From contig JADGDK010000002.1 in NCBI GenBank assembly GCA_016744895.1, forward strand, positions 1 to 63,644: 63,644 nucleotides of DNA, written 5' to 3'. Numbering within the stretch: position 1 is the stretch's first letter; each line of letters opens with the position of its first letter. The stretch is from Campylobacterales bacterium. Lineage in GTDB: Bacteria; Campylobacterota; Campylobacteria; Campylobacterales; QNZT01. The notes beneath the pieces were generated by a model, which was not told the origin of the DNA, made no database searches, and saw only the letters and a list, made by a program, of their open reading frames with translations. This document shows, piece by piece, positions 1 through 63,644 of this stretch. The translations under genes were made by a program, and so were the position numbers.

Positions 1-1152
1 GTATGGATACTTCAGTCCACCAGTTTTTGTAGCCATGGCAATTGTAATTGCTGTAGCACTAGTACCATCTTTTTTGACTGCATACATTTCACTATCTGTT
101 GGACCATAGATAACCATATCATTTGTAAAGGCACGAATTCTATCTGTTTTGCCATTTGAAGAGATATATTTGTGGTCTCCTGTTGTGATATTATATCGTG
201 AAATATTGTGACTTGCATCTATAAAATAGATACTATCTCCACTAAAATAATAACTACTTGCTGCGGCACGAATTGCTTTAGTTGCTACTGTACCATCCAT
301 AGGTGTTGCAATGCCAACTACAAGTTCATTAAGAGTACCAGTTGCTTTGTCTAATTTATAAAAATGTCCATCAACATCAAAAGCACTTTGTGTCGTACCT
401 CCAATATCACCAATAAACTTATATTTTGAAGTAACCTCTTTGATATTTGTACATGTTAAATCAAGTGTACATTTTTGAATTTGCTTTGTGCTATTACCTG
501 ATGCATTTGAGTCATAAACGATATAACCATCTGTTGCTGCCCCAAAAGAAGCATAAGAGAGTGCAAGTAATTTTTTATTCTCAAATGCCAATGCTGTATC
601 AGTTGCTGACATGTCTGGTGTTATAAGGATAGAATCTCCAGCTGCATTTTTAGCACTCATATACTGCTTTGATCCTAAATAGTCAATTTTTGTGTAACTT
701 GGACTACTTATATTTGTATCTGTACTATGGGCAATAGCTACAGGGGTAGTTGTGCCTTTTACCATAGATATTTGATATGGATTGTTTCCGGAGACATAGC
801 CTAGTGTATTTACATGAAGATTTTTATAGCTATTTGTACTTGCGTTATATTCCAAACTTGTAGAAAGAACTGGATAGCTTACATTTGTTGTATCATCATT
901 TGATAATACTAAAGTATCTGGACTATTTGGATCAACAACCCTAGCATTTTTTAATGATCCTAATGCAGAATGTTTTGTGTTTCCATAAAATAGATAACTT
1001 TGCGTTCCTTCTGTTTGAGGTATTAGCTTGATAACTTTTTCATTATCACCACTATTTATGTTTCCGTCACTACTTACATCATCATTGCCACAGCCTACAA
1101 ATAACAGTGCTGTAAAAACAGCAACCGATAATCTTAATTTACTCTTTATCAT
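1..1152 (-). CDS. Lipoprotein of unknown function, partial (runs off left edge; absent from ORF track)
   Basis: ATG at 1152 with AAGGAG RBS; translates MIKSKLRLSVAVFTALLFVGCGNDD (lipobox LFVGC); the same frame is open at the window edge (...ATKTGGLKYPY); I read both ends, not every internal codon. Confidence 0.8.
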   Translation of the reverse strand, partial: MIKSKLRLSVAVFTALLFVGCGNDDVSSDGNINSGDNEKVIKLIPQTEGTQSYLFYGNTKHSALGSLKNARVVDPNSPDTLVLSNDDTTNVSYPVLSTSLEYNASTNSYKNLHVNTLGYVSGNNPYQISMVKGTTTPVAIAHSTDTNISSPSYTKIDYLGSKQYMSAKNAAGDSILITPDMSATDTALAFENKKLLALSYASFGAATDGYIVYDSNASGNSTKQIQKCTLDLTCTNIKEVTSKYKFIGDIGGTTQSAFDVDGHFYKLDKATGTLNELVVGIATPMDGTVATKAIRAAASSYYFSGDSIYFIDASHNISRYNITTGDHKYISSNGKTDRIRAFTNDMVIYGPTDSEMYAVKKDGTSATAITIAMATKTGGLKYPY

Positions 1153-1221
1153 ACTCGCTCCTTTGTTTTGAGTATCACAATATAACCAAGGTCTGTTAAT
1201 TTAGTATATAATAAGTTTTTC

Positions 1222-1890
1222 TTATGTAATTAGTTTGTAGCCAATACCTTTGTGATTGATTATTTTTCCTTTCCCAATACGTTGCCTCAATTGTGCTATA
1301 TAGGCTCTTATTGCATTTTCACTTGGAACTTGTGAAGGACTCCAAAGTCTGTTTGTAATTGTTTCTAATGTAATGATTTGGTTCTTGTATTCTAAAAAGA
1401 GTTCCAGTAAAAATATAGATTTAAGTTGGAGTTTTGCATCTGTGCCATGATGATAAACTTTTCGCTGTGAAAAGCAGTAATAACAATAGTCATTAAAGTA
1501 TACTTTTTCTTTAAAATGTCCCACTCTTTTAAGAAGTGTTTTGATCCTACATGCTAATTCATCCAAATCACAAGGCTTTTTTACATAGTCATCACAACCA
1601 CAAATAAATGCATTTTTTAAAGTTTTTATATCTTTATAGGAGGTCAGAAAAATAGCAGGTATATTGTCACCACTTTGGCGTAAACTTTTTAAAAGCTCCA
1701 TGCCATTTATATGAGGTACATTGATGTCAAGAAGATAGAGATCATATCTATTTTTATAATGTTTTTTAAGTGCCTCTTCTCCATCGTTTACAATGTCAAT
1801 ATGATAGTCATGCGTACTTAGAAAATCTTCTAAAGTATTTGCAAAAAGTACATCATCTTCTAAAAGTAGGATTTTTCTTTGATTTATCAT
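1222..1890 (-). CDS. OmpR/PhoB-family DNA-binding response regulator (orphan)
   Basis: ILLLEDD, LLDINVP phospho-Asp, GCDDYVKKP, C-terminal winged helix ending GIGYKL; start uncertain (1890 vs 1917). Confidence 0.9.
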   Translation of the reverse strand: MINQRKILLLEDDVLFANTLEDFLSTHDYHIDIVNDGEEALKKHYKNRYDLYLLDINVPHINGMELLKSLRQSGDNIPAIFLTSYKDIKTLKNAFICGCDDYVKKPCDLDELACRIKTLLKRVGHFKEKVYFNDYCYYCFSQRKVYHHGTDAKLQLKSIFLLELFLEYKNQIITLETITNRLWSPSQVPSENAIRAYIAQLRQRIGKGKIINHKGIGYKLIT

Positions 1891-1898
1891 TTGAGTAT

Positions 1899-1926
1899 AT
1901 CCATAGCATTTAGTCATGCTATGGAT
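1899..1926 (-). terminator. Hairpin after TonB receptor
   Basis: ATCCATAGCAT / ATGCTATGGAT perfect 11-bp inverted repeat just downstream of the receptor stop. Confidence 0.6.
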
Positions 1927-1934
1927 TTATTTGT

Positions 1935-4019
1935 CTAGAATTTATAAGAAGCGTTTAGATAAAAATATCGTCCAGGCTCATTAAGTAACATAACATCATC
2001 AACAGCAGTTCCAGCCGCAGTACCTGTTGTAATAAGTGTTAAATCTCTATAAGTATTTGTTGTTGCATAGGCCTCATCCAAAATGTTATCCACACCAAAT
2101 GTAAGCCCGATACCATTTGAAAACTCTTTGTTTACTTTTAGATTTAAAACTGTATATCCATCAAGTGCTTGTTCACCATTGTCTGCATCATAATCATCCC
2201 AATCCGCTACTGCAACCATATCTAGTTTTGCACTAAGAGAGTGATCATAATCATATCCTATACCAATATTTGCTTTTAGAGGATTGATCTCCGCTAAATC
2301 TGTGTCAGTTTGTCTCGCTATTGGATCATCCTTTTCACCTTTTTTATAAGCAATACCATAATCCATATAGAGGCTGTCAGTAGCTAAGTATGCACCACTT
2401 ACTTCTGCACCATAAATTGTTGCATCGATGTTTTCAAAAACATTTACAGCTGGTGATTTTGAACCATTAAAGTAGATGTAGTCTTTTAACATACTATAAA
2501 AGATTTTTGTTTTGATACTAAAACTATCATATACTTTTTCAAAACCTAGGTCTATTTCATAATTTGTAGTTTGATCAAGCGTAGGAGTACCCACTAATGT
2601 TGTAGCACTAGATGAACCTGATGACATAAAATATAATTCTCTAGGATCTGGAACCCTTGAAGATTTACCAATTCCTGCAAAATATCTTAAGCTATCACTA
2701 GCATTGATTGTTGCAAAAACATTTGCATTTACAGAACTATAATCATTATTTTGAGCAGATCCACCATTCTCTACTTCAGTATCATCAAATCTAGCTCCAA
2801 AGTCTAAATCAACACTATTGATTTTTGAACTTGTTTTAAGAAAAATTGCTTTGTTTACACTTTCAGCATCATGAAGACTTCTTTTGATTTGACCTTGAGA
2901 GTCTCCACCTGGAAATCTCATATAGTCTCCACCAACAGATTTGTAGTACTGACCATCCCAGTTTCTAGTGCTTGTATCTAAACCAACTGTTACATAAGTG
3001 TTTGAGATGTCAAAACTATTTTTAAGTTTGTATCCTTTCATCTCTGTTGTTAAATGGTTTGTGATATCCCCAAAAGGTTGACCATTTGCAGGATTTGTAG
3101 CGACTGCTTTTTTTCTATATATGATGCTCATTGGGTGATCAACTTGTGAATTATAAGCTTGGAAATTAAGTGCTTTAGAGTATGTACCGATATTTCTGAT
3201 TTCATACTCTACATTAATGATATCTGAATCATCCCATACTGCATCCATTTTTGAAGAGGGATAAAGTACATTATCACTTCTGCTTCCTGTATAGCTTACT
3301 TTGATATCTTGATCATCTGAGATATGTCCAAAGATTTTTGCCATGAAAGTTGTCTTCTCAAATGCATCCATATCTTCATATTTTGGTTGAAATTGTATCC
3401 CTTTACTTGTTGTTCCTGTTGTAGCGTTTATAAGTTGCTGGGCAAAATTATCTCCATTGCCATCTTCATATTGTTCACCTTTCTCTTTTGCTATTGTAAA
3501 AAGTGCTTTAATATCTTCATTTCCACCATGCAGTGTAAGTGAACCTTTTTGATATCCAAAACTACCAGCATTGAGATTGATCTCTCCACCAAAATCACTT
3601 TGAGGCTCTTTTGTAGTAATATTTACAAGTCCACTGAGGGTTCCAAAGTGTTCTACATCAAATGGTCCCTCTTTGATTTCAACATTTTCAACGATATGCG
3701 TTGCAACGTGTGAAGTTGGTGGATCCATTCTATTTACACATGCTCCACATACTTTTGTACCATCAATAATAATATTGATATTATCTCTTTTTTGACCTCT
3801 TAAGATGATGTCATTTGCAATTCCACTTCTTCTAACTAATGATGCGCTTGGTACATTTTTTACAAGAGCTTCTGCAAGATCAGCAGACTTTAATTCTTCT
3901 GAACCTACATTTTTTACTGTTACTGTATTGATCTGTTCTTCAACAACTACTTTATCTAAGTCTGCACTCTGCACTAAAGTTGCAACACTTAGTGATAAAA
4001 ATATCATTCTTTTTCTCAT
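1935..4019 (-). CDS. TonB-dependent receptor, OprC/NosA-like copper receptor
   Basis: Signal peptide, plug motifs, GACVNRMDPP (CxxxM) plus DHPM (HxM) matching the OprC copper site, C-terminal EPGR...YKF. Confidence 0.85.
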   Translation of the reverse strand: MRKRMIFLSLSVATLVQSADLDKVVVEEQINTVTVKNVGSEELKSADLAEALVKNVPSASLVRRSGIANDIILRGQKRDNINIIIDGTKVCGACVNRMDPPTSHVATHIVENVEIKEGPFDVEHFGTLSGLVNITTKEPQSDFGGEINLNAGSFGYQKGSLTLHGGNEDIKALFTIAKEKGEQYEDGNGDNFAQQLINATTGTTSKGIQFQPKYEDMDAFEKTTFMAKIFGHISDDQDIKVSYTGSRSDNVLYPSSKMDAVWDDSDIINVEYEIRNIGTYSKALNFQAYNSQVDHPMSIIYRKKAVATNPANGQPFGDITNHLTTEMKGYKLKNSFDISNTYVTVGLDTSTRNWDGQYYKSVGGDYMRFPGGDSQGQIKRSLHDAESVNKAIFLKTSSKINSVDLDFGARFDDTEVENGGSAQNNDYSSVNANVFATINASDSLRYFAGIGKSSRVPDPRELYFMSSGSSSATTLVGTPTLDQTTNYEIDLGFEKVYDSFSIKTKIFYSMLKDYIYFNGSKSPAVNVFENIDATIYGAEVSGAYLATDSLYMDYGIAYKKGEKDDPIARQTDTDLAEINPLKANIGIGYDYDHSLSAKLDMVAVADWDDYDADNGEQALDGYTVLNLKVNKEFSNGIGLTFGVDNILDEAYATTNTYRDLTLITTGTAAGTAVDDVMLLNEPGRYFYLNASYKF

Positions 4020-4134
4020 CCTGTTTAATCCTCCTAAAGATTTGGTGTATTTTAATATTCACGTGTTAATTATTTGTTAAATTTTAACCCCCTTTTTTGT
4101 AAGATGTAAAATTAATTTTAAAAGAGGAAATAAA

Positions 4135-4992
4135 GTGCAAAAAATATTAAAGATTCTACATAACTTAAATGAATTAGTTATGTTTAAGCATTCTATCTTT
4201 TCACTACCATTTATTTTTATAGCTATGATCGTTTCTGCTAATGGATGGTTTGGATGGAAACTCTTTGTACTTGGTATTTTAGCAGCTGTGAGTGCAAGAA
4301 ATTTTGCTATGGGATACAATCGATATGCTGATATTGATATTGACAAAGATAACCCAAGAACAGCAAATAGACCAAGTGTTGATGGTCGTTTAAATAAAAA
4401 TACGATACTTGCATTTACAATTATAAACGCTTTGATTTTTATCGTAGTAGCTTATTTTATCAATGATCTTGCCTTTTGGCTCTCTTTTCCTATATTAGTC
4501 ATTTTAGGAGGCTATTCACTTTTTAAAAGATTTTCCTCTTTTGCACATCTTATCCTTGGAGTCTCTTTAGGGCTAGCACCAATAGCAGGTGTGGTTGCAG
4601 TTGAAGGACAAATTACTCTTTGGTCCCTATTTTTAGCTATTGGTGTTATGTTTTGGGTGGCTGGGTTTGATCTTTTGTATTCACTTCAAGACATAGAGTA
4701 TGATAAAGAGGTGGAGCTTCACTCTATCCCTTCTATTTATGGTTCAAAATGTACGCTGTTTCTTTCAAAAATCTTTCATGGACTTACAATTTTATTTTGG
4801 CTCTTTTTTGCATATACGTCACATAGTGGTTTTTGGATTTATTTAGCAATTATCGCTTCTGCAATTATTTTATTTTATGAACATGTGATTGTAAACAGAG
4901 ATTTTACGAAAATAGATAAAGTTTTTTTTACTCTTAATGGTTATCTAGGTATAATGTTTTTAATTTTCGTAATCATTGATAAGGTTATCTGA
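4135..4992 (+). CDS. mqnP: UbiA-family menaquinone (futalosine pathway) prenyltransferase
   Basis: HSIFSLPF, NRYADIDIDKDNPRTANRP, YSLQDIEYD motifs; multi-TM; GTG start. Confidence 0.9.
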   Translation: MQKILKILHNLNELVMFKHSIFSLPFIFIAMIVSANGWFGWKLFVLGILAAVSARNFAMGYNRYADIDIDKDNPRTANRPSVDGRLNKNTILAFTIINALIFIVVAYFINDLAFWLSFPILVILGGYSLFKRFSSFAHLILGVSLGLAPIAGVVAVEGQITLWSLFLAIGVMFWVAGFDLLYSLQDIEYDKEVELHSIPSIYGSKCTLFLSKIFHGLTILFWLFFAYTSHSGFWIYLAIIASAIILFYEHVIVNRDFTKIDKVFFTLNGYLGIMFLIFVIIDKVI

Positions 4993-4994
4993 AC

Positions 4995-5516
4995 ATGGAT
5001 ATTAGATTCGTTGCAACTTCTTTAGATATACATTTACAACTTCTCGACGGATCGTCTGATGAGTTATTTCGAAAAGAGTATCGTGTATTATCTGATTTTG
5101 AAGAAGATGCTGTGGGTCAGTGGCTCAAACTTGCAAAAGCACGAGGAGAAACATCAGATAGTGATGATGTGCTTTTAAAACTTATAGTTGAACTGCATAA
5201 AAAAGTTGATGTATTAACTGCTCTTATTAAAAAAGAAGAACGGCAACTTTTACAACTTGAAATTGATAGTAAAATTTGTGAAATTGGATTTGATCACATT
5301 AAATTAGAAGAGGGTATATTTCAAAAAGATAGAGAGTATTATTGTCGTATTGATATGCCTGTTTTTCCAAAGAGAGAGATGCCTATATTTATCAAAGGGC
5401 TTGATAACAATATTGCGCAAATTGTTTTGATGCATGAGGCAGATCAAAAAGATTGGAATGCTTATGTCACAGCACGTGAGCGTATCATGATACGAGAGAT
5501 GAGAACCCAGACATGA
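4995..5516 (+). CDS. Conserved Campylobacterota hypothetical protein
   Basis: Operonic after mqnP; LLKLIVELHKKVD and ARERIMIR motifs; syntenic position. Confidence 0.7.
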   Translation: MDIRFVATSLDIHLQLLDGSSDELFRKEYRVLSDFEEDAVGQWLKLAKARGETSDSDDVLLKLIVELHKKVDVLTALIKKEERQLLQLEIDSKICEIGFDHIKLEEGIFQKDREYYCRIDMPVFPKREMPIFIKGLDNNIAQIVLMHEADQKDWNAYVTARERIMIREMRTQT

Positions 5517-6028
5517 TTATAGAGATGATTGCTTTTATCGCTTTTGCTATTGTTTTAATATTGCTTATCATCTATTTTTATTATAGAGATAAGGGGATTG
5601 TTAAACAGTTAGAATTGTATGAGATGGCTATTGATGATCTTAATGTAAGGCTACATAAAGTAGAAGATAGAGACGATATAAGTAACAAGACAGATCATAT
5701 TCCAAACTTTACTAATGAACTAGACAAAATTGAAGAAAATTTAACGGGAAAACTTGACGAGTTAAGTGACCCTCTTTTGAAAACCATAAGAGCGATCAAA
5801 GATATGGAAGCTGAGATCAAAAGAATTGATGATAGTGTCAATGAACGTATCAATAAACTAGAATCAAATACCAAACTCTCTTCGATGTCAAATAGCGCAA
5901 AATTAATCAATGAAAAAGCAATAGTAGATCTTTATAAGGCAGGGTATAGTGCTGAAGAAATTGCTAAAAGAGAGAGAACTCCTATTGGTGAAGTAGAATT
6001 GATTTTAAGGATTGCAAATCTTAGATAG
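5513..6028 (+). CDS. Single-TM coiled-coil protein with C-terminal HTH-like motif (DUF6115/DUF2802-like)
   Basis: N-terminal TM, coiled coil, GYSAEEIAKRERTPIGEVELIL. Confidence 0.7.
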   Translation: MIIEMIAFIAFAIVLILLIIYFYYRDKGIVKQLELYEMAIDDLNVRLHKVEDRDDISNKTDHIPNFTNELDKIEENLTGKLDELSDPLLKTIRAIKDMEAEIKRIDDSVNERINKLESNTKLSSMSNSAKLINEKAIVDLYKAGYSAEEIAKRERTPIGEVELILRIANLR

Positions 6029-6725
6029 CGTACACCCCTCTTGGCGAGAGATTTTACAAAATGCTTTGAATGCATTAGATGCAGATTATTTAGAGTTCTT
6101 ACAAAATGATACAACCTATTTTCCAGATAAAGAAAACTTCCTTAATACCTTTAAAACACTCTCCTTAGATGATACAAAATATATTCTCTTTGGACAGGAT
6201 CCTTATCCACGATATGAGAGTGCTATTGGATATGCTTTTATCGATGGAAAAGTAGAATCTCTTTTTAGTGAAAATGGTCTCTCTAAAGAAGTAAATCGAG
6301 CAACAAGTCTTAGAAATTTCATGAAAATGGCTTTTGTCTGTGAAAATGAACTCAAAGATGATTTTTCAAAAGAAGCAGTTGCAACCATTGACAAAACGCC
6401 TTATATTAAAAGTATCTATCAATTAAAAGATAACTTTGAAAAAAATGGTGTCCTTCTTTTAAACATGGCTTTGGTCTTTACTGCCAAAGAGGACTCGAAA
6501 AAACATGTTAAAGCTTGGAATGTTTTTATCAAAGCACTCTTAAAAGGTTTGAAATCAAAAGATATAGACTTGATTCTATTTGGAAAGATGGCTGAGGTTT
6601 TAGAGAAAGTAGAAGAGGCACAAAGTTTTACAAAACATACAATGCCTCATCCTTATAATATTAGTTTTATTACCGATCAAAATGCGCATAGACTTTTCAA
6701 GCCTATGCACTTATTGGCTTTTTAA
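6012..6725 (+). CDS. ung: Uracil-DNA glycosylase (family 1-like)
   Basis: VHPSW, GQDPYP, GVLLLN, HPYN motifs; TTG start. Confidence 0.85.
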
Positions 6726-8004
6726 GTTTTTCGTCAACCATTGCATCTAAAAGTTTAAAAAGCATTGCACTAGATTCTTCCATTTTTGTAAAATTTTCGA
6801 TTAAAAGATTTAGTCTATTACTGTTTATACCATTATCTATTACATCTTGGATATTTTTATTGGCATAAAAATGTACTTTTTGATGTGGTATATCTATATC
6901 TTTAAATTGTTTTAGATCATCAAGTGCATCTTTACCCTCATTTGCATACCATTGACCTAATCTACAGCTAGTATGATCTCCAGATATTAGTTTAGGTTGG
7001 GTATTTAGCGTTTCTCTATAGGCATTTGACTTAAAAGAGATATGATCAGCCTTGATTAATGATACAAAGTTTGAAAGTTCTAGCGCATAAGAGAAGTGTG
7101 CTGTTTGTTGCGCCATGCTATTGAGCTCTTCCAAAGCGTTTTGAAACTCTGATACGGTATCTCCAGATTCAACGGTTATTGTATTGATCTCTTCGGAGTT
7201 TGTTTGGATTTGATTTGTCTCTTGTTGGAGTGTTTGTATTGTGATTGAGATCTCGGAGGTTGCTTTTTGGGTGCGTTCTGCTAGTTTTCTTACTTCATCA
7301 GCAACAACTGCAAATCCTCGACCATGCTCGCCTGCTCTGGCGGCTTCAATTGCTGCATTTAGCGCAAGGAGATTGGTTTGGTCTGCAATATCTTTGATAA
7401 GATTTACAACTGATGTGATTTCATTTGCTCTTTCATTCAGTGAGTTGATGGCATGAGTGACATTGGTTATTAGGTCAGCTAAATTATTAATTTTTTCAGA
7501 TAATTTCTCTGTTTTTTCTAGACTAGCATTTGATTTTTGGGCAGTAATGTTTGCGATACTACTAATCTCTTTCATATGTTCTGTTGTATCATGAACACTG
7601 TTTCTCATTGTAGAAATTCCATACTGTATACCACCACCAATATCTGCAAATTTTACTCTTAACTCTCCTTTAATTTTGCCATCAGCTGCTTCGGTTATTG
7701 CATGTACACCTTTTGCTATATGTGCGCAATTAGTTTTAAATTCACCTTTAAGTCCTGCACATTGAAGATTTCGATGAGTGTTTCCTTCTGAAGCTTGTTC
7801 TATTGAAGTGGCAGATTCTCTCATGAGTGCTTCTACTTGGTCTAGCATATTGTTGATATTCCAAGCAGACTTTGCCAAAGGGTCTTTTGGGTCAACTCCT
7901 GTGATCCTAGACTCTAGTTTTCCTTGTGATGCATCATAAGTTATTTTTTCTATTTTTAAAGCTAAAGTTGATTTAGTTTTGGATTTTTGCAATAAACTCA
8001 TCAT
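6703..8004 (-). CDS. Soluble methyl-accepting chemotaxis protein, HAMP-MA-CZB
   Basis: [38 protein letters not shown] signalling tip; no TM; C-terminal [20 protein letters not shown] zinc-binding CZB residues. Confidence 0.92.
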
Positions 8005-8482
8005 AAGAAACCCCTTCTTCTTTTAATACATTTGTTAAATAGTCCATAGAAACATTGATACCGTTATTTTTCTCTAATCTTAACATCTCAGCATATAGTG
8101 GTTTGATAGTCTCTATTGCTTTTGGATTTGGTTTTCTTCTGACAGAATAGTAACCGATGATTTTGCCGTTGTCGTCATACGAAGCTGTCACATTGGCAAA
8201 TACCCAGTAAAAACCACAATCAGCTGATAGGTTTTTTACATAAGCAAATATTTCTTCTTTGTTTTGGACTCTGTCCCAAAGAAGTTTAAAGATAGCTTTT
8301 GGCATGTTTGGATGTCTGACAATCTTATGAGATTTTCCTAAAAGCTCCTCTTCTGTCATCATAGCCATATCCATAAATATCTCATTACAATAGGTAATTT
8401 TTCCAGATGTATCAGTTTTTGAGATGATAAAATCTTCTTCTTTCATAACTCTTTCATGATTGTTTGGCTTCGGCGCACTCAC
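7973..8482 (-). CDS. Stand-alone Aer-type PAS protein (CetB-like)
   Basis: [44 protein letters not shown]; GTG at 8482 behind AAGGAG; overlaps MCP start. Confidence 0.9.
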
Positions 8483-8513
8483 ATTAATCTCCTTAGTTAA
8501 ATACTTTGCTATA

Positions 8514-8540
8514 ATATCGGACAAAAATTATTCTTTTTTA
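8514..8540 (-). promoter_or_regulatory. Sigma28 (FliA)-type promoter of PAS-MCP operon
   Basis: TAAA-N15-TCCGATAT on minus strand, canonical spacing, upstream of a chemoreceptor. Confidence 0.75.
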
Positions 8541-8555
8541 GGGATGGGAAAATAT

Positions 8556-9521
8556 ATGTTGATAGATGGACATGGGAGAAGTGTAAACTACCTTAGGGTT
8601 TCAGTAACCGAACGATGTAATTTTAGATGTCAGTACTGCATGCCAGATAAGCCTTTTTCATGGGCTCCAAGAGAGAACTTACTCTCATTTGAAGATCTTT
8701 TTTTGTTTATCAAAGCAGCAATTGATGAAGGCATAGACAAGATCAGAATCACTGGTGGAGAACCGCTTTTAAGAACAGATTTGGATGGTTTTATCAAGAT
8801 GATCAGTGATTATAAGAATGATATTGATTTAGCATTGACTACAAATGGTTATCTTTTACCACAAACTGCTCAAAAATTAAAAGATGCAGGATTAAATAGA
8901 CTTAATATCTCACTAGATTCTTTGAAGCCTGAAGTAGCACATCAAATTGCACAAAAAGATGTCTTAAAAGATGTCTTAAAAGGAATTGAAAAAGCATTAG
9001 AAGTAGGGCTCAAAGTAAAGATTAATATGGTTCCATTAAGAGGGATAAATGATAGAGAAATTGTTGATATTTTGGACTTTTGTAAAGCCAGAAATATTGA
9101 AGTAAGATTTATCGAGTATATGGAAAATGCTTTAGCAAAAGATGAACTCAAAGGGCTTTTAGGTAAAGAGATATTAGATCGTGTCAAAGAAAAATATACG
9201 ATTACAAAAGTAGGTCGTGAGGGGGCAAGTCCATCATTTTCTTATCATACCGAGGATAGATATAAGTTTGGTTTAATTGATCCTCACAAGCATGATTTTT
9301 GCGAAGATTGCAATCGTATTCGGCTCACAGCAGAGGGGAACCTCATACCATGTCTTTATTTTGATGAGGCGATGAGTATCAAAGATGCTGTTCAAAGTGG
9401 AGATGTACCTAAAGCAGTTGAGATTTTAAGAACAGTTCTTAAAGATAAACCAAAAGAGAATCGCTGGAATGATGAAGATAGCGAAACTTCTAGTAGAGCT
9501 TTTTATGAGACTGGTGGTTGA
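8556..9521 (+). CDS. moaA: GTP 3',8-cyclase
   Basis: CNFRCQYC radical SAM motif, C-terminal [11 protein letters not shown], terminal GG; start MLIDGHGR at 8556. Confidence 0.96.
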
Positions 9522-10246
9522 TGCTTCCACTGGTTGAATCGTTTTATTCATTTCAGGGTGAAGGAAGATTTGTTGGGACCCCTTCAATTTTTGTAAGACT
9601 TGGCGGTTGCAATCTTGGTTGTGTAGGATTTGGAGTAACAATAGATGGACATGTTGGATGTGATTCTCTCAAAGCAGTCAATCAAGAGCATTTTGGACAT
9701 ACCTGGGACAAAGTTAATGATCTTATCCCTATCATAAATGAGTATTTACAAGATTTAGATTTTTGTCCAGATATCGTTTTCACAGGTGGAGAGCCACTTC
9801 TTCATTATCAAAATCCGATACTTTTAAGTGCACTTTCTCATTTTCATAAGCATCGAATTACATTCGAGACCAACGCCACTATCGAGATAGATTTTGAAAA
9901 GTATCCTGTCTATAAAGATATCACATTTGCTATGAGTGTAAAGCTAGAAAATAGTGGTGAATTAAAATCAAAACGTATTCAGTATGAGGCGATACGAGCT
10001 ATTATCGTAAATACACAATATTCATTTTTTAAATTTGTCTTAAGTAAAAATGATATAGATACAAAAGAGATAGAAGAGATAACAAAACCTTTCAATGATA
10101 CTAAGATTTATTGTATGCCGATGGGAAGTACAGCCAAAAAATTAGCACAAAACGATAAAGCTGTTGCCAACTTTTGTATAAAAAAAGGTTATAATTATGT
10201 TGATCGCATGCATATACGATTGTGGGATAACGAGGAGGGTAGATAG
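9521..10246 (+). CDS. queE: 7-carboxy-7-deazaguanine synthase
   Basis: ESFYSFQGEG, FVRLGGCNLGC...GCDS, TGGEP, ETN; TGATG overlap with moaA. Confidence 0.92.
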   Translation: MLPLVESFYSFQGEGRFVGTPSIFVRLGGCNLGCVGFGVTIDGHVGCDSLKAVNQEHFGHTWDKVNDLIPIINEYLQDLDFCPDIVFTGGEPLLHYQNPILLSALSHFHKHRITFETNATIEIDFEKYPVYKDITFAMSVKLENSGELKSKRIQYEAIRAIIVNTQYSFFKFVLSKNDIDTKEIEEITKPFNDTKIYCMPMGSTAKKLAQNDKAVANFCIKKGYNYVDRMHIRLWDNEEGR

Positions 10247-10248
10247 TT

Positions 10249-10830
10249 ATGATTATACGTAAGTTATTTAAATTTGAAAATGCTCATGTCGTACGTGGTT
10301 GTACCAGTGAGCGATGTAAATATAGTATCCATGGACACTCTTATAAAATAGAAGTTTTGTTTGAATCAAACTATTTAGATCACGGACAGATGGTTTATGA
10401 TTTTGGCTTGACAAAGCTTATGATCAAAGAATTAATCGATTCTTTTGACCATGCAACCGCACTTTGGAATAAAGATGACAAGGATTATTTAGAATCCATC
10501 AAAAAACATAGCTTTCGATGGGTAAGTCTTCCTGTATCTCCTTCTGCAGAACAGTTTTCAAGAATTATATTTTTGATGGTAGATAAATTGCTATCACAAA
10601 CCCAAATGGCAAATGGTGAAAAAGAGGTTCAAGTTCATAGTGTTATTGTTCATGAGACTGATACAGGTTACGCTCAAGGATTTCGAGACGATGCCTATAG
10701 TAAACTGATGGGAGAGATCAATCTTTCAGATATTATTTTTTCACAGCAAGTCAAAGATGAGTGGAGTGATCCATTGATGTGGGATAAACTTTTAGAGAAT
10801 AAGATATTTATAAACCCAGCTCCTAAATAA
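10249..10830 (+). CDS. queD: 6-carboxytetrahydropterin synthase
   Basis: FENAHVVR, C..SIHGHSY, DF, PSAE, HETDT motifs. Confidence 0.9.
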   Translation: MIIRKLFKFENAHVVRGCTSERCKYSIHGHSYKIEVLFESNYLDHGQMVYDFGLTKLMIKELIDSFDHATALWNKDDKDYLESIKKHSFRWVSLPVSPSAEQFSRIIFLMVDKLLSQTQMANGEKEVQVHSVIVHETDTGYAQGFRDDAYSKLMGEINLSDIIFSQQVKDEWSDPLMWDKLLENKIFINPAPK

Positions 10831-10901
10831 AACACTTTCAACTCATTTTAATTATTAAGATGTAAAATAGAGTTACTTTAATTTTAAGGAGAAGGAATAT
10901 A

Positions 10902-11549
10902 ATGAAAAAAACACTTATTTATTCATTGGTAGTAGCAGCATTTTTAGTAGGATGTGGTGATAAAGAGGGTGCTAGCATTGCTAGTTCAGTTAAAGAGACA
11001 GCAAGTAATGTTGCTGAGAAAACAACTGAGACTACAGCAAGTGTAGTTGAGAAAACTAAAGAGGTTGCTAAAGAAGCAGCAACAAGTGCAGTTGAAGTTG
11101 TTAAAGAGGGCGGCGATGTTGCTGTTGCTGCTAAAGATGCTGTTACTAAGACAGCTGCTAGTGCAGTAGAGTCAACTAAAGAAGCAACAATGTTAGCAGT
11201 AGATGTTGTAAAAGATGCAGGTTCTGAAGTAGTTGAAAAAGCTGAAGAAGTAGTAAGTGATGCAACTGCAGCAGTAGCTGGAGCAGCTGCATCAGCTGGT
11301 GATTCTATTGCAGGTGTGTCAGCTTATACAAAATGTAAAGCATGTCATGGTGCAAATGCTGAGAAAAAAGCACTTGGTACTAGTAAAATCATCGCAGGAT
11401 GGGATGCAGCTGAAACTGTAAAAGCTATGAATGGTTATAAAGATGGTACTTACGGTGGTGCTATGAAAGGTGTTATGAAAGGTCAAGTAGCAACTATGAG
11501 TGATGCAGACATTGCAAATGTTGCAGCATATATCGCTACGTTGAAATAA
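10902..11549 (+). CDS. Lipid-anchored c553-type monoheme cytochrome with long repetitive linker
   Basis: Lipobox FLVGC, ~110 aa A/V/E/K/T-rich linker, CKACH, YGGAMKGVMKGQ distal Met region. Confidence 0.9.
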   Translation: MKKTLIYSLVVAAFLVGCGDKEGASIASSVKETASNVAEKTTETTASVVEKTKEVAKEAATSAVEVVKEGGDVAVAAKDAVTKTAASAVESTKEATMLAVDVVKDAGSEVVEKAEEVVSDATAAVAGAAASAGDSIAGVSAYTKCKACHGANAEKKALGTSKIIAGWDAAETVKAMNGYKDGTYGGAMKGVMKGQVATMSDADIANVAAYIATLK

Positions 11550-11581
11550 ATTTCAAGGTAGAAGACTTATATTGTAATTCT

Positions 11582-11616
11582 GGAAAAGGAGCGCGTATTT
11601 GTAACGCTCCTTTTCC
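11582..11616. terminator. Bidirectional terminator-like hairpin
   Basis: GGAAAAGGAGCG / CGCTCCTTTTCC 12-bp stem between convergent genes. Confidence 0.75.
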
Positions 11617-11664
11617 TATACTAAACGTTGAGTTTCACACAGTGTGATTTTATACTTGACCTTT

Positions 11665-12873
11665 TTATGAAGTAAACTCTTTAAAATCTTCTCTTAAAAA
11701 ATTCCATCTTATTGGTATAAATTTAACATAATCATCTTGTTTTAATTCATTTTTATCTGCATTTATAATGATTATTCCATTACAGTGATTTAAAACATTT
11801 ACCATTCCCGGTGCAAATTTCTTTAAAGGTGTAAAAGTTGTGCCATCAAATGTTCCAGGTATGATATTTGATAATGGTCGGTTTGATAGGATTTTTTGTG
11901 ATAATTTAGCTGTTATTCCATCATGATAACAAGCTTTTTGTCCACTGAGCTTGCTAATCATAAACTTACCAAATACCTCAAAGTTTAAAGCAGATGCAAG
12001 TGGGTTTCCAGGAAGATTCAAAATGAGTGTTTTCCCTATTTTCCCAAATGTAGTAGGCTTTCCTGGCTTTATTTGAACTTTGCTAAAAAATGTTTCCATA
12101 CCAAGTTGTCCAAATGCCTCTTTTGTATAGTCTGCTTCTCCAACACTTACACCTCCACTAGTGACAATGATATCGCAATCAAGAGTAGATTTGATAAGGT
12201 TTTTGAGTGACTCTATATTGTCATCACTTTTTCCAACAAATCGTGTTTGACATCCTAACTCTTCACTTCGTGAAAGTAGATAAGGTGTATTAGAGTTATA
12301 AATTTGTGAATCATTAAGTCTTTCATGATGTAGTTTTAACTCACTACCTGTAGCAAAGATTCCAATACTTATTTTACGATAGACTTCTACATGAGTGATA
12401 CCTTGGCTGGCTAACAACCCTATATGTGAAGCGTTAATGACATCTCCAAGGTTGAGGATTATCTCACCTTTATTTATATCTTCACCAATATATCTAATAT
12501 TTGCGCCTACCGCAACAGGTTGTTCAATTGTTATAGAAGTTTCACGCTCTTGGGTATTTTCTTGTGGAATAATAGTCTCAACACTTTTAGGAACATTTGC
12601 ACCTGTTAAAATTTTAATACATTCCCCATCTTTTAATACATAAGTTTGACTATCACCAGCTAAAAGTTTTCCTATTATAGTATAAGAACTTGCTTCACCT
12701 TTTAACCCATAGCCATCCATTGCAGAATTATTAAAAGTTGGTAAAGAAATAGTTGCTAGGTAACTTTTAGAAGATACACGAGCGATAGCATTTTCTATAG
12801 GAATAGTTTCTGTAGAAAGAGGAGGGAGATGTTTTTCTATAAGGTTTAGCGCTTCATAGATAGTAACAGCCAT
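11665..12873 (-). CDS. moeA: Molybdopterin molybdotransferase
   Basis: PTFNNSAMDGY, TGSEL, YNSN, SGGVSVGEADYTK, IKPGKP, LPGNP; ATG 12873 behind AAGGA. Confidence 0.95.
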   Translation of the reverse strand: MAVTIYEALNLIEKHLPPLSTETIPIENAIARVSSKSYLATISLPTFNNSAMDGYGLKGEASSYTIIGKLLAGDSQTYVLKDGECIKILTGANVPKSVETIIPQENTQERETSITIEQPVAVGANIRYIGEDINKGEIILNLGDVINASHIGLLASQGITHVEVYRKISIGIFATGSELKLHHERLNDSQIYNSNTPYLLSRSEELGCQTRFVGKSDDNIESLKNLIKSTLDCDIIVTSGGVSVGEADYTKEAFGQLGMETFFSKVQIKPGKPTTFGKIGKTLILNLPGNPLASALNFEVFGKFMISKLSGQKACYHDGITAKLSQKILSNRPLSNIIPGTFDGTTFTPLKKFAPGMVNVLNHCNGIIIINADKNELKQDDYVKFIPIRWNFLREDFKEFTS

Positions 12874-12906
12874 AAAAATCCTTTTTAGATCTATTATACC
12901 CAAGTG

Positions 12907-12933
12907 TAAAGAAATAATTTCATGTGTCGATGT
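12907..12933 (+). promoter_or_regulatory. Sigma28-type promoter of pilin 1
   Basis: TAAA(12907-10)-N15-GTCGATGT(12926-33). Confidence 0.65.
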
Positions 12934-12969
12934 AGGAAGTAAGAAATAAAATGGTTTAAGGAATTTTCT

Positions 12970-13653
12970 ATGAAAAGAAATGGTTTTACAATGGTAGAGT
13001 TAATTTTTGTGATTATTATTATTGGTATATTAAGTGTTGCTGCGATACCTAAATTTGGTGATATCAAGGATAGAGCAAAAGTAAATACTGAATATAGTGC
13101 TTTATCAGGTTTAGATAGTGCAATTGTTGCTGCTATGGAATTTCACGCTGATGATAATGATGGTAATATTGGCGTTATTTGGAGTCCAGACCCAGATGGA
13201 AATGAACAAACATATAATGCTGCTAATGCAGCTGGTGAAGTATTCAATAAAATTGCAAAAAAAGGTGATAATCTAGAGATATTAAAATATATCAATATGG
13301 ATGAAAATGGTAGTGTATCTGCTACAGCCAATAGTGGATCTAATGGCGCTTATGACATCTTATTTATTACGGGGGCGGCTTCAGATTCATCTACAGGAGT
13401 AAAACAGCCAACTGCTGAGACTGTTGGAAAACCTGATAAAAATGATTTTTGGATATTTAATGGCAGTCCTGTAACTGTTTATGTGAACCATTTTGCTGAT
13501 ATAGCAGCACAAACAGTAATTGAAAGTGGAGAGATAAAGCTTATTGATAATGATGCTATTGTTACTGATTTTACAAATGTTGGAGCTACAGGTACATCAA
13601 CTGAAGTTGGTGTATCTTTGGCAAGTGGTGGTGCAATTTTAACAGTTCAATAA
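12970..13653 (+). CDS. Type IV major pilin-like protein 1
   Basis: Class III signal NG|FTMVELI, hydrophobic helix with P22; GKPDKNDFW motif. Confidence 0.9.
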   Translation: MKRNGFTMVELIFVIIIIGILSVAAIPKFGDIKDRAKVNTEYSALSGLDSAIVAAMEFHADDNDGNIGVIWSPDPDGNEQTYNAANAAGEVFNKIAKKGDNLEILKYINMDENGSVSATANSGSNGAYDILFITGAASDSSTGVKQPTAETVGKPDKNDFWIFNGSPVTVYVNHFADIAAQTVIESGEIKLIDNDAIVTDFTNVGATGTSTEVGVSLASGGAILTVQ

Positions 13654-13670
13654 CTTATAATAAGACTCAT

Positions 13671-13700
13671 AAGGTATATAAAGTATATTTTATATACCTT
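13671..13700 (+). terminator. Terminator after pilin 1
   Basis: AAGGTATATAAA / TTTATATACCTT 12-bp stem. Confidence 0.7.
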
Positions 13701-13709
13701 TAACCTTTC

Positions 13710-13776
13710 TACACAATATATAAAATAATATTTACTATTCATCTTCTCAATCTTGCCGATTTACACAATATATAAA
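13710..13776 (+). repeat. 15-bp direct repeat TACACAATATATAAA flanking pilin 2 promoter
   Basis: Exact copies at 13710-13724 and 13762-13776. Confidence 0.85.
13754..13762 (+). promoter_or_regulatory. Sigma28-type -10 box of pilin 2
   Basis: TGCCGATTT, GCCGAT starts 39 nt before ATG; -35 weak (TATT). Confidence 0.55.
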
Positions 13777-13793
13777 GATAAAAAGGACAAATC

Positions 13794-14498
13794 ATGAAAA
13801 GAAATGGTTTTACTATGATTGAATTAATTGTCGTAATTGTAATTATAGGTATTTTAGCCACTGTATCACTTCCAAAGTTTACTAATGTCAAAGATATGGC
13901 AAAAGCCAATAGTGAGCTATCAAGCGTATATAGCCTTGATCCGGCAATCATGGCTGCAATTGAGTATCGTAGTAAAAGTTATGGTGATACAAAAGTAAAT
14001 TGGCATCATTATGATGATATGAATGATACAGTTAGTGGAAATAGAGCAGGTCACTATAAGGACATTAATGAAGAACATTTAGTGTTTTCTAAAATTGCTA
14101 AACGAAACAAAGATTTTGAGATTATAGGATGGAAAGCTATTGATTCACTTGGCAATTCATCTTATAATGATGGACTTTATTATGATGCAATTGCACTTAA
14201 AGTAGAAGCTACAAAAGCAGATACAGGTGCAAGATATCCAACAGATGCCCCAGGACTTGATGTTGAAGGAGAACCTGATCGTAATGATTTTTGGGTATTT
14301 AACCCTTCAAGGATTGATTTAAGTATTACAACAAGAAATGCAAGATCTCCTATCAATTCAACAATAGTTGCATCTGGTGAGATTAAACTTATAGATGTTA
14401 ATGGGACAGCACCTGTAGTTGCTGTTACTGATATTGGTATGACAGGTCTTACCAATAATACAGCTGCTGTATATTATTTTAGTGCCACTGCACAATAA
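13794..14498 (+). CDS. Type IV major pilin-like protein 2
   Basis: NG|FTMIELI; GEPDRNDFW and SGEIKLID motifs shared with paralogs. Confidence 0.9.
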   Translation: MKRNGFTMIELIVVIVIIGILATVSLPKFTNVKDMAKANSELSSVYSLDPAIMAAIEYRSKSYGDTKVNWHHYDDMNDTVSGNRAGHYKDINEEHLVFSKIAKRNKDFEIIGWKAIDSLGNSSYNDGLYYDAIALKVEATKADTGARYPTDAPGLDVEGEPDRNDFWVFNPSRIDLSITTRNARSPINSTIVASGEIKLIDVNGTAPVVAVTDIGMTGLTNNTAAVYYFSATAQ

Positions 14499-14503
14499 AA
14501 ACT

Positions 14504-14541
14504 TTTGTTATAAAGATAGATTTTTCTATTTTTGTAACAAA
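14504..14541 (+). terminator. Terminator-like hairpin after pilin 2
   Basis: TTTGTTATAAAGATAGA / TCTATTTTTGTAACAAA stem with G-U pairs. Confidence 0.55.
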
Positions 14542-14603
14542 TTATTACATAACTAAAAAAAATTAACCTAATTTATCTTTATAAGTTCATATTTAGTTTA
14601 CCT

Positions 14604-14612
14604 TGTCGATAT
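14604..14612 (+). promoter_or_regulatory. Sigma28-type -10 box of pilin 3
   Basis: TGTCGATAT, GTCGAT starts 40 nt before ATG; -35 weak. Confidence 0.55.
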
Positions 14613-14644
14613 AATAGTATATAAAAACATACTAGGACAAGATT

Positions 14645-15286
14645 ATGATAAAACGAAATGGCTTTACTATGATAGAACTTATCTCTGTAATTGTAATTAT
14701 CGGTATACTCTCATCGATAGCAATTCCAAAATTTACTGGTGTAAAAGATCAAGCAAATAAATCAACGGAACTTGCAACAGCAGCTTCAATTGGTGTAGCG
14801 TTAGAGTCTATTCATGGAACTTGGAGTATTAGTGATGGAGATTTTGACTGGAATAATGATGGTGTGGATGATAATATAGATGTAGACTTGTCTGAAAGTG
14901 GTTATCCTTTAGATCTTTCTAGAAATGAAGATGCCCTTGGTGCTTTAATCAAATCTTCTGGAAATAGTGGCTTTAAAAAACAGACTTTAGGTACATTAAA
15001 TGACATTGCAAACAGCATATTTTCAATATATACAGCAAAAGCATCAGATCCTACAACGGGAGTCAATGCGTCAAAAGAGATAGAGGGTAAACCAGATAAA
15101 AATGATTTTTGGCTTTATATGGCAGATACCAATTCGACACAGAAATGCTTTGTGAGTACAAGCGCAAGTAAAGAGAGACAAATCATGAGTGGAGATTTTA
15201 TGCTTATTGATGTCAATAGCTCCTCTCCTACTAGCTTTTTAGATGATGATCTTGGTTTATCATTTAAAATAGAGTGTCGTTCATAA
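14645..15286 (+). CDS. Type IV major pilin-like protein 3
   Basis: NG|FTMIELI; GKPDKNDFW, SGDFMLID; C-terminal Cys pair. Confidence 0.9.
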   Translation: MIKRNGFTMIELISVIVIIGILSSIAIPKFTGVKDQANKSTELATAASIGVALESIHGTWSISDGDFDWNNDGVDDNIDVDLSESGYPLDLSRNEDALGALIKSSGNSGFKKQTLGTLNDIANSIFSIYTAKASDPTTGVNASKEIEGKPDKNDFWLYMADTNSTQKCFVSTSASKERQIMSGDFMLIDVNSSSPTSFLDDDLGLSFKIECRS

Positions 15287-15288
15287 CA

Positions 15289-16530
15289 CTATTGGCTAAC
15301 AACTTCAGCCATAGACCACATAGGTAGAAAGATACCAAGGGCTAAGAGCGTGACAAAACCGGCGAGTGCAGCGATCATGATAGGTTCAATATATGTTGAA
15401 ATATTGTCAACTAAATCGTTGTATTTGGCATTATAGTAGCTATCAACTTTTTCCAGCATCTTATTGAGTGATCCACTGGTCTCTCCTGCTTTAATCATTT
15501 GGATGATCATATTTTCAAACTGACCACTACCTTTAAATCCTTGGGTCAGTGTCTTTCCTTCCTCTATTGACTCTTCAACCATAGTAAAGCGCTCTTTTAA
15601 GTAATCATTCTCAACAATATTTTTTGCAATTCCTAATGACTTAATGATAGGAATACCTGAATTTGTAAGCTTGTTAAAAACAAACATAAATCTTCCTGTC
15701 ATAGAGAGATGTGTTATTTTTCCAATAAGATAAATATTTAATATATATTTATCTATGAAATATTTGTATTTGCCTTTTTTATTGTAGAGTGTGATATGTA
15801 CAAAAATAATAGCAATGATAGCGATCAATAAAAATAGTCCACTGTCCCTTATAAAAGTTTCGATATTTAAAAGCAATTGCGTAGGCAGTGGAAGCTCGGC
15901 ACCATTGTCTTCAAACATCTCTTTAAATTGTGGAACAACCATAGTGATTACAGCTATAAAAGCTCCTATCATAGCTGTAATCACTATCGCTGGATAACGA
16001 AGGGCTGATTTAAGTTTTTTACGATTTTGATGGATTTCATCTAGAATATTTGAGAGTTTTATAACTGATTCTGAGAGTTCACCTGTTTGTTCACCGAGAC
16101 TGATTATAGAGTAGGAAAGATTGCCAAGCTCATAAGCATAATCTTCAAATGCTTCAGTGATGCTACTTCCTGATTCGACTTTGAGTGCGATTTGTCCGAA
16201 AATTTCTCTTAAGTGGACACTATCAGTTGTATTCACTACTTCCATAAAACATTGGTTGACTGGAATTCCAGCATCAAGCATTACCCCTAATTGTCTAAGA
16301 GAGGCGATATAAGGTTCTAATTTTATTCTTTTCTTTAAAGTTCTTTTTTTAGCAGATTCTATATAGTTTTGGATACGAAGAGTCAATGGTTCATTTATCT
16401 CATGCATCGAAACCATAATTCCAAGTGTTTTTTCCTGAAACTGTTTAAGTGCATCTATCTTGTGTGGTGACTCAATAATTGTTTTGTGTTTTTCACCACC
16501 TATGAGATAAATTACTTCAAAATACTTCAT
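15289..16530 (-). CDS. mshG: Pilus platform protein PilC/GspF (MshG/CtsF-like)
   Basis: RQLGVMLDAGIP, GEQTGEL, SALRYP, LPLPT, AGETSGSL, IEP, GIFLPMW. Confidence 0.9.
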   Translation of the reverse strand: MKYFEVIYLIGGEKHKTIIESPHKIDALKQFQEKTLGIMVSMHEINEPLTLRIQNYIESAKKRTLKKRIKLEPYIASLRQLGVMLDAGIPVNQCFMEVVNTTDSVHLREIFGQIALKVESGSSITEAFEDYAYELGNLSYSIISLGEQTGELSESVIKLSNILDEIHQNRKKLKSALRYPAIVITAMIGAFIAVITMVVPQFKEMFEDNGAELPLPTQLLLNIETFIRDSGLFLLIAIIAIIFVHITLYNKKGKYKYFIDKYILNIYLIGKITHLSMTGRFMFVFNKLTNSGIPIIKSLGIAKNIVENDYLKERFTMVEESIEEGKTLTQGFKGSGQFENMIIQMIKAGETSGSLNKMLEKVDSYYNAKYNDLVDNISTYIEPIMIAALAGFVTLLALGIFLPMWSMAEVVSQ

Positions 16531-18191
16531 GTTTTAACAACCCTCAATACTTCTTCCAAAGTAGTTGTAGATTCCAATGCTTTACCAATTCCATCTATTA
16601 GCATTGGTTCAAATCCACTTCTTAATGCTTCTTGGTAGATCTCATGTTTGTTTTTATCTTCAGATATTTGAGTTGATATATTCTCTGTAATTTGGAGTAT
16701 TTCACAGATCATAATTCTTCCTTTGTAGCCACTAAATTCACATTTTGGACATCCCTTTCCTGTGTAAAATGTATAATCTTCAGGAAGATGATGGTGTATT
16801 TTTTTGATAAGAGGAAGTTGAGGTTTATGTTCTATTTTACACTCAGGACAGATTTTTCGTACTAAACGCTGGGTTACAATCCCTACAAGAGAATCAGCGA
16901 TAAGATAGGATTGAAGTCCCATTTGTACAAGTCTTGTAATCGCACTAGGTGCATCATTTGTATGTAGGGTTGAAAATACTAAGTGACCAGTCAAAGAGGC
17001 ACCTACCGCAGTATTTAGAGTTTCATCATCACGAATCTCACCTACCATGATAATATCTGGATCTTGTCTAAGTACTGATTTTAAAACATGGTTAAATGTA
17101 TAGCCTATTTTGTCATTTGTCTGCATCTGTTGTACAAGAGGCAGTTGGTACTCGATAGGATCTTCAATAGTAATAATTTTATTTTCAATATCTTTGATAT
17201 CATTTAGTGCAGCATAAAGAGAAGTCGTTTTTCCACTTCCTGTAGGACCCGTCACAAAAACAACACCATATGGTGAATCAAGTAAGGTTTGAAATTTTTT
17301 CAGATTTTTTTCATTCATTCCTAATTGATCAAGTTTGAGAAGAATTTTTTGTTGGTCTAAAATCCGCATTACAATAGACTCTCCATGTAGTGTGGGTGCA
17401 GTTGAGAGTCTAAAATCATATTTACTATTATTGACATTCATTGAAAATCTACCATCTTGGGATCTTCTCTTTTCAGAAATATCAAGATTCCCTAAAATTT
17501 TGATACGAGAGGCAAGCGCATTGTAAATCTCGATATCCAAAATAAAAACTTCTCGAAGGATTCCATCAACTCTATTTCTTACTGAAACATCAATATCATT
17601 TGGTTCTATATGAATATCACTTGCTCCATTTCTAACAGCAGTTTTAAGAATTTGTTCAATGAGTTGCATGATAGAGCTTTGTTCATTGTCAAGTTTAAAC
17701 TCTTTTGAATGGATTTCATCTTTTACTTTTTGCATAAGCGATTGTGTAGTTTCGATAATCTCAAATCGTTCATATAAATGTCTAATATCTGACTTTAGAG
17801 AGATATAGTACTTAATTGGTTTTACCACAATGTTTCGTTCTAGTAGCTCCATGTTGTCATAGTTTAAGGGATCTGAAATTGCGATATGGATAAAGTCTTC
17901 ATCTTCTTTAATGATAATGGCATCTGCACTTTTGAGTATATTAAGGGAAAAGTTTTTTAGTACTGTAAAGTTGATATTGATGCTGTAAAGATCGATAAAT
18001 TCATATTCTAATTGAGAAGCAAGGACTTGGGCAAACTCTTTTTCACCTATGAGTCCCTCATCAATAAAAATTTCACCAAGTTTTTTTGAAAAGTTACTAT
18101 CTTTTTGCACACCAAGTGCATGCATCAATTGATCTTGTGTGATTTTTCCTTCATCAATGAGAATATCACCGATCCTAAGAGTTTTTCGCAT
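16527..18191 (-). CDS. mshE: Pilus extension ATPase PilB/GspE with N-terminal MshEN domain (MshE/CtsE-like)
   Basis: RIGDILIDEGKIT...LGVQ and KLGEIFIDEGLI MshEN repeats; ASDIHIEP, GPTGSGKTT, LRQDPDIIMVGEIRD, tetracysteine Zn motif. Confidence 0.93.
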   Translation of the reverse strand: MRKTLRIGDILIDEGKITQDQLMHALGVQKDSNFSKKLGEIFIDEGLIGEKEFAQVLASQLEYEFIDLYSININFTVLKNFSLNILKSADAIIIKEDEDFIHIAISDPLNYDNMELLERNIVVKPIKYYISLKSDIRHLYERFEIIETTQSLMQKVKDEIHSKEFKLDNEQSSIMQLIEQILKTAVRNGASDIHIEPNDIDVSVRNRVDGILREVFILDIEIYNALASRIKILGNLDISEKRRSQDGRFSMNVNNSKYDFRLSTAPTLHGESIVMRILDQQKILLKLDQLGMNEKNLKKFQTLLDSPYGVVFVTGPTGSGKTTSLYAALNDIKDIENKIITIEDPIEYQLPLVQQMQTNDKIGYTFNHVLKSVLRQDPDIIMVGEIRDDETLNTAVGASLTGHLVFSTLHTNDAPSAITRLVQMGLQSYLIADSLVGIVTQRLVRKICPECKIEHKPQLPLIKKIHHHLPEDYTFYTGKGCPKCEFSGYKGRIMICEILQITENISTQISEDKNKHEIYQEALRSGFEPMLIDGIGKALESTTTLEEVLRVVKT

Positions 18192-18237
18192 TGTAGATAC
18201 CTTGAAATATCTGATAGGAATAATCCTATCAGTTGTG

Positions 18238-18885
18238 TTATTTCAAGTTATCTAGCAAATTTTGTACCTCTTTTGAATTAGTATGTTTTAGATAGATAGA
18301 AAGTGCTTTTTGTGCCACTTTTGTTTTGCCTAAAGAGGCTTTTGATTTTGCATAAAGAATCCATGGAAGACTCTGTTTTGGATCTTTTTTACTAGCTTTT
18401 ACTGCCCAAGTGACAGCTTTTTCATAATCCTTTTCTTCAAAATAAAAACTTGCAACATTGACTGCAGAGTGATAACTATTTTGTTCTTTATCTTTTGTTA
18501 AGAGTGAATAGAGATTTTTACGCTCTTTTACTTCAAGCTGAAATGGATTACTTTTTTCAATTTTCTTTTCACTTCGTTTATAAACTTTATTTGGAAGTTC
18601 TTCTGTTTTTGGAGTGGCAACTTTGATTCTATTTGGTGCCTTATCTTCAGGTTGTTTTATTGTATTTTTAATTTCTTTATCTGTAGTGATTGTAGGGGTA
18701 TTGATATCTGCTTCAGGAGTAGTCATTTTAAAGCTATTGACAATAAACTCACTTTTACTAATAAAAAAGAATCCACCAGCAATAATTGCAGTAAGTCCTA
18801 AAAGTGAGAGTAGTTTTTTGCGTCTTCTTTCACTTGTATGTCTCTCATATTTTCTAACAAGTTCTCCAAAGTTATTATTTAACAT
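18238..18885 (-). CDS. TM + TPR protein (MshN/CtsX-like)
   Basis: N-terminal TM, linker, C-terminal TPR (YEKAVTWAVKA, PWILYAKS); position between ATPases. Confidence 0.7.
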   Translation of the reverse strand: MLNNNFGELVRKYERHTSERRRKKLLSLLGLTAIIAGGFFFISKSEFIVNSFKMTTPEADINTPTITTDKEIKNTIKQPEDKAPNRIKVATPKTEELPNKVYKRSEKKIEKSNPFQLEVKERKNLYSLLTKDKEQNSYHSAVNVASFYFEEKDYEKAVTWAVKASKKDPKQSLPWILYAKSKASLGKTKVAQKALSIYLKHTNSKEVQNLLDNLK

Positions 18886-19681
18886 CTATAAGTCCTATAT
18901 CGATAGCTGCCATAGTAAGTGTTTTTGTATTCACTTTTGTATAGTTTTTATTTAAATCCTCTTTATGCGCAATATTCATAATTTCAAAAAGTGTTTTAAC
19001 CAGTTTTTTAGTAGTTCTAAAATTTCTTTTTGTGTAAAGTCCTATTTGCTTATAATGTCTATTTTTAAAAAGAGATGCTAATTCTGATAGGTTATTAGAT
19101 ATAAGACGGTTTTCTATATATCTTGAAACTTCATGGTCTTGAAGTGCATCTAATTCGATAAGTCTTGTAGTCCTTGATTTAAAGTGGTCTTTTTCTAATA
19201 TATATTGACCCTCTTTTTTATGCATAGAAAGCACAAATTGAAAAATTTTCTGATCACTCAAAATTCTGATAAGTTCAATTTGGTCTTCTGTTAAAAGTTG
19301 TGCTTCATCGATAAAAATTGTATATTCTAAGTTATTGAAGTTTTTTCTTAGATTTGAGATAAGTGCTTCGGTGGTAAGTTCATTTCTTTCAATGTTTTTT
19401 CCAGCAAGGGAGAGAAGAATTTCTAAAAACTCTTTATCATCAAAGTATGGATGTGTGAAATATTTTGCAACTCTTACATTTTGAACTTTTTTAGTGATAA
19501 AATTTAATAAAAAGCTTTTACCGCTTCCTGGAGCACCTAGAAGAAAAACTAATGGTGTATCGTGTGCTGTGATTGCATCAATTAAACTTTTTTTAGCATA
19601 TTCAAATGTCAGAGAGTCAAAATATCCACCCAAATCAAAGTTGTCACTAAATAACTCTTTTGCAACAGCATATTGGTTCAT
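18875..19681 (-). CDS. ExeA-family AAA ATPase (MshM/CtsP-like)
   Basis: GAPGSGKS Walker A, IFIDEAQ Walker B, MAAIDIGL C-terminus. Confidence 0.85.
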   Translation of the reverse strand: MNQYAVAKELFSDNFDLGGYFDSLTFEYAKKSLIDAITAHDTPLVFLLGAPGSGKSFLLNFITKKVQNVRVAKYFTHPYFDDKEFLEILLSLAGKNIERNELTTEALISNLRKNFNNLEYTIFIDEAQLLTEDQIELIRILSDQKIFQFVLSMHKKEGQYILEKDHFKSRTTRLIELDALQDHEVSRYIENRLISNNLSELASLFKNRHYKQIGLYTKRNFRTTKKLVKTLFEIMNIAHKEDLNKNYTKVNTKTLTMAAIDIGLIDVK

Positions 19682-19698
19682 TCTGCCTCTTTTAAGAT

Positions 19699-21084
19699 TT
19701 AATCCAAATTCTCCAGTGTAGGTGCATTTTCATCGCCTCGAATGAGTTTTGGTGTTATTACTATAATCAATTCACTCTTAGTATTCACTTTTTTCTTGCT
19801 TTTAAAAGCGTGCCCTAAGATCGGTATAGCGCTTAGTCCTGGTATTTTGGTAATTTTATCTTCACTTTTGTTTTGAATTAACCCACCTAGTAATATTTTT
19901 TTATTATTTTTTACTTTTACAACAGAAGAAAGTTGTTTAATTTTAATATCAGGAGCCATATTTGCATCGCCTGATTCATCTACATGTTCCTTGGAAATTT
20001 CACTAATTGTTGGATTAATCTTTAAAATAATGAAATCATCCTTTGTAATTTGTGGTACGATTGCTAAAGTAACACCAACAAATGTTGAGCCTATTTCAAA
20101 TTGAGGCTCAGATTGTACGACACCATTTGTAGTTGTTGTAGTGCTGCCTAGTGTATATTTATAGTTTTTTTCTTCCCCTACATTGATAACTGCTGGCTGA
20201 TTGTTAAGTGTTAATATTTTTGGGTTTGAAACGATATTGACATCACCTTGAGTTTTTAGAAAATCTACAAGACCAGCAATTGTAAAGTTGTATTTTGCGA
20301 GATATGTTGGATCTTTGAGTGTATTTAAAAGCCCACTCTCTTTAGATCCATCAGCAGTTCCGTTTAGTGTCGCTTCAAATTTACTCCAATCTATACCAAG
20401 AGTTTGATCAAGTGAATATGTAATCTCTATAATTTTAGCATCTATGATAATTTGTTTATGTAGTCTGTCTATGAGTGTATCAATATACGTTTGCATACGA
20501 TCTAGTTGCCTTTTAGTCCCCGTTACGGTAATTAAACCTGCATCTTGGTTGATTATAGTCTTATCAGAACTGTATGTATCACCATCTCTATTTAAAATAG
20601 TTTGCATTTCTATTTTAATTTCATCCCAAAATTTGAAGTTACTTGTTGAAGTAAGAGAAGTTGAACCATCCCCTGCATCATTAGATCCTGTTTGGATAGT
20701 TTTATTTGAGGCACTGCTTCTGTTTGTGAAGCTTACATAGTCAATAAAAAAAGTTTTAGTTTGAAGATGTGAAACTTTTAATACATTTTTATCACTAAGC
20801 GTATAGAAGAGATTGTTTTCTGTTAAAAGAAGATTTAAAATATCTTCAAGTGTAAAATCATTCACACTTAAATAACTGATCTTTTTGTTTACTAATTTTC
20901 GTGCATTATCATCAGCAAATATAAGACTCATCTTACATTCATTGGAAAGATTTTCTAAAACATTTAATATAGTTCCTGGTCTACTTTTAGTACTATTTAC
21001 TTTAAATGAGAAAAATTTACTTTGACAACTTGCCTGCAAATTCATACCCATAAATAAAATCAGAGCAATAACTAGTTTTCTCAC
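19699..21084 (-). CDS. mshL: Secretin, MSHA MshL/CtsD type
   Basis: FWDEIK, AGLITVTG, IDAKIIEI, GIDWSKF, SNPKILTLNNQPA, IPGLSAIPILG, SELIIVITP. Confidence 0.9.
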   Translation of the reverse strand: MRKLVIALILFMGMNLQASCQSKFFSFKVNSTKSRPGTILNVLENLSNECKMSLIFADDNARKLVNKKISYLSVNDFTLEDILNLLLTENNLFYTLSDKNVLKVSHLQTKTFFIDYVSFTNRSSASNKTIQTGSNDAGDGSTSLTSTSNFKFWDEIKIEMQTILNRDGDTYSSDKTIINQDAGLITVTGTKRQLDRMQTYIDTLIDRLHKQIIIDAKIIEITYSLDQTLGIDWSKFEATLNGTADGSKESGLLNTLKDPTYLAKYNFTIAGLVDFLKTQGDVNIVSNPKILTLNNQPAVINVGEEKNYKYTLGSTTTTTNGVVQSEPQFEIGSTFVGVTLAIVPQITKDDFIILKINPTISEISKEHVDESGDANMAPDIKIKQLSSVVKVKNNKKILLGGLIQNKSEDKITKIPGLSAIPILGHAFKSKKKVNTKSELIIVITPKLIRGDENAPTLENLD

Positions 21085-21512
21085 TTTATCTCCTCTTTTG
21101 TAACTAAAACCAGATTAGATTGTGGAAGTTTTAATGTTGTATATTTATTGTTTTTCTTTAAAACTACAATATCTTGATTTATTTTTATAATCCTATAATC
21201 GGCAAGTTTTTCATTCTCTTTATACCAGCTACCATTTATAAAGGCATTTTTGTTAAAAATCATACTTAGAACTGGACTTAAACTGTGCTTTGGTGCTTTT
21301 GATTGTTTAGTATTAGTTGCTTTTTTTGATAATGGAGCGTTAGCTTTTGATTGTTTGGTATTGAAAGGATCATATGATATTTTAATATCGCTTATTTCTT
21401 TACTGTTACTCTCAAAGATTACTTTTTGAAGTGTTTTATCAATACTCGCTACCAATTGGGCATCTGAGATTAGAAAAGAGACTGATACGCTTAACAATAA
21501 AAGTGCTTTCAT
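21081..21512 (-). CDS. MshK/PilP-like alignment protein
   Basis: Signal peptide, YDPF, AFINGSWYKE; directly upstream of secretin. Confidence 0.6.
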   Translation of the reverse strand: MKALLLLSVSVSFLISDAQLVASIDKTLQKVIFESNSKEISDIKISYDPFNTKQSKANAPLSKKATNTKQSKAPKHSLSPVLSMIFNKNAFINGSWYKENEKLADYRIIKINQDIVVLKKNNKYTTLKLPQSNLVLVTKEEIK

Positions 21513-22135
21513 ATGTTTACTCCATAAATTGTAAAGTTAAAGTGAAAGTCAATATTTTTAGAATCATCTTGTTTTTTCATTTTAATATTTTTTACATCTA
21601 CTAAAAATTGACGGTTTTCTATAAAATGGAGGTATTTTAGAGTATTACTGTATTTGCCACTTCCAATAATCTCCACATATTTTTTTGGAACTATATTTTT
21701 ATGTTTCTCTTGCATCTGCGAGTCACTATTTTTAATATGTTTGATTTTGATATTTAAGTTTAAAGATTGTTTTAGTATCTCATCAAGTGTTATTGTCCAT
21801 TGTTGTTCATTAAACTCTAAAACTTCCATGTTTGTAAGCTTTGCATAGAGATAATTTAAAGAGTCACGATCTTCTTCTACTTTTTCTTTTAGTGCTAAAA
21901 GGGTAGTTTCTGATTTCTTTATCTTTTTTTTGACTATTCTTGGTTGTTTTCTTTTTATATTTGATTGTAGTTTAGTGTTTTCACTTTCAAGCATTTCAAG
22001 CTCATCTTCTTGTATAGGAGTAAGATACATAAATACAATACCTCCGATAAGAATTATAGGCATCAGCAATATCATGATTTTTTGTGTTAGTTGAACTTTT
22101 TTTAAATATGATTCAAACTCTTCAAATAATTTCAT
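21509..22135 (-). CDS. PilO/MshJ-like alignment protein
   Basis: TM, coiled coil, GKYSNTLKYLHFIE motif. Confidence 0.7.
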   Translation of the reverse strand: MKLFEEFESYLKKVQLTQKIMILLMPIILIGGIVFMYLTPIQEDELEMLESENTKLQSNIKRKQPRIVKKKIKKSETTLLALKEKVEEDRDSLNYLYAKLTNMEVLEFNEQQWTITLDEILKQSLNLNIKIKHIKNSDSQMQEKHKNIVPKKYVEIIGSGKYSNTLKYLHFIENRQFLVDVKNIKMKKQDDSKNIDFHFNFTIYGVNI

Positions 22136-22138
22136 TTT

Positions 22139-23626
22139 TTACCTTTTTACTGTAACGATACTTTTATATACTTCATCATCACTAAGCGTTATTTCACCAG
22201 AAGTTACAGAGCTAAATCCAGCTTTTAAAAGATCTTGCATCAAAAGTGCAATAGTATCTCTTTTGTTTTGCTTTGAGGAAAGTTCTAAGTTGAGTGCATG
22301 ATCATCATTTTGTGTAATTTGATCAATTGAGAGTTGATAGCTTTTTAAAATTTTATTGATCTTTAAAAACATAGCTGTATATTTCGTATCTTTTGATTTG
22401 AGCTCTAAGAGAGCGTTAGCAATACTTTGGAGTGTTTGGAGTTTTTTAAAATCTTCTTGTTTCTCAGTTTCTACTTTTTTAATTTCATTATTGAGTTTTT
22501 TCAATTTAGTTTTTAATTTTTTAGAACTTTTACTAATGATTGCTTCTTGACTTCTAAGTAAGGTATTTGCTTCCTCTTTTGAATTGATTTCAAAATAAAG
22601 GTACGTAGGATAGATACTGAGTATCAATGCACTTAGTGCAGAAGCAAGGGCAAATTTTCCAACCTCACTTTTATAAAAAGCTTCTTTCTTGTGAAATATA
22701 GTCATATTATGGCTATTGTCACTAGCGGATAGTTTATCTTTTATGTAAGATGCTGTAATTGCATCAAGAGTATTAACACTTTCATTTTTTAAAAAGTTTA
22801 GTGGTAAAAACTCAGTACTTTCTATATATGGAAGTGCATATTCTGTTAGTGTTGGGACAAATGTATCACAACAACTAAAATAGAGTCTGTCTATTTGAGA
22901 AAAGTTATAAACATTACGGTTATGAAGACTTAAATTTTTAATTTTTGAAAAAAGTGCTTCAAATGTTTCAACAAGATACTCATGAAGATCGTACTGTAAC
23001 AGGTCATAACTGTTTTTATTTAACCCTTTTGTTGTAATTATCTCTTTTAGTTCATCAATGCTTAATGTGATTCTTCTACTCTCTAATTCAGTAATCATCT
23101 CATTTAAAGACTTGATACGTTTTGATGAGATATAGTGACCATCTTTGTATGATGCTGTAAATGCTTCATCCTCTGCAATATAGACAAAAATATCATTTTT
23201 TGGTTCTATTATTTTATTGGTATAGAGGGTTTGGTAAGTTAAAAAAGAGATAGCGATAAAGTCAATATGTTTGACTGTTTTCAATGTATTGTGATATGCT
23301 TGTGTAATAGCACTTTTATCTACTGCAAATGCTTCAAGAAGAACTTCACTTTCTGATACTTTATTTTTTTCAATATATGTAATTTGATATGTTTTAGTTG
23401 GATCTAATCCTATATCTTCATACATTTTGAGTTCAGTCTTTACGTGCAACTCTTGTGCAGACATATTGTTTGCAATTTTAAAACTATGTGAGACAATATC
23501 GCCATAGAGTAGTCTTGCTCCTATGGGGATTTTTCTGTTTTTTAGATTTGCTTCATTTTCAACAGTAGTAGTATAGGCAAATGTGTGACCATTTTGTAAA
23601 TTAATATAGTTGATAATGTTTGACAT
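22139..23626 (-). CDS. PilM-PilN fusion / MshI-like alignment protein
   Basis: Large cytoplasmic domain, single TM, coiled coil, ferredoxin-like C-terminus; operon position. Confidence 0.6.
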   Translation of the reverse strand: MSNIINYINLQNGHTFAYTTTVENEANLKNRKIPIGARLLYGDIVSHSFKIANNMSAQELHVKTELKMYEDIGLDPTKTYQITYIEKNKVSESEVLLEAFAVDKSAITQAYHNTLKTVKHIDFIAISFLTYQTLYTNKIIEPKNDIFVYIAEDEAFTASYKDGHYISSKRIKSLNEMITELESRRITLSIDELKEIITTKGLNKNSYDLLQYDLHEYLVETFEALFSKIKNLSLHNRNVYNFSQIDRLYFSCCDTFVPTLTEYALPYIESTEFLPLNFLKNESVNTLDAITASYIKDKLSASDNSHNMTIFHKKEAFYKSEVGKFALASALSALILSIYPTYLYFEINSKEEANTLLRSQEAIISKSSKKLKTKLKKLNNEIKKVETEKQEDFKKLQTLQSIANALLELKSKDTKYTAMFLKINKILKSYQLSIDQITQNDDHALNLELSSKQNKRDTIALLMQDLLKAGFSSVTSGEITLSDDEVYKSIVTVKR

Positions 23627-23629
23627 CTC

Positions 23630-24082
23630 TTACTCTCTCACTATGTTGCCAGAAAATGGCATGATTTTTATCGCTTTAGTATTATCTTTATAGGATATAT
23701 TAAATACTATCGGCATATTTGTAAAATTATTTACATTAAATGGTCTTCCCAGATTGTCAAAACAGATATTTAAATCATTTGGTGTAATTGTTGTTTGAGT
23801 GCTAATTTTGTAAGGGCTTGATTTGGCACTGTTTTTTTCATTTACATTGATACTATTTTTATTAATAAATATACATGTTGTATTATCAATAAATTGTTTA
23901 CTTTTGTAGTTAAAATTATCATACGATAAAGCATATATCTGTTGTTTTTTAATTTTTTGTATGATGAAATTTGTATCACCTAGAAGCTTATTATCAGGCA
24001 TGTTCATCTTCATCATAGAACCCAAAATACCTAATACGATTATGATAAAGATTAATTCAATCATAGAAAAAGCATGTTTCAT
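23630..24082 (-). CDS. Minor pilin (FimT/MshC-like)
   Basis: HA|FSMIELI; CFDNLGRP motif. Confidence 0.8.
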   Translation of the reverse strand: MKHAFSMIELIFIIIVLGILGSMMKMNMPDNKLLGDTNFIIQKIKKQQIYALSYDNFNYKSKQFIDNTTCIFINKNSINVNEKNSAKSSPYKISTQTTITPNDLNICFDNLGRPFNVNNFTNMPIVFNISYKDNTKAIKIMPFSGNIVRE

Positions 24083-24492
24083 AATCTTTGCATGCTCCTT
24101 CTTGTAAGTCTTACGGGGCGTTTGTTTTTAGGATGTGTGTTATTTGTTTCGACAATGATATTCATACTGACCATTCCATTGGAGTTTTCTGTATCAAGGT
24201 TGATACCGTATAGATAATAGGTTGTAAGATTTATATCTGCAGTAAATCGTTTATCATCTGAGATTACCGTGACTTCTTCAATTAAATTAGTGCCATTGTT
24301 ATGATCGTGAGTGCTAATGCCTAAGAGTGCTAATTCAATGGCACTATTCATAAAAAGTTCAGCTTGTTCTTTGATATAAAGATCTGCAGTTTGTTTACTT
24401 GTAATAGTTGCGTACTTCATGGCAATTGTCAAAAGACCAGAGAGAATTAGCATAAAAAAGATGACTTGAATCATTCCAAAACCATGACGCAT
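24079..24492 (-). CDS. Minor pilin lacking Glu5 (MshP/PilX-like)
   Basis: HG|FGMIQVI; QAELFMNSAIELAL helix. Confidence 0.7.
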   Translation of the reverse strand: MRHGFGMIQVIFFMLILSGLLTIAMKYATITSKQTADLYIKEQAELFMNSAIELALLGISTHDHNNGTNLIEEVTVISDDKRFTADINLTTYYLYGINLDTENSNGMVSMNIIVETNNTHPKNKRPVRLTRRSMQRL

Positions 24493-25358
24493 TAAAATAC
24501 CACCTTTTGTTTGGAAATTTGGACTTCTAAATCTTTTCCTTGTTTTCGTATAGATCGCTTTAAGGTGAGATTAAATTGTAAATTTCCTTCCACAAAATCA
24601 ACCTCAAAACCTTTGGCTTCACTAGAAAGGATTGTCATATCTGCATCATCACAAAATGTCTCACCTTTCCATGGATAATAGTTATAAAATAGTAATAGTG
24701 TCTCATCAGTTTGATATATAGGATCTACACATGTTGAAAGTGAACTATCATACTGTGCAATGGCATAAGCACTTTTAAGTAGATAATACTTTTCATAAAT
24801 TTGTGAAGGTGTGGTTGTAAGTCCTAATTTATTTCCAGTTGAACTACTATTAACCTCAAAAATTTTATTATGAGTATTACCATACCATCCAAACGAATCA
24901 TTAAAGTCAGTGCCATAAATGACACCACCCTCATCAAAACTTCCTGCAAAGATAAGTGCAGAACTGTTTAATTCAGAGCTATCTGGAGAAAAGATCATAT
25001 TTTTATCTTTATCTGACTTTGCAAAATCTATAAACCCACTATAATCTTCTGCTTTATATCTTTCAAAGTCAGTTCCAATCCACTCAAGAATGTTATAACT
25101 TTTACTCAAGTCGTAAATTGATTCAAATGTACCTGTTGTAGAGTCGTATCCGATAACTGTAGAGGGTACCCGATATGAGAGCAGTGCAGAGATTTGGTTT
25201 GAGATCAGCGTTGTGTCAAAAGAGAGTTCACTGATTGCTTTTGATTTGGCACTTTTAGTATAGAGTTGAGCTAAAGAGATATAGGTACCTCCAGCAAGAA
25301 TCCCCATGATGACAATTGTCATGATGAGTTCAACCATGGTAAAAGCAGATTTTTGCAT
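24492..25358 (-). CDS. Minor pilin (MshO/PilW-like)
   Basis: SA|FTMVELI; ATG at 25358 overlaps upstream TGA; LFYNYYPWKGE motif. Confidence 0.8.
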   Translation of the reverse strand: MQKSAFTMVELIMTIVIMGILAGGTYISLAQLYTKSAKSKAISELSFDTTLISNQISALLSYRVPSTVIGYDSTTGTFESIYDLSKSYNILEWIGTDFERYKAEDYSGFIDFAKSDKDKNMIFSPDSSELNSSALIFAGSFDEGGVIYGTDFNDSFGWYGNTHNKIFEVNSSSTGNKLGLTTTPSQIYEKYYLLKSAYAIAQYDSSLSTCVDPIYQTDETLLLFYNYYPWKGETFCDDADMTILSSEAKGFEVDFVEGNLQFNLTLKRSIRKQGKDLEVQISKQKVVF

Positions 25359-26005
25359 CACCATGCCTCACTATTTAATGTAATTTGTCCAATGTTGGCT
25401 GAGTAGTAGTAAAAAGAGGAGATGTTTTTATCTTTACCTCTGCCTCCTACATAGCCTACAACTGCTTTGAATTTTTTGATATTTGAGGTGTTAGTTTGTA
25501 TAGAGTTATCTAAGGCAATTGTCATTTTATTTCCAGTGACCGTAAAAATGGTATCGTTTAAATATTTTACCTCTGTATATATCTTATATTTTGTTTTGTC
25601 AGTTAAATTGACATCAATTGATGTACCATTAAAATCATCGATATCATTATAAGAGAGATAATCATCTTCATCCGTATCTGATCCGATGGCTGAAGCACTA
25701 AAAGACTCTTTACAGTTTCTTGTATTAGATCCTAAAAAACCACCTGCTCGTAAAAATGTAGAGGTACTGCACGGTATATTATTGTCATGAGTTTGTACGA
25801 TAGATATCGTTTCACTGTTATTCTCATCCCATGCAAGCATAGATGCGATATTGGTTAATGAAACTGCGTTAAAAAGTGCATCTTGTTTCATTGCAAATGC
25901 ATCACTTTTGTTTGTTGCAAAAATTATTTTTGGGATGACTGCAAAGATTCCAGCCATGATAACAATGGTAAAAATCAGCTCTATTAAGTTAAATCCACGT
26001 CTCAT
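25358..26005 (-). CDS. Minor pilin (MshD-like)
   Basis: RG|FNLIELI; AWDENN and YNDIDDFNG motifs; ends YYSANIG... Confidence 0.8.
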   Translation of the reverse strand: MRRGFNLIELIFTIVIMAGIFAVIPKIIFATNKSDAFAMKQDALFNAVSLTNIASMLAWDENNSETISIVQTHDNNIPCSTSTFLRAGGFLGSNTRNCKESFSASAIGSDTDEDDYLSYNDIDDFNGTSIDVNLTDKTKYKIYTEVKYLNDTIFTVTGNKMTIALDNSIQTNTSNIKKFKAVVGYVGGRGKDKNISSFYYYSANIGQITLNSEAW

Positions 26006-26045
26006 GATATAGGTTCATAGCACATTCTATTCCATGAAGATAAGA

Positions 26046-29000
26046 CTATCTCATAAGTTTGATAGCCTTTTTCTTGAGTTTGGAGTTAAAATCATTTTGA
26101 AAATTTGTACCGTTAAAATCTCCACTGCTAATACCAATAGTGTCATTTTCTGACTCAAATATATACTCAAAACATGGATGCGTACTACAATCAGTTGCTC
26201 CATCATAGTCACCATATCGGTTATACCATAACCAATCAGGTATGGTTAAATGATAAAATGCTTTGTAGGAACTGTCATGTGTATTGGTTAAGTCATAAGC
26301 AATATTTCCACTATTGGATGTCATGATATTTGTAGCTGAGGTAAATGTGTTGTTTACTGAAGCTATAGTTCTTTGCGTTTTGGGTGTTAATGTGATGGTA
26401 CTAAAGTCATCCTCTTTATTAATATACCAGTTTGAAGTAACTTGTTCAAAACCACTAAGAGGTGTAGGGCTATATAGCGCTACTAAAGTTTTACTAGAGA
26501 CTAAATCTTCACTGGTTTTAATATCCTCAGTAGCAACTTTTCCATAGTAAAAAGTTGCATTACCATCAAAAGTTTCTAGTTTGGCTCCTTTTACATCTAT
26601 ATCTACATGATCAGTAGCAGTGATATTGATATCGCTATTGCTACCATCAACTATAATAGGTACTTTTGTAACATTGTATTCTCGTCCAAAGTTAAATTTT
26701 CTATTGGCATAGGGGAGTGTTGCAACCCCTGTGTTAAAGTTTAAATCTTTAGTTTGACTTTCATTTATGTCAGCGGTAATGTTTGGAGTTGGCGTGACTG
26801 ATAAACCTAGTGTAAACTCTATATTATTTGCAAAATATTGAATTTGTGGATTTTGATAATTTGTCATAACCCCACCATCTTCTCCCAGTGCTGTGATTTT
26901 AAAACTAAGGTTCTTTAACTCTGCTCCCATTTGTGTCTCATCATCGGCATAATAAGTAAATGTTTTGTCATTATCATTGGTCATTGTAGGTGTTGCATCA
27001 AAAGCAATATCAAATCTATCGGGTATAAAAGTGAGATTTTGTTCTAAATAAATTGTCCTATCTTCTAAAGAGGTATCATCACTATCCACTATTGTCCATA
27101 AAGTGTCATTTAATTCCAGTCCAATTTTTCCAACATTGTTAAAGCTAAGATTTGTATTTGCTGTGATTCCATCAATAAAGTTAAAATCAACAGAAGGTGT
27201 AAATGTCCCATCCAACGCGGAACCATCACTATCGTCTCTAAAATATTTTTGACTCTGTAGTGTAACTAATGTATTAAAATTAATGGTTTGTGTAGAGCCA
27301 TTACTATTTACAGCTTTTGCTTGAAACGTATAGTTATGTTCTGCTGTTAGTTTTCCTGTAGGGATATTTTCAAGGATAAAAGTTTGAGGTCTGATAGAAA
27401 AGGTGTCACTAGAGTTTGATTCAAGCGTCTCATTTTCATAAATACCAGTAATTTTGACTTTGGCGCATCTAACAGCTTTATCATGTATGAAAGAGGTAGG
27501 ATTGAAACAACCGTTTGAATCAAGTGCGCTGTTTCCATTCCAAATCTGTGTGGTAGTATAAAGCGTACTACAAGTAGCATCACTGAAACTAAGCAGATCA
27601 AGTTGTGTGATATTGGCATCAGTAATAGTCGCATTGGTCTCTTTGTCTTTTGAAAGAACTGTAAAGTTTATAGCATCACCTGAAATCTTGGTAGTGATAT
27701 TATTGTCCCAATTAAAACAGCCGCCATTTTGATTGACAGCGTTGAATATGGCTTGTCCACATAAAGGGGTGTTACGTATAGTTCCATCATAGTTTTTTCC
27801 TGCTAATTCATTGGCATATATTGTTGTAATTTCACTAGTGCCAATTTCACCTTTGTAGATTTTAAATTCATCAAGATAACTTTTAAAGCGATAACCAGTA
27901 TTAGCACGCCAACCACCTATACGAGCATTGACATTAACAACGGCTCTTGTATTGTTAGGAGAACTACGAAGTTGTGAAAGTGTTTTTTGTACACCATCTA
28001 TATAAATTCTATTTGAATAGACATCTTCATTTGTAAAGACTGCCGCAATATGATGCCAACCATTTGCAAGTCCTATATTGCTAATACCATATATATCTCC
28101 ATTTGATGTGTTAAAACCAAAATCTCCACCTGTGATCCAGAGGTCATGCAGATTCCAGCCAAATGGCATGATACTATTTGTTCCATTCCAATACATCCAA
28201 AACATGACAGTATGTTTCCGATATTTATCCATAGAAACTGCTAATCCATTTACATCTATCGCTCCGCCATTCAGATGTAAGGCATGACCAATTACCTTTT
28301 CATCTTTTGTAATATTAGCAGTAGTACCAGTGATAGTTCCACTATTGTCTCCACCTATTGTGTCTATTATTTCATTTGGATTACCACTGTATTTACACTC
28401 ATCAAAACGATATTCTGCTAAGAGGGATGGAGGAGTACAGTCAATTTTGATACGATGTGAATCATCATAGTTTTTCATACTATTTTCTCGATTAAAGATA
28501 GCGTGTATTTGAGACGTTGTTAGCCTCTGCTGAAAGATTTTAAATTCATCTAGATACCCATCATAATCTTGTGAGGCATTAAATCTTCCTCCTACTGCAT
28601 CTTGCTCTTGACCAATGATAAGACCATTTAGATCAATATCAAGTGCTTGATCGGTCATATCCACGCATGTTCCCTCTTGCGTTCCATCGATATAGATACA
28701 ATTATTTGTACCTTCTCTTGTCCATACCAAATGATGCCATACATCATCAGCAATATTAGGAATAGTGATATTTTTAGAACTACCTTTAATATATGTTGAA
28801 AATTTTGTTCCGCCAAGCCAAAATATTAATTCATTATTTTGTCCAGAATTTGCGCCGGATAGAATTGATTGTTTCGCAGAGTTGGTTGTTTTTATCCATG
28901 TAGCGATAGAAAAATCTTGAATATTATGGAGAATGGTATTATCTATTGATATATAATCAGTAATACTACTAACTGTAAAATCTGCACTGTTGTTTACTAT

Positions 29001-30386
29001 TGAAAAATTATTGGTTGTGTTTAAATTGTTGGCAGAGGTATTAAAATCATTACCACTATGATCTTTTACCTCTCTTGTCGTACCATTCCAAAGACATGAA
29101 TCAAATCTATAATCTACAGTAGGATTCATGGAGCAATGAAAAAGATTTGTATTAGGTACTATAGTATAGCTACTATCTTCTGGTCTTTTCCAATAAAGGT
29201 AATAGCTGCCACTTCCGGTATAGTTTTGATGGTGAAACTCTAATTTATGATAGCCAGATTTTAGATAGATTGATCCATTGTATGTTTGGCAACTGCATGC
29301 TCCATGTCCACCATAATAACCTGTAACTACTTCATTTGCAACTTTAACTTCAATAGCATCATCTCCATCAACAGCAAACGTATAAATTCCATCAGTAGGC
29401 ACATTGATATATCCTTCAAAAATAGAAAGATAGTTTTCATTGCTTCCATATGGATTGTCACTACCGTTGATTGTATTTGCAACGCCACTTCCAAACCATT
29501 TATCTATTGTTTGATAAGTATCGATAAGTGTTTGATATTCTGTCTCATCGGCTGGGTAACTTCCTGATCCAGTTGTATCATAAGTTGAAAAGAGTAGTCC
29601 TGCACTCGGTGTACTACATGTTGGTGTGATAGGGTCATTACAGCCTGCTGTAGATCGAGGAGTATTGTCATAGTTGTTGTTACTGTTTTCGTAGTTGTAA
29701 ATATTTGATATTTCTGTATCAGATAAAGCTGTGTTAAAAAACTTTATTTCATCCATTTTAGAACCAATAGTTTGTCCTGTGTCATCATCTGTAGAGGTTC
29801 CAATAACTTCGACAGATCCTGTAGTAACGGCATTAACTCTATTATAATAATTTCCATTGACATAGAGATATGTATAGGAGCCATTTTTTACTAAAGTGAT
29901 ATGGTTCCATCCTGTTAAGTTATCAGGAAAATTTGTACTCCGATCAGATCTACTATTGCTATATACTCCCCATTTAAGATCTGAACTGCTATTTTTATGC
30001 ATAATATAACCCAAGTCACCTGTTCCACTAACTGATCCAAATACATAGACAAATTGTGTACCAACAAGCGTATGATTTTCAGGATCGAGTGGCAGGTGAA
30101 GCCAAAATGACATACTCCAGCTACTTCCTAAAGTTAGTTTATTTGTTGTAAACTGGATGTAACTTTGGTTATTAAGATTACCACAATGGTTAATTTTTCC
30201 GTCGGTGTCTATAGTAGCTGAGACTGATTCTCCATGATAAGAACCTATTGTATCTAGTACTTCATTTGCTGTACCATCCCAAATACATTCATCCATACGA
30301 TATTCTGCCACGAGTGCAGCTTGAAGTGACAGTGGAAAAATCATAAACAAAAAAAGTGTGAATAGTACGAATAAAGATTTTTTCAT
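26046..30386 (-). CDS. Large MshQ-like pilus tip adhesin: three LamG domains + PA14 + DUF6701-like C-terminus
   Basis: Signal peptide; three repeats starting (A/V)(E/D)YR(M/F)D.C and ending DE(I/F)K.F/Y...NYD; PA14 segment FEGYINVPTDGIYTFAVDGDD; SSDTFSIRP, FIPDRF, YYGK, PDWLWY. Confidence 0.85.
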   Translation of the reverse strand: MKKSLFVLFTLFLFMIFPLSLQAALVAEYRMDECIWDGTANEVLDTIGSYHGESVSATIDTDGKINHCGNLNNQSYIQFTTNKLTLGSSWSMSFWLHLPLDPENHTLVGTQFVYVFGSVSGTGDLGYIMHKNSSSDLKWGVYSNSRSDRSTNFPDNLTGWNHITLVKNGSYTYLYVNGNYYNRVNAVTTGSVEVIGTSTDDDTGQTIGSKMDEIKFFNTALSDTEISNIYNYENSNNNYDNTPRSTAGCNDPITPTCSTPSAGLLFSTYDTTGSGSYPADETEYQTLIDTYQTIDKWFGSGVANTINGSDNPYGSNENYLSIFEGYINVPTDGIYTFAVDGDDAIEVKVANEVVTGYYGGHGACSCQTYNGSIYLKSGYHKLEFHHQNYTGSGSYYLYWKRPEDSSYTIVPNTNLFHCSMNPTVDYRFDSCLWNGTTREVKDHSGNDFNTSANNLNTTNNFSIVNNSADFTVSSITDYISIDNTILHNIQDFSIATWIKTTNSAKQSILSGANSGQNNELIFWLGGTKFSTYIKGSSKNITIPNIADDVWHHLVWTREGTNNCIYIDGTQEGTCVDMTDQALDIDLNGLIIGQEQDAVGGRFNASQDYDGYLDEFKIFQQRLTTSQIHAIFNRENSMKNYDDSHRIKIDCTPPSLLAEYRFDECKYSGNPNEIIDTIGGDNSGTITGTTANITKDEKVIGHALHLNGGAIDVNGLAVSMDKYRKHTVMFWMYWNGTNSIMPFGWNLHDLWITGGDFGFNTSNGDIYGISNIGLANGWHHIAAVFTNEDVYSNRIYIDGVQKTLSQLRSSPNNTRAVVNVNARIGGWRANTGYRFKSYLDEFKIYKGEIGTSEITTIYANELAGKNYDGTIRNTPLCGQAIFNAVNQNGGCFNWDNNITTKISGDAINFTVLSKDKETNATITDANITQLDLLSFSDATCSTLYTTTQIWNGNSALDSNGCFNPTSFIHDKAVRCAKVKITGIYENETLESNSSDTFSIRPQTFILENIPTGKLTAEHNYTFQAKAVNSNGSTQTINFNTLVTLQSQKYFRDDSDGSALDGTFTPSVDFNFIDGITANTNLSFNNVGKIGLELNDTLWTIVDSDDTSLEDRTIYLEQNLTFIPDRFDIAFDATPTMTNDNDKTFTYYADDETQMGAELKNLSFKITALGEDGGVMTNYQNPQIQYFANNIEFTLGLSVTPTPNITADINESQTKDLNFNTGVATLPYANRKFNFGREYNVTKVPIIVDGSNSDINITATDHVDIDVKGAKLETFDGNATFYYGKVATEDIKTSEDLVSSKTLVALYSPTPLSGFEQVTSNWYINKEDDFSTITLTPKTQRTIASVNNTFTSATNIMTSNSGNIAYDLTNTHDSSYKAFYHLTIPDWLWYNRYGDYDGATDCSTHPCFEYIFESENDTIGISSGDFNGTNFQNDFNSKLKKKAIKLMR

Positions 30387-30487
30387 TTAATTTCCATTGT
30401 ATGATTTATAGTCCATAAAAAAGCACATTCCATACCATTTCAAGAACTTTTGCTAGAATACCCGCTAACTATAATATCGGAGCAATC

Positions 30488-30901
30488 ATGGAACAGATGA
30501 TCACAATGTCAATAAATCTTCACCTTTTTATCATAGGTGCTACAATTTTACTAGCCCTTTACAATATTTATGCGAGCTACAGTCTCAAAGATGAGGTGAA
30601 GTATATTAACCGTATGAAGTATATGCAACCGCAGTATCTTGCACTTGTTACAACTATCGCTTTTACCGGTATCATTGTTATGGCAGTGAACCACTTTGTG
30701 ATAAAACCCTCTTTGATACTTATGATTATTGCTATTTTAATTATCTATTTTACAAGTATCAAAAAACATATGATCAGAAAATATGCAAATACTAATAACC
30801 CAGAAAACATGTTATATTTACGAGGTTTTATAAAAAAGAAGTATGTCGGTGATATATTATTAATAATTTTAGTTGGTAGCGCTAGTTTTATGATGAGGTA
30901 A
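30488..30901 (+). CDS. Conserved integral membrane protein
   Basis: 4 TM segments, GGAG RBS, upstream of rsmE. Confidence 0.75.
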   Translation: MEQMITMSINLHLFIIGATILLALYNIYASYSLKDEVKYINRMKYMQPQYLALVTTIAFTGIIVMAVNHFVIKPSLILMIIAILIIYFTSIKKHMIRKYANTNNPENMLYLRGFIKKKYVGDILLIILVGSASFMMR

Positions 30902-30903
30902 AA

Positions 30904-31566
30904 ATGCAGTTTATCTATGATGAAAATGCTTCACAAGAGCTATTACAGATAAAAGATGAAAATTATCGCTATCTTTTTAAAGCACGACGTTTCAAAGTAG
31001 GGCAGGTAGTAAAGTTTCGAAATCTTCAAGATGATATTTTGTATTCTTACGAGATTGAGGATATTGGTAAAAAAGAGGCAACCCTCAAACTTACAGATAT
31101 GGTGAAGACAGCTAAAACAGATATGGAAAATTTACATCTTATTTGGTGTGTGATTGATGTTAAAGTTATTTATGCCACACTTCCGATGTTAAATCAAATT
31201 GGTGTCTCAAAAATTTCATTTGTCTATTGTGAACGAAGTCAGAAAAATTTTAAAATAGATCTTGAAAAGTGTCAAAAAATTCTTATCAATTCGTCTCAGC
31301 AATGTGGTAGAAGTGATTTGATGAAAATAGAATTGTATATGAGTTTAAATGATGTCTTACAAAAGTACGATAGTTTTGCAATTTTGGACTTTGGAGGTGA
31401 GACATCATGGAAAGAAATATCTTCGATTTTAATCGGCTGTGAAGGTGGTTTTAGCGAAGGTGAAAGACAACAGTTACAAAACAATTACAAAATAGGGTTG
31501 AAAACGAATTTTGTCTTAAAAAGTGAAACTGCGGCACTAACAATTGCTTCAAAACTCTTGATTTAA
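30904..31566 (+). CDS. rsmE: 16S rRNA m3U1498 methyltransferase
   Basis: SQQCGR, IGCEGGFS, VLKSETA SPOUT motifs. Confidence 0.93.
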   Translation: MQFIYDENASQELLQIKDENYRYLFKARRFKVGQVVKFRNLQDDILYSYEIEDIGKKEATLKLTDMVKTAKTDMENLHLIWCVIDVKVIYATLPMLNQIGVSKISFVYCERSQKNFKIDLEKCQKILINSSQQCGRSDLMKIELYMSLNDVLQKYDSFAILDFGGETSWKEISSILIGCEGGFSEGERQQLQNNYKIGLKTNFVLKSETAALTIASKLLI

Positions 31567-31590
31567 TTATTTATTTGTGTTATACTTATG

Positions 31591-31641
31591 GTTCCCCTCC
31601 CCCTATATGGCAGTAGGCTCTTTTGAGTCTGCTGTTTTTTT
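31591..31641 (+). ncRNA. Candidate ~50-nt sRNA with C-rich 5' seed and intrinsic terminator
   Basis: Extended -10 TGtTATACT (31578-86); CCCCTCCCCC (31594-603); 12-bp stem 31609-20/31625-36 followed by T-run. Confidence 0.55.
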
Positions 31642-31746
31642 CTACTAATTTATATCTTAAGCTTAAAATAAACAAAATTCAGTATAATTGCGCACTTAAA
31701 ACCCAATATCTTGTTATTAATATGCAAGAAAACATAAGGAAAAACA

Positions 31747-31947
31747 ATGAGAAAAGAAATACACCCAGACTATAAGACATGTCAAGTATCTTGTGCATGT
31801 GGACACAGCTTCGAGAGTAGATCAAACAAAGAAGAGATGAGAATCGATATCTGCAGTGAATGTCATCCATTTTTCACAGGTAGTGAGAAAATAGTAGATG
31901 CAGCTGGTAGAGTTGAGAAGTTTAAGAAAAAATATAACTTAAAATAG
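31747..31947 (+). CDS. rpmE: 50S ribosomal protein L31 (zinc-ribbon form)
   Basis: [31 protein letters not shown]; own TATAAT at 31683-88. Confidence 0.97.
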
Positions 31948-31954
31948 TGTTAAT

Positions 31955-32042
31955 AAAAAAGCGACTAGTTGCTAGGGCACTCTGCCGAAGAGAACTTAGC
32001 GATAGCGTAGCTTTTTGGGCTTTTGCTCACAAAGCGTAAAGA
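31955..32042 (+). other. Structured intergenic element with two mutually exclusive stems
   Basis: AAAAAGC/GCTTTTT, TTGCTAGG/CTTAGCGA, GGCA-ctc-TGCC; alternative GCTTTTTGGGC-tttt-GCTCACAAAGC. Confidence 0.6.
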
Positions 32043-32849
32043 ATGTTACATTTTGTCCCCACACCGATTGGGAATTTAGAAGATATAACTTTCAGGAGTC
32101 TTAGACTCCTTGAGAGTGCAAAGATTATCCTTTGCGAAGATACAAGAGTCACGAAACGACTTTTACACCTCCTTAAAACAAAACATGAAATTACTCCACA
32201 AGTTGAACAATTTATCTCACTTCATTCTCATAATGAAAAAGAGGTTTTAAACGAGCTTAATCCTTCGATGTTTGATGGTATAGTTTTATATGTCAGCGAT
32301 GCCGGCATGCCAGCAGTAAGTGATCCTGGATGTGCATTGGTTGAGTATTGTCAAAAGCATAAGATAGAGTATGATGTGCTTCCTGGTGCAAATGCAGCTT
32401 TATTAGCATATGCTTCTAGTGGCTTTTGTGATACAAGATTTCTCTTTTTTGGATTTTTACCACATAAGGGTGGAGATCGTCAAGATCAGTTAAAAGAAGC
32501 TTTATTTAATGGATTTGTGACAATTCTCTATGAATCACCTCATAGAATTTTAAAACTTATTGATCAGGTTTGTGAAATAGCACCAAATAGGGAGCTTTTT
32601 TTAATCAAAGAAGCAACAAAATTACATCAAAAAAGTTTCAAAGGAACTGCCAAACATATTCAGATGCTTTTACAAGAGCACAATATAAAAGGTGAATGGG
32701 TTGTAGTAATCAAAGGTGAGAAAAAAGAGATTGGTACAATTACAGTAGATGAAATTCTCAAACTTGACCTTCCAAAGAAGCAAATTGCCAAAATGATTGC
32801 TAAAATCACAGGAAAATCTCCAAAAGAGTGCTATAGTGATCTACTTTAA
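32043..32849 (+). CDS. rsmI: 16S rRNA C1402 2'-O-methyltransferase
   Basis: PTPIGNLEDIT, CEDTRVT, VSDAGMPAVSDPG, YESPHRI, KGEWV. Confidence 0.95.
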   Translation: MLHFVPTPIGNLEDITFRSLRLLESAKIILCEDTRVTKRLLHLLKTKHEITPQVEQFISLHSHNEKEVLNELNPSMFDGIVLYVSDAGMPAVSDPGCALVEYCQKHKIEYDVLPGANAALLAYASSGFCDTRFLFFGFLPHKGGDRQDQLKEALFNGFVTILYESPHRILKLIDQVCEIAPNRELFLIKEATKLHQKSFKGTAKHIQMLLQEHNIKGEWVVVIKGEKKEIGTITVDEILKLDLPKKQIAKMIAKITGKSPKECYSDLL

Positions 32850-32884
32850 CTATAGGTTAACTTTTTTTTAGTAAAATGTCACGC

Positions 32885-33562
32885 ATGATACTATACGGTA
32901 AACAAATATTTTTTTATATTGCAAAAAACTATCCAGATCTTATTGAAGAAATTTATTTGGCAAAAGATGTTGATAAAAAGACTTTTTCAACTATCACTAA
33001 GTTAAATAAAAAGATTATCAAACTTGATCCTATGAAAGCACAAAGCATGGCACGCGGTGGAAACCATCAAGGTTTTCTTTTAAAAACAAGTTTTATTGAA
33101 TTTGCTGAAGTTAAAGATCTTAAAAAGGAAGATTTTCTACTCGTGCTTGTTGGTATTACTGATGTTGGAAATATCGGAGCTATTATCAGAAGTGCCTATG
33201 CATTTGGTGTAGACGGTGTAATCGTCAGCGGTGTATCTTCTTTAGCGTTGGAAGGTGTAGTGAGAGCTAGTAGTGGTTCTGTACTTGCCATGCCTATAGC
33301 AATTTTTAAAGATACAGCAACCTTGGTAAATGAATTGAAGCAGATAGGTTTTAAAACTTATGCAGCGGATATGAGTGGTGACGATGTAAGAGATGTCCCT
33401 AGTAGTAAGAAAAAAGTTTTATTATTAGGTAGTGAAGGTGAAGGTATTTCAAATAGAATTTTAAAAATGTGTGACCAAAAACTTAAGGTTGTGATGGAGC
33501 GAGACTTTGATTCACTAAATGTGAGTGCAGCCGCAGCAATACTATGTGATAGGATGAGATAA
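32885..33562 (+). CDS. rlmB: 23S rRNA G2251 2'-O-methyltransferase
   Basis: NHQG, DVGNIGAIIRSA, GSEGEG, DSLNVS; start 32885 preferred over 32876. Confidence 0.92.
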   Translation: MILYGKQIFFYIAKNYPDLIEEIYLAKDVDKKTFSTITKLNKKIIKLDPMKAQSMARGGNHQGFLLKTSFIEFAEVKDLKKEDFLLVLVGITDVGNIGAIIRSAYAFGVDGVIVSGVSSLALEGVVRASSGSVLAMPIAIFKDTATLVNELKQIGFKTYAADMSGDDVRDVPSSKKKVLLLGSEGEGISNRILKMCDQKLKVVMERDFDSLNVSAAAAILCDRMR

Positions 33563-34612
33563 ATGGAAGAAGGCAAGAAACAACAGGAACAACATAGTGT
33601 TGATTATCTAATTAAGCAAGGGTATAAAAAACTTTCTGCAAAGACCTTTATTAGTGATGTTGATTTAGAGCAATTTTTAAATAAAGATTTTTCAAATATT
33701 AACAAAACACGGGCTTTAGGTTTTATTCAAATTTTAGAACGAGAGTATAATGTTGACTTAAGTGAGCTAAGATCGGATTATCTGACATATGAGAGTTCTC
33801 ATAGACCTGAGGAACCTGAGACACTTTTTACAGAGACTCCAATAGCAAATGATAAAGAGTGGCAAAAATATCTTCCTTTTATAGCGGCAGCTTTAGTCAT
33901 TTTTGGATTAGCCTTTTATCTATTTCGTCCAAGTATTGAGAGTGTTCAAACTCCAGAACCACAAATCAAACAATTAGAAGAAAATAAAAGTGTTATCAAT
34001 GAAGCTCAAAAAAATATTGAAAAACTTGAGACTAATAAAACGATAGTGACAGTTATTGAAAAGAATTTAACACAAGAGAACAATATATCTACTTTGTCAA
34101 AGACATCTACAAATGATGATCTAGACCTTGATAAAATAGTACTTCAAATGATGAAAGAGAGAAATATTTCATCCCAAGATTCTAACTTGACTCTTGATAT
34201 AAATAAGAGTATAAAAACTGTAAAAGAACCAATCGTTAATGAAGTTCAAAAGAAGCCAGCACCAGTAGTTATAAAAGATGTAGCTACTGGCTCTACAGTA
34301 AAAGAAGAATCTAAAAAGAAAATGTTAACAAAAAGAGAACTTTATATCAAGCCAAAACAAAAAGCTTGGGTAGGCGTTATATATTTAGATGATTTCACAA
34401 AAAAGGATTTTTTAATCCGTACTAAGTTACCATTAGATGCAAATCGTAACCAATTAATAATAGTAGGTCATGGAAAATTCAAAATTTTTAATAAATCCTA
34501 TTCTGTAAAGTTTAGAGGTAAAGGACCAGTAAGATTTATCTACAGAGATGGAGAATTAATGGAAATTAGTAAAAAAGAGTTTATTAGAACTAGTGCAGGT
34601 GTAGCTTGGTAA
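33563..34612 (+). CDS. RodZ-like single-TM protein
   Basis: N-terminal degenerate HTH (GFIQILEREY), TM, linker, C-terminal beta domain with WVG. Confidence 0.65.
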   Translation: MEEGKKQQEQHSVDYLIKQGYKKLSAKTFISDVDLEQFLNKDFSNINKTRALGFIQILEREYNVDLSELRSDYLTYESSHRPEEPETLFTETPIANDKEWQKYLPFIAAALVIFGLAFYLFRPSIESVQTPEPQIKQLEENKSVINEAQKNIEKLETNKTIVTVIEKNLTQENNISTLSKTSTNDDLDLDKIVLQMMKERNISSQDSNLTLDINKSIKTVKEPIVNEVQKKPAPVVIKDVATGSTVKEESKKKMLTKRELYIKPKQKAWVGVIYLDDFTKKDFLIRTKLPLDANRNQLIIVGHGKFKIFNKSYSVKFRGKGPVRFIYRDGELMEISKKEFIRTSAGVAW

Positions 34613-35421
34613 GAACCTTTGTAGTTTTATCATTATTATTAAGTTTTATCAACGCGAGTGCACTACATGTGGAACTTGAAAATATTTTAGGTCAAAATAG
34701 TTATTTAGCTAAAAAGAAATTTTTAAAGATTATTTTTAAAGATCAGCAGAAATTTTATGCAGGAAGTCAAGTAGATATCCATAAGGTGTTGTCAACACTT
34801 AAAGAAAATAATTTAATACGACTTGATTTTAAAAAAAGTAGAACGTTGCATTTAAGTTTTGCAACAGAACAGAATAATCCGTTAATTTTTATAAAAATGA
34901 TTCAAAATAGTTTGAATACACTAGGATATAATACACCTGTAACTGAAAAAGTTATGCGTGATTCTAGTGGGTTTTTATATAAAGTGATACTTAAAACTTC
35001 ATCAGCTGTTGATCCAGTTCTTTTTGCAAGTGAGTTAAAGAAACAAGGCTGTTATATTGCTCAAATGAAACGATATTCAAAAGTAAATTGGAGATACAAT
35101 ATTAATATATTTGATATAGATATTGTTCCAACTGAAACAATATTTAATAAAAAAATGGTTTTAAAAAAGCCATTAAATCCTTATTGGATTGATGTAGAAC
35201 GTGCTAAAACTTTAGTGGTTAGTAGCTCTAGATCAAATAGTTGGCATCCTTATATGGTTTTTTATGATAGAGATTTAAAAATTCTTGATACCATCTCAAA
35301 AGAGATAAAAAGCTATAATGAAAAACTAAGCATTCCACGAAATGCAAAATATGTAAAAATTAGCGATATATACACTCTTGAAAATATAAAAAGAGGGTTG
35401 AGCATTTACATATCAAAATAA
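34606..35421 (+). CDS. Conserved exported protein
   Basis: Signal peptide; YVKISDIYTLENIKRGL; syntenic before aminotransferase. Confidence 0.7.
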   Translation: MVRTFVVLSLLLSFINASALHVELENILGQNSYLAKKKFLKIIFKDQQKFYAGSQVDIHKVLSTLKENNLIRLDFKKSRTLHLSFATEQNNPLIFIKMIQNSLNTLGYNTPVTEKVMRDSSGFLYKVILKTSSAVDPVLFASELKKQGCYIAQMKRYSKVNWRYNINIFDIDIVPTETIFNKKMVLKKPLNPYWIDVERAKTLVVSSSRSNSWHPYMVFYDRDLKILDTISKEIKSYNEKLSIPRNAKYVKISDIYTLENIKRGLSIYISK

Positions 35422-35446
35422 ATAATTAAATATAGGTAAATAATAA

Positions 35447-36664
35447 ATGTTTGACGAAATACAATTTAACACAATAGATAGACTCCCAAATTATGTTTTT
35501 GCGGAGATTAATGCAATCAAATTAAAAGCAAGACAAAATGGCGAAGATATTATTGACTTTAGCATGGGAAATCCTGACGGAGCTACACCCCAGCATATCG
35601 TTGATAAACTTATAGAGACAGCGGGAAAACCTAAAAACTACGGATATTCTGCAAGTAAAGGAATTTTTAAACTTCGTTTAGCAGTTTGTAATTGGTACAA
35701 AAGAAAATATAATGTAGATCTTGATCCTGAAACTGAAGCAGTAGCCACAATGGGTTCCAAAGAAGGGTATGTACATCTTGTAAAAGCGATTACAAATCAT
35801 GGTGATGTCGCTGTGGTTCCTGAACCTGCTTATCCTATCCATACGCATGCATTTATCATTGCAGGTGGCAATGTTGTCAAAATGCCTTTGGAATTTAATG
35901 ATGCTTATGAATTAGATGAAGAAGTATTTTTTGATAATCTTCACAAAGCTTTTAATGAATCTATGCCTCGTCCAAAGTTTGTTGTTGTAAACTTTCCACA
36001 TAATCCGACAACAGTGACCGTAGAAAAACCATTTTATGAGAGACTTGTAGCACTTGCAAAGAAAGAGCGTTTTTATATTATTAGTGATATTGCTTATGCA
36101 GATATTACATTTGATGGTTATAAAACTCCTTCTATCCTTGAAGTTGAGGGTGCAAAAGATGTAGCTGTTGAGAGTTATACGCTTTCAAAAAGTTACAATA
36201 TGGCTGGTTGGAGAGTTGGATTTTTTGTAGGAAACCCAAAGATGATCGGTGCACTTCAAAAGATCAAATCATGGTTTGATTATGGAATGTTTACGCCTAT
36301 TCAAGTGGCGGCTACTGTTGCACTTGATGGTCCACAAGAGTGTCAAGATGAGATTGTTGCAAAGTATAAATATAGAAGAGATGTTCTTTGTGAGAGTTTT
36401 TATAATGCTGGATGGGCATTTGAAAAACCAAAATCTTCTATGTTTGTTTGGGCAAAACTTCCTCCTGAAGCTGCGCATTTAGGTAGTATGGAATTTTCAA
36501 AACAACTCTTAACAGAAGCCAAAGTTGCTGTAAGTCCAGGAATTGGATTTGGAGAACATGGTGATCAATATGTGCGTATTGCTTTGATTGAAAATGAAAA
36601 AAGAATTAGACAAGCTGCACGAAATATAAAAAAATATTTACAAACTCTGAAGGATGCTAAATAA
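35447..36664 (+). CDS. PLP aminotransferase class I/II (LL-diaminopimelate aminotransferase / AlaC-like)
   Basis: LPNYVF, FSMGNPD, GSKEG, NFPHNPT, DIAYAD, TLSKSYNMAGWRVG. Confidence 0.9.
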   Translation: MFDEIQFNTIDRLPNYVFAEINAIKLKARQNGEDIIDFSMGNPDGATPQHIVDKLIETAGKPKNYGYSASKGIFKLRLAVCNWYKRKYNVDLDPETEAVATMGSKEGYVHLVKAITNHGDVAVVPEPAYPIHTHAFIIAGGNVVKMPLEFNDAYELDEEVFFDNLHKAFNESMPRPKFVVVNFPHNPTTVTVEKPFYERLVALAKKERFYIISDIAYADITFDGYKTPSILEVEGAKDVAVESYTLSKSYNMAGWRVGFFVGNPKMIGALQKIKSWFDYGMFTPIQVAATVALDGPQECQDEIVAKYKYRRDVLCESFYNAGWAFEKPKSSMFVWAKLPPEAAHLGSMEFSKQLLTEAKVAVSPGIGFGEHGDQYVRIALIENEKRIRQAARNIKKYLQTLKDAK

Positions 36665-37933
36665 ATGGTAAATGTAGCAATTATCGGTGTTGGTACTGTA
36701 GGACAAAGTGTAGCAAAGATTTTAGAAGATAATAAAACTCTTATCAGTGCAAGAGCAGGAAAAGAGATCAATGTTGTTAAAGGTGCAGTACGTGATTTAT
36801 CCAAAAAACGTAATACTACAATTGCTTTGACAGATAATATAGATGAAGTATTAAGTGATGACTCTATTGATATTGTAGTAGAGCTTATGGGTGGTGTTGA
36901 TGAACCTTTTAAAGTTGTTAAAAAAGCACTCACCAATGGCAAGGCTGTAGTAACTGCAAATAAAGCACTTCTTGCCTATCATCGATATGATTTACAAGAG
37001 ATTGCGGGAGCACTTCCTATCGGTTATGAAGCGAGTGTTGCAGGTGGAATTCCTATCATTAACGCTCTTAAAGTTGGTCTAAGTGCAAATCAAATCATGT
37101 CTATTAAAGGTATCATGAATGGTACATGTAACTATATGCTGACAAAGATGAGCCAAGAGGGTGTCAGTTTTGATGCCATTTTAAAAGAAGCACAAGAGTT
37201 AGGATACGCTGAGGCTGATCCTACATTTGATATAGGTGGATTTGATGCCGCACATAAGCTTTTGATTTTGGCTTCTATTGCTTATGGTATTGATGCAAAG
37301 CCTGAAGATATTTTGATTGAAGGTATTGAAAATATCAATGGACATGATATAGAGTTTGCAAAAGAGTTTGGCTATAGCATTAAACTTTTAGCAATTGCTA
37401 AAAAATCAGGAAACAATATTGAGCTTAGGGTTCACCCCGTATTGATTAAAGAGTCACAGATGATTGCTAAAATTGACGGTGTGATGAATGGTGTTAGTGT
37501 AATTGGCGATTTTGTAGGTGAAACTTTATATTATGGTGCTGGTGCTGGTGGAGATGCTACTGCAAGTGCTGTGGTTTCAGATATTGTAGAAATTGTCAGA
37601 GCTGGGCAAAGTTCACCGATGTTAGGATTTAAAAAGCCTCATGAGAGTCAGATTTTAAAATTGATCTCTACTGATGAGATAGAGAGTGAGTATTATCTTA
37701 GAATGAGAGTTCAAGATAAATCGGGTGTGTTAGCGACCATAGCTCAGATTTGTGCAGATAATGAAATATCACTTGAAACCATTTTACAAAAAACAACAGA
37801 TGATAAAAATATAGCGATGCTTTTATGTGCAACACATCTATGTAAAGAGAAACAGATAAAACAAGCGATCAGCGAAATTGAAGCGTTGGAAGCTTTAGAA
37901 GATAAAGTTTCTATGATTAGGATAGAAGAGTAA
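36665..37933 (+). CDS. hom: Homoserine dehydrogenase with ACT domain
   Basis: GVGTVG, VVTANK, EASVAGGIP, AQELGYAEADP, GAGGDATASAV. Confidence 0.97.
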   Translation: MVNVAIIGVGTVGQSVAKILEDNKTLISARAGKEINVVKGAVRDLSKKRNTTIALTDNIDEVLSDDSIDIVVELMGGVDEPFKVVKKALTNGKAVVTANKALLAYHRYDLQEIAGALPIGYEASVAGGIPIINALKVGLSANQIMSIKGIMNGTCNYMLTKMSQEGVSFDAILKEAQELGYAEADPTFDIGGFDAAHKLLILASIAYGIDAKPEDILIEGIENINGHDIEFAKEFGYSIKLLAIAKKSGNNIELRVHPVLIKESQMIAKIDGVMNGVSVIGDFVGETLYYGAGAGGDATASAVVSDIVEIVRAGQSSPMLGFKKPHESQILKLISTDEIESEYYLRMRVQDKSGVLATIAQICADNEISLETILQKTTDDKNIAMLLCATHLCKEKQIKQAISEIEALEALEDKVSMIRIEE

Positions 37934-37944
37934 AAGAGTAGTGG

Positions 37945-40008
37945 ATGAAAAAGATTGATTCAGTTTGTGCATATTGTGGAGTTGGCTGTGATATAGAAGC
38001 TAGCGTTGAAAATAATCAAATTCAATCAATCACCGCACGACCTGAAGGTGAAGTAAGTGAAGGTGAGCTTTGTATCAAAGGTAAGTTTGGCTTTGATTTT
38101 GCCCAGTCACCAAATCGCCTGAGTGCTGTTAAAATAAAAAAGAGTTTTATTGATAAAAATATACTTTTTTTACCCAAAGCTTTAAAAGATAATTTACTCA
38201 CTTATGAAGTAGATGAAAATGGATATATCTATCCACCTGTTGCATTGGCGTATCAATTAACTGCTTGGAAAATAAAGACAATCACTTCTCAACATGGAAA
38301 TACCTCTTATGCTTCTATTGGTGGGGCTAGAGGAAATTGTGAAAGTTCATATTTGCTTCAAAAGTTTACCAGACAAGTGGTGAAGTCTCCACATATTGAT
38401 AATTGTGCACGTGTATGTCATGCTCCTACATTGAAGGGCATGCGTTCTATTATTGGTGAAGGTGCGGCGACAAATCCATTTAGTGATATCAAAAACTGTG
38501 AATTTATGATTGTTATTGGTTCAAATACTACAGAAGCACATCCCATAGTGGCAAATAAAATTATAAGAGCGAAACAAAATGGTACTGGTTTAGCAGTATT
38601 TGATGTACGTGATATCGCTTTGTCTAAGTTTGCTGATTTTAATTGTGTGATTCCCTATGAGTCAAATCTTCTTATTTTAAATATGCTTGCGTTTATTATC
38701 ATCAGTGAAGAACTTTATGATAAAGATTTTATTGAAAATAGAAGTCTAGAATTTGAAAATTATAAAGCGCAAATTTTAAATGATCCTTATTGTGACCCTG
38801 AGTTTTTTCAGCAGATCGAGGGTTATGAGTATTTAACTCAATTACTTAAAAAAGTAGCAAGGGATTATGCTTCTAAAAAATCACTGATACTTTGGGGACT
38901 TGGAATCACAGAGCATCTTGATGGAAGTTATGCAGCAGCTGCTATTTGTCATTTGGCAGTGATGACGGGAAATGTTGGCAAAAGTGGAGCAGGGCTTATG
39001 CCCCTTCGTGGTCAAAATAATGTTCAAGGCACATGTGATATGGGTTGTTTACCATACTACAATCCAGACTATGAACAACCTCTAGTGGAAGGTAAAAAAA
39101 CACCTGATATCATAAATGCTATAGATGCTGGTGAAATTAAAGTACTCTTTAATATGGGTGAAGATATTGCACATATCCATCCAAATCAAAACAAGATCCA
39201 AAGCGCATTGAAAAAGCTTGATTTATTGGTTGTAAATGAACTTTTTGATAATGAAATTACACAGTTTGCTGATATTGTATTTGGTGTCAAAAGTGCTTAT
39301 GAAAAAACAGGTGTTTATGTCAATGCTGAGCGTCGTTTACATCTCTCCCAACCACTGATTACAAGTGATCTTCCGGATGACTGGGAAGTATTACACGGTA
39401 TCTCTAAAGCACTTGATTGTGATTTTGGATATAAGAGTAGTAGAGATATTTGGGATGAAGTTCAGGTAGAAGTACCTAAACGATTTTTAGGTGCCAATTA
39501 TGATAAGTTGGAAGCAAATAGAGTTAGAGGACTTCAGTGGCCAGTGACTGAAAATGATTTACCGATTTTGCATATTGATGCTTTTAGAACCAAAAATGGT
39601 TTAGCAACTTTTAGATATAAAAAATATGTCTTAAGAGGTCAAGTCAAAGAGATTTTAAATGATAACAGAGATAATTTTTATCTCACAACGGGACGTACGC
39701 TTGCCCATTATAATAATGCTGCACAAACTAAAGAGAGTCCCAAACTGATTAAAAAACATGGTGAAGATGTTTTGATGGCAAGTACAGAGGATGCAGAATT
39801 TTTTACAGATAAAACTCATGTTGTATTAAGATCGAGATATGGCAAAACTGAGTCTTTGAAAATTAAACTCTCAAAAAGAGTTAAAAAAGGAACGTTATTT
39901 ACTACCTTTCACCATGCCAAATCAAAGATCAACTTTTTGTTTGGAGATGAGAGTGATGAATTAACAAAAACTGCACGGTTTAAATCGATCAAGGTTATTG
40001 TTGAGTAG
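37945..40008 (+). CDS. Molybdopterin oxidoreductase, FdhF/formate dehydrogenase alpha-like (Cys ligand)
   Basis: [13 protein letters not shown] 4Fe-4S; DNCARVCH; GSNTTEAHP; [10 protein letters not shown]; TTGR..HYN; no Tat signal. Confidence 0.85.
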
Positions 40009-40321
40009 GCAAAAAGGTAATTTTGCTGAAGATAGAGCAGTTGACTATCTGCAAGGATTAAATTTTTTGGTGATAGATCGAAACTATTACTCACGTTTTG
40101 GTGAAATTGATATCATTGCGACAAAAGATGAAATTTTACATTTTATTGAAGTTAAAAGTGGAGAGTATGATCCTATCTATCAGATTACACCTTCTAAACT
40201 TTCCAAAATACAAAAAACTGCTCAGATCTACATGAGTAAAAAGAGACTAGATATGGATTTTTGCATAGATGCATTAATCGTCACAGAAAATATTGAATTA
40301 ATCGAGAATATAACATTATGA
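39998..40321 (+). CDS. yraN: YraN (UPF0102) PD-(D/E)XK nuclease family
   Basis: GNFAE, RNY, GEIDIIA, HFIEVKS. Confidence 0.9.
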
Positions 40322-41664
40322 AATTTGAAACACTGAATTTAACACCTGCTATGCATAAAAACTTAAATGAGTTGGGTTTTGTCAAGATGACTGAAATTCA
40401 AGAACAAAGTCTTCCTTATACTTTGAAAGGTTTAGACATCATTGCTCAAGCAAAGACGGGTAGTGGAAAAACTTTGGCATTTGGCATACCACTTTTACAA
40501 AAGCTAAATGTTAAAAAATTCCAGCCTCAAGCACTTATCATGTGCCCCACTCGTGAACTTGCAGATCAAGTAGCAGTTGAGTTAAGAAAAATAGCCAGAT
40601 TTCAACACAATATCAAGATACTCACACTCTGTGGAGGATCACCTATGCGTCCTCAAATTCAATCACTTTACCATGGAGCACATGTAATTGTGGGAACACC
40701 TGGGCGTATACAAGATCATATAGGCAAGAATACTTTAGATCTTAATATGATTAATACTGTAGTGCTTGATGAAGCAGATAGGATGCTAGATATGGGATTT
40801 ATAGATGTAATGGAGCATATTCTTGAACATGTACCTACAAAGCGTCAGACGATGCTATTTTCTGCTACATTTGGTGATGATATAGATGCGCTTAGTTCAA
40901 AGATCACCAATGACCCTAAAATGGTAAAAATTGAGGGTGCAGAGGAAAATAGAAATATTAAACAGGTTTTTTATCCAACGCATAAAGATCAAAAATTTGA
41001 AGCACTTTTAAAACTTTTAAGAACTTATAATCCTGAATCTTCTATCATCTTTTGTAACATGAAGGTTTTGGTAAAAGAAGTTGCTGAGGGGCTTCAAGAT
41101 GAAGGTTTTGATGCACTTGATTTGCACGGAGATTTAGAACAGATAGATCGAACAGAGACACTTTTACAATTTGCAAATCGCAGTTGTAGTGTGTTAGTAG
41201 CTACTGATGTTGCTGCACGTGGACTTGATATAGATGATGTAGATGTGGTTATAAATTATGATTTACCACGTGATGACGAGAGTTATGTTCATAGAATTGG
41301 AAGGACTGCTCGAGCAGGTAAAAGTGGTATAGCACTTTCACTTGCTAGTAAATATGAACTCTCTAAGTTCCCAGATGCCGATGTAAAAAGTTTGGATGAT
41401 TTGGATGAAGATTTAAGTATCACGATCCAAGCTTCTATGACAACACTTTGCATCTCTGGTGGAAAGAAAAATAAACTTCGAGCGGGAGATATCTTGGGTA
41501 CTCTTTGTATTGCTATTGGTTTAAATAAAGAAGATGTTGGGAAAATAAATTTACAAGACCGTCACACTTATGTCGCAATTAAAAAAAGTATGTTTGACAA
41601 AGCATTTAAGGGGCTTCAAAGAGAGAAGATCAAAGGGCGAAACTTTAAAGTTTTTAGAGTCTAA
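40318..41664 (+). CDS. dbpA: ATP-dependent RNA helicase DbpA
   Basis: [30 protein letters not shown]-terminal [14 protein letters not shown]. Confidence 0.93.
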
Positions 41665-41724
41665 AATACTTTACTAAAAAGCCGTGGTATGTTATAATCC
41701 CAAAAATTTTTGAGGGTTAATTAG

Positions 41725-42285
41725 ATGGGATTAAAGTCTGACAAATGGATTAGAGAAAAGTCATTAGAAGAGAGCATGATAGCACCATTTTGTGAAGAGC
41801 AAGTGGGGAAAGATGTTGTAAGTTATGGGTTAAGTAGTTACGGTTACGACATCAGAGTAGGTCGAGAGTTCAAAATCTTTACCAATGTAAACTCAACTGT
41901 GGTAGATCCAAAAAACTTTGATGAAGCTAATGTTGTTGATGTGGAAGCTGATGTGGCAATTGTACCTCCAAACTCTTTTGCTTTAGCCCGAACCGTTGAG
42001 TATTTTAAGATGCCAGATGATGTTTTAGCGATTTGTTTGGGAAAAAGTACTTATGCCAGATGTGGAATTATTGTAAATGTGACACCATTTGAGCCTGGAT
42101 TTGAAGGGCATATCACGATTGAAATTTCAAATACTACACCTCTTCCTGCAAAAATATATGCCAACGAAGGTATTGCTCAAGTCCTCTTTTTAGAAGGGGA
42201 TGAGCCATGTGAAGTGACTTATGCCGATAAAAAAGGAAAATATCAAGCGCAAACTGGTATTACACTACCTCGTATTTTAAAATAG
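41725..42285 (+). CDS. dcd: dCTP deaminase
   Basis: [37 protein letters not shown]. Confidence 0.96.
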
Positions 42286-42300
42286 GACACTTGTCCTGTT
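42281..42300 (+). terminator. Short hairpin after dcd
   Basis: AATAGGAC / GTCCTGTT stem. Confidence 0.45.
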
Positions 42301-42418
42301 CTAAAATAGTTATGAATGATAATTATTTTAAATTAAGTTTATTGTATTATCGAAATAGATCTGTTTATATATTGAAGGTAACTTATGCAATTTCCTATTA
42401 TTCTACAAGGTATATATT

Positions 42419-44662
42419 TTGTTTGCTAAAGATGAAGAACAGATTCTTAATGCTATAAAATATACGCCTAGTCTTATTGTTTTTATTCTTGGCAGTCTTA
42501 TTGCACTATTTTTATACACTGAGAATAAGCAAAGCTTTGATAAAGAGAAAGAACTTCTTACCCAAAACTATATACAACAGCATAAAAGAGAGATTAAACA
42601 AGAAGTTGAACGTATTTATAATTATATTGATAATGAACAAAAACATACAGAGAAAAATCTTAAAACAGAGATTCAAGAGTGTACAGATGTTGCTCATGTG
42701 ATTGTAAGATCTATATATGAGAAAAATTATCAAATAAAAAGTAAGCTGGAAATCACTAAGATGATTCAAGATGCACTTCGTGATGTACGATACAATGAAG
42801 GAAGAGGTTATTTTTTCATCTATGATATGGAAGGCAATAATATCTTTCATCCAATTGATCCTAAGGGCGAGGGGAAGAATCACTTTTATGATAAAGATGT
42901 AATAGGTAATTATCGAACTCAAGAATTGATCAAGATTGTAAAAGAGAAAAATGAAGGTTTTTTAGATTGGTATTTTACTAAACCTAATGTCCAAAATGTA
43001 GAGTTTAAAAAGATTGGCTTTGTCAAATATTTTAAACCCTATAATTGGCTTATAGGTACAGGTGAATATGTAGAGGACTACACCAATGAACTGCAAACAC
43101 ATATATTGGAGTATATTAATCACGTAAAATATGGTAAAAATGGTTATATCGTTATATTGACTGAAGATGGTATAGTTAAAGCACATATTGATAAAAATGA
43201 AATTAATACAACAATATTAAATACAACACAATTCAATAATCCTAAAAAAATCTTTGACAAAATGAAAACTATAGCTGATAGTGGAGGTGGATACTTCTCA
43301 TTTGTACATAAAAATAAGCCGAATCAGCACAGTCAAAAGATCAAAAAAATAAATTATTATAGATCTTTTGATACATGGAAGTGGATTATTGGTACAGGGT
43401 TTTACGAAGATGATCTAAAAGCAGCAATTTCAGAGAAAAAAGAAGCATTAGATAAACGTTTTACAGAACATATTACAAAGGTTTTATTGATGTGCTTATT
43501 TATAACGCTTGCATTGCTTATATTGTCAATATTAGCGTCAATAATATTGCGAAAAAAGTTCCAAGCTTATAAAAAAGATGTTGAAATTTCTCAGCAAGAG
43601 CGGAATATGCAACACGATATGTTACTCAAAGTACAAAAAGCTGCAATGATTGGTAGCTGGGAGATAGATCTCAATACTATGGACGTACATTGGTCTGATC
43701 AAGTTTTAAAGATCTTCGGTCTTGATGGGAAAACTTTTAGTGCAGGACCGGAATTTTTAAAAAGTATTATGCATGAAGATGATATATCCTGTTTTGAAGC
43801 GTCGCTAGAACAAGCACTTAAATATGGGACAGAGCATCGATGTACTTATAGACTTTATAAGCCTGATGGGGAGATGATATGGATTGATTGTATCGGTATT
43901 GTAGATCCAGAGACAAATATTATAAGTGGCACAGTACAAAATATCACTGAGTTAAAAAATAAAGATGAGATGCTCATAACACAATCGAGACTTGCTGCGA
44001 TGGGTGAGATGATTGGGATGATTGCACATCAATGGAGACAACCTATCTCAGTAATTGCTGTACAAGCAAATAGTGTTAAGATTGATGTTGCCTTAAATAA
44101 ATTTGATACCAAAGATGCTATAAAGTTTACTGATAATATTCTTGAACAAACACAACATCTCTCTAAAACAATTGATGATTTTAGAAACTTTTTTAAACCT
44201 GATAAAGCGCCATCTAAAGCAAAGATAGAAATAGTACTTGATGGGACTTTTAAGATTGTAAAAAATAGTTTAGATAACTATAGAATTAAACTGGAAACTT
44301 CTTATGATTCCGATACAGAGTTGACACTTTATCCTAGAGAGCTTATGCAGGTTTTTGTCAATATCATTAATAATGCTAAAGATGCTCTTGTCTCAAATAA
44401 AGTAAAAGATCCTACTATTTTTATAAAGGTTTATGAAAATAAGAATACTGTCATAACAGAGATTTGTGATAATGGAGGTGGAATTGATACTCAGATACTT
44501 TCAAAGATTTTTGATCCTTACTTTTCTACTAAAGATGAAAAGACAGGTACAGGATTAGGACTTTATATGAGTAAAATGATTATTGAAGATCATCTTCATG
44601 GCAGTATAGAAGCACATAACAAGCAAAAAGGTAGTTGCTTTATAGTGAGATTACCAAAGTAG
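42419..44662 (+). CDS. Orphan sensor histidine kinase, tandem Cache-PAS-HisKA-HATPase
   Basis: TM, two Cache-like repeats (GYFFIYD, W.IGTG.Y), TM, PAS, AHQWRQP, NNAKDA, DNGGG, GTGLGL; TTG start. Confidence 0.9.
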   Translation: MFAKDEEQILNAIKYTPSLIVFILGSLIALFLYTENKQSFDKEKELLTQNYIQQHKREIKQEVERIYNYIDNEQKHTEKNLKTEIQECTDVAHVIVRSIYEKNYQIKSKLEITKMIQDALRDVRYNEGRGYFFIYDMEGNNIFHPIDPKGEGKNHFYDKDVIGNYRTQELIKIVKEKNEGFLDWYFTKPNVQNVEFKKIGFVKYFKPYNWLIGTGEYVEDYTNELQTHILEYINHVKYGKNGYIVILTEDGIVKAHIDKNEINTTILNTTQFNNPKKIFDKMKTIADSGGGYFSFVHKNKPNQHSQKIKKINYYRSFDTWKWIIGTGFYEDDLKAAISEKKEALDKRFTEHITKVLLMCLFITLALLILSILASIILRKKFQAYKKDVEISQQERNMQHDMLLKVQKAAMIGSWEIDLNTMDVHWSDQVLKIFGLDGKTFSAGPEFLKSIMHEDDISCFEASLEQALKYGTEHRCTYRLYKPDGEMIWIDCIGIVDPETNIISGTVQNITELKNKDEMLITQSRLAAMGEMIGMIAHQWRQPISVIAVQANSVKIDVALNKFDTKDAIKFTDNILEQTQHLSKTIDDFRNFFKPDKAPSKAKIEIVLDGTFKIVKNSLDNYRIKLETSYDSDTELTLYPRELMQVFVNIINNAKDALVSNKVKDPTIFIKVYENKNTVITEICDNGGGIDTQILSKIFDPYFSTKDEKTGTGLGLYMSKMIIEDHLHGSIEAHNKQKGSCFIVRLPK

Positions 44663-44724
44663 TTCGTAAAAGCATATCTGCTATGCTATAATTATTTTTT
44701 ACATCTTAAACTATAATGAGTCTT

Positions 44725-46056
44725 ATGAAACGCTTTGAATTACTACAAGTCACCAAACATTTAGCACAATATAAAAAGATCAATACCATTGAAAAAGTAG
44801 ATGATACGATCATCAAAATTGCATTTGATAGAGATACACCCTATTTTTTTGATATGAAGCGTGGAGGGTCATTTATATTTAAAAAGGAGGGTTATAAAAA
44901 AGTTAGAAATTATAATTCTCCTTTTGATGTGGTACTTACTAAGCGTTTTACCAATGCTAAAATTCAAAATATGGAGGTTATGGAAGGTAATAGAATTCTT
45001 AGAATATACGTTCAAACGAGCTCAAAGTATAAAGCACAACTTTCAATTTTACAGTTTGAATTTACAGGAAGAAATACCAATGTAATTATCTTAGATGAAT
45101 ATGGTGTGATTCTTGAGGCATTTCGTCACATTGATAGTAAAAACTCTTTTCGTGAAGTTAAAGTGGGAATAGTATTAGCGCCATTACCTGCTAGAGAATT
45201 TGTGGAGCATAAGGAGGAGATTAAAGATATTGAATCATATCTTTACAATGCGTATGAGAAATTAGAAGTTTCTAGGCTTATTACGATAAAAAATCAGAAG
45301 ATTCTTACAATCTCTAAAAAATTGAAAAAATTACAAAAGAGTTATGATCGATTAGAGGATGAAGATAAGCTTCTGGAAAAAAGTAGTACACTTCAAATGG
45401 ATGGTAATTTAATTCTTTCAAATATTCATAATATGCGTAATTATCAAAAAGAGATTGAAGTCTTGGATTACGAAGGAAATACTAAAGTTATTTACCTTCC
45501 CGAAGATATACGAACTCCTTCAGAAGCTGCGAATAGATTATTTACAAGATCTAAAAAACTTAAACAAAAAGCAAAAAACACCTATATAGAAAGAGAAAAC
45601 CTCTCTTCTAAACTTACCTTTTTAAAAAGACTTCAAAAAAGTATCACTTCATCACAAACTATTGATGAAGTTAACCTTTATCTTCCAAAACAACCTAAAA
45701 AGATAAAAAAAGAGATTAAAGAGGATGCAAATATTGAATCTTTTTTTATTGAAGGGTATAAAATTACTCTTGGAAAGAATGAAAAAGGCAATATTACACT
45801 TCTTAAAACAGCAAAAATGAGTGATATTTGGATGCATCTTAAAGATATGCCTTCAACTCATGTTATAATAAGAAATGATAAAAAAAATGTCCCAGATTTA
45901 GTCTTGGAATTTGGAGCAAAGCTTTGTGTGCAGTTTAGTGCAGTTTCAGAAGGTTCTTATTTGGTCGATTATACCTATAGACGAAATGTGAAAATGCGTG
46001 AAGGTGCTAATGTTAATTATGTAGAGTATAAAACGATACAGGCTATGAAGAACTAG
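44725..46056 (+). CDS. NFACT/RqcH (FbpA-like) ribosome quality-control protein
   Basis: EFTGRNTNVII, coiled coil, GKNEKGN, DIWMHLKDMPSTHVII NFACT-R domain; start 44716 or 44725. Confidence 0.88.
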   Translation: MKRFELLQVTKHLAQYKKINTIEKVDDTIIKIAFDRDTPYFFDMKRGGSFIFKKEGYKKVRNYNSPFDVVLTKRFTNAKIQNMEVMEGNRILRIYVQTSSKYKAQLSILQFEFTGRNTNVIILDEYGVILEAFRHIDSKNSFREVKVGIVLAPLPAREFVEHKEEIKDIESYLYNAYEKLEVSRLITIKNQKILTISKKLKKLQKSYDRLEDEDKLLEKSSTLQMDGNLILSNIHNMRNYQKEIEVLDYEGNTKVIYLPEDIRTPSEAANRLFTRSKKLKQKAKNTYIERENLSSKLTFLKRLQKSITSSQTIDEVNLYLPKQPKKIKKEIKEDANIESFFIEGYKITLGKNEKGNITLLKTAKMSDIWMHLKDMPSTHVIIRNDKKNVPDLVLEFGAKLCVQFSAVSEGSYLVDYTYRRNVKMREGANVNYVEYKTIQAMKN

Positions 46057-46065
46057 GAGGTTCAT

Positions 46066-46383
46066 ATGGCAATTACTCAGTTACACGGTATATTATTTGC
46101 AAATCAAAATATGCAAGTTGCTGCTTCCAAGCAAATAGATATGCAAGGAAGAATAGATTTTCAAAATATTGCAGCTGCAGCTGCAGCAAATGACAAGAGT
46201 AGAGAGATTGAAGAGACTAGACCCACAGAAGAGGGTAAAGGTGTAGATCCTGATCGCGAGCATAATAAAGAACGTGCAGATCAAGAAGCTGGTGAAAAAG
46301 CTGAAGAGATAAAGACAAAGTCTGATAAAAATAGATCTGAAGATAAAACACATACAACGCACTTATTAGATATAAAAGTGTAA
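46066..46383 (+). CDS. Conserved small hydrophilic protein
   Basis: AGGAGG RBS; NQN, VDPDREH, C-terminal HLLDIKV. Confidence 0.75.
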   Translation: MAITQLHGILFANQNMQVAASKQIDMQGRIDFQNIAAAAAANDKSREIEETRPTEEGKGVDPDREHNKERADQEAGEKAEEIKTKSDKNRSEDKTHTTHLLDIKV

Positions 46384-46453
46384 ATCTACTACTAAATATT
46401 CAGCACTAATTGACCACAAAACTACTATAATTTTACTCTAAAAGGTGACATAT

Positions 46454-47218
46454 ATGATTCAAAATATTTTAAAAAATCTTGATAAAGAACGAATTACTAC
46501 AGGGCTAGCACTTATTGGAGCTATGGTTTTATTGGCTTGGATAGATAACTCATTTTTAACGTGGTTATTTTTAGGGGTTGCTTTTATGTTTTCTTTTTAT
46601 GAAGCTATGAAACTTTTTGACATTGATGATAACTCTATGTATGTTTATGCATTAGTACTTTGGATTATCTCTTTTTTCTATATTAATCCTGATGATTTGA
46701 TTTTTGTTGCTTTAATTGTATTTGCATCTATGATGATTTATAAAGGTGAAGTAGATTTTAAAAAAACTTATGTATTTTTATATCCAACCAGTTCATTTCT
46801 TTTTCTTTTAGCCCTATATAAAGGTTTTGGAATGGAGAGCCTAGTTTGGTTAGTGATTGTAGTTGCTTTAACTGATACAGGAGCTTATTTTGTAGGTCGT
46901 TCTTTTGGTAAAACTAAGTTTTGCGAAGTCTCTCCTAAAAAGACTTGGGAAGGTGTAATTGGTGGTGTTGCATTGGCTACAATAGTTGGAGCTTATTATG
47001 GTACACAGTTTGTATCTCCTTTTCTTTCGTTCTTTATCTCGTTGATCGTCTCTTTCTCATCAATTTTTGGAGATCTTTTTGAGAGTTATCTCAAAAGAAC
47101 AGCTGGTGTTAAAGATAGTGGAAATGTACTTCCAGGTCATGGTGGTGTACTTGACCGTGTTGATGGATATATGTTTGGGGCAGTTTTGATGGTTATTGCC
47201 CTTAGGGGACTTAGTTGA
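46454..47218 (+). CDS. cdsA: Phosphatidate cytidylyltransferase
   Basis: DTGAYFVG, SPKKTWEG, GDLFESYLKR.AGVKDSG..LPGHGGVLDRVD. Confidence 0.96.
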   Translation: MIQNILKNLDKERITTGLALIGAMVLLAWIDNSFLTWLFLGVAFMFSFYEAMKLFDIDDNSMYVYALVLWIISFFYINPDDLIFVALIVFASMMIYKGEVDFKKTYVFLYPTSSFLFLLALYKGFGMESLVWLVIVVALTDTGAYFVGRSFGKTKFCEVSPKKTWEGVIGGVALATIVGAYYGTQFVSPFLSFFISLIVSFSSIFGDLFESYLKRTAGVKDSGNVLPGHGGVLDRVDGYMFGAVLMVIALRGLS

Positions 47219-48282
47219 TTCTTCTTGGAAGTACGGGTTCTATAGGTGTTAATGCGCTAAATATCGCTCGAAAATTTGATCTTGAGGTTGATGTTTTAGT
47301 CGCTGGAAATAGTATTGCACTTTTAAATGAACAAATTAAAGAGTTTCACCCTAGCATTGTTGTTATCGCAAATAAAGAGTCTGTTAAAGATGTACAGCAT
47401 CATAATGTGTTATATGGTGAAGAGGGAATTTTAGAGGCAATTAATAAGAGTAATAGTCAGAGTGTTGTTAATGCATTGGTTGGATATGTAGGTTTAAAAC
47501 CTACATTGGAGTCTATAAAGTTAGGTAAAAAAGTTGCTTTAGCAAATAAAGAGTCTTTAGTAGTGGGTGGAAAATTTGTTGATACTTCAAATATCACACC
47601 AATTGATAGTGAACATTTTGGTCTTTGGTATCTTTTGAGTGATAAAAAGATTGATAAAATGACAATTACTGCTAGTGGTGGTTCTTTTCGTGACACTCCA
47701 CTTGACATGTTACAAAATGTAACTATCCAACAGGCTCTAAATCATCCAAATTGGAGTATGGGAAAAAAAATTACTATTGATAGTGCTACGATGACAAATA
47801 AACTTTTTGAACTGCTTGAGGCTAAGTGGTTATTTGATATTGATAATTTAGATGCAATTATGGAGACAAAATCAATTATACATGCACTTATAGATTTTAA
47901 AGATGGAAGTTCGACGGCACATATTGCGTCAGCTGATATGAAACTTCCTATTGCTTATGCATTATTGGGAAAGGTGGATGATCAAATTTTAAAGCCAGTC
48001 GATCTAGTATCAGTTGGAAATTTAGAATTTAGATCTATAGAATCTTCAAGGTATCCAATATGGCAAATTAAAGATGATATTTTAAGAAAACCACACTTAG
48101 GAGCAGTGATAAATGCAGCTAATGAAGTTGCAATAGCTCAATTTTTTGAAAAAAAGATATCATATATGGAAATTTCTAAAATTTCTTTAAGTGCATATAA
48201 AAAGTTTTATGATTATAATCCTACATCAATTGACGATGTATTTGAAATAGATAGGGAAGTACGAAACTTCGTGTTAAAGTAA
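47215..48282 (+). CDS. dxr: 1-deoxy-D-xylulose 5-phosphate reductoisomerase
   Basis: LGSTGSIG, LANKESLV, PIDSEH, HPNWSMGKKITIDSAT, NAANE. Confidence 0.97.
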   Translation: MILLGSTGSIGVNALNIARKFDLEVDVLVAGNSIALLNEQIKEFHPSIVVIANKESVKDVQHHNVLYGEEGILEAINKSNSQSVVNALVGYVGLKPTLESIKLGKKVALANKESLVVGGKFVDTSNITPIDSEHFGLWYLLSDKKIDKMTITASGGSFRDTPLDMLQNVTIQQALNHPNWSMGKKITIDSATMTNKLFELLEAKWLFDIDNLDAIMETKSIIHALIDFKDGSSTAHIASADMKLPIAYALLGKVDDQILKPVDLVSVGNLEFRSIESSRYPIWQIKDDILRKPHLGAVINAANEVAIAQFFEKKISYMEISKISLSAYKKFYDYNPTSIDDVFEIDREVRNFVLK

Positions 48283-48291
48283 GGATAAACC

Positions 48292-48495
48292 TTACTTTTT
48301 AAACGTGTTGTAAACTCTTTGTAAATCTTCGTAGTTAATTTCACTATTTTCTGTAATAAAAGTGATTGCTTCGTACGGATCTTCATCAGTAATTTCTAGT
48401 GCTTCTTCTAGTAATGTCGCTAATGCATCATCATCAAGAGTGTCTAAATCTATTTCGCTCAATGTCCCAAGCAATTCTAATTCTTCAACAGTCAT
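48292..48495 (-). CDS. Small acidic hypothetical protein
   Basis: 67 aa, AAGGA RBS, fills intergenic gap, very D/E-rich. Confidence 0.6.
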   Translation of the reverse strand: MTVEELELLGTLSEIDLDTLDDDALATLLEEALEITDEDPYEAITFITENSEINYEDLQRVYNTFKK

Positions 48496-48747
48496 GTCTC
48501 ATCCTTATTTGTATATAAATATTTTTTATTTTCACAAGCATCGGTTAAAATGCCAATAACTTTAGAGTATTAGAAAAATTAATACTCACCTTGAAATAAA
48601 ATTGAATTTTACATGAAAATAATTAAAGTATGCTGAAATTACTATGGTAAAATATATTTTTATAATATTTCATTTTTAACTACTTAAGTAAAATCATTTA
48701 ATGTTAAAAATGCTATAGTAGTTTAATAAACTATTAAGGAGTTATAA

Positions 48748-49194
48748 ATGAAAAAAGTATATATTATAGCTAGTACATTATTGTTAACATCATCATTAAG
48801 TGCTGAAGTACATAGAAATACAGGGTGTGGTTTGGGAAGTATGATTATCGAAAATCAAAATACAGTTGCCAAACAAGTTCTTGCTGCTACAACGAATGGA
48901 ACATTTGGAAATCAAACATTTGGTATCACTACAGGTTCGCTAAACTGTAATAAACCATATACAGTAGTTTCAAATGAAAAAATAGAGAAGTTTGTAGCAG
49001 ATAACATGGATGCATTGGCAGTAGATATCGCAACTGGAAATGGTGAAAATCTTGATACACTTTCAACACTTATGCAAGTTGATGATAAAGCATCTTTTTC
49101 AAAACTATTAAAAGCAAATTTTTCTAAAATATACTCGAGTGCTGATGTAACATCTGCTGATGTTATTGATGCAATTTCTACTATTACGGGATAG
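48748..49194 (+). CDS. DUF3015-family exported protein
   Basis: Signal peptide, GCGLGS, AATTNGTFGNQTFGITTGSLNC, NMDALAVDIATGNGE. Confidence 0.85.
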   Translation: MKKVYIIASTLLLTSSLSAEVHRNTGCGLGSMIIENQNTVAKQVLAATTNGTFGNQTFGITTGSLNCNKPYTVVSNEKIEKFVADNMDALAVDIATGNGENLDTLSTLMQVDDKASFSKLLKANFSKIYSSADVTSADVIDAISTITG

Positions 49195-49197
49195 ATC

Positions 49198-50943
49198 TTG
49201 TTAAGAAAAGGCATATATATATGCCTTTTCTTCATTTTTGTACCTCTTTCTCTTTTTACATATGAGATTTCAAATCTTCATAATGATCGTTACTGGCATA
49301 CACTACTTCATTTTAAAAATAGTACAAGTGAAATTGATGATAAAAAGTTTTTTCTTTCAACAAATGGTAAATATAATGCTAAGGAAGAATTACAGGCAAC
49401 TATTGAAGCATTACTAAAAGATAAAAATAGAATATTTTGTAAATTTCCTGCCCGTTCTCAGTGGATTTTGAAAAATATTCCAGAGTTAAAAGATAAGATT
49501 GGAGCATATTCTTGTTCTCAGATTGATAATCTTATAGAAGATTATGATCCAAAAAGTATTTCACTTATTTTTCCAACAGCACATATTAATGCTCCATCTT
49601 CTATGTATGGTCATAGTTTTTTACGGATTGATCATGATAAAAAAACACCACTGATATCACAGGCTATAAATTATGCAGCTCAAACTAGGGAATCCAATGG
49701 CTTACTTTTTGCCTATCATGGTCTTACAGGTGGGTATGATGGGAAGTACTCAATAACACCATATTATGAAAAAATCAAAGAGTATAATGACATGGAGCGT
49801 AGAGATATTTGGGAGTATGATCTAAATTTAAATGAAGAAGAGATTAAACAGCTTCTTTATCATCAATTTGAACTTAAAGATTATTCTGCAGATTATTTCT
49901 TTTTTACAGAAAATTGCTCTTATAATCTTTTATGGCTTTTAGAATCTGCTAGGAGTAGTGCACATCTTACTGATAAATTTAACATAAAAGCAATTCCTAT
50001 TGATACGATTCGAGCAGTTCAGAATGAAGGTTTTGTGAAAGAAGTATTATTTCGTCCATCAAAGAGTAAAAAGATAAAAAAGATTGTTCAAAAAATTGAT
50101 GATATGGTGATAGCTAAAACATTTTTAAAACAAAATTATAATGCAGAAATTATCAAAGATCAAGCTCTAGAACAACAAGCTTATATACTTGATTTATCTT
50201 CTGAAATACTAAGATACAAACGTGCTAAAAATAAAATTGTGAAAAAAGAGTATGTTGATGCTCTTATGAAAATTTTAAAACAAAGAAGTCAGATTGATAT
50301 TAAAAGTAATTATCCTATCTTAGAACCTTCTCGTCCACTTGAGGGGCATAAGACAAATAGATTGACTGTTTCATCAGATAAAGATTCATTTTTACTCTCG
50401 TTTAAACCTTCATTTCATGATATTTATGACATCGAACGTGGTTTTATAGAGGGTGCATATATTAACTTTTTTGATTTATCAATTCGAAAAGATCATGGGA
50501 GAAGTGTAAAATTACAGAAATTTGATATTGTAAATATTGCTTCTTATGCTCCAAGAGATCAAATATTTAAACCTCTATCATGGGAAGTTTCATTTGGATG
50601 GAAACGAAATTATAAGGATGTATTGGAATTTAAACTAAAAGGTGGGGCAGGGCATAGTTATGAACATATGGGATTTTTGTATTATATTTTTTTAGATCCA
50701 TCACTTTATATAGGTGAAAAACTATCAGCTTCTCTCTCACCTAAAGTTGGAATGATTAAAAACTTTTCAACCTTTAAATTTGGTGCTACAGCACAAAAAG
50801 AGTTCTTTTCACATGGAGATGAAATAACAAATGTTGAAGTTTTCTCAACATATAGTCTGCATAAAGATATATCCTTAAATCTAAAATATGATATAACAGA
50901 TTCCAAAAAAAGAGGAATGTTTTCTCTTTTTTACTATTTTTAG
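49198..50943 (+). CDS. DUF4105 (Lnb N-terminal-like) domain protein with probable C-terminal beta-barrel
   Basis: W..LLH, CKFPAR, SMYGHSFLR, ERRDIWEY, YFFFTENCSY; C-terminal FYYF. Confidence 0.82.
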   Translation: MLRKGIYICLFFIFVPLSLFTYEISNLHNDRYWHTLLHFKNSTSEIDDKKFFLSTNGKYNAKEELQATIEALLKDKNRIFCKFPARSQWILKNIPELKDKIGAYSCSQIDNLIEDYDPKSISLIFPTAHINAPSSMYGHSFLRIDHDKKTPLISQAINYAAQTRESNGLLFAYHGLTGGYDGKYSITPYYEKIKEYNDMERRDIWEYDLNLNEEEIKQLLYHQFELKDYSADYFFFTENCSYNLLWLLESARSSAHLTDKFNIKAIPIDTIRAVQNEGFVKEVLFRPSKSKKIKKIVQKIDDMVIAKTFLKQNYNAEIIKDQALEQQAYILDLSSEILRYKRAKNKIVKKEYVDALMKILKQRSQIDIKSNYPILEPSRPLEGHKTNRLTVSSDKDSFLLSFKPSFHDIYDIERGFIEGAYINFFDLSIRKDHGRSVKLQKFDIVNIASYAPRDQIFKPLSWEVSFGWKRNYKDVLEFKLKGGAGHSYEHMGFLYYIFLDPSLYIGEKLSASLSPKVGMIKNFSTFKFGATAQKEFFSHGDEITNVEVFSTYSLHKDISLNLKYDITDSKKRGMFSLFYYF

Positions 50944-50954
50944 GATGGGTATAG

Positions 50955-51941
50955 ATGATACTTAGTATTGAAAGCAGTTGTGATGATAGCTCTATAGCGA
51001 TAACAGAAATAAAAACAAAAAAGCTTATGTATCATAAAAAAATTTCACAAGAATTAGAACATTCACAATATGGTGGAGTAGTCCCAGAACTTGCTGCACG
51101 TCTTCATGCAACAGCACTTCCAAAAATACTCGAAGATGTGAAGAAGTTTTTCCCACATTTAAAGGCAATTGCAGTAACAAATCAGCCAGGCCTATCTGTT
51201 ACCTTAGTTGAAGGTGTGGCAATGGCACAAGCCCTCTCTATTTCATTAAACCTTCCCATCATTGCGGTTAATCACCTTCATGGTCATATCTATTCGCTTT
51301 TTATTGAAAAAGAGACACATTTTCCGCAAACAATTCTTTTGGTTTCTGGTGGACATACACAGGTTATAGAAGCCAATGGATTTGAAGATTTTAAGATTCT
51401 TGCTTCTACTATGGATGATAGTTTTGGAGAGAGTTTTGATAAAGTCTCTAAAATGCTTGGACTTGGTTATCCTGGTGGTCCAGTAGTTGAAAAGTATTCA
51501 CAAACAGGTGATATGGATCGGTTTAAGTTTACCATTCCACTTTTACACTCTCCAAAGATCGCTTTTTCTTATTCAGGTTTAAAAAATCAAGTACGTTTAC
51601 AGATTGAGGCATTGGGTGATTTGAGTGAAGATGATAAGTCTGATGTCTGTGCCTCTTTTCAAAAAACTGCTTCTGCACATTTGATACAAAAACTCAAAAA
51701 GATATTTAAAACAAAACAAATCAAAGATTTTGCAATAGTTGGTGGTGCGAGTGCCAATCTTTATCTAAGAGGGGAGATAGAAAAACTTTGTAATGTTCAT
51801 GGTACCAAGCTACATTTGGCTGAGTTAAAGTTTTGCTCAGACAATGCAGCTATGATAGGTCGATATGCTATTGATGCATACCATCAAGGTAAATTTTCCA
51901 AATTTGATGAAATAACTTCAAGCCCTAAGGTTACGATATAA
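50955..51941 (+). CDS. tsaD: tRNA threonylcarbamoyltransferase
   Basis: [47 protein letters not shown]. Confidence 0.96.
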
Positions 51942-52397
51942 AGTTCTCATCAAAAGTGCTAAAAGTGCAAATGTAAAAAGTTTAAAATCAAGTTCACTTG
52001 CGAAGTGTAGGTTTCCAAAAAGTGTACTTTCTGTAATACCCTCACCCTTTTTTTGCATCTCTAAAATTTGGGGTATATAATAAAATGAGTATAAAAGTCC
52101 ACTAGAGATTACTAAAAAAGCAGGTATTGTGGTGATGACTTCTCGATCATACATTTTATACTTATAGCCCTCATAAAGTACAACAATCAAAACAGTAAAA
52201 GAGACTAAATAGCCAAGTCTTACAAAGTTTTCAGTCATGATAAGCCCCTCTTGAAATCGTGTTAAAATTTCACTTCCAAGGTAGAGTTCGCTATGGAACG
52301 TTACAGGTGCAACAACAATCCCAGCAAAGAGTCCAGCTCCTAACATTGCTCCTAAAATCAAGATATATATCAGTGTGAGATATTTAGGTATTTTCAT
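51918..52397 (-). CDS. DUF4149-family membrane protein
   Basis: 4 [26 protein letters not shown]. Confidence 0.75.
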
Positions 52398-52452
52398 ATA
52401 AATCCTTTTAATTTTCTAATTAAGATAAATTTTATCCTATTTGTACTATAAT

Positions 52453-52540
52453 TCTCCTGTAGCAAGTTACTCTTACTGCTATATAGGCAGAGGGGACGGT
52501 GCGTATCCTTTCGCACCGCTGTCTTATTTCTTTAAATTTC
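52453..52540. ncRNA. Candidate structured sRNA locus, possibly a sense/antisense pair
   Basis: TATAAT on + (52447-52) and on - (52546-41) facing each other; stems TGTAGCA/TGCTATA, GGCAG/CTGTC, CGGTGCG/CGCACCG; 21/25 identity (minus strand) to 31593-31617. Confidence 0.55.
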
Positions 52541-52621
52541 ATTATAGTTTAAAACTACAACTTGTATAATGATAAGTATAATTCATATAATTATTATTAA
52601 AACTTATACAAGGAATCTAAA

Positions 52622-54067
52622 ATGAAAAGACTTATTACTTTATCTTTAGCTAGTATGCTGACGTTAAGTGCGAATGGTGATGGTATTACAAAAGATGCGG
52701 AGATTGAGAATACAAACTATATTTCAAATGCAGAACTTGCATCTGAACTTAAAAAAGTACAAAAAGATCTTAAAAAAGCTAATAAAAAGATTAAAAAACT
52801 TGATAAAAAATTAAATATTGTTAAAGCACATGATGCATTTGACAATATTAAATTTGGTGTGGATTTTAGAAATACTGTAGAGAAACTTGATTATAAAGAT
52901 AATACAACTGGTAAAACTGCAAAAAATGATTCACTTTTTACAAGTAGAATATTTTTAACTATGGCGTCAGCTCCAACTAGTAAGCTTATGTTTAAAGGTA
53001 AATTGGCTATCTACTCTACATGGGGAGCGCATATCTTTGATGAAAGTACTGGACTTAAGGATTGGTCTGGGTCTTCAAAAGCAACTGATACTGTTATGAG
53101 AGTTAAAGAAGCTTTTTTTATGTATAAAGATACTCTAGGAGAACAACCATATGTATTTTCTGTAGGTCGTCGACCATCATCCAATGGTTTCTTAGCAAAC
53201 TATAGAGAGAATGAAGCAAATCCAGCTTCACCATTGGCACATATCACAAACATGGAAGTAAATGCAGCCATGGTTAAACTTGATTGGGGAAGATTTGTAG
53301 AGGGTGCTTATACTAAGTTTGTATTTGGACGTGCACATACTGGAGATGACACTGGTGTATACTCTTTAGATGATGCAAATAAAGATGGCATTTGGGGACC
53401 TTACGCAACGGATAATACCAATGATGGCGATGATAAAGATGTTGATTTCTTTGTTATGCCTGGTCAAGCATATTATGATGGAACATATAAAATTATGTAT
53501 CAATGGGCTCATATTTTTAATACCAAAGGAAATAAGTTTGGTGATGTAGCAGGTACAAAAAAAGCTGCTGCTGGTACAGCTGATTTACTCTCATTAGGGC
53601 TGGTAGCTAGTGGTTTAAGTGAAGATAATGACTTTTTAGCAGAGACTACTGTTTTTGCTTCAGTGGCATATACTAAGTATGATGCAAAAGATGGTTATCA
53701 ACTCTTGGGTTCAGAAAATGGTGGATCAGAAGATGGTAATTCTATTTGGTTAGGAACAGTTTTCCCAGATATGATTACAGATAGCGGTAAGTTTGGTCTG
53801 GAGTACAACCATGGTTCAAAGTACTGGACACCAATGACTTGGGCTGAAGATACTGCAATTGGTTCAAAAATAGCAGTTCGTGGTAATGCATATGAAGCGT
53901 ATTGGAATTTTAATCTATTTGGTAGCAAATACTTGCCATCACAACTTAGATATACAAGAGCTGAGCATGACTATACTCCAAATATCAAGTGTGCGGGATG
54001 GGTAACACCACAAGAAACTGATATAACTGCTGAAAATATTAGATTTTCAATTAGCTATAAGTACTAA
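52622..54067 (+). CDS. DUF3373-family outer-membrane beta-barrel protein, paralog 1
   Basis: Signal, coiled coil, KAHDAFDNIKFGVDFR, SVGRRPSSNG, EYNHGSKYW, SKIAVRG, terminal YKY. Confidence 0.82.
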   Translation: MKRLITLSLASMLTLSANGDGITKDAEIENTNYISNAELASELKKVQKDLKKANKKIKKLDKKLNIVKAHDAFDNIKFGVDFRNTVEKLDYKDNTTGKTAKNDSLFTSRIFLTMASAPTSKLMFKGKLAIYSTWGAHIFDESTGLKDWSGSSKATDTVMRVKEAFFMYKDTLGEQPYVFSVGRRPSSNGFLANYRENEANPASPLAHITNMEVNAAMVKLDWGRFVEGAYTKFVFGRAHTGDDTGVYSLDDANKDGIWGPYATDNTNDGDDKDVDFFVMPGQAYYDGTYKIMYQWAHIFNTKGNKFGDVAGTKKAAAGTADLLSLGLVASGLSEDNDFLAETTVFASVAYTKYDAKDGYQLLGSENGGSEDGNSIWLGTVFPDMITDSGKFGLEYNHGSKYWTPMTWAEDTAIGSKIAVRGNAYEAYWNFNLFGSKYLPSQLRYTRAEHDYTPNIKCAGWVTPQETDITAENIRFSISYKY

Positions 54068-54075
54068 TAAATGTT

Positions 54076-54105
54076 ATAAGGAATATTAATAATAGTATTC
54101 CTTAT
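54076..54105. terminator. Terminator hairpin after DUF3373 paralog 1
   Basis: ATAAGGAATATTA / TAGTATTCCTTAT stem. Confidence 0.7.
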
Positions 54106-54164
54106 GAGACCCTTGACATGCTCTGCATATAGTAGCTGAAACGGTTGACCTGATTTAACGTCTC
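54106..54164. other. GC-richer structured intergenic element
   Basis: GAGAC/GTCTC closing stem enclosing ACATGC-tct-GCATAT hairpin; abuts terminator. Confidence 0.4.
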
Positions 54165-54248
54165 TTCTTATAAAATTTTTTTATCATAATAATTTAATAT
54201 ACATTACACTATAATTATGCATAATTAAAACTTATATTAGGAGATCGA

Positions 54249-56045
54249 ATGAAAAAATATATCGCTATGTCAATGGTAACTGCATTTGTTGTATCAAATG
54301 TATCTGCTGCTGATCTATCAAATGTGCCTATGGCAAAAACTTATCCCGTAGGTTCAGAAATCAAAGTAGCCCAAGTTGCAACACCAGTTGCTAAAACATC
54401 AAAAGTAGTAGTTGCAGAGCCCGTAAAAGCTGCACCTGTTGTAAATTATGATGCAAAAATTGAAAAATTAGAAAAAAGTATCAAAAAACTTAAAAAAACA
54501 CTTACTGCAGTTAAATCGCATGATGCAAAAGATAACATTAAGTTTAATATTGATTTTAGAACTTCAATAGATAGTATAGAGTATACAACTGCTAAAGGTG
54601 TTACTCATAAAAATGACTCAATTTTTTCAAATAGACTTTGGTTAAATATGGCATATGCTCCGAGTGATAATATGATTTTTAAGGGTCAGTTATCATACAA
54701 TAAAGCGTATGGTGCTTCTCCAAAAATGGTTATGGGAATGAATCAAAGAGGTTCAGGTCATACTTTTGATGCTTTTGACTGGGTTACAAATGAAAATTTG
54801 ACAAATGATTCAATTAAATTAAAAGAAGCATACTGGCTATATATGAATGATTCTTTCTTAGGGACTGATATAGATTGGACGGCATCATTTGGTAGACGTC
54901 CATCAACAAATGGTTTTCTTGTAAGTCTTCGAGATGACGATAAGCCTGCCTCTCCAATTGGACATATGATCAATATGGAATTTGATGGAGCAAGTTTTAA
55001 ATTTGGACTAGAGAAAGTTACGGGTATTTCAGGAATGTACTGGAAAGTTTGTTTGGGTAGAGGTCTTACCAATGCAAGAGCTAGATTTAATATGGATACA
55101 GGACTTGACTCTTCTGGTGATTATTCAAAAGATAAAGAATCAATAAATAATGTTGATCTTGCTGGATTTATCTTTGTACCATATGATAATGGTCAATATA
55201 AAGTAATGACAACATACTATAGAGGGTTTAATGTTCCAGGTTTTGTAATGGCAGATGCAAATATGTTTACTGATCCAGATGGTAACACTGGTATGGTTAC
55301 TTCAGATATGAAACTCAATCAAAATGTTGCTTTAACAAATTTAGGAGATATGGATGGTGCTGCACTCTCTTTCTTAGTTGATGGTATTGGTGATGGAATT
55401 AATGATTTTTTAGATGAAACAAAATTTTTCGCTTCATTTGGTTGGTCAAAATCAATGCCTGATAATAAAATTGCTAGTATGAGTACAGCACTTTCTGCAA
55501 ATGTTGGACAAGCTGGTGGTGTGGATAATATGATGGCCGGCATGAATCAGCAAGTTGGAGCAGGTGTTGCTCAAGCAATGGCTGGTGGAATGAGTCAAGA
55601 AGATGCTACAGCTTTAGTCATGAGTGGAATGGAAGATTCTATGAAAGGTACTGAAGGTATGCTTGGGTCAAATGATGATGAAACTGGTACTTCATATTGG
55701 GTAGGTTTACAAGTGCCTGCTATGGTAACAGAAAATGGTAAATTTGGTGCTGAATTTAACCACGGTAGTAAATACTGGAGACCATTTACTTATGGTGAAG
55801 ATACACTCGTAGGTTCTAAGTTAGCAGCTCGTGGAGATGCGTTTGAATTATACTATATTCAGCCAATACTTAAATCTTTCTCAATGGAGCTTAGATATAC
55901 AAAAATTGATTATGAGTATACAGGAAGTCAAGGTTTCTTTGGTGGAAGTGGTACCCCTATGACAATGGCTGAAGCTAAAGCTTTTGGTATGGATCCAATT
56001 GAAGAAGCTGAAGATATTAGACTTTCTTTCAGATATAGATTTTAA
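54249..56045 (+). CDS. DUF3373-family outer-membrane beta-barrel protein, paralog 2, Met-rich insertion
   Basis: KSHDAKDNIKFNIDFR, SFGRRPSTNG, EFNHGSKYW, SKLAARG, terminal YRF. Confidence 0.82.
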   Translation: MKKYIAMSMVTAFVVSNVSAADLSNVPMAKTYPVGSEIKVAQVATPVAKTSKVVVAEPVKAAPVVNYDAKIEKLEKSIKKLKKTLTAVKSHDAKDNIKFNIDFRTSIDSIEYTTAKGVTHKNDSIFSNRLWLNMAYAPSDNMIFKGQLSYNKAYGASPKMVMGMNQRGSGHTFDAFDWVTNENLTNDSIKLKEAYWLYMNDSFLGTDIDWTASFGRRPSTNGFLVSLRDDDKPASPIGHMINMEFDGASFKFGLEKVTGISGMYWKVCLGRGLTNARARFNMDTGLDSSGDYSKDKESINNVDLAGFIFVPYDNGQYKVMTTYYRGFNVPGFVMADANMFTDPDGNTGMVTSDMKLNQNVALTNLGDMDGAALSFLVDGIGDGINDFLDETKFFASFGWSKSMPDNKIASMSTALSANVGQAGGVDNMMAGMNQQVGAGVAQAMAGGMSQEDATALVMSGMEDSMKGTEGMLGSNDDETGTSYWVGLQVPAMVTENGKFGAEFNHGSKYWRPFTYGEDTLVGSKLAARGDAFELYYIQPILKSFSMELRYTKIDYEYTGSQGFFGGSGTPMTMAEAKAFGMDPIEEAEDIRLSFRYRF

Positions 56046-56068
56046 GAAAATAAACATTTGATTTTTTA

Positions 56069-56109
56069 GCTCCGTTTGGTACAATAGTACTAAAACGGAG
56101 TACTTTTTT
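56069..56109 (+). promoter_or_regulatory. Terminator-like hairpin containing an extended -10 and sequestering the downstream RBS
   Basis: GCTCCGTTTGGTAC / GTACTAAAACGGAGT stem plus T-run; TGgTACAAT 56077-85; GGAG 56097-100; TTG start 56108. Confidence 0.55.
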
Positions 56110-57502
56110 GAAAATACTTTTACTACTTGTACTTTTTATTTCAAACCTCTTTTCATGTGCTCTTTGTGCACAATATACACCTTCTGCGCATGTTGATATC
56201 AAACTAGATATTAATGATACAAATATTCAAAAAGCACATATATCATGGAGGTTTTCTAAAGAGTTTATTGAAAATATCATGCCAAAATATGATAAAAATG
56301 GAAATAGAACTTTTGAAGTAGATGAGATAAAAGAGATAGAGAAAGCCTTTGTTGATTATATTGGGCCGATTGATTTTTTGACAAAGATAAAGTATTATAA
56401 AAAAGATACCAACACTACTTTTGAACAAATTCCAAAAATGAAGTTTAAGTCTATTAGTTATCGTACTTATTTGAAGTCTGGTGAACTCTATTTTGACTAT
56501 AATATTACACTTAACTATTCACTTCATAAAGAGTATATATTATATTTTTCGATTTTTGATGAAGAACAGTATATGAATTTTATCATCAACACACAAGGTA
56601 TTACATTTGACACTCCACATGGATATAAAATTACAGAAAATGCAAATATGTATATGATATTTTTTGATATAGTTGATGCAAACAAAGTTGTTGAGGTTAC
56701 ACCTAAAAAAGCTGTTGAAGTACAAAAATTACCAAAACAGAGTTTTTTTATCCAAACGCTTTCAAATCTGTTAGCTCAAACTACTAGTAAAATAAGAAGT
56801 TATTTACTTGATATAAAATATAAAGAGAGTTCATTGGCATTTTTCTCTTTAATGCTTTTCTCACTTGGGTATGGTATTATTCATGCTCTTGGTCCAGGAC
56901 ATGGAAAAGCATTGGTTTCATCTTATTTTTTAGCGTCAAATAGAGATGTTAAAAAAGCATTTTTTATCTCTGTGATGATTGGTATCGTGCATACATTTTC
57001 TGCACTTATTTTAACGTTGATAGTTTATTTTTTATTAAATTCGTTACTTTCCAATTTTATGGATCAAGCTGAGTATTATCTTACTAAAGTTTCTGCGGTT
57101 ATTATTATACTTATGGCTCTATATCTTTTATATCGAAAATTACCCAAAAAACCGCAGGCTATAAAACAATGGAATATACATGAGCCAACATGTGGATGTC
57201 ACTCATGTGAGGTGGATGAAAAAAATGCAGATTTAGGTATCATTTTAGGTGCTGGATTGATTCCATGTCCGACAACAGTATTGATTTTTATATTTACAAT
57301 TTCACTTGGGATGTATTTTACAGGTTTTATTTCTGCATTATTTATGAGTTTAGGGATGTCATTAGTGATTTTTGTAGCCGCAGCTTTAAGTGTAAAAGCT
57401 AGAGAAAAATCAGAAGAGAAGTTTTCACAATTAGCCAATATACTTAGTTTTATAGGGATTTCAATCATTATGCTATTGGGATTTATGATGTTAATTGTAT
57501 AA
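56108..57502 (+). CDS. DUF1007 + NicO/RcnA-family Ni/Co transporter fusion
   Basis: Signal, CALC, EF-hand-like DKNGNRTFEVDE; GIIHALGPGHGK, HT.SA, HEPTCGCHSC loop, IPCP, MSLGM. Confidence 0.82.
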   Translation: MKILLLLVLFISNLFSCALCAQYTPSAHVDIKLDINDTNIQKAHISWRFSKEFIENIMPKYDKNGNRTFEVDEIKEIEKAFVDYIGPIDFLTKIKYYKKDTNTTFEQIPKMKFKSISYRTYLKSGELYFDYNITLNYSLHKEYILYFSIFDEEQYMNFIINTQGITFDTPHGYKITENANMYMIFFDIVDANKVVEVTPKKAVEVQKLPKQSFFIQTLSNLLAQTTSKIRSYLLDIKYKESSLAFFSLMLFSLGYGIIHALGPGHGKALVSSYFLASNRDVKKAFFISVMIGIVHTFSALILTLIVYFLLNSLLSNFMDQAEYYLTKVSAVIIILMALYLLYRKLPKKPQAIKQWNIHEPTCGCHSCEVDEKNADLGIILGAGLIPCPTTVLIFIFTISLGMYFTGFISALFMSLGMSLVIFVAAALSVKAREKSEEKFSQLANILSFIGISIIMLLGFMMLIV

Positions 57503-57556
57503 AAAATAAGCTATAATATTTTCTTAAGTTATAAATATCATAATAAAGGGTTTAAG

Positions 57557-58033
57557 ATGGGAAATATTATTAAGAGTTTAGGTTTGGTTTTGCTTGGTGC
57601 ATTAATCATGGGTATTTTTATGATGAAAATGATTCCAACAATGATGGTTCATGAATTAAAAAGCCCGTATGGTGTAGATGAGACAATCAAAGTGATTAGT
57701 GCAAATGCTAAGAAACAAGGTTGGAATGTTAAAAATGTTGTTGATATGCAAAAAAGTATGCAGAAAAAACTGAATAAAGAGATTCCAGCTACTAAAATTA
57801 TGAAATTAGGACAAGGTAAATATGCCTATGCTTTAGTCCAACATGATGAGACACGTTTTGTATCTGCTATGATGCCACACTCTATTGCGGTATTTGAAAA
57901 AAGTGATGGTAGTACTTATATCTCATCTATGAACATGGGGCTGATGGGTAAGTTGTTTGGTGGAGAGACAGAACGTATCATGGGTAAAGTACAAGCGGAT
58001 GATGATGAGATTTTAAAATTTCTTATGCAGTAA
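57557..58033 (+). CDS. DUF302-family protein
   Basis: N-terminal TM, SPYGVDET, GW, SAMMPHSIAVFEKSDG.TYIS.MN. Confidence 0.8.
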   Translation: MGNIIKSLGLVLLGALIMGIFMMKMIPTMMVHELKSPYGVDETIKVISANAKKQGWNVKNVVDMQKSMQKKLNKEIPATKIMKLGQGKYAYALVQHDETRFVSAMMPHSIAVFEKSDGSTYISSMNMGLMGKLFGGETERIMGKVQADDDEILKFLMQ

Positions 58034-58045
58034 TAATAAAGTAGC

Positions 58046-58074
58046 TATAGAAGCTGAAAAAATTAGCTTCTATA
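58046..58074. terminator. Bidirectional terminator
   Basis: TATAGAAGCT / AGCTTCTATA between convergent genes. Confidence 0.7.
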
Positions 58075-58080
58075 TTTGAA

Positions 58081-58422
58081 TTATTTTAAACTGTTAACGT
58101 ATGCAGAAACTGCGTCAATTTCATCCCAAGAAAGATCTACAAGTACACTTTTCATTTGAGCGCCATACCCATACTTGTTAACACTTCCATATCTATAATC
58201 TTTCAACTCTTTTGCTAATGTAGCAGTATCCATACCCGTGATTGCACCAGATCCTTTAAAAGCACTTTTTTCGCCATTATCACCATGGCATGTTGCGCAC
58301 TGTTTTTTATAAATTACTTCTCCATTTGCTGGTAGCATCAAGCCTGATTTATATACTGAAGCAGCATCTCCTGCAACTAAAGTTACACTTACTAGTAACG
58401 CTGAAAGAATAGTTTTTTTCAT
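58081..58422 (-). CDS. Periplasmic c553-type cytochrome c
   Basis: Sec signal, CATCH, YGYGAQM distal Met. Confidence 0.9.
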   Translation of the reverse strand: MKKTILSALLVSVTLVAGDAASVYKSGLMLPANGEVIYKKQCATCHGDNGEKSAFKGSGAITGMDTATLAKELKDYRYGSVNKYGYGAQMKSVLVDLSWDEIDAVSAYVNSLK

Positions 58423-58806
58423 TTTTTGACCTTAATTAATTAAATTTATATATCATTTTACATTAAGTTAACTAAAAAATATCTTTCATTTTTAAGTTCA
58501 TTGATAATTACTATTACTTATAACAAACAATAAGAATAATATTATTAAACCTAATAAAATATTTAGAAGCTTTGATTATGCAATAATTATGATATGGTTC
58601 GCAACTTTTCTCACTTCTAAATATTGCAAGCGTGACCAAATGATAATATTTCTTTTTTCTGTTTTATTTTACACTATTATTAGTAAAGCATATTTTTATA
58701 AATTATGAGAGTTTACATACCATTCAATAGTAAGCTTTGAATTTTATATAATGATAAGAGATATATAGATTTTAATGTTATAATTTTGATAAAGGGTGTT
58801 AAAATT

Positions 58807-59160
58807 ATGCAAAATAGAAAATTACAATTACATAAAGAATTAGAAAATTATCTTGATAAGAGTACTGAGTTTTTACCTTATTATCCTGGTATGAATATTC
58901 TCACTTCAACTCTTTATAGAGAGCAGTTAAAAGAAGTTTTAAAACTTTTGGAAAAAGATGATTTGACACATGCAAAAAGTTTTGAGTTGTATCTTGATAC
59001 TATAATCATTAATATGCATACTAAAGTTAAAAAGTATAAACAATCTATCTACTTTGATAATGAAAATATAAAAGATATAGAAAATCAAGGTTATACAATA
59101 ACATTTTATATTGATGAAAAAAAGAGTCTTTATATACTTTTAGGCTTATTAAAGTCTTAG
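58807..59160 (+). CDS. Hypothetical protein
   Basis: ATG 58807 behind AAGGG; IINMHTKVKKYK.SIYFD, IENQGY motifs. Confidence 0.65.
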   Translation: MQNRKLQLHKELENYLDKSTEFLPYYPGMNILTSTLYREQLKEVLKLLEKDDLTHAKSFELYLDTIIINMHTKVKKYKQSIYFDNENIKDIENQGYTITFYIDEKKSLYILLGLLKS

Positions 59161-59404
59161 ATTTAATATTATACAAATCATTGCAACTAAATTTAGTTAT
59201 TATTACATTTTATATGTAACTATTATCTACTTATTATAAAATGTAATATTACTTGAGTGTGAATAAATATAATCATTTTTATCATCTTATAACATTTTTT
59301 TATAAAAAAATTTCATTTAATATTTGAAATTTAAATATTTTACGATATGATACAATCTGATTTTATAAGTTTAATGTAAAGATACAATAGAATAAGGATA
59401 AGTT

Positions 59405-60883
59405 ATGGATAAAAATTATATTGATAATATGTTAGCTGAGATGGACAAAGATTTATCTTCAAAAGGCTTCAGTAGAAGAGATGCTATGAAATTAGCTGGT
59501 ATTTCAGGTGCTAGCTTAATGATGGGTGCTTCTGAAGTTTCTGCTGCAACTGAAGAGACAGCACCGACTTCTACTTCAAATGCTAAAGGAAAAATACTAA
59601 TCGTTGGTGGTGGACTTGCAGGATTATCAACTGCTGCAAGATTGACACTTAATTTAGCTGATCCAGATATAACTATTATTGAGCCTCAACCTTTATCAGC
59701 AACTTATCAGCCAGGACAAACATTAGTAGGTGCTGGTATATGGGATGAGAGTGATGTGCTTTATAATAGAGATGATTATGTTCCAGATGGTGTAAAACTT
59801 ATTGAAGATAAAGTAATAGATTTTGATCCTAATGGAAATAAAGTTACAACTGCTAAGGGGCAAGTTGTAACGTATGATTATCTAATCATGGCAACAGGTT
59901 TACAACTTGACTTTGAAAGAATTAAAGGTCTAGAATCAGCAGGACGTGCTTATTCAGCTGGTGATAATTCAAAACTTCTCAAAGTGTTGGGTGATGGTGG
60001 TATATGTTCAATTTATACACACGAAGGTGCCGCTAAGACTTGGGAGCAGATGCAAAAGTATATCGCACAAGCAAAGTCTGGTAAAAAAACAAAATTTCTT
60101 TTTACGCATCCAAGTACACCAATTAAATGTGGTGGTGCACCTAAAAAGATTATGTATCTTACAAACTCTAGACTAAAAGAAGCAGGTGCAAGAGAAAATG
60201 CAGAACTTATTTTCTATCCAAATGGTGGAGCAATGTTTGGTGTGCCTGAGTATCATGATGCTATATTAGAGCAGTTTAAAAGAGAAGATTTTAAATGGCA
60301 TTATAGACACAACTTGATAGAAATAGAACCTGAGAATAAAATTGCAGTGTTTGATTCTAAATGGCAAGAGAAGGGTGAATGGGATCCTATGATGAGAGAG
60401 TTTGAGGTTATTGCAAAACATGAGAAATTAAGAGTTCCTTATGATTTTATACATATCACTCCACCTCAAATAGCTCCACGAGAAGTAAGAGAATCTGATT
60501 TAGGTTCAGCTGGTGGCTGGGTACCTGTAAATAAAGAGACACTTCAGCATGTAAAATTTAACAATATATTTGCTATTGGTGATATTGCTCAAGTACCTAT
60601 GGGTAAAACAGGTGGTTCTATTAGAAAACAATATAAAGTTCTTGTAAATAACTTAATAGCTCAAATGGAAGGCAAGCCATTGACAACAAAATATGCTGGT
60701 TATACAGTTTGTCCATTGATAACAAGTATTGGAACTGTTATGTTGGCAGAGTTTGATTGGACTGTTACACCTACACCTTCATTCCCACTTGATCCTACAG
60801 TAGAAAGATGGGTTCATTGGTTGATGAAAGTCTATGCACTTAAGCCTATGACAATGTATGGAATGCTTTCTGGTAGAGCATAA
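59405..60883 (+). CDS. sqr: Sulfide:quinone oxidoreductase, type II-like, with Tat signal
   Basis: SRRDAMK Tat motif, GGGLAG FAD site, YQPG, PIKCGGAPKK and GYTVCPLIT catalytic Cys motifs. Confidence 0.85.
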   Translation: MDKNYIDNMLAEMDKDLSSKGFSRRDAMKLAGISGASLMMGASEVSAATEETAPTSTSNAKGKILIVGGGLAGLSTAARLTLNLADPDITIIEPQPLSATYQPGQTLVGAGIWDESDVLYNRDDYVPDGVKLIEDKVIDFDPNGNKVTTAKGQVVTYDYLIMATGLQLDFERIKGLESAGRAYSAGDNSKLLKVLGDGGICSIYTHEGAAKTWEQMQKYIAQAKSGKKTKFLFTHPSTPIKCGGAPKKIMYLTNSRLKEAGARENAELIFYPNGGAMFGVPEYHDAILEQFKREDFKWHYRHNLIEIEPENKIAVFDSKWQEKGEWDPMMREFEVIAKHEKLRVPYDFIHITPPQIAPREVRESDLGSAGGWVPVNKETLQHVKFNNIFAIGDIAQVPMGKTGGSIRKQYKVLVNNLIAQMEGKPLTTKYAGYTVCPLITSIGTVMLAEFDWTVTPTPSFPLDPTVERWVHWLMKVYALKPMTMYGMLSGRA

Positions 60884-60890
60884 ATTAACT

Positions 60891-60914
60891 AGAGAAGGAA
60901 ACTCTTCCTTCTCT
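60891..60914 (+). terminator. Terminator after sqr
   Basis: AGAGAAGGAA / TTCCTTCTCT stem followed by T-rich tract. Confidence 0.75.
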
Positions 60915-60988
60915 CCTATTTTTATTATCCCAATTACATAATTCGGGATTATCTTTTCACAAAATTTTTTTATATTTAGGATTTTTAT

Positions 60989-61462
60989 ATGCAAGTAAAA
61001 TTTGAATTTGTAATCTATGATGAGACTCTTGATGAATTTAAGCCAGATGAGAATGTGTATACTTTCGAATTGAATGATGAGCAGGTACAAACTTACAATC
61101 TTTTAAAAAGCGAAGATTTACATTTATATAACTGGTTTAAAGAATCTGAATTTTTTCTGAATTGGATAAAGGAAAAAGTATATCCAAATAGTATAGGAAA
61201 AAAGATAGCTGTTAGCACTATAAATGAGATACTGTTTTTAAGATTTTATTTTTTTAAAGTCACAAGTGGTGATGTTCATTATGATTATTTTAAGAAGCTT
61301 TTCAATATCTATCATGAAATAGATTGGCAGGAAAGAGAAGATGTGGGAAAAGAGATTTTGACACATCTAATGGTTAAACGACAAGAACTTATAATTGAGT
61401 TAAAAGATGATGAGAACAGTAATTTAGAATTAAATGAAAGTAATTCAGAAACAGCTAAATAA
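60989..61462 (+). CDS. Hypothetical protein
   Basis: 157 aa ORF with AGGA RBS, followed by hairpin 61469-61512. Confidence 0.6.
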   Translation: MQVKFEFVIYDETLDEFKPDENVYTFELNDEQVQTYNLLKSEDLHLYNWFKESEFFLNWIKEKVYPNSIGKKIAVSTINEILFLRFYFFKVTSGDVHYDYFKKLFNIYHEIDWQEREDVGKEILTHLMVKRQELIIELKDDENSNLELNESNSETAK

Positions 61463-61765
61463 ATACTCAGCACAGGTAAAAATTTTATTTCTTTAATATT
61501 TCTAGCTGTGCTAAACAAAACTTTCCTTTGTACAATATATTTCAAGTAACAATATGTTACTAACTCCTCAATTGTATATATAAAATATAATAGATTTTTT
61601 AATAGGCATATTTGAAAAAATATTTATTAGTTACTAAGAGACTTCTATAAGATATACTTATGCGTCTTAAAATATTTAATATAGCTTTTAATTATGCAAT
61701 TTACATATTTTATGGTATACTATCCCTCGTAAAAAAATTTATAATAAATTATACAAGGAGAAAAT

Positions 61766-63070
61766 ATGGATAAAACGTCCGAAGTAGAAAAATCAATATC
61801 TGTAAGCAGAAGAGATTTTTTTAAAAAGACAGCCTCAGTTAGTGCTATCGCAGCTACAGGTATAGTGGCACCAAGTGCATTACTTGCTGAAGATGATGAA
61901 AATATCATTCATCATACTAAGTGGGGTACTACTTTAGGAGATGAGTGTAATTATAATCCTTATGGAGTACCATCAAAATATGAACATAATATAGTAAGAA
62001 GGACATCTGCGTTAATGTCATCTGCTGGTGATATGCATGCTGCTATATCGATGACACCTCTACATGAGCAAAAAGGTATTATTACACCAAATGGATTACA
62101 CTTTACGCGTACGCACAATGGTGTAGCTCATGTTGATCCAAATAAATTTAGACTAATGATCCATGGTCTTGTAGAAAAGCCAATAGTACTTACACTTGAG
62201 CAATTAAAAAGATATCCAAGTGAAAGTAGAATTCTTGTTTTAGAATGCCCGTCAAATAGTGCTGCTGAGTGGAAAGGTCCACAGTTTGGTACTTTACAAT
62301 TTGTAAAAGGTATGATGAGTTGTTCAGAGTGGACAGGTGTTCGTTTAAAAACTATTCTTGATGAACTTGGTCTTAAGCCAACTGCTAAGTGGATGCTTGC
62401 AGAAGGTAGTGATGGTTCTGAAATGAGTAGAACGGTTCCTATTGAAAAAGTACTAGATGATGCGATGATAGTATGGGGACAAAATGGTGAAGCATTGCGT
62501 GCTGAGCAGGGCTATCCAGTTCGTTTAATGTTACCAGGCTGGGAAGCAAACCTTTGTGTTAAATGGTTAAAAAGATTAGAATTTGGTGATAAGCCATGGT
62601 ATGCAAAAGAGGAAACTTCTAAATATACAGCATTGACAGCAAGTGGAAAAGCGATACAGCATTTTTATGCAAATGAAGTTAACTCTATTATCACATCGCC
62701 TTGTCCTGAAATACCTTGGACAGATCTTAAAAAAGGGGACTTAGTTGAGATAGAAGGTTTAGCATGGAGTGGACACGGTACGATTACTAATGTTGATATT
62801 AGTTTAGATGGTGGAAAAAATTGGACTGAAGCACATCTTAAAGGTCTAGTCCTTCCCAAAGCTTGGACAAGATTTTCTTATATGTATAGATATGAGGGAA
62901 AACCATTGTTACTTCAAAGTCGTGCAGTTGATGATAGTAAAAATGTTCAGCCAACAGTAAATCAAGAAAAAGCTGTTGTAGGTGTTGAGGGTGTTTACCA
63001 TAGAAATGCCATTTGTACGTGGGCAGTAAGTGAGACTGGGGAGGTAACTAATGTTCAAGTTAGATCATAA
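61766..63070 (+). CDS. soxC: Sulfane-sulfur dehydrogenase molybdoprotein subunit SoxC
   Basis: SRRDFFK Tat signal, GIITPNGLHF, LECPSN Mo-ligand Cys, QNGEALRAEQGYPVRL, VKWL, AWSG, YHRNAI. Confidence 0.93.
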   Translation: MDKTSEVEKSISVSRRDFFKKTASVSAIAATGIVAPSALLAEDDENIIHHTKWGTTLGDECNYNPYGVPSKYEHNIVRRTSALMSSAGDMHAAISMTPLHEQKGIITPNGLHFTRTHNGVAHVDPNKFRLMIHGLVEKPIVLTLEQLKRYPSESRILVLECPSNSAAEWKGPQFGTLQFVKGMMSCSEWTGVRLKTILDELGLKPTAKWMLAEGSDGSEMSRTVPIEKVLDDAMIVWGQNGEALRAEQGYPVRLMLPGWEANLCVKWLKRLEFGDKPWYAKEETSKYTALTASGKAIQHFYANEVNSIITSPCPEIPWTDLKKGDLVEIEGLAWSGHGTITNVDISLDGGKNWTEAHLKGLVLPKAWTRFSYMYRYEGKPLLLQSRAVDDSKNVQPTVNQEKAVVGVEGVYHRNAICTWAVSETGEVTNVQVRS

Positions 63071-63644
63071 ATTAATAATAGCAGGTATCGCTTTATCATT
63101 AAGTACAACGCTTCTTTTGGCAGCTTCTACTCCAAAGTCAGATCTTGGAGTATATGAATCAAAAACGGGTGCTATTGATGGTGGTGTTATCTATCCTAGA
63201 AAAGATGGTAAATATACTGCATATAAATACAATCCACAGAGCACAAAAGGTGTTAGTTTTGGTAGAGCACCTACTGCCAATGAGATCAAAGCTTGGGATA
63301 TAGATGCATTACCAGATGGTACAGGTTTACCAGAAGGTGAAGGTATGGTTGAAGATGGTGATGAACTTTATGAAGCACAGTGTGCTTCTTGCCACGGCGA
63401 GTTTGGTGGTGGTGGAAAAGGTTATCCACAACTAGCCGGTGGTAATCAAGATAAAGATGAAAATGGAATTGTAAAAACTCTTAAAAACCAAAGAATAGAA
63501 CCAGGTATGGATGCACCGAAAAGAACGGTTGGTACATATTGGCCAGTAGCTACTACACTCTTCACATACATAAGAGATGCTATGCCTTATGCACATCCAA
63601 AAAGCTTATCAAATGATGAAGTTTATGCTATCACTGCTTATATA
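63051..63644 (+). CDS. soxD: SoxD cytochrome c subunit, partial (runs off right edge; absent from ORF track)
   Basis: ATG 63051 behind GGAGG overlapping soxC end; FGRAPT..EIKAWDID..PDGTGLPEGEG, CASCH (63381-95), GTYWP, YIRDAMP. Confidence 0.92.
   Translation, partial: MFKLDHKLIIAGIALSLSTTLLLAASTPKSDLGVYESKTGAIDGGVIYPRKDGKYTAYKYNPQSTKGVSFGRAPTANEIKAWDIDALPDGTGLPEGEGMVEDGDELYEAQCASCHGEFGGGGKGYPQLAGGNQDKDENGIVKTLKNQRIEPGMDAPKRTVGTYWPVATTLFTYIRDAMPYAHPKSLSNDEVYAITAYI

Follow-up and report, generated by a model that had tools for sequence, protein, structure and literature searches.

The stretch of DNA analysed here (the window, 63,644 nucleotides) comes from an uncultured Campylobacterales bacterium with a draft genome of 370 contigs and 95.7% completeness. 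Three tandem pilin genes lie on its forward strand, with an assembly module and a structural module of a type IV pilus on the reverse strand (Table 1). All three pilin ORFs contain the prepilin N-methylation motif (PF07963; TIGR02532) and share the leader MKRNG/FTM(V/I)EL, a short type IVa leader with G at -1, F at +1 and E at +5. The best solved relative of pilin 1 by sequence is an MshA major pilin, a match that covers the N-terminal 57 residues only, and pilin 1 is probably the major subunit of an MSHA-type pilus. The assembly module, identified with Pfam and NCBIfam models, comprises a mshI-like gene, two small genes, a MshL-type secretin (TIGR02519 MshL, 240.0 bits against a cut-off of 250.2, the best-scoring secretin model), an AAA_22 ATPase (MshM-like), a TPR protein (MshN-like), a MshE-type ATPase with a c-di-GMP-binding N-terminus (PF05157 MshEN, 1.9e-9; NF053729, 56.9 bits against a cut-off of 38) and a T2SSF platform protein. 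The names MshM, MshN and MshI follow those of the MSHA genes of Vibrio cholerae, as does MshQ, which is used here for the MshQ-like large secreted Laminin_G_3/PA14 protein of the structural module.

Table 1. Positions of the pilin genes, pilus modules, promoter-like sites and hairpins, counted from the first letter of the window
Feature	Position	Strand	Details
PAS/MCP operon sigma28-type promoter	8514..8540	-	TAAA-N15-TCCGATAT; PWM 13.7; 37 nt before start
Pilin 1 sigma28-type promoter	12907..12933	+	TAAA, 15 nt, GTCGATGT; PWM 18.0; -10 subscore 13.1
Pilin 1	12970..13653	+	227 aa; leader MKRNG/FTMVEL; PF07963, TIGR02532
AU-rich 12-bp hairpin after pilin 1	13671-13700	+	-11.8 kcal/mol, z -2.5
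Pilin 2 sigma28-type promoter	13736..13762	+	strong -10 box TGCCGATTT, poor -35 (TATT); PWM 13.0
Pilin 2	13794..14498	+	234 aa; distinct type, 38% identical to pilin 1
17-bp hairpin after pilin 2	14504-14541	+	-17.2 kcal/mol, z -6.6; 0 of 200 shuffles fold as well
Pilin 3 candidate promoter	14586..14615	+	TTGTCGATAT, poor -35 (TTCA); PWM 13.1; -10 subscore 13.5
Pilin 3	14645..15286	+	213 aa; Cys pair at C-terminus; third type
Assembly module	15289..23626	-	Pfam, NCBIfam
Internal sigma28-type promoter	23707..23733	-	TAAA, 15 nt, GCCGATAG; PWM 19.5
Structural module	23630..30386	-	1446-aa secreted Laminin_G_3/PA14 protein and four small pilin-like genes
Sigma54-like box	30422..30437	-	TGGTATGGAATGTGCT; 51 nt before ATG of the operon's first gene
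Weak TCCGATAT upstream of adhesin	30474..30481	-	93 nt to ATG

The initial annotation had pointed out a TGYCGAT upstream of each of the three pilins, and the sequence bears this out: GTCGAT starts at 12926, 44 nt 5' of the pilin 1 ATG (12970), GCCGAT at 13755, 39 nt 5' of the pilin 2 ATG (13794), and GTCGAT at 14605, 40 nt 5' of the pilin 3 ATG (14645), preceded each time by a T. The corresponding -10 octamers (GTCGATGT, GCCGATTT and GTCGATAT for pilins 1, 2 and 3) resemble GCCGATAA and have the invariant CGAT core in common. Equally correct was the description of a full TAAA-N15 promoter at pilin 1, where TAAA (12907-12910) is followed after 15 nt by GTCGATGT (12926-12933) and the C of CGAT is located 42 nt 5' of the ATG. 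The same TAAA is found at the site before mshI; at identical spacing, pilin 2 has TATT (subscores 14.8 for the -10 and 0.5 for the -35 half) and pilin 3 has TTCA. The pilin 3 box is overlapped by a perfect TATAAT (14610-14615), which together with TTCATA 18 nt upstream makes a 10/12 sigma70-type match. The regions upstream of the three pilins contain neither GG-N10-GC (sigma54) nor an extended -10 box (TGnTAnnnT). In the window, the bare heptamer shows no enrichment: 9 matches were counted where 5.9 were expected, and 12 of 100 shuffles gave at least 9. It is the placement of the heptamer, not its frequency, that is non-random.

A position weight matrix (PWM) was trained on this genome by iteration over 172 CGAT sites, with the three pilin sites excluded, and converged on 72 sites; a cut of 9 was used for listing sites in the window. 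Its consensus, cTAAA-N15-tGCCGATaTa, agrees with that of FliA in the two half-sites and in the length of the spacer, and the pilin promoters, although left out of the training, score 18.0, 13.0 and 13.1. With this matrix, which like its null distributions depends on crude ORF-based gene calls, 74 of the 175 forward sites located 26-62 nt before a start score at least 13. The corresponding counts are 5 of 182 for sites on the reverse strand of non-divergent spacers, 12 of 180 for forward sites outside this distance range and 39 of 12537 for coding sites. The positional signal is visible in simple counts as well: 45 forward TGnCGAT lie 30-49 nt before starts genome-wide, against 7 on the reverse strand, and forward CGAT peaks over the same interval (82 and 73 per 10-nt bin; reverse 33 and 33). 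Altogether, about 75 genes have the motif 26-62 nt 5' of their start.

A Pfam scan of the 72 genes downstream of the motif and outside the window retrieved FlaG, FliW, FliL, a MotA_ExbB-family protein, a FapA_N protein and four proteins with an MCP-signalling domain, while 22 of the 72 proteins matched no Pfam family; FlgL also belongs to the class (TIGR02550, 172 bits against a cut-off of 127). A site scoring at least 13 heads 8 of the 14 MCP genes or their operons, compared with 75 of 2369 genes overall. In the chemoreceptor operon that had been put forward as an internal control, TAAA-N15-TCCGATAT stands before a PAS gene followed by an MCP gene. Nevertheless, most of the class is not flagellar: it contains six GGDEF/EAL proteins, adhesins and glycosyltransferases, and several members with CGATATAAT head GAPDH and other housekeeping genes. 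The sole flagellin gene of the genome scores only 9.0 on the final matrix and is preceded, 57 nt 5' of its ATG, by TTAAG and TACGATTT. Eleven pilin-like ORFs occur in the genome, four of which follow a box. Three of these are the MSHA pilins, and the fourth is the pilin that comes first in a second cluster (score 21.2, contig C304). None of the minor pilins among these 11 ORFs has a sigma28-type box. The initial annotation had made its reading dependent on the presence of fliA, and this gene is found at C332:9344-9970 (TIGR02479, 195.1 bits against a cut-off of 189.6; NF005413, 248 against 201); it is the only one of three genomic matches to the FliA/WhiG model that exceeds the cut-off.

The assembly genes carry a strong and conserved sigma28-type site inside the operon, 86 nt 5' of the mshI-like start; the site falls in the 3' end of the minor-pilin gene that comes before. 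It is kept in all six relatives examined, with both blocks separated by a variable spacer, at 73-106 nt before mshI and with scores of 15.4-23.3. A weaker site had been suggested further upstream, before the adhesin that heads the operon. That sequence exists, but it does not make a credible sigma28 site: TCAT occupies the -35 position, T replaces G at -2, the PWM score is below 9, and the distance to the ATG is long. Nearer to the start of the first gene lies a sigma54-like box. The pattern TGG-N9-TGC is enriched 40-59 nt before starts in this genome (18 forward against 4 reverse), and a box of this kind also precedes FlgH, a rod protein and FliK. Among four operon heads fetched from relatives, one of which ran off its contig, a similar box is present 58 nt 5' of the head in G006 and none was found in G011 and G001. 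With the N-terminus of the adhesin as a query for relatives' operon heads, internal LamG repeats alone were matched.

For the pilin boxes, 40 genomes of the same order were compared. In ten relatives (G011, G008, G016, G006, G013, G004, G001, G034, G015 and G012) scores of 17.5-30.1 are obtained at the pilin that opens the array; these pilins are 41-53% identical to pilin 1, and the alignment still keeps GTAAAGAAAT and TG[CT]CGAT. In a survey with one genome per species, 75 loci were considered, 3 of which were excluded because their upstream sequence was too short. Among first long pilins, 17 of 29 have a score of at least 13 at 26-70 nt before the start; for first short pilins the count is 11 of 43, and for later pilins 3 of 67. 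These counts overstate the evidence because related genomes are not independent; the 12 first long pilins that miss such a box include those of several Sulfurospirillum-labelled genomes. The pilin 3 orthologue in G022 keeps the same box (score 12.2) in different surrounding sequence, with ACCTTGTCGATATAA retained and TATAAA as the downstream hexamer. In G011, no box precedes the pilin 2 orthologue; pilins 2 and 3 lie behind pilin 1 there, separated by gaps of 73 and 9 nt that contain none. Conservation of the motif is evident at pilin 1, seen in one relative at pilin 3, and missing at pilin 2 in G011. Flagellin and FliA are both missing in G026 and G029, only two genomes, and no box stands before the pilins there. 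In G012 no fliA was detected at E <= 0.001 (180 contigs, 99% completeness); its boxes before pilin 1 (20.0) and mshI (18.3) are kept, and a FlgL-like gene is present.

The initial annotation compared the three pilins with a multi-flagellin array, a comparison that we do not follow. Pairwise identity among them is 32-38%, and each represents its own orthologous type, kept in other genera: an orthologue of pilin 2 is found at L080:2222-2929, and orthologues of pilin 3 at L084:951-1604 and L080:2939-3580. In one relative, pilins 1-3 form a single operon with one box at its front. Given these distinct conserved types and the single operon behind one box, a major pilin with accessory pilins, expressed from promoters of graded strength, fits better than a set of flagellin-like subunits, and it is pilin 1 that has the best and most conserved promoter of the array. 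The hairpins that had suggested separate transcripts were recovered by folding after pilins 1 and 2. However, neither has a clear U-tract, and a consensus terminator scan called no canonical intrinsic terminator on the forward strand; the hairpin 3' of pilin 1 is possibly a weak terminator.

We propose that RNA polymerase with FliA (sigma28) would transcribe the pilin genes of an MSHA-type type IV pilus: pilin 1 from a full-consensus promoter, and pilins 2 and 3 from promoters that would rely mainly on the -10 box and would probably be weaker. The expected transcription start would lie about 10-13 nt 3' of the CGAT cytosine. The genes from the mshI-like gene through the platform gene would also be served by the sigma28-type promoter internal to the operon. 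With such promoters on both pilins and assembly genes, cells in the late motile stage would make the pilus fibre and its machine alongside chemoreceptors, stator proteins and filament accessory proteins, and c-di-GMP acting on the MshE-type ATPase would then set pilus activity post-translationally. We consider this reading, with FliA driving the pilins and the mshI-to-platform genes in the late motile stage, to be likely. Swimming and sticking gear would thus probably be switched on together, because the pilin genes and the assembly operon have the promoter type of late flagellar and chemotaxis genes.

The pilin boxes can have other explanations. The pilins, at least pilins 2 and 3, might use ordinary sigma70 promoters, with CGAT adjoining an AT-rich -10 by chance, and FliA would read pilin 1 only or none. 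This is in line with -35 subscores near zero at pilins 2 and 3, with the sigma70-type match before pilin 3, with the loss of the pilin 2 box in G011, and with the occurrence of CGATATAAT before genes such as that of GAPDH. However, the -10 subscores of 14.8 and 13.5 derive from TTG[CT]CGAT, which is dispensable for a sigma70 -10 box, and subscores of at least 13.5 occur in 18 of 175 correctly placed forward sites, compared with 2 of 182 reverse-strand control sites. A -35 as poor as that of pilins 2 and 3 is shared by 14 of the 74 class members, fliW among them. Furthermore, the G022 orthologue of pilin 3 keeps ACCTTGTCGATATAA while its downstream hexamer is TATAAA, and no pilin has the TGn extended -10 box described as typical of the phylum (PMC3656092, excerpt). 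We regard the sigma70 explanation as unlikely.

Alternatively, the CGAT class might be read by a factor other than FliA, either another sigma factor or a DNA-binding regulator, and stand outside the flagellar hierarchy. The large size of the class and its mostly non-flagellar membership would agree with this, as would the low score of flagellin, the boxes in G012 without a detected fliA, and the missing FlgM (see below). Yet both half-sites and the exact 15-nt spacing are those of the canonical FliA consensus, the class includes flaG, fliW, fliL, flgL, a MotA-family gene and most chemoreceptor genes, and fliA alone exceeds the cut-off of the FliA/WhiG model, all of which makes another reader very improbable. 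Least plausible of all are inert duplication relics at pilins 2 and 3, whose leaders share CTTG[CT]CGAT, TATATAAA and AGGACAA: the pilins are old paralogues with their own orthologues in other genera, since whose split a neutral spacer should have decayed, and the pilin 3 box persists in G022 amid different surroundings.

The gating by flagellar completion that the initial annotation had proposed needs FlgM, and no FlgM was found. Neither PF04316 (E <= 0.001) nor TIGR03824 (E <= 1) matched anything in this genome. Another 15 genomes from its family yielded a single sub-threshold match, within a 386-aa frame, and none that was convincing, as opposed to 7 matches, 5 of them over the cut-off, in 9 genomes that belong to other families of the order. 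Searches by tblastn with FlgM proteins of four relatives returned false matches only: the sole repeated one, C305:4067-4129, lies inside a 252-aa protein, and a second candidate is UvrA-like. No FlgM family match was obtained for the proteins of 65-101 aa behind sigma28-type boxes. FlgM is small and divergent, and a failure to detect it is not the same as its absence; as it stands, the idea of a pilus wired into the late flagellar regulon retains the motif class, fliA and the conservation at pilin 1, but neither FlgM, nor the adhesin site, nor the flagellin-like array.

A more far-reaching view, which we offer tentatively and hold to be possible rather than expected, is that this Campylobacterales family has a sigma28 swim-and-land programme of about 75 promoters, in which the MSHA system copies the flagellar cascade without a recognisable FlgM. 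If true, chemoreceptors and filament accessory proteins would be co-produced with fibre subunits for two distinct type IV pili, with large lectin-like adhesins, with six c-di-GMP enzymes and with the assembly machine of the MSHA pilus. A sigma54-type promoter would serve the module of the adhesin and minor pilins, and sigma28-type promoters would serve machine and fibre. A FliA programme without recognisable FlgM would imply some other control of FliA activity, and how FliA is controlled in such a family is a question raised by our data.

Major type IVa pilins are usually described as sigma54- or sigma70-driven, and the coordination of flagella and landing pili has been studied chiefly via c-di-GMP in Vibrio. 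The MSHA pilus of Vibrio cholerae has separate structural and secretory gene modules. It shares with the present locus a c-di-GMP-binding ATPase of MshE type, AAA and TPR accessory proteins and probably a MshL-type secretin; the difference is that the pilins here are set apart from the other genes and converge on the assembly operon. Binding of c-di-GMP by MshE is documented (PMC4624772, excerpt). We found no report of a FliA promoter on msh genes in the FliA and pilus literature (PMC7098655 and a Shewanella FliA preprint are silent on this), nor, for this phylum, of MSHA or type IVa pilins under sigma28 control, although subscription journals were thinly covered.

FliA-driven pili are already known in Bdellovibrio and in Actinomycetota. 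In Bdellovibrio bacteriovorus and B. exovorus, FliA controls a Tad/Flp pilus operon, as shown with reporters in an E. coli fliA mutant (PMC5430801, excerpt). As in our reading, the flagellar sigma factor drives pilins together with flagellins, and the regulon is expanded to a motile-phase programme (PMC5430801, excerpt). However, Bdellovibrio is a predator in which Flp pilins of a Tad system are concerned, and its type IVa pilA is not FliA-regulated according to the same excerpt, whereas here it is an MSHA-type type IVa pilus in Campylobacterales, known from computation alone. In Rubrobacter and Actinoplanes, a WhiG/FliA-family factor has both type IV pilus genes and c-di-GMP enzymes among its targets (PMC13595943, excerpt), a combination similar to the one proposed here; these organisms are Gram-positive, and the factor is controlled by the anti-sigma factor RsiG with c-di-GMP (same excerpt).

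Type IV pilus fibre genes are not known from Campylobacter jejuni or Helicobacter pylori. These two pathogens belong to the same phylum, and their sigma28 promoters resemble those described here in the CGATwt core and in short leaders (PMC4626219, PMC3656092, both in excerpt). For C. jejuni, the same excerpts give CGATwt as the -10 box and 5' UTRs of mostly 20-50 nt, and a C-to-T exchange in CGATTT abolished one start site. The C. jejuni regulon extends beyond flagellar genes, since a cytotoxic protein is FliA-controlled (PMC5430801, excerpt). With about 75 promoters, the class reported here greatly exceeds those of the two pathogens in size, and pilins and a pilus assembly operon are among its members.

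Our findings point to a direct transcriptional link between the late flagellar sigma factor and both the fibre and the assembly genes of an MSHA-type pilus, conserved across several genera of environmental Campylobacterales, and suggest a swimming stage that is pre-armed for attachment. The roughly 75 promoters are a concrete set on which such a link can be tested. In the same genome, a PilT-family gene (C233) is preceded by a sigma28-type box scoring 20.1; as a box before this gene was seen in 2 of 21 loci only (G000 and G004), we do not treat it as a conserved feature.

Comparative sequence analysis gives good support to the proposed link between FliA and an MSHA-type pilus in Campylobacterales. 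The locus belongs to a draft genome (G000; 3.08 Mb in 370 contigs, 33% G+C, completeness 95.7%, contamination 5.4%) and encodes an MSHA-type type IVa pilus: three tandem pilin genes, with the N-methylation motif and a short type IVa leader (MKRNG|FTM(V/I)EL) in every product, are convergent with an assembly operon (see table). The names MshM, MshN, MshQ and MshI, as used for genes of the window, come from the Vibrio system and we take them to apply here. Only 2 nt separate the stop codon of pilin 3 from that of the platform gene, and these convergent ends are followed by no convincing hairpin (z -1.5), so that the opposing transcripts may run into each other.

Features of the pilus locus and of related loci in G000 (C numbers, other contigs of this genome)
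Feature	Position	Strand	Remarks
Chemoreceptor-operon site	window 8540-8514
Pilin genes 1, 2, 3	window 12970-15286	+	227, 234, 213 aa
Stop codons, pilin 3 and platform gene	window 15286-15289	+ and -
Assembly operon	window 30386 down to 15289	-	gene order in the next seven rows
Secreted Laminin_G_3/PA14 protein		-	first; 1446 aa (adhesin)
Four small pilin-like proteins		-
mshI-like protein, two small proteins		-
MshL-type secretin		-	TIGR02519, 240 bits (cut-off 250.2)
AAA_22 ATPase, then TPR protein		-
MshE-type ATPase		-	c-di-GMP-binding N-terminal motif; NF053729, 56.9 bits (cut-off 38)
T2SSF platform protein		-	last
Internal sigma28-type site	window 23733-23707	-	score 19.5
Sigma54-like box, operon head	window 30422-30437	-	TGGTATGGAATGTGCT; 51 nt before first ATG
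Second sigma54-like box	window 26019-26034	-	29 nt before next gene
Very acidic protein	window 48292-48495	-	67 aa; no family match; sigma28-type box 18.7, 48 nt before start, C of CGAT at 48543
Laminin_G_3 adhesin	C4:2929-8862		1977 aa
Laminin_G_3 adhesin	C155:30328-30924
PilT/PilU-family ATPase	C233:17982-19079		TIGR01420, 456 bits (cut-off 319); sigma28-type box 20.1
First pilin of second cluster	C304, ORF from 11659	-	152 aa; sigma28-type box 21.2, 55 nt before ATG
Small ORF directly preceding fliA	C332:9018-9284		near-consensus sigma54-like box TTGGCACACTACTTGCTA, 182 nt upstream

The heptamer containing the CGAT box is unremarkable in number within the window (9 against 5.9 expected); its non-random aspect is its placement. 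GYCGAT, always preceded by T, starts 44, 39 and 40 nt before the ATGs of pilins 1, 2 and 3, and every coordinate in the initial annotation proved correct. A full TAAA at 15-nt spacing, which it had claimed for pilin 1, is present there and there only, the -35 position reading TATT in pilin 2 and TTCA in pilin 3. The chemoreceptor-operon site that had served as its internal control is real. Hairpins do follow pilins 1 and 2, as it had noted, but clear U-tracts are absent and no canonical terminator was called.

Placement was examined genome-wide in upstream spacers defined by a simple heuristic of open reading frames and ribosome-binding sites (3086 genes, 87% coding). Counts of forward CGAT rise to a sharp peak in the two 10-nt bins that span 30-49 nt ahead of start codons (82 and 73, versus 33 and 33 in reverse), TGnCGAT occurs 45 times forward and seven times reverse within these bins, and TAAA-N15-NNCGAT is found in the spacers 57 times forward, mostly 30-51 nt from the start, versus 28 times reverse. 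A weight matrix iterated on correctly placed CGAT sites, leaving out the three pilin sites, converged on a set of 72, whose consensus, cTAAA-N15-tGCCGATaTa, agrees with the textbook one for FliA in spacing as well as in each half. Of the 175 forward sites lying 26-62 nt ahead of a start, 74 score at least 13, in comparison with 12/180 forward sites at other distances, 5/182 reverse sites in non-divergent spacers and 39/12537 coding sites; given these low control rates, we put the number of chance matches among the 74 class sites at only a few. The fliA gene, on which the initial reading depended, is present in G000, and rpoN is also encoded. A contrary result is the sole flagellin gene, which scores only 9.0 on the final matrix, with TTAAG and TACGATTT 57 nt before its ATG. 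Published work on C. jejuni (PMC4626219, PMC3656092) gives CGATwt as the sigma28 -10 box and 20-50 nt as the usual length of 5' UTRs, and reports the loss of one start site upon a C-to-T change in CGATTT; this agrees with the box-to-start geometry in G000.

With about 75 promoters, this sigma28-type class is unusually broad. A site of at least 13 stands at the gene or operon head of 8 of 14 MCP genes (75/2369 genes genome-wide). In the 72 class genes that lie outside the window, Pfam annotation recognised FlaG, FliW, FliL, FlgL (confirmed by NCBIfam), a MotA_ExbB-family and a FapA_N protein, a PilT/PilU-family ATPase, four proteins with an MCP signalling domain, NIT, PAS and CHASE3 sensors, six proteins with GGDEF and/or EAL domains, and histidine kinases and response regulators, two of each. 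Further members are two Laminin_G_3 proteins, PKD, cadherin and fn3 surface proteins, glycosyltransferases and a polysaccharide export protein; housekeeping members are few (GAPDH, a Na+/H+ antiporter), and for 22 of the 72 proteins no match to a family reached E <= 1e-5. The class also has a small ComEA-like (HHH_3) protein. The box before the PilT-family gene was considered as a recurrent feature and rejected, being seen at only two of 21 loci (G000 and the relative G004).

Pilin 1 scores 18.0 on the matrix, pilins 2 and 3 13.0 and 13.1, the latter two carried by their -10 halves (subscores 14.8 and 13.5). It is conceivable, mainly for pilins 2 and 3, that sigma70 promoters contain CGAT by chance, and the -35 boxes of these two genes are indeed poor. 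Equally poor ones occur in 14 of the 74 class members, fliW included, and -10 subscores of at least 13.5 are found at 18/175 forward versus 2/182 reverse sites; we regard this explanation as unlikely. Of the 11 pilin-like ORFs in G000 four have the box, namely all three MSHA pilins plus the pilin that heads the C304 cluster, and the minor pilins lack it. Short pilins like that of C304 carry a box in several other genera (loci L096-L098, L102, L104, L105).

Conservation was searched in 40 relatives of the same order. As the initial annotation's reading called for, orthologues of pilin 1 have the box in ten of them (G011, G008, G016, G006, G013, G004, G001, G034, G015, G012), 38-54 nt before the ATG and with scores of 17.5-30.1, at a protein identity of just 41-53%; GTAAAGAAAT and TG[CT]CGAT are retained in the aligned promoters. 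The window pilins represent three different orthologous types, all found in G011, types 1 and 3 also in G022. In G011, the second and third pilin genes follow at 73 and 9 nt and lack a box, and the three thus form a single operon with one promoter. The type-3 gene of G022 retains TTCA...ACCTTGTCGATATAA (score 12.2). It is very improbable that duplication left the boxes of pilins 2 and 3 as inert relics.

A survey with one genome per species, from records labelled Campylobacterales, Campylobacteraceae, Sulfurospirillum, Sulfuricurvum, Sulfurimonas or Hydrogenimonas MAGs, required a box of at least 13 lying 26-70 nt before the start; three loci with too short upstream sequence were dropped. The box precedes 17/29 first long pilins, 11/43 first short pilins and, as internal control, 3/67 later pilins of arrays. 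G026 and G029, two genomes only, have neither flagellin nor FliA and no boxes before their pilins. G012 (loci L091 and L210) retains boxes before pilin 1 (20.0) and mshI (18.3) and has a FlgL-like gene, while neither fliA nor flagellin was found in its assembly of 180 contigs, which may reflect a gap in the assembly or constitute a true counter-example. The latter would suit a motif read by another factor, which the match to the FliA consensus makes a rather remote prospect.

For the assembly operon, the site suspected ahead of the adhesin does not hold up as a sigma28 promoter: it scores below 9, reads TCAT in place of the -35 box and is 93 nt away from the ATG. Scanning the window revealed instead the internal site, within the 3' end of a minor-pilin gene and 86 nt before the mshI-like start. 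The arrangement recurs 73-106 nt before mshI, with scores of 15.4-23.3, in all six relatives whose locus covers the region (G004, G006, G001, G011, G010, G012; two contig-edge loci left out), and a distant homologue in G027 has its sole site 209 nt away. Since two blocks, TAAATAAT and GCCGATA, are conserved around a variable spacer, the pattern looks like a promoter and not like codon-level conservation. The internal site probably drives the assembly genes.

On this sequence evidence, FliA holoenzyme probably gives strong transcription of pilin 1 and weaker transcription of pilins 2 and 3, and it probably also reads the mshI-to-mshG genes from the internal promoter. The pilus would thus be carried by motile cells, the timing of its deployment would be set by c-di-GMP sensed by the MshE-type ATPase, and the three non-redundant subunits would be made in a ratio that follows from graded promoter strength. 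FlgM was not found in G000 (PF04316, TIGR03824) despite fliA and the large class, nor did the Pfam model credibly detect it in 15 genomes of the family to which G000 belongs; with the same model FlgM was found in seven of nine genomes from other families within the order, five above the cut-off. Gating of pilin supply by flagellar completion, which the initial annotation had proposed, is therefore hypothetical. Sigma28 regulon expansion and FliA control of pili are already known: a Flp/Tad operon is under FliA control in Bdellovibrio (PMC5430801) and type IV pili are under WhiG-family control in Rubrobacter and Actinoplanes (PMC13595943). For Campylobacterota, our literature search returned no report of FliA control over type IVa pili, whether MSHA-type or other.

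The head of the assembly operon may tentatively be read as sigma54-like. Both boxes in the operon share TGG..-N-GAATGTGCT, the second being probably too close to its gene to act as a promoter. A box similar to that at the head lies 58 nt before the head in G006, of the same genus, and is absent in G011 and G001. Genome-wide, TGG-N9-TGC shows an excess at 40-59 nt from the start (18 forward against 4 reverse), preceding genes for FlgH, a rod protein and FliK as well as sugar-nucleotide enzymes and others.

Follow-up and report, generated by a model that had tools for sequence, protein, structure and literature searches.

A C-rich RNA element ahead of rpmE and a complementary candidate sRNA behind a putative oxidative-stress operator in Campylobacterales

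Two loci with complementary cores

The window analyzed here, a stretch of 63,644 nt from a Campylobacterales bacterium, contains two loci of interest separated by 21 kb. Locus 1 is bordered by an rsmE-type 16S rRNA methyltransferase gene (30904..31566, + strand; Pfam PF04452 and PF20260) and by rpmE (31747..31947, + strand; PF01197, 107.5 bits), which codes for the Cys-containing form of ribosomal protein bL31. Locus 2 lies between the gene of a DUF4149 membrane protein (51918..52397, - strand; PF13664) and a DUF3373 (porin-like) gene (52622..54067, + strand; PF11853). We refer to the candidate RNAs of the two loci as RNA 1 and RNA 2.

The original prediction had singled out these loci for a common 25-nt core set in GC-richer, structured islands, and direct comparison bears it out. 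Positions 31593-31617 (+) and the reverse-complemented 52472-52496 agree in 21 of 25 nt, and the pairing of two + strand RNAs, put at 23 of 25 positions counting G-U, was reproduced by RNAduplex as 23 bp (7 + 16, with a 2x2 internal loop and two G-U pairs) at -39.5 kcal/mol. The core islands reach 47% G+C at locus 1 and 44% at locus 2, in spacers of 29% and 27%, respectively, and both RNAs fold more stably than their shuffles (MFE of -17.8 kcal/mol, z = -3.7 for RNA 1; MFE of -23.5 kcal/mol, z = -3.1 for RNA 2).

When the whole 3.08-Mb assembly was block-shuffled 20 times, no match of at least 21/25 arose; the best was usually 18/25 and once 20/25. The expectation for the 25-mer with up to three mismatches is 0.00 occurrences in the window. 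For a dispersed repeat or MITE there is the similarity itself and nothing more. With up to six mismatches allowed, the assembly holds only two good copies, besides three poor 19/25 matches (two of the three were examined, both within ORFs), so the 25-mer is not a high-copy repeat or MITE. In addition, the CM R1 search described below returns a single match in this genome, and each locus has its own conserved synteny. Both loci are conserved in relatives and neither is a repeat; the copy count refutes that reading, to which we give practically no weight.

RNA 1 and its linkage to rpmE

The final codons and stop of the rsmE-type gene (CTCTTGATTTAA) overlap the -35-like TTGATT of promoter P1 (31558..31586, + strand), which was found by a consensus scan and consists of TTGATT, 17 nt, and TG-n-TATACT, with the TG at 31578-79 and the -10 at 31581-86. 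The CTTGATTTAA stretch at this gene end is kept throughout f1, the family of the source organism, and the extended -10 (TGnTATAAT/TATACT) keeps a constant spacing to the C-tract in the RNA 1 homologues displayed. RNA 1 itself, a candidate rpmE-associated C-rich leader or attenuator RNA of about 50 nt (31591..31641, + strand), was delimited by a terminator-like site, its fold, and a CM R1 match (31589-31640, 77.6 bits). It would begin a few bases ahead of the invariant C-rich 5' strand UUCCCCUCCCCCUAUAU (approximately 31592-31608), which is unpaired in the MFE structure, and run into a conserved hairpin (31609-31636) followed by a U7 run (31635-31641); the 12-pair stem with its T7 tail has the form of an intrinsic terminator. 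The invariance of the 5' strand implies that a conserved partner must exist. An ATG at 31588 opens a 12-codon frame, yet a leader peptide was rejected, as this ATG is missing in many homologues; the C-tract length differs by 1 to 2 nt among homologues, and such indels shift the frame. No conserved alternative antiterminator pairing for RNA 1 was seen by eye or in MFE folds.

Downstream of RNA 1 there is a candidate second promoter, P2 (31683..31695, + strand), composed of a -10 TATAAT (31683-88) and a GC-rich GCGCAC, which we infer to be a promoter for rpmE. A regex search found this combination of a -10 and a GC-rich box in 15 of 28 f1 loci and in one locus of family f18; boxes resembling P2 are visible in further f18 loci. 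The rpmE 5' UTR downstream of P2 also contains a small hairpin, CUUGUUAUnnnAUGCAAG (31710..31728, + strand), recognized in the f1 sequences inspected, whose stem by inspection varies in paired fashion within the family (CUUG/CAAG, CCUG/CAGG, GUCUG/CAGAC).

RNA 1 is far more widespread than the original prediction had addressed, being order-wide and tied to rpmE. BLAST recovered it in 27 of 31 family genomes (E <= 2e-5), and the CM R1 search of 151 Campylobacterales genomes, in which f handles denote the families sampled, found it in 39 genomes of seven families (f1, 9/9; f11, 8/10; f18, 8/9; f24, 4/4; f4, 5/10; f23, 3/9; f8, 1/10) and in none of the 19 other Campylobacterales families sampled. 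Across 49 sequences the hairpin is 98.7% paired, with compensatory changes at 6 of 10 pairs and numerous G-U pairs, which the opposite strand would present as A-C. A same-strand rpmE follows 48 of the 49 loci (47 by script, plus one, L071, missed by the regex and added), with 53 to 412 nt from motif to rpmE in the script loci.

The relation to rpmE differs between families. Outside f1, rpmE starts 23 to 188 nt past the hairpin (23 to 75 nt in 16 of 21 loci), and a run of at least four U residues follows the hairpin in only 2 of 21 loci, versus 27 of 28 in f1. In the window, the U7 terminator and the candidate second promoter separate the hairpin from rpmE, while in four f1 loci the hairpin lies 38 to 62 nt ahead of the rpmE start, too short a distance for another promoter. 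Such an own rpmE promoter appears to have been gained in many f1 genomes, including that of the window. From this comparison, RNA 1 is apparently an old, order-wide element preceding rpmE, and in most families the rpmE mRNA carries it as its 5' leader. In the family of the source organism it is probably released as a free attenuator-derived sRNA of about 50 nt, because here the hairpin has gained a U-run and rpmE a second promoter. The families offer a natural series of one element as mRNA leader, attenuator, and terminated free RNA, in an uncatalogued rpmE-linked motif of Campylobacterales from vents, sediments, and groundwater that is spread over seven families.

The original prediction recognized no described family in these loci, and Rfam (15) has no family matching locus 1 or locus 2 and none reaching its gathering score in the window; around locus 1 nothing appeared at E <= 10 except a subthreshold sbrA, and nothing at E <= 0.05 in 14 related loci, leader-type ones included. 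The Listeria sbrA match (RF01489; 27.6 bits versus a threshold of 45) was discarded, as it aligns the terminator helix only, with nonstandard pairs and an 8-nt gap in the first helix.

We also looked for mRNA targets of the C-rich strand. The translation start region of the rpmE in this genome is a poor partner (-6.0 kcal/mol, which 79% of 2980 background starts equal or better; mean of -6.1 kcal/mol in 47 loci), unremarkable against the background, and anti-Shine-Dalgarno action of RNA 1 on rpmE was rejected. In MFE folds of leader-type loci, C-rich bases pair with AGG/GGA stretches, a generic feature. Among the further strong genomic partners examined, most lie within coding regions and a few have no ORF call. 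A 14-nt stretch of contig C288 is perfectly complementary but has no counterpart in relatives, and recurring one-mismatch complements in relatives are antisense to the conserved coding motif NPSPYMF of a protein that we take to be a chorismate-utilising enzyme. Separately, the Oscillospiraceae matches of the collection scan were discarded; they fall in a conserved coding region, presumably that of carbamoyl-phosphate synthase.

RNA 2 and the operator in front of it

RNA 2 is an sRNA candidate of about 75 nt (52459..52533, + strand), divergent from the DUF4149 gene and delimited by a terminator-like site, its fold, and a CM R2 match (52472-52528, 64.7 bits). It comprises a variable 5' hairpin (52459-52479), the conserved core CUUACUGCUAUAUAGGCAGAGGGGA (52472-52496) complementary to RNA 1, and a GC-rich 3' hairpin (52497-52518) followed by a U-rich tail; the core is also able to fold on itself. 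Its -10 box, TATAAT (52447..52452, + strand), has an equivalent at a constant position in 21 of 21 homologous loci displayed. The two-hexamer promoter scan omits this promoter because the -35 is replaced by an operator, a 25-bp palindrome, AATTAAGATAAAtTTTATCCTATTT (52418..52442), which spans the -35 and spacer region and stops 4 nt before the -10.

The operator is kept in all RNA 2 loci displayed, and the copy in front of RNA 2 has the highest PWM score in its genome. In five genomes the motif has 3 to 11 sites per genome versus 0 to 1 for the control, and it lies upstream of Redoxin/Tpx genes in all five, of desulfoferrodoxin genes in three, and of MsrAB genes; DUF4149, ThiC, and other genes also flank sites. 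In the source genome its neighbors include a Redoxin-family gene, a TonB receptor gene led by a TPP riboswitch, and a molybdopterin oxidoreductase gene, and the assembly codes for six Fur-family ORFs. The shape of the operator, presumably akin to the 7-1-7 box layout of the Fur family, and the gene content are the grounds for calling it PerR-like, and together they suggest a PerR-like regulon that would include RNA 2. The site thus defines a candidate oxidative-stress regulon for the source family. HsrA/HP1043 was rejected as the binding protein, the operator being a symmetric inverted repeat and the published motif of that protein a direct repeat (TTTAAG-N5-TTTAAG).

RNA 2 is restricted to a few genera, a distribution that, like the operator shared with oxidative-stress genes, lay outside the original prediction. 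CM R2 found it in four genera, in 5 of 6 g1 genomes (the sixth being truncated at the end of its contig), 11 of 11 of g7, 2 of 3 of g6, and the single genome of g2. The g6 and g2 loci were added by this model beyond a strict pattern search of 401 Campylobacterales genomes, which outside g1 and g7 matched only the RNA 1 antisense or coding regions. Sequence conservation across the four genera is confined to the core complementary to RNA 1, and both hairpins drift freely, the 3' hairpin being present in every homologue with a different sequence. We see RNA 2 as a candidate sRNA of the source family, apparently younger than RNA 1.

The original prediction had left two interpretations, paralogous anti-Shine-Dalgarno sRNAs or a trans-encoded antagonist pair, and the comparative evidence favors the second and speaks against the first. 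As paralogues, the loci would code for two C-rich sRNAs or leaders, and the one at locus 2 would belong to the minus-strand 5' UTR of the DUF4149 gene. The 21/25 identity holds in this orientation, the window has a minus-strand promoter-like site (TATACA-16-TATAAT, 52568 to 52541), and minus-strand locus 2 also folds (-23.3 kcal/mol, z = -2.6). However, minus-strand -10 hexamers occur in only 6 of 15 loci and at scattered distances, the minus strand has no U-run, and the G-U pairs of the 3' hairpin, whose + strand form is more stable in 10 of 15 loci, would be A-C mismatches. The DUF4149 gene, found at the equivalent position in 12 of 15 related loci, moreover keeps the operator beside its start in genomes lacking the element. 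The promoter, with its + strand TATAAT in all 21 loci, the G-U pairs, and the terminator-like hairpin place the RNA of locus 2 on the + strand, which makes its core a complement and not a copy of locus 1. The two loci thus look like different RNA genes with complementary cores and not like paralogues, a relationship that we consider very improbable.

Another reading takes locus 2 as the front of a long 5' leader of an operator-controlled DUF3373 mRNA, with RNA 1 as a classical trans-acting sRNA that targets its G-rich site, in the manner of the C/U-rich sRNAs of Helicobacter and Campylobacter that act on G-rich sites in leaders; the duplex would be unchanged and only the roles of the partners would differ. 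In 10 of 15 related loci a DUF3373 homologue in the same orientation starts about 85 to 120 nt past the hairpin, and it is also present at the g6 and g2 loci; in addition, RNA 1 is built like an sRNA with a 5'-end seed and a strong terminator. Since the U-tract after the hairpin is weak or imperfect in several genomes and DUF3373 lies on the same strand, RNA 2 could be a piece of a longer transcript with this gene. Several homologues nevertheless have good hairpin-plus-U-run terminators, and 3 of the 13 loci not cut by a contig end have no DUF3373 downstream. TATAAT boxes stand between hairpin and DUF3373 in the window and the relatives displayed, where a conserved promoter was read by eye, and over 100 nt separate the pairing site from the start codon. 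We therefore think it rather unlikely that RNA 2 is such a leader.

Predicted pairing of the two RNAs and comparison with known systems

The duplex is predicted in all 18 genomes that have both RNAs, at -27.7 to -39.3 kcal/mol versus -7 to -11 kcal/mol for shuffles, and full-length cofolding gains -17.1 kcal/mol. Within the source genome, the two RNAs are reciprocal best non-self partners; for RNA 1, the -39.5 kcal/mol with RNA 2 exceeds the next best partner (-36.4 kcal/mol) by a margin of only about 3 kcal/mol, and for RNA 2 the next best partner reaches -30.8 kcal/mol. One genome has an additional C in RNA 1 together with a matching additional G in RNA 2, and in a different genome a G-U pair has become G-C through a U-to-C change in RNA 2.

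Such complementarity might be functionless, the remnant of an inverted duplication or a product of chance, with RNA 1 acting only in cis or through protein, as in bL31 autoregulation, and RNA 2 having other targets. This would agree with the C-rich strand being conserved also in families without RNA 2, from which it follows that its primary partner must be something other than RNA 2. Cognate pairs are not significantly better than noncognate ones (permutation p = 0.17), a comparison in which the near-invariance of RNA 1 leaves no room to show co-evolution. The terminator hairpin also remains closed for RNA 1 in the full-length cofold; disruption of the terminator is thus not favored at equilibrium, and we keep antitermination as a minor variant only. 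On the other hand, the sole conserved stretch of RNA 2 in four genera is exactly the RNA 1 complement, and the duplex is kept in every genome with both RNAs, as reciprocal best partners genome-wide. The matched insertions and the shuffled genomes, free of matches of at least 21/25, point the same way, and we consider a functionless complementarity unlikely.

The best explanation overall, in which we have moderate confidence, is that of two complementary + strand sRNAs in mutual antagonism, RNA 2 being under stress control. RNA 2 would be derepressed under oxidative stress, probably through a Fur-family (PerR-like) repressor, because its operator is shared with genes for thiol peroxidase, superoxide reductase, and methionine sulfoxide reductase. 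Its core would then pair with the first 25 nt or so of RNA 1, in helices of 6 to 7 bp (GC-rich) and 12 to 16 bp, and the duplex would span the entire C-rich strand together with part of the hairpin's 5' arm. Mutual antagonism is the most probable consequence, with the C-rich strand sequestered and the long duplex probably cut by RNase III; where RNA 1 has not been separated from rpmE, the outcome would be stress-dependent control of the rpmE leader.

More tentatively, and as a somewhat unlikely extension, a regulon for peroxide or oxygen stress in sulfur-oxidising Campylobacterales may have an sRNA dedicated to the leader or attenuator RNA of the bL31 (zinc-ribbon) gene. If so, oxidative stress would act through RNA-RNA pairing to reprogram either the supply of bL31 or how active a C-rich riboregulator derived from the leader is. 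As a trans-acting sRNA directed at a ribosomal-protein leader, RNA 2 would have no known precedent, and RNA 1 would be such a leader caught turning into a free-standing sRNA. The pair hints at a new and testable link between oxidative stress and the synthesis of a cysteine/zinc-containing ribosomal protein.

Work on riboregulation in Campylobacterota has, to our knowledge, concentrated almost entirely on Campylobacter jejuni and Helicobacter pylori, and we know of no L31 ribosomal-protein leader described for this phylum. In Escherichia coli, rpmE is reportedly autoregulated (Aseev et al., 2020; PMC7297116). Five L31 leader motifs are presented by Eckert and Weinberg (2020; PMC7247131), from Actinobacteria, Coriobacteria, Corynebacteriaceae, Firmicutes, and Gammaproteobacteria, with none from Campylobacterota in that account. 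Like the leaders described there, RNA 1 lies ahead of rpmE on the same strand, is the sole 5' leader in most families, and consists of a single covarying hairpin with conserved flanks, while its long invariant C-rich 5' strand, the U-run in f1, and the second rpmE promoter are not among the features given for those motifs (PMC7247131). The literature covered describes no rpmE-linked RNA or oxidative-stress sRNA in Sulfurimonas-like bacteria. Unlike the known L31 leaders, RNA 1 is matched by no Rfam 15 model. Its consistent position upstream of rpmE in the 5' UTR is that of an L31 leader, a class of RNA also expected to bind bL31 and to mediate autogenous repression.

RepG of H. pylori, an epsilonproteobacterium without Hfq, pairs through a C/U-rich loop with a G-repeat in the tlpB leader. 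Compared by description only, RNA 1 likewise offers a C/U-rich unpaired region as pairing surface, but has it at the 5' end instead of within a loop, and no G-rich mRNA target was found in our searches. The attenuator- or riboswitch-derived RNAs rnTrpL and SreA act in trans, as RNA 1, a terminated 5' leader transcript, may do, although it has neither a leader peptide nor an evident ligand-binding fold. RosA and RoxS of Bacillus subtilis form an sRNA-sponge pair in which RoxS uses C-rich stretches, and RNA 1 is C-rich as well. sRNA-sRNA pairs are also reported for C. jejuni, namely, FlmE/FlmR (PMC11187230) and CjNC140/CjNC110 (PMC10470494). As in these trans-encoded pairs, two separately transcribed sRNAs are predicted here to pair so that one tunes the other; our RNAs have no sequence relation to them, and the partners come from a ribosomal-protein leader and an oxidative-stress operator regulon.

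A parallel in the same bacterial order is CJnc190/CJnc180 of C. jejuni, where an sRNA with a G-rich target site is opposed by a complementary RNA and RNase III processes the duplex (Svensson and Sharma, 2021; PMC8687705). A similar opposition of two complementary RNAs is predicted here. CJnc180, however, is a cis-antisense RNA from the same locus, whereas RNA 1 and RNA 2 are encoded in trans, 21 kb apart, and are complementary over only about 25 nt. The conserved complementarity between two separately encoded candidate sRNAs points to a trans-encoded pair of the antagonist or sponge type.

A 25-mer common to two loci

The original prediction placed a common 25-nt C-rich core at two loci 21 kb apart, and both 25-mers are indeed found there (31593-31617 and 52472-52496), with 21 of 25 positions identical when one is reverse-complemented. 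Their description as GC-richer, structured islands also holds, as the cores have 47% and 44% G+C against 29% and 27% for the spacers, and both loci out-fold shuffled sequence. A high-copy repeat or MITE is not what we see, with just two good copies in the whole assembly (3.08 Mb, 33% G+C). Three other genomic matches are poor (19/25), and the two that we examined lie inside ORFs. Given only two good copies, and no match of at least 21/25 in any of 20 block-shuffled genomes, the pair is neither a chance resemblance nor a repeat family. The assembly exceeds those of its genus relatives by about 0.6-0.8 Mb, with a contamination of 5.4%, and two of its Fur-family matches score nearly equally; it may be a mixture of two strains, and copy numbers need caution.

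RNA 1 and its link to rpmE

Locus 1 is intergenic, with a gene for an RsmE-type methyltransferase on one side and rpmE, the gene for bL31, on the other (Pfam assignments). Its promoter-like site on the + strand, TTGATT-17-TG-n-TATACT, spans 31558-31586. An unpaired strand, UUCCCCUCCCCCUAUAU, starts at about the expected transcription start, and next comes a hairpin of 12 pairs with a run of seven U behind it; together these would give a C-rich RNA (RNA 1, ~31591-31641). Downstream of this hairpin come a second TATAAT followed by GCGCAC (P2, 31683-31695, +), a candidate second rpmE promoter, and a small hairpin, CUUGUUAUnnnAUGCAAG (31710-31728, +), just upstream of the Shine-Dalgarno sequence of rpmE, which starts at 31747 (+). 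The small hairpin is kept in the genome's own family, f1, where stem changes are paired (CCUG/CAGG and GUCUG/CAGAC in relatives), and could be the true bL31-binding hairpin in the leader of the P2 transcript. Directly after the P2 -10, a GC-rich box (GCGCACC or CGCTCC) is conserved in two families, reminiscent of the GC-rich discriminators at ribosomal promoters under stringent control. Several related loci (L005, L007, L008, L015, and L016) carry a conserved insert of ~40 nt with hairpin potential between the RNA 1 terminator and rpmE, with a consensus of roughly CUCCUCGGCGGAGUGCCC..CAGAUGAAC and no Rfam match at E <= 0.01. Elsewhere in the window, positions 26046-30386 (-) code for a secreted protein of 1446 aa with three repeats of a module starting ...EYR(M/F)DEC.W.G...

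An 81-nt query recovered RNA 1 together with its promoter from 27 of 31 family genomes (85-96% identity), and in an alignment of 28 copies the hairpin is 99.3% paired, with compensatory changes. Of 151 genomes sampled from the order, the covariance model built on this alignment matched 39, distributed over seven families (f1, 9/9; f11, 8/10; f18, 8/9; f24, 4/4; f4, 5/10; f23, 3/9; f8, 1/10), and none in the remaining 19 sampled families. Among the matches listed, the motif-bearing records that carry a name are MAGs with the labels Sulfurimonas, Sulfurospirillum, Hydrogenimonas, Nitratiruptor, and Campylobacterales. Across the 49 copies, 98.7% of the hairpin is paired and 6 of 10 pairs show compensatory changes; the alignment was fitted to the covariance model, a procedure that itself favours the structure. 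Many G-U pairs are compatible with the + strand only.

The association with rpmE is nearly constant: a script located the gene downstream on the same strand at 47 of the 49 loci, 53-412 nt past the motif, and a further locus missed by the regular expression raises this to 48/49; the last has no rpmE within 900 nt. Outside f1, a U-run follows the hairpin at just 2 of 21 loci, and the gap between hairpin and rpmE is 23-188 nt (23-75 nt in 16/21). No promoter is visible in this gap at the close-spaced loci, where the RNA 1 element is, judging by its sequence context, the rpmE 5' leader. Within f1, the U-run is present at 27 of 28 loci, and a regular expression picks out a candidate second promoter, its -10 followed by a GC-rich box, at 15 of 28. 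In four loci the terminator-like hairpin is just 38-62 nt upstream of rpmE and would therefore be an attenuator. At L018 and L024 the hairpin is placed directly within the rpmE 5' UTR and a second promoter is absent. On the basis of these differences in U-run, rpmE spacing, and second promoter, RNA 1 appears to take three forms: leader, attenuator, and, in the window, probably a free terminated RNA of ~50 nt.

No Rfam family matches locus 1; a sub-threshold match to sbrA proved to be a generic terminator alignment only. At L007, 2051-2124 (+), ~500 nt from that genome's RNA 1 copy, there is a match to FsrA, the Fur-regulated sRNA of Bacillus; it scores 34.7 bits (threshold, 80) and is probably chance. 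RNA 1 belongs by class with ribosomal-protein leaders and attenuator-derived sRNAs, although its motif is its own; in the available text of Eckert & Weinberg (PMC7247131), the five L31 leader motifs stem from other phyla. By analogy with other L31 leaders, binding of bL31 by RNA 1 is a reasonable guess.

RNA 2 and its operator

Locus 2 lies between a DUF4149 gene, which is divergent, and a DUF3373 gene. Related loci have in common a 25-bp palindrome, AATTARGATAAAwTTTATCyTAATT (52418-52442 in the window), and, about four bases past it on the + strand, a TATAAT (21/21 loci). The predicted RNA 2 (~52459-52533, +) comprises a 5' hairpin variable in length and sequence, an invariant core, (C/U)UUACUGCUAUAUAG..GGGGA, a GC-rich 3' hairpin whose pairing is kept while its sequence differs between genomes, and a U-rich tail of varying quality. 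We read locus 2 as a candidate sRNA gene of ~75 nt on the + strand, because that strand gives the stabler 3' hairpin at 10 of 15 loci, G-U pairs occur in this hairpin at 10 of 15, and the site scan gave a terminator-like site on the + strand. The scan also gave a promoter-like site on the minus strand, but relatives do not conserve it. Its covariance model matched in genera g1 (5/6, the sixth copy being severed by a contig end), g7 (11/11), g6 (2/3), and g2 (1/1), with zero matches in g3, g4, g5, and g8, and a strict pattern run on 401 genomes gave no true copies outside the family.

The palindrome at the RNA 2 promoter is the top PWM match in its own genome, where it recurs before genes for a Redoxin/AhpC-family protein, a TonB-dependent receptor, and a molybdopterin oxidoreductase (other sites: C326:33205, C330:1996, C7:1573, and C299:17722 of this assembly, and loci L240-L263). 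The TonB-dependent receptor gene is preceded by a TPP riboswitch (RF00059, 70.1 bits; L274, 1878-1978, -, on contig C330), and the same palindrome overlies its promoter. Five relatives contain 3-11 palindromes per genome (reversed control, 0-1), flanked by genes for Redoxin/Tpx (5/5), desulfoferrodoxin (3/5), MsrA-MsrB, DUF4149, ThiC, the NiFe hydrogenase small subunit, and molybdopterin oxidoreductase, as well as, via RNA 2, DUF3373. The centre of the palindrome resembles the 7-1-7 boxes of Fur-family proteins. From this gene set and operator centre we infer that the regulator is a PerR-like repressor responding to peroxide or oxygen stress; the assembly has six Fur-family ORFs. HsrA was considered as the binder and set aside, as its motif, in the published portion available, is a direct repeat and a poorer fit. 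The palindrome defines a candidate oxidative-stress regulon in f1.

In one genus, an operator-controlled promoter beside DUF4149 (L039, G011:C45) precedes a different sRNA-like sequence with a hairpin, an A/C-rich stretch, and a strong terminator. That genome has its true RNA 2 at another place, behind a separate operator and adjoining tpx, so the regulon may contain more than one sRNA.

Predicted pairing between RNA 1 and RNA 2

The original prediction had offered paralogous anti-Shine-Dalgarno sRNAs or a trans antagonist pair. With both RNAs assigned to the + strand, the common 25-mer renders them complementary rather than similar, and the paralogous reading is unsupported. The claimed pairing of 23/25 positions including G-U was reproduced by RNAduplex (23 bp, -39.5 kcal/mol in the window), and cofolding the full-length RNAs gains -17.1 kcal/mol over the separate folds; the hairpin of RNA 1 stays closed in the cofold, which counts against the pairing. 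A genome-wide scan found the two RNAs to be mutual best non-self partners at that duplex energy, the next best being -36.4 kcal/mol for RNA 1 and -30.8 for RNA 2. In all 18 genomes with both RNAs the duplex (-27.7 to -39.3 kcal/mol; shuffles, -7 to -11) consists of a GC-rich helix of 4-7 bp and another of 12-15 bp, usually parted by a small, variable internal loop. Sequence conservation in RNA 2 is confined to the stretch complementary to RNA 1. In one genome an added C in RNA 1 is mirrored by an added G at the corresponding position of RNA 2, and a U-to-C change in the RNA 2 of another converts a G-U pair to G-C; a permutation test for co-evolution was not significant (p = 0.17), because RNA 1 is nearly invariant.

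We favour the reading of RNA 1 and RNA 2 as an antagonist pair, both probably transcribed to judge from promoters, terminators, covariation, and conservation. Oxidative stress would derepress RNA 2, which would pair with the 5' 25 nt of RNA 1 and mask its entire C-rich strand, giving a long duplex that RNase III would be likely to cleave. In genomes that retain RNA 1 as an rpmE leader or attenuator, such as the g2 genome, where RNA 2 is present and a second rpmE promoter would have no room, the rpmE transcript itself would be the direct object of this pairing. Families that lack RNA 2 also keep the C-rich strand invariant. This strand pairs poorly with the rpmE start region, and a search for mRNA targets of RNA 1 gave no convincing candidate. 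The main rival leaves the pairing itself unchanged but makes locus 2 the first part of the DUF3373 mRNA leader, where RNA 1 would target it.

Matches to the RNA 1 pattern recur because mRNA coding for the peptide NPSPYMF, which we assign to a chorismate-utilising enzyme, reads CCCUCUCCCUAUAUG and mimics the C-rich strand (loci L264-L272). The resemblance is probably coincidental, a role as an RNA 2 target being conceivable.

The proposed antagonist pair is outside every described family, and we suggest that it works like trans-encoded sponges. It would likewise resemble the sRNA/antagonist pair CJnc190/CJnc180 of Campylobacter, as far as the available part of that report describes it (PMC8687705).
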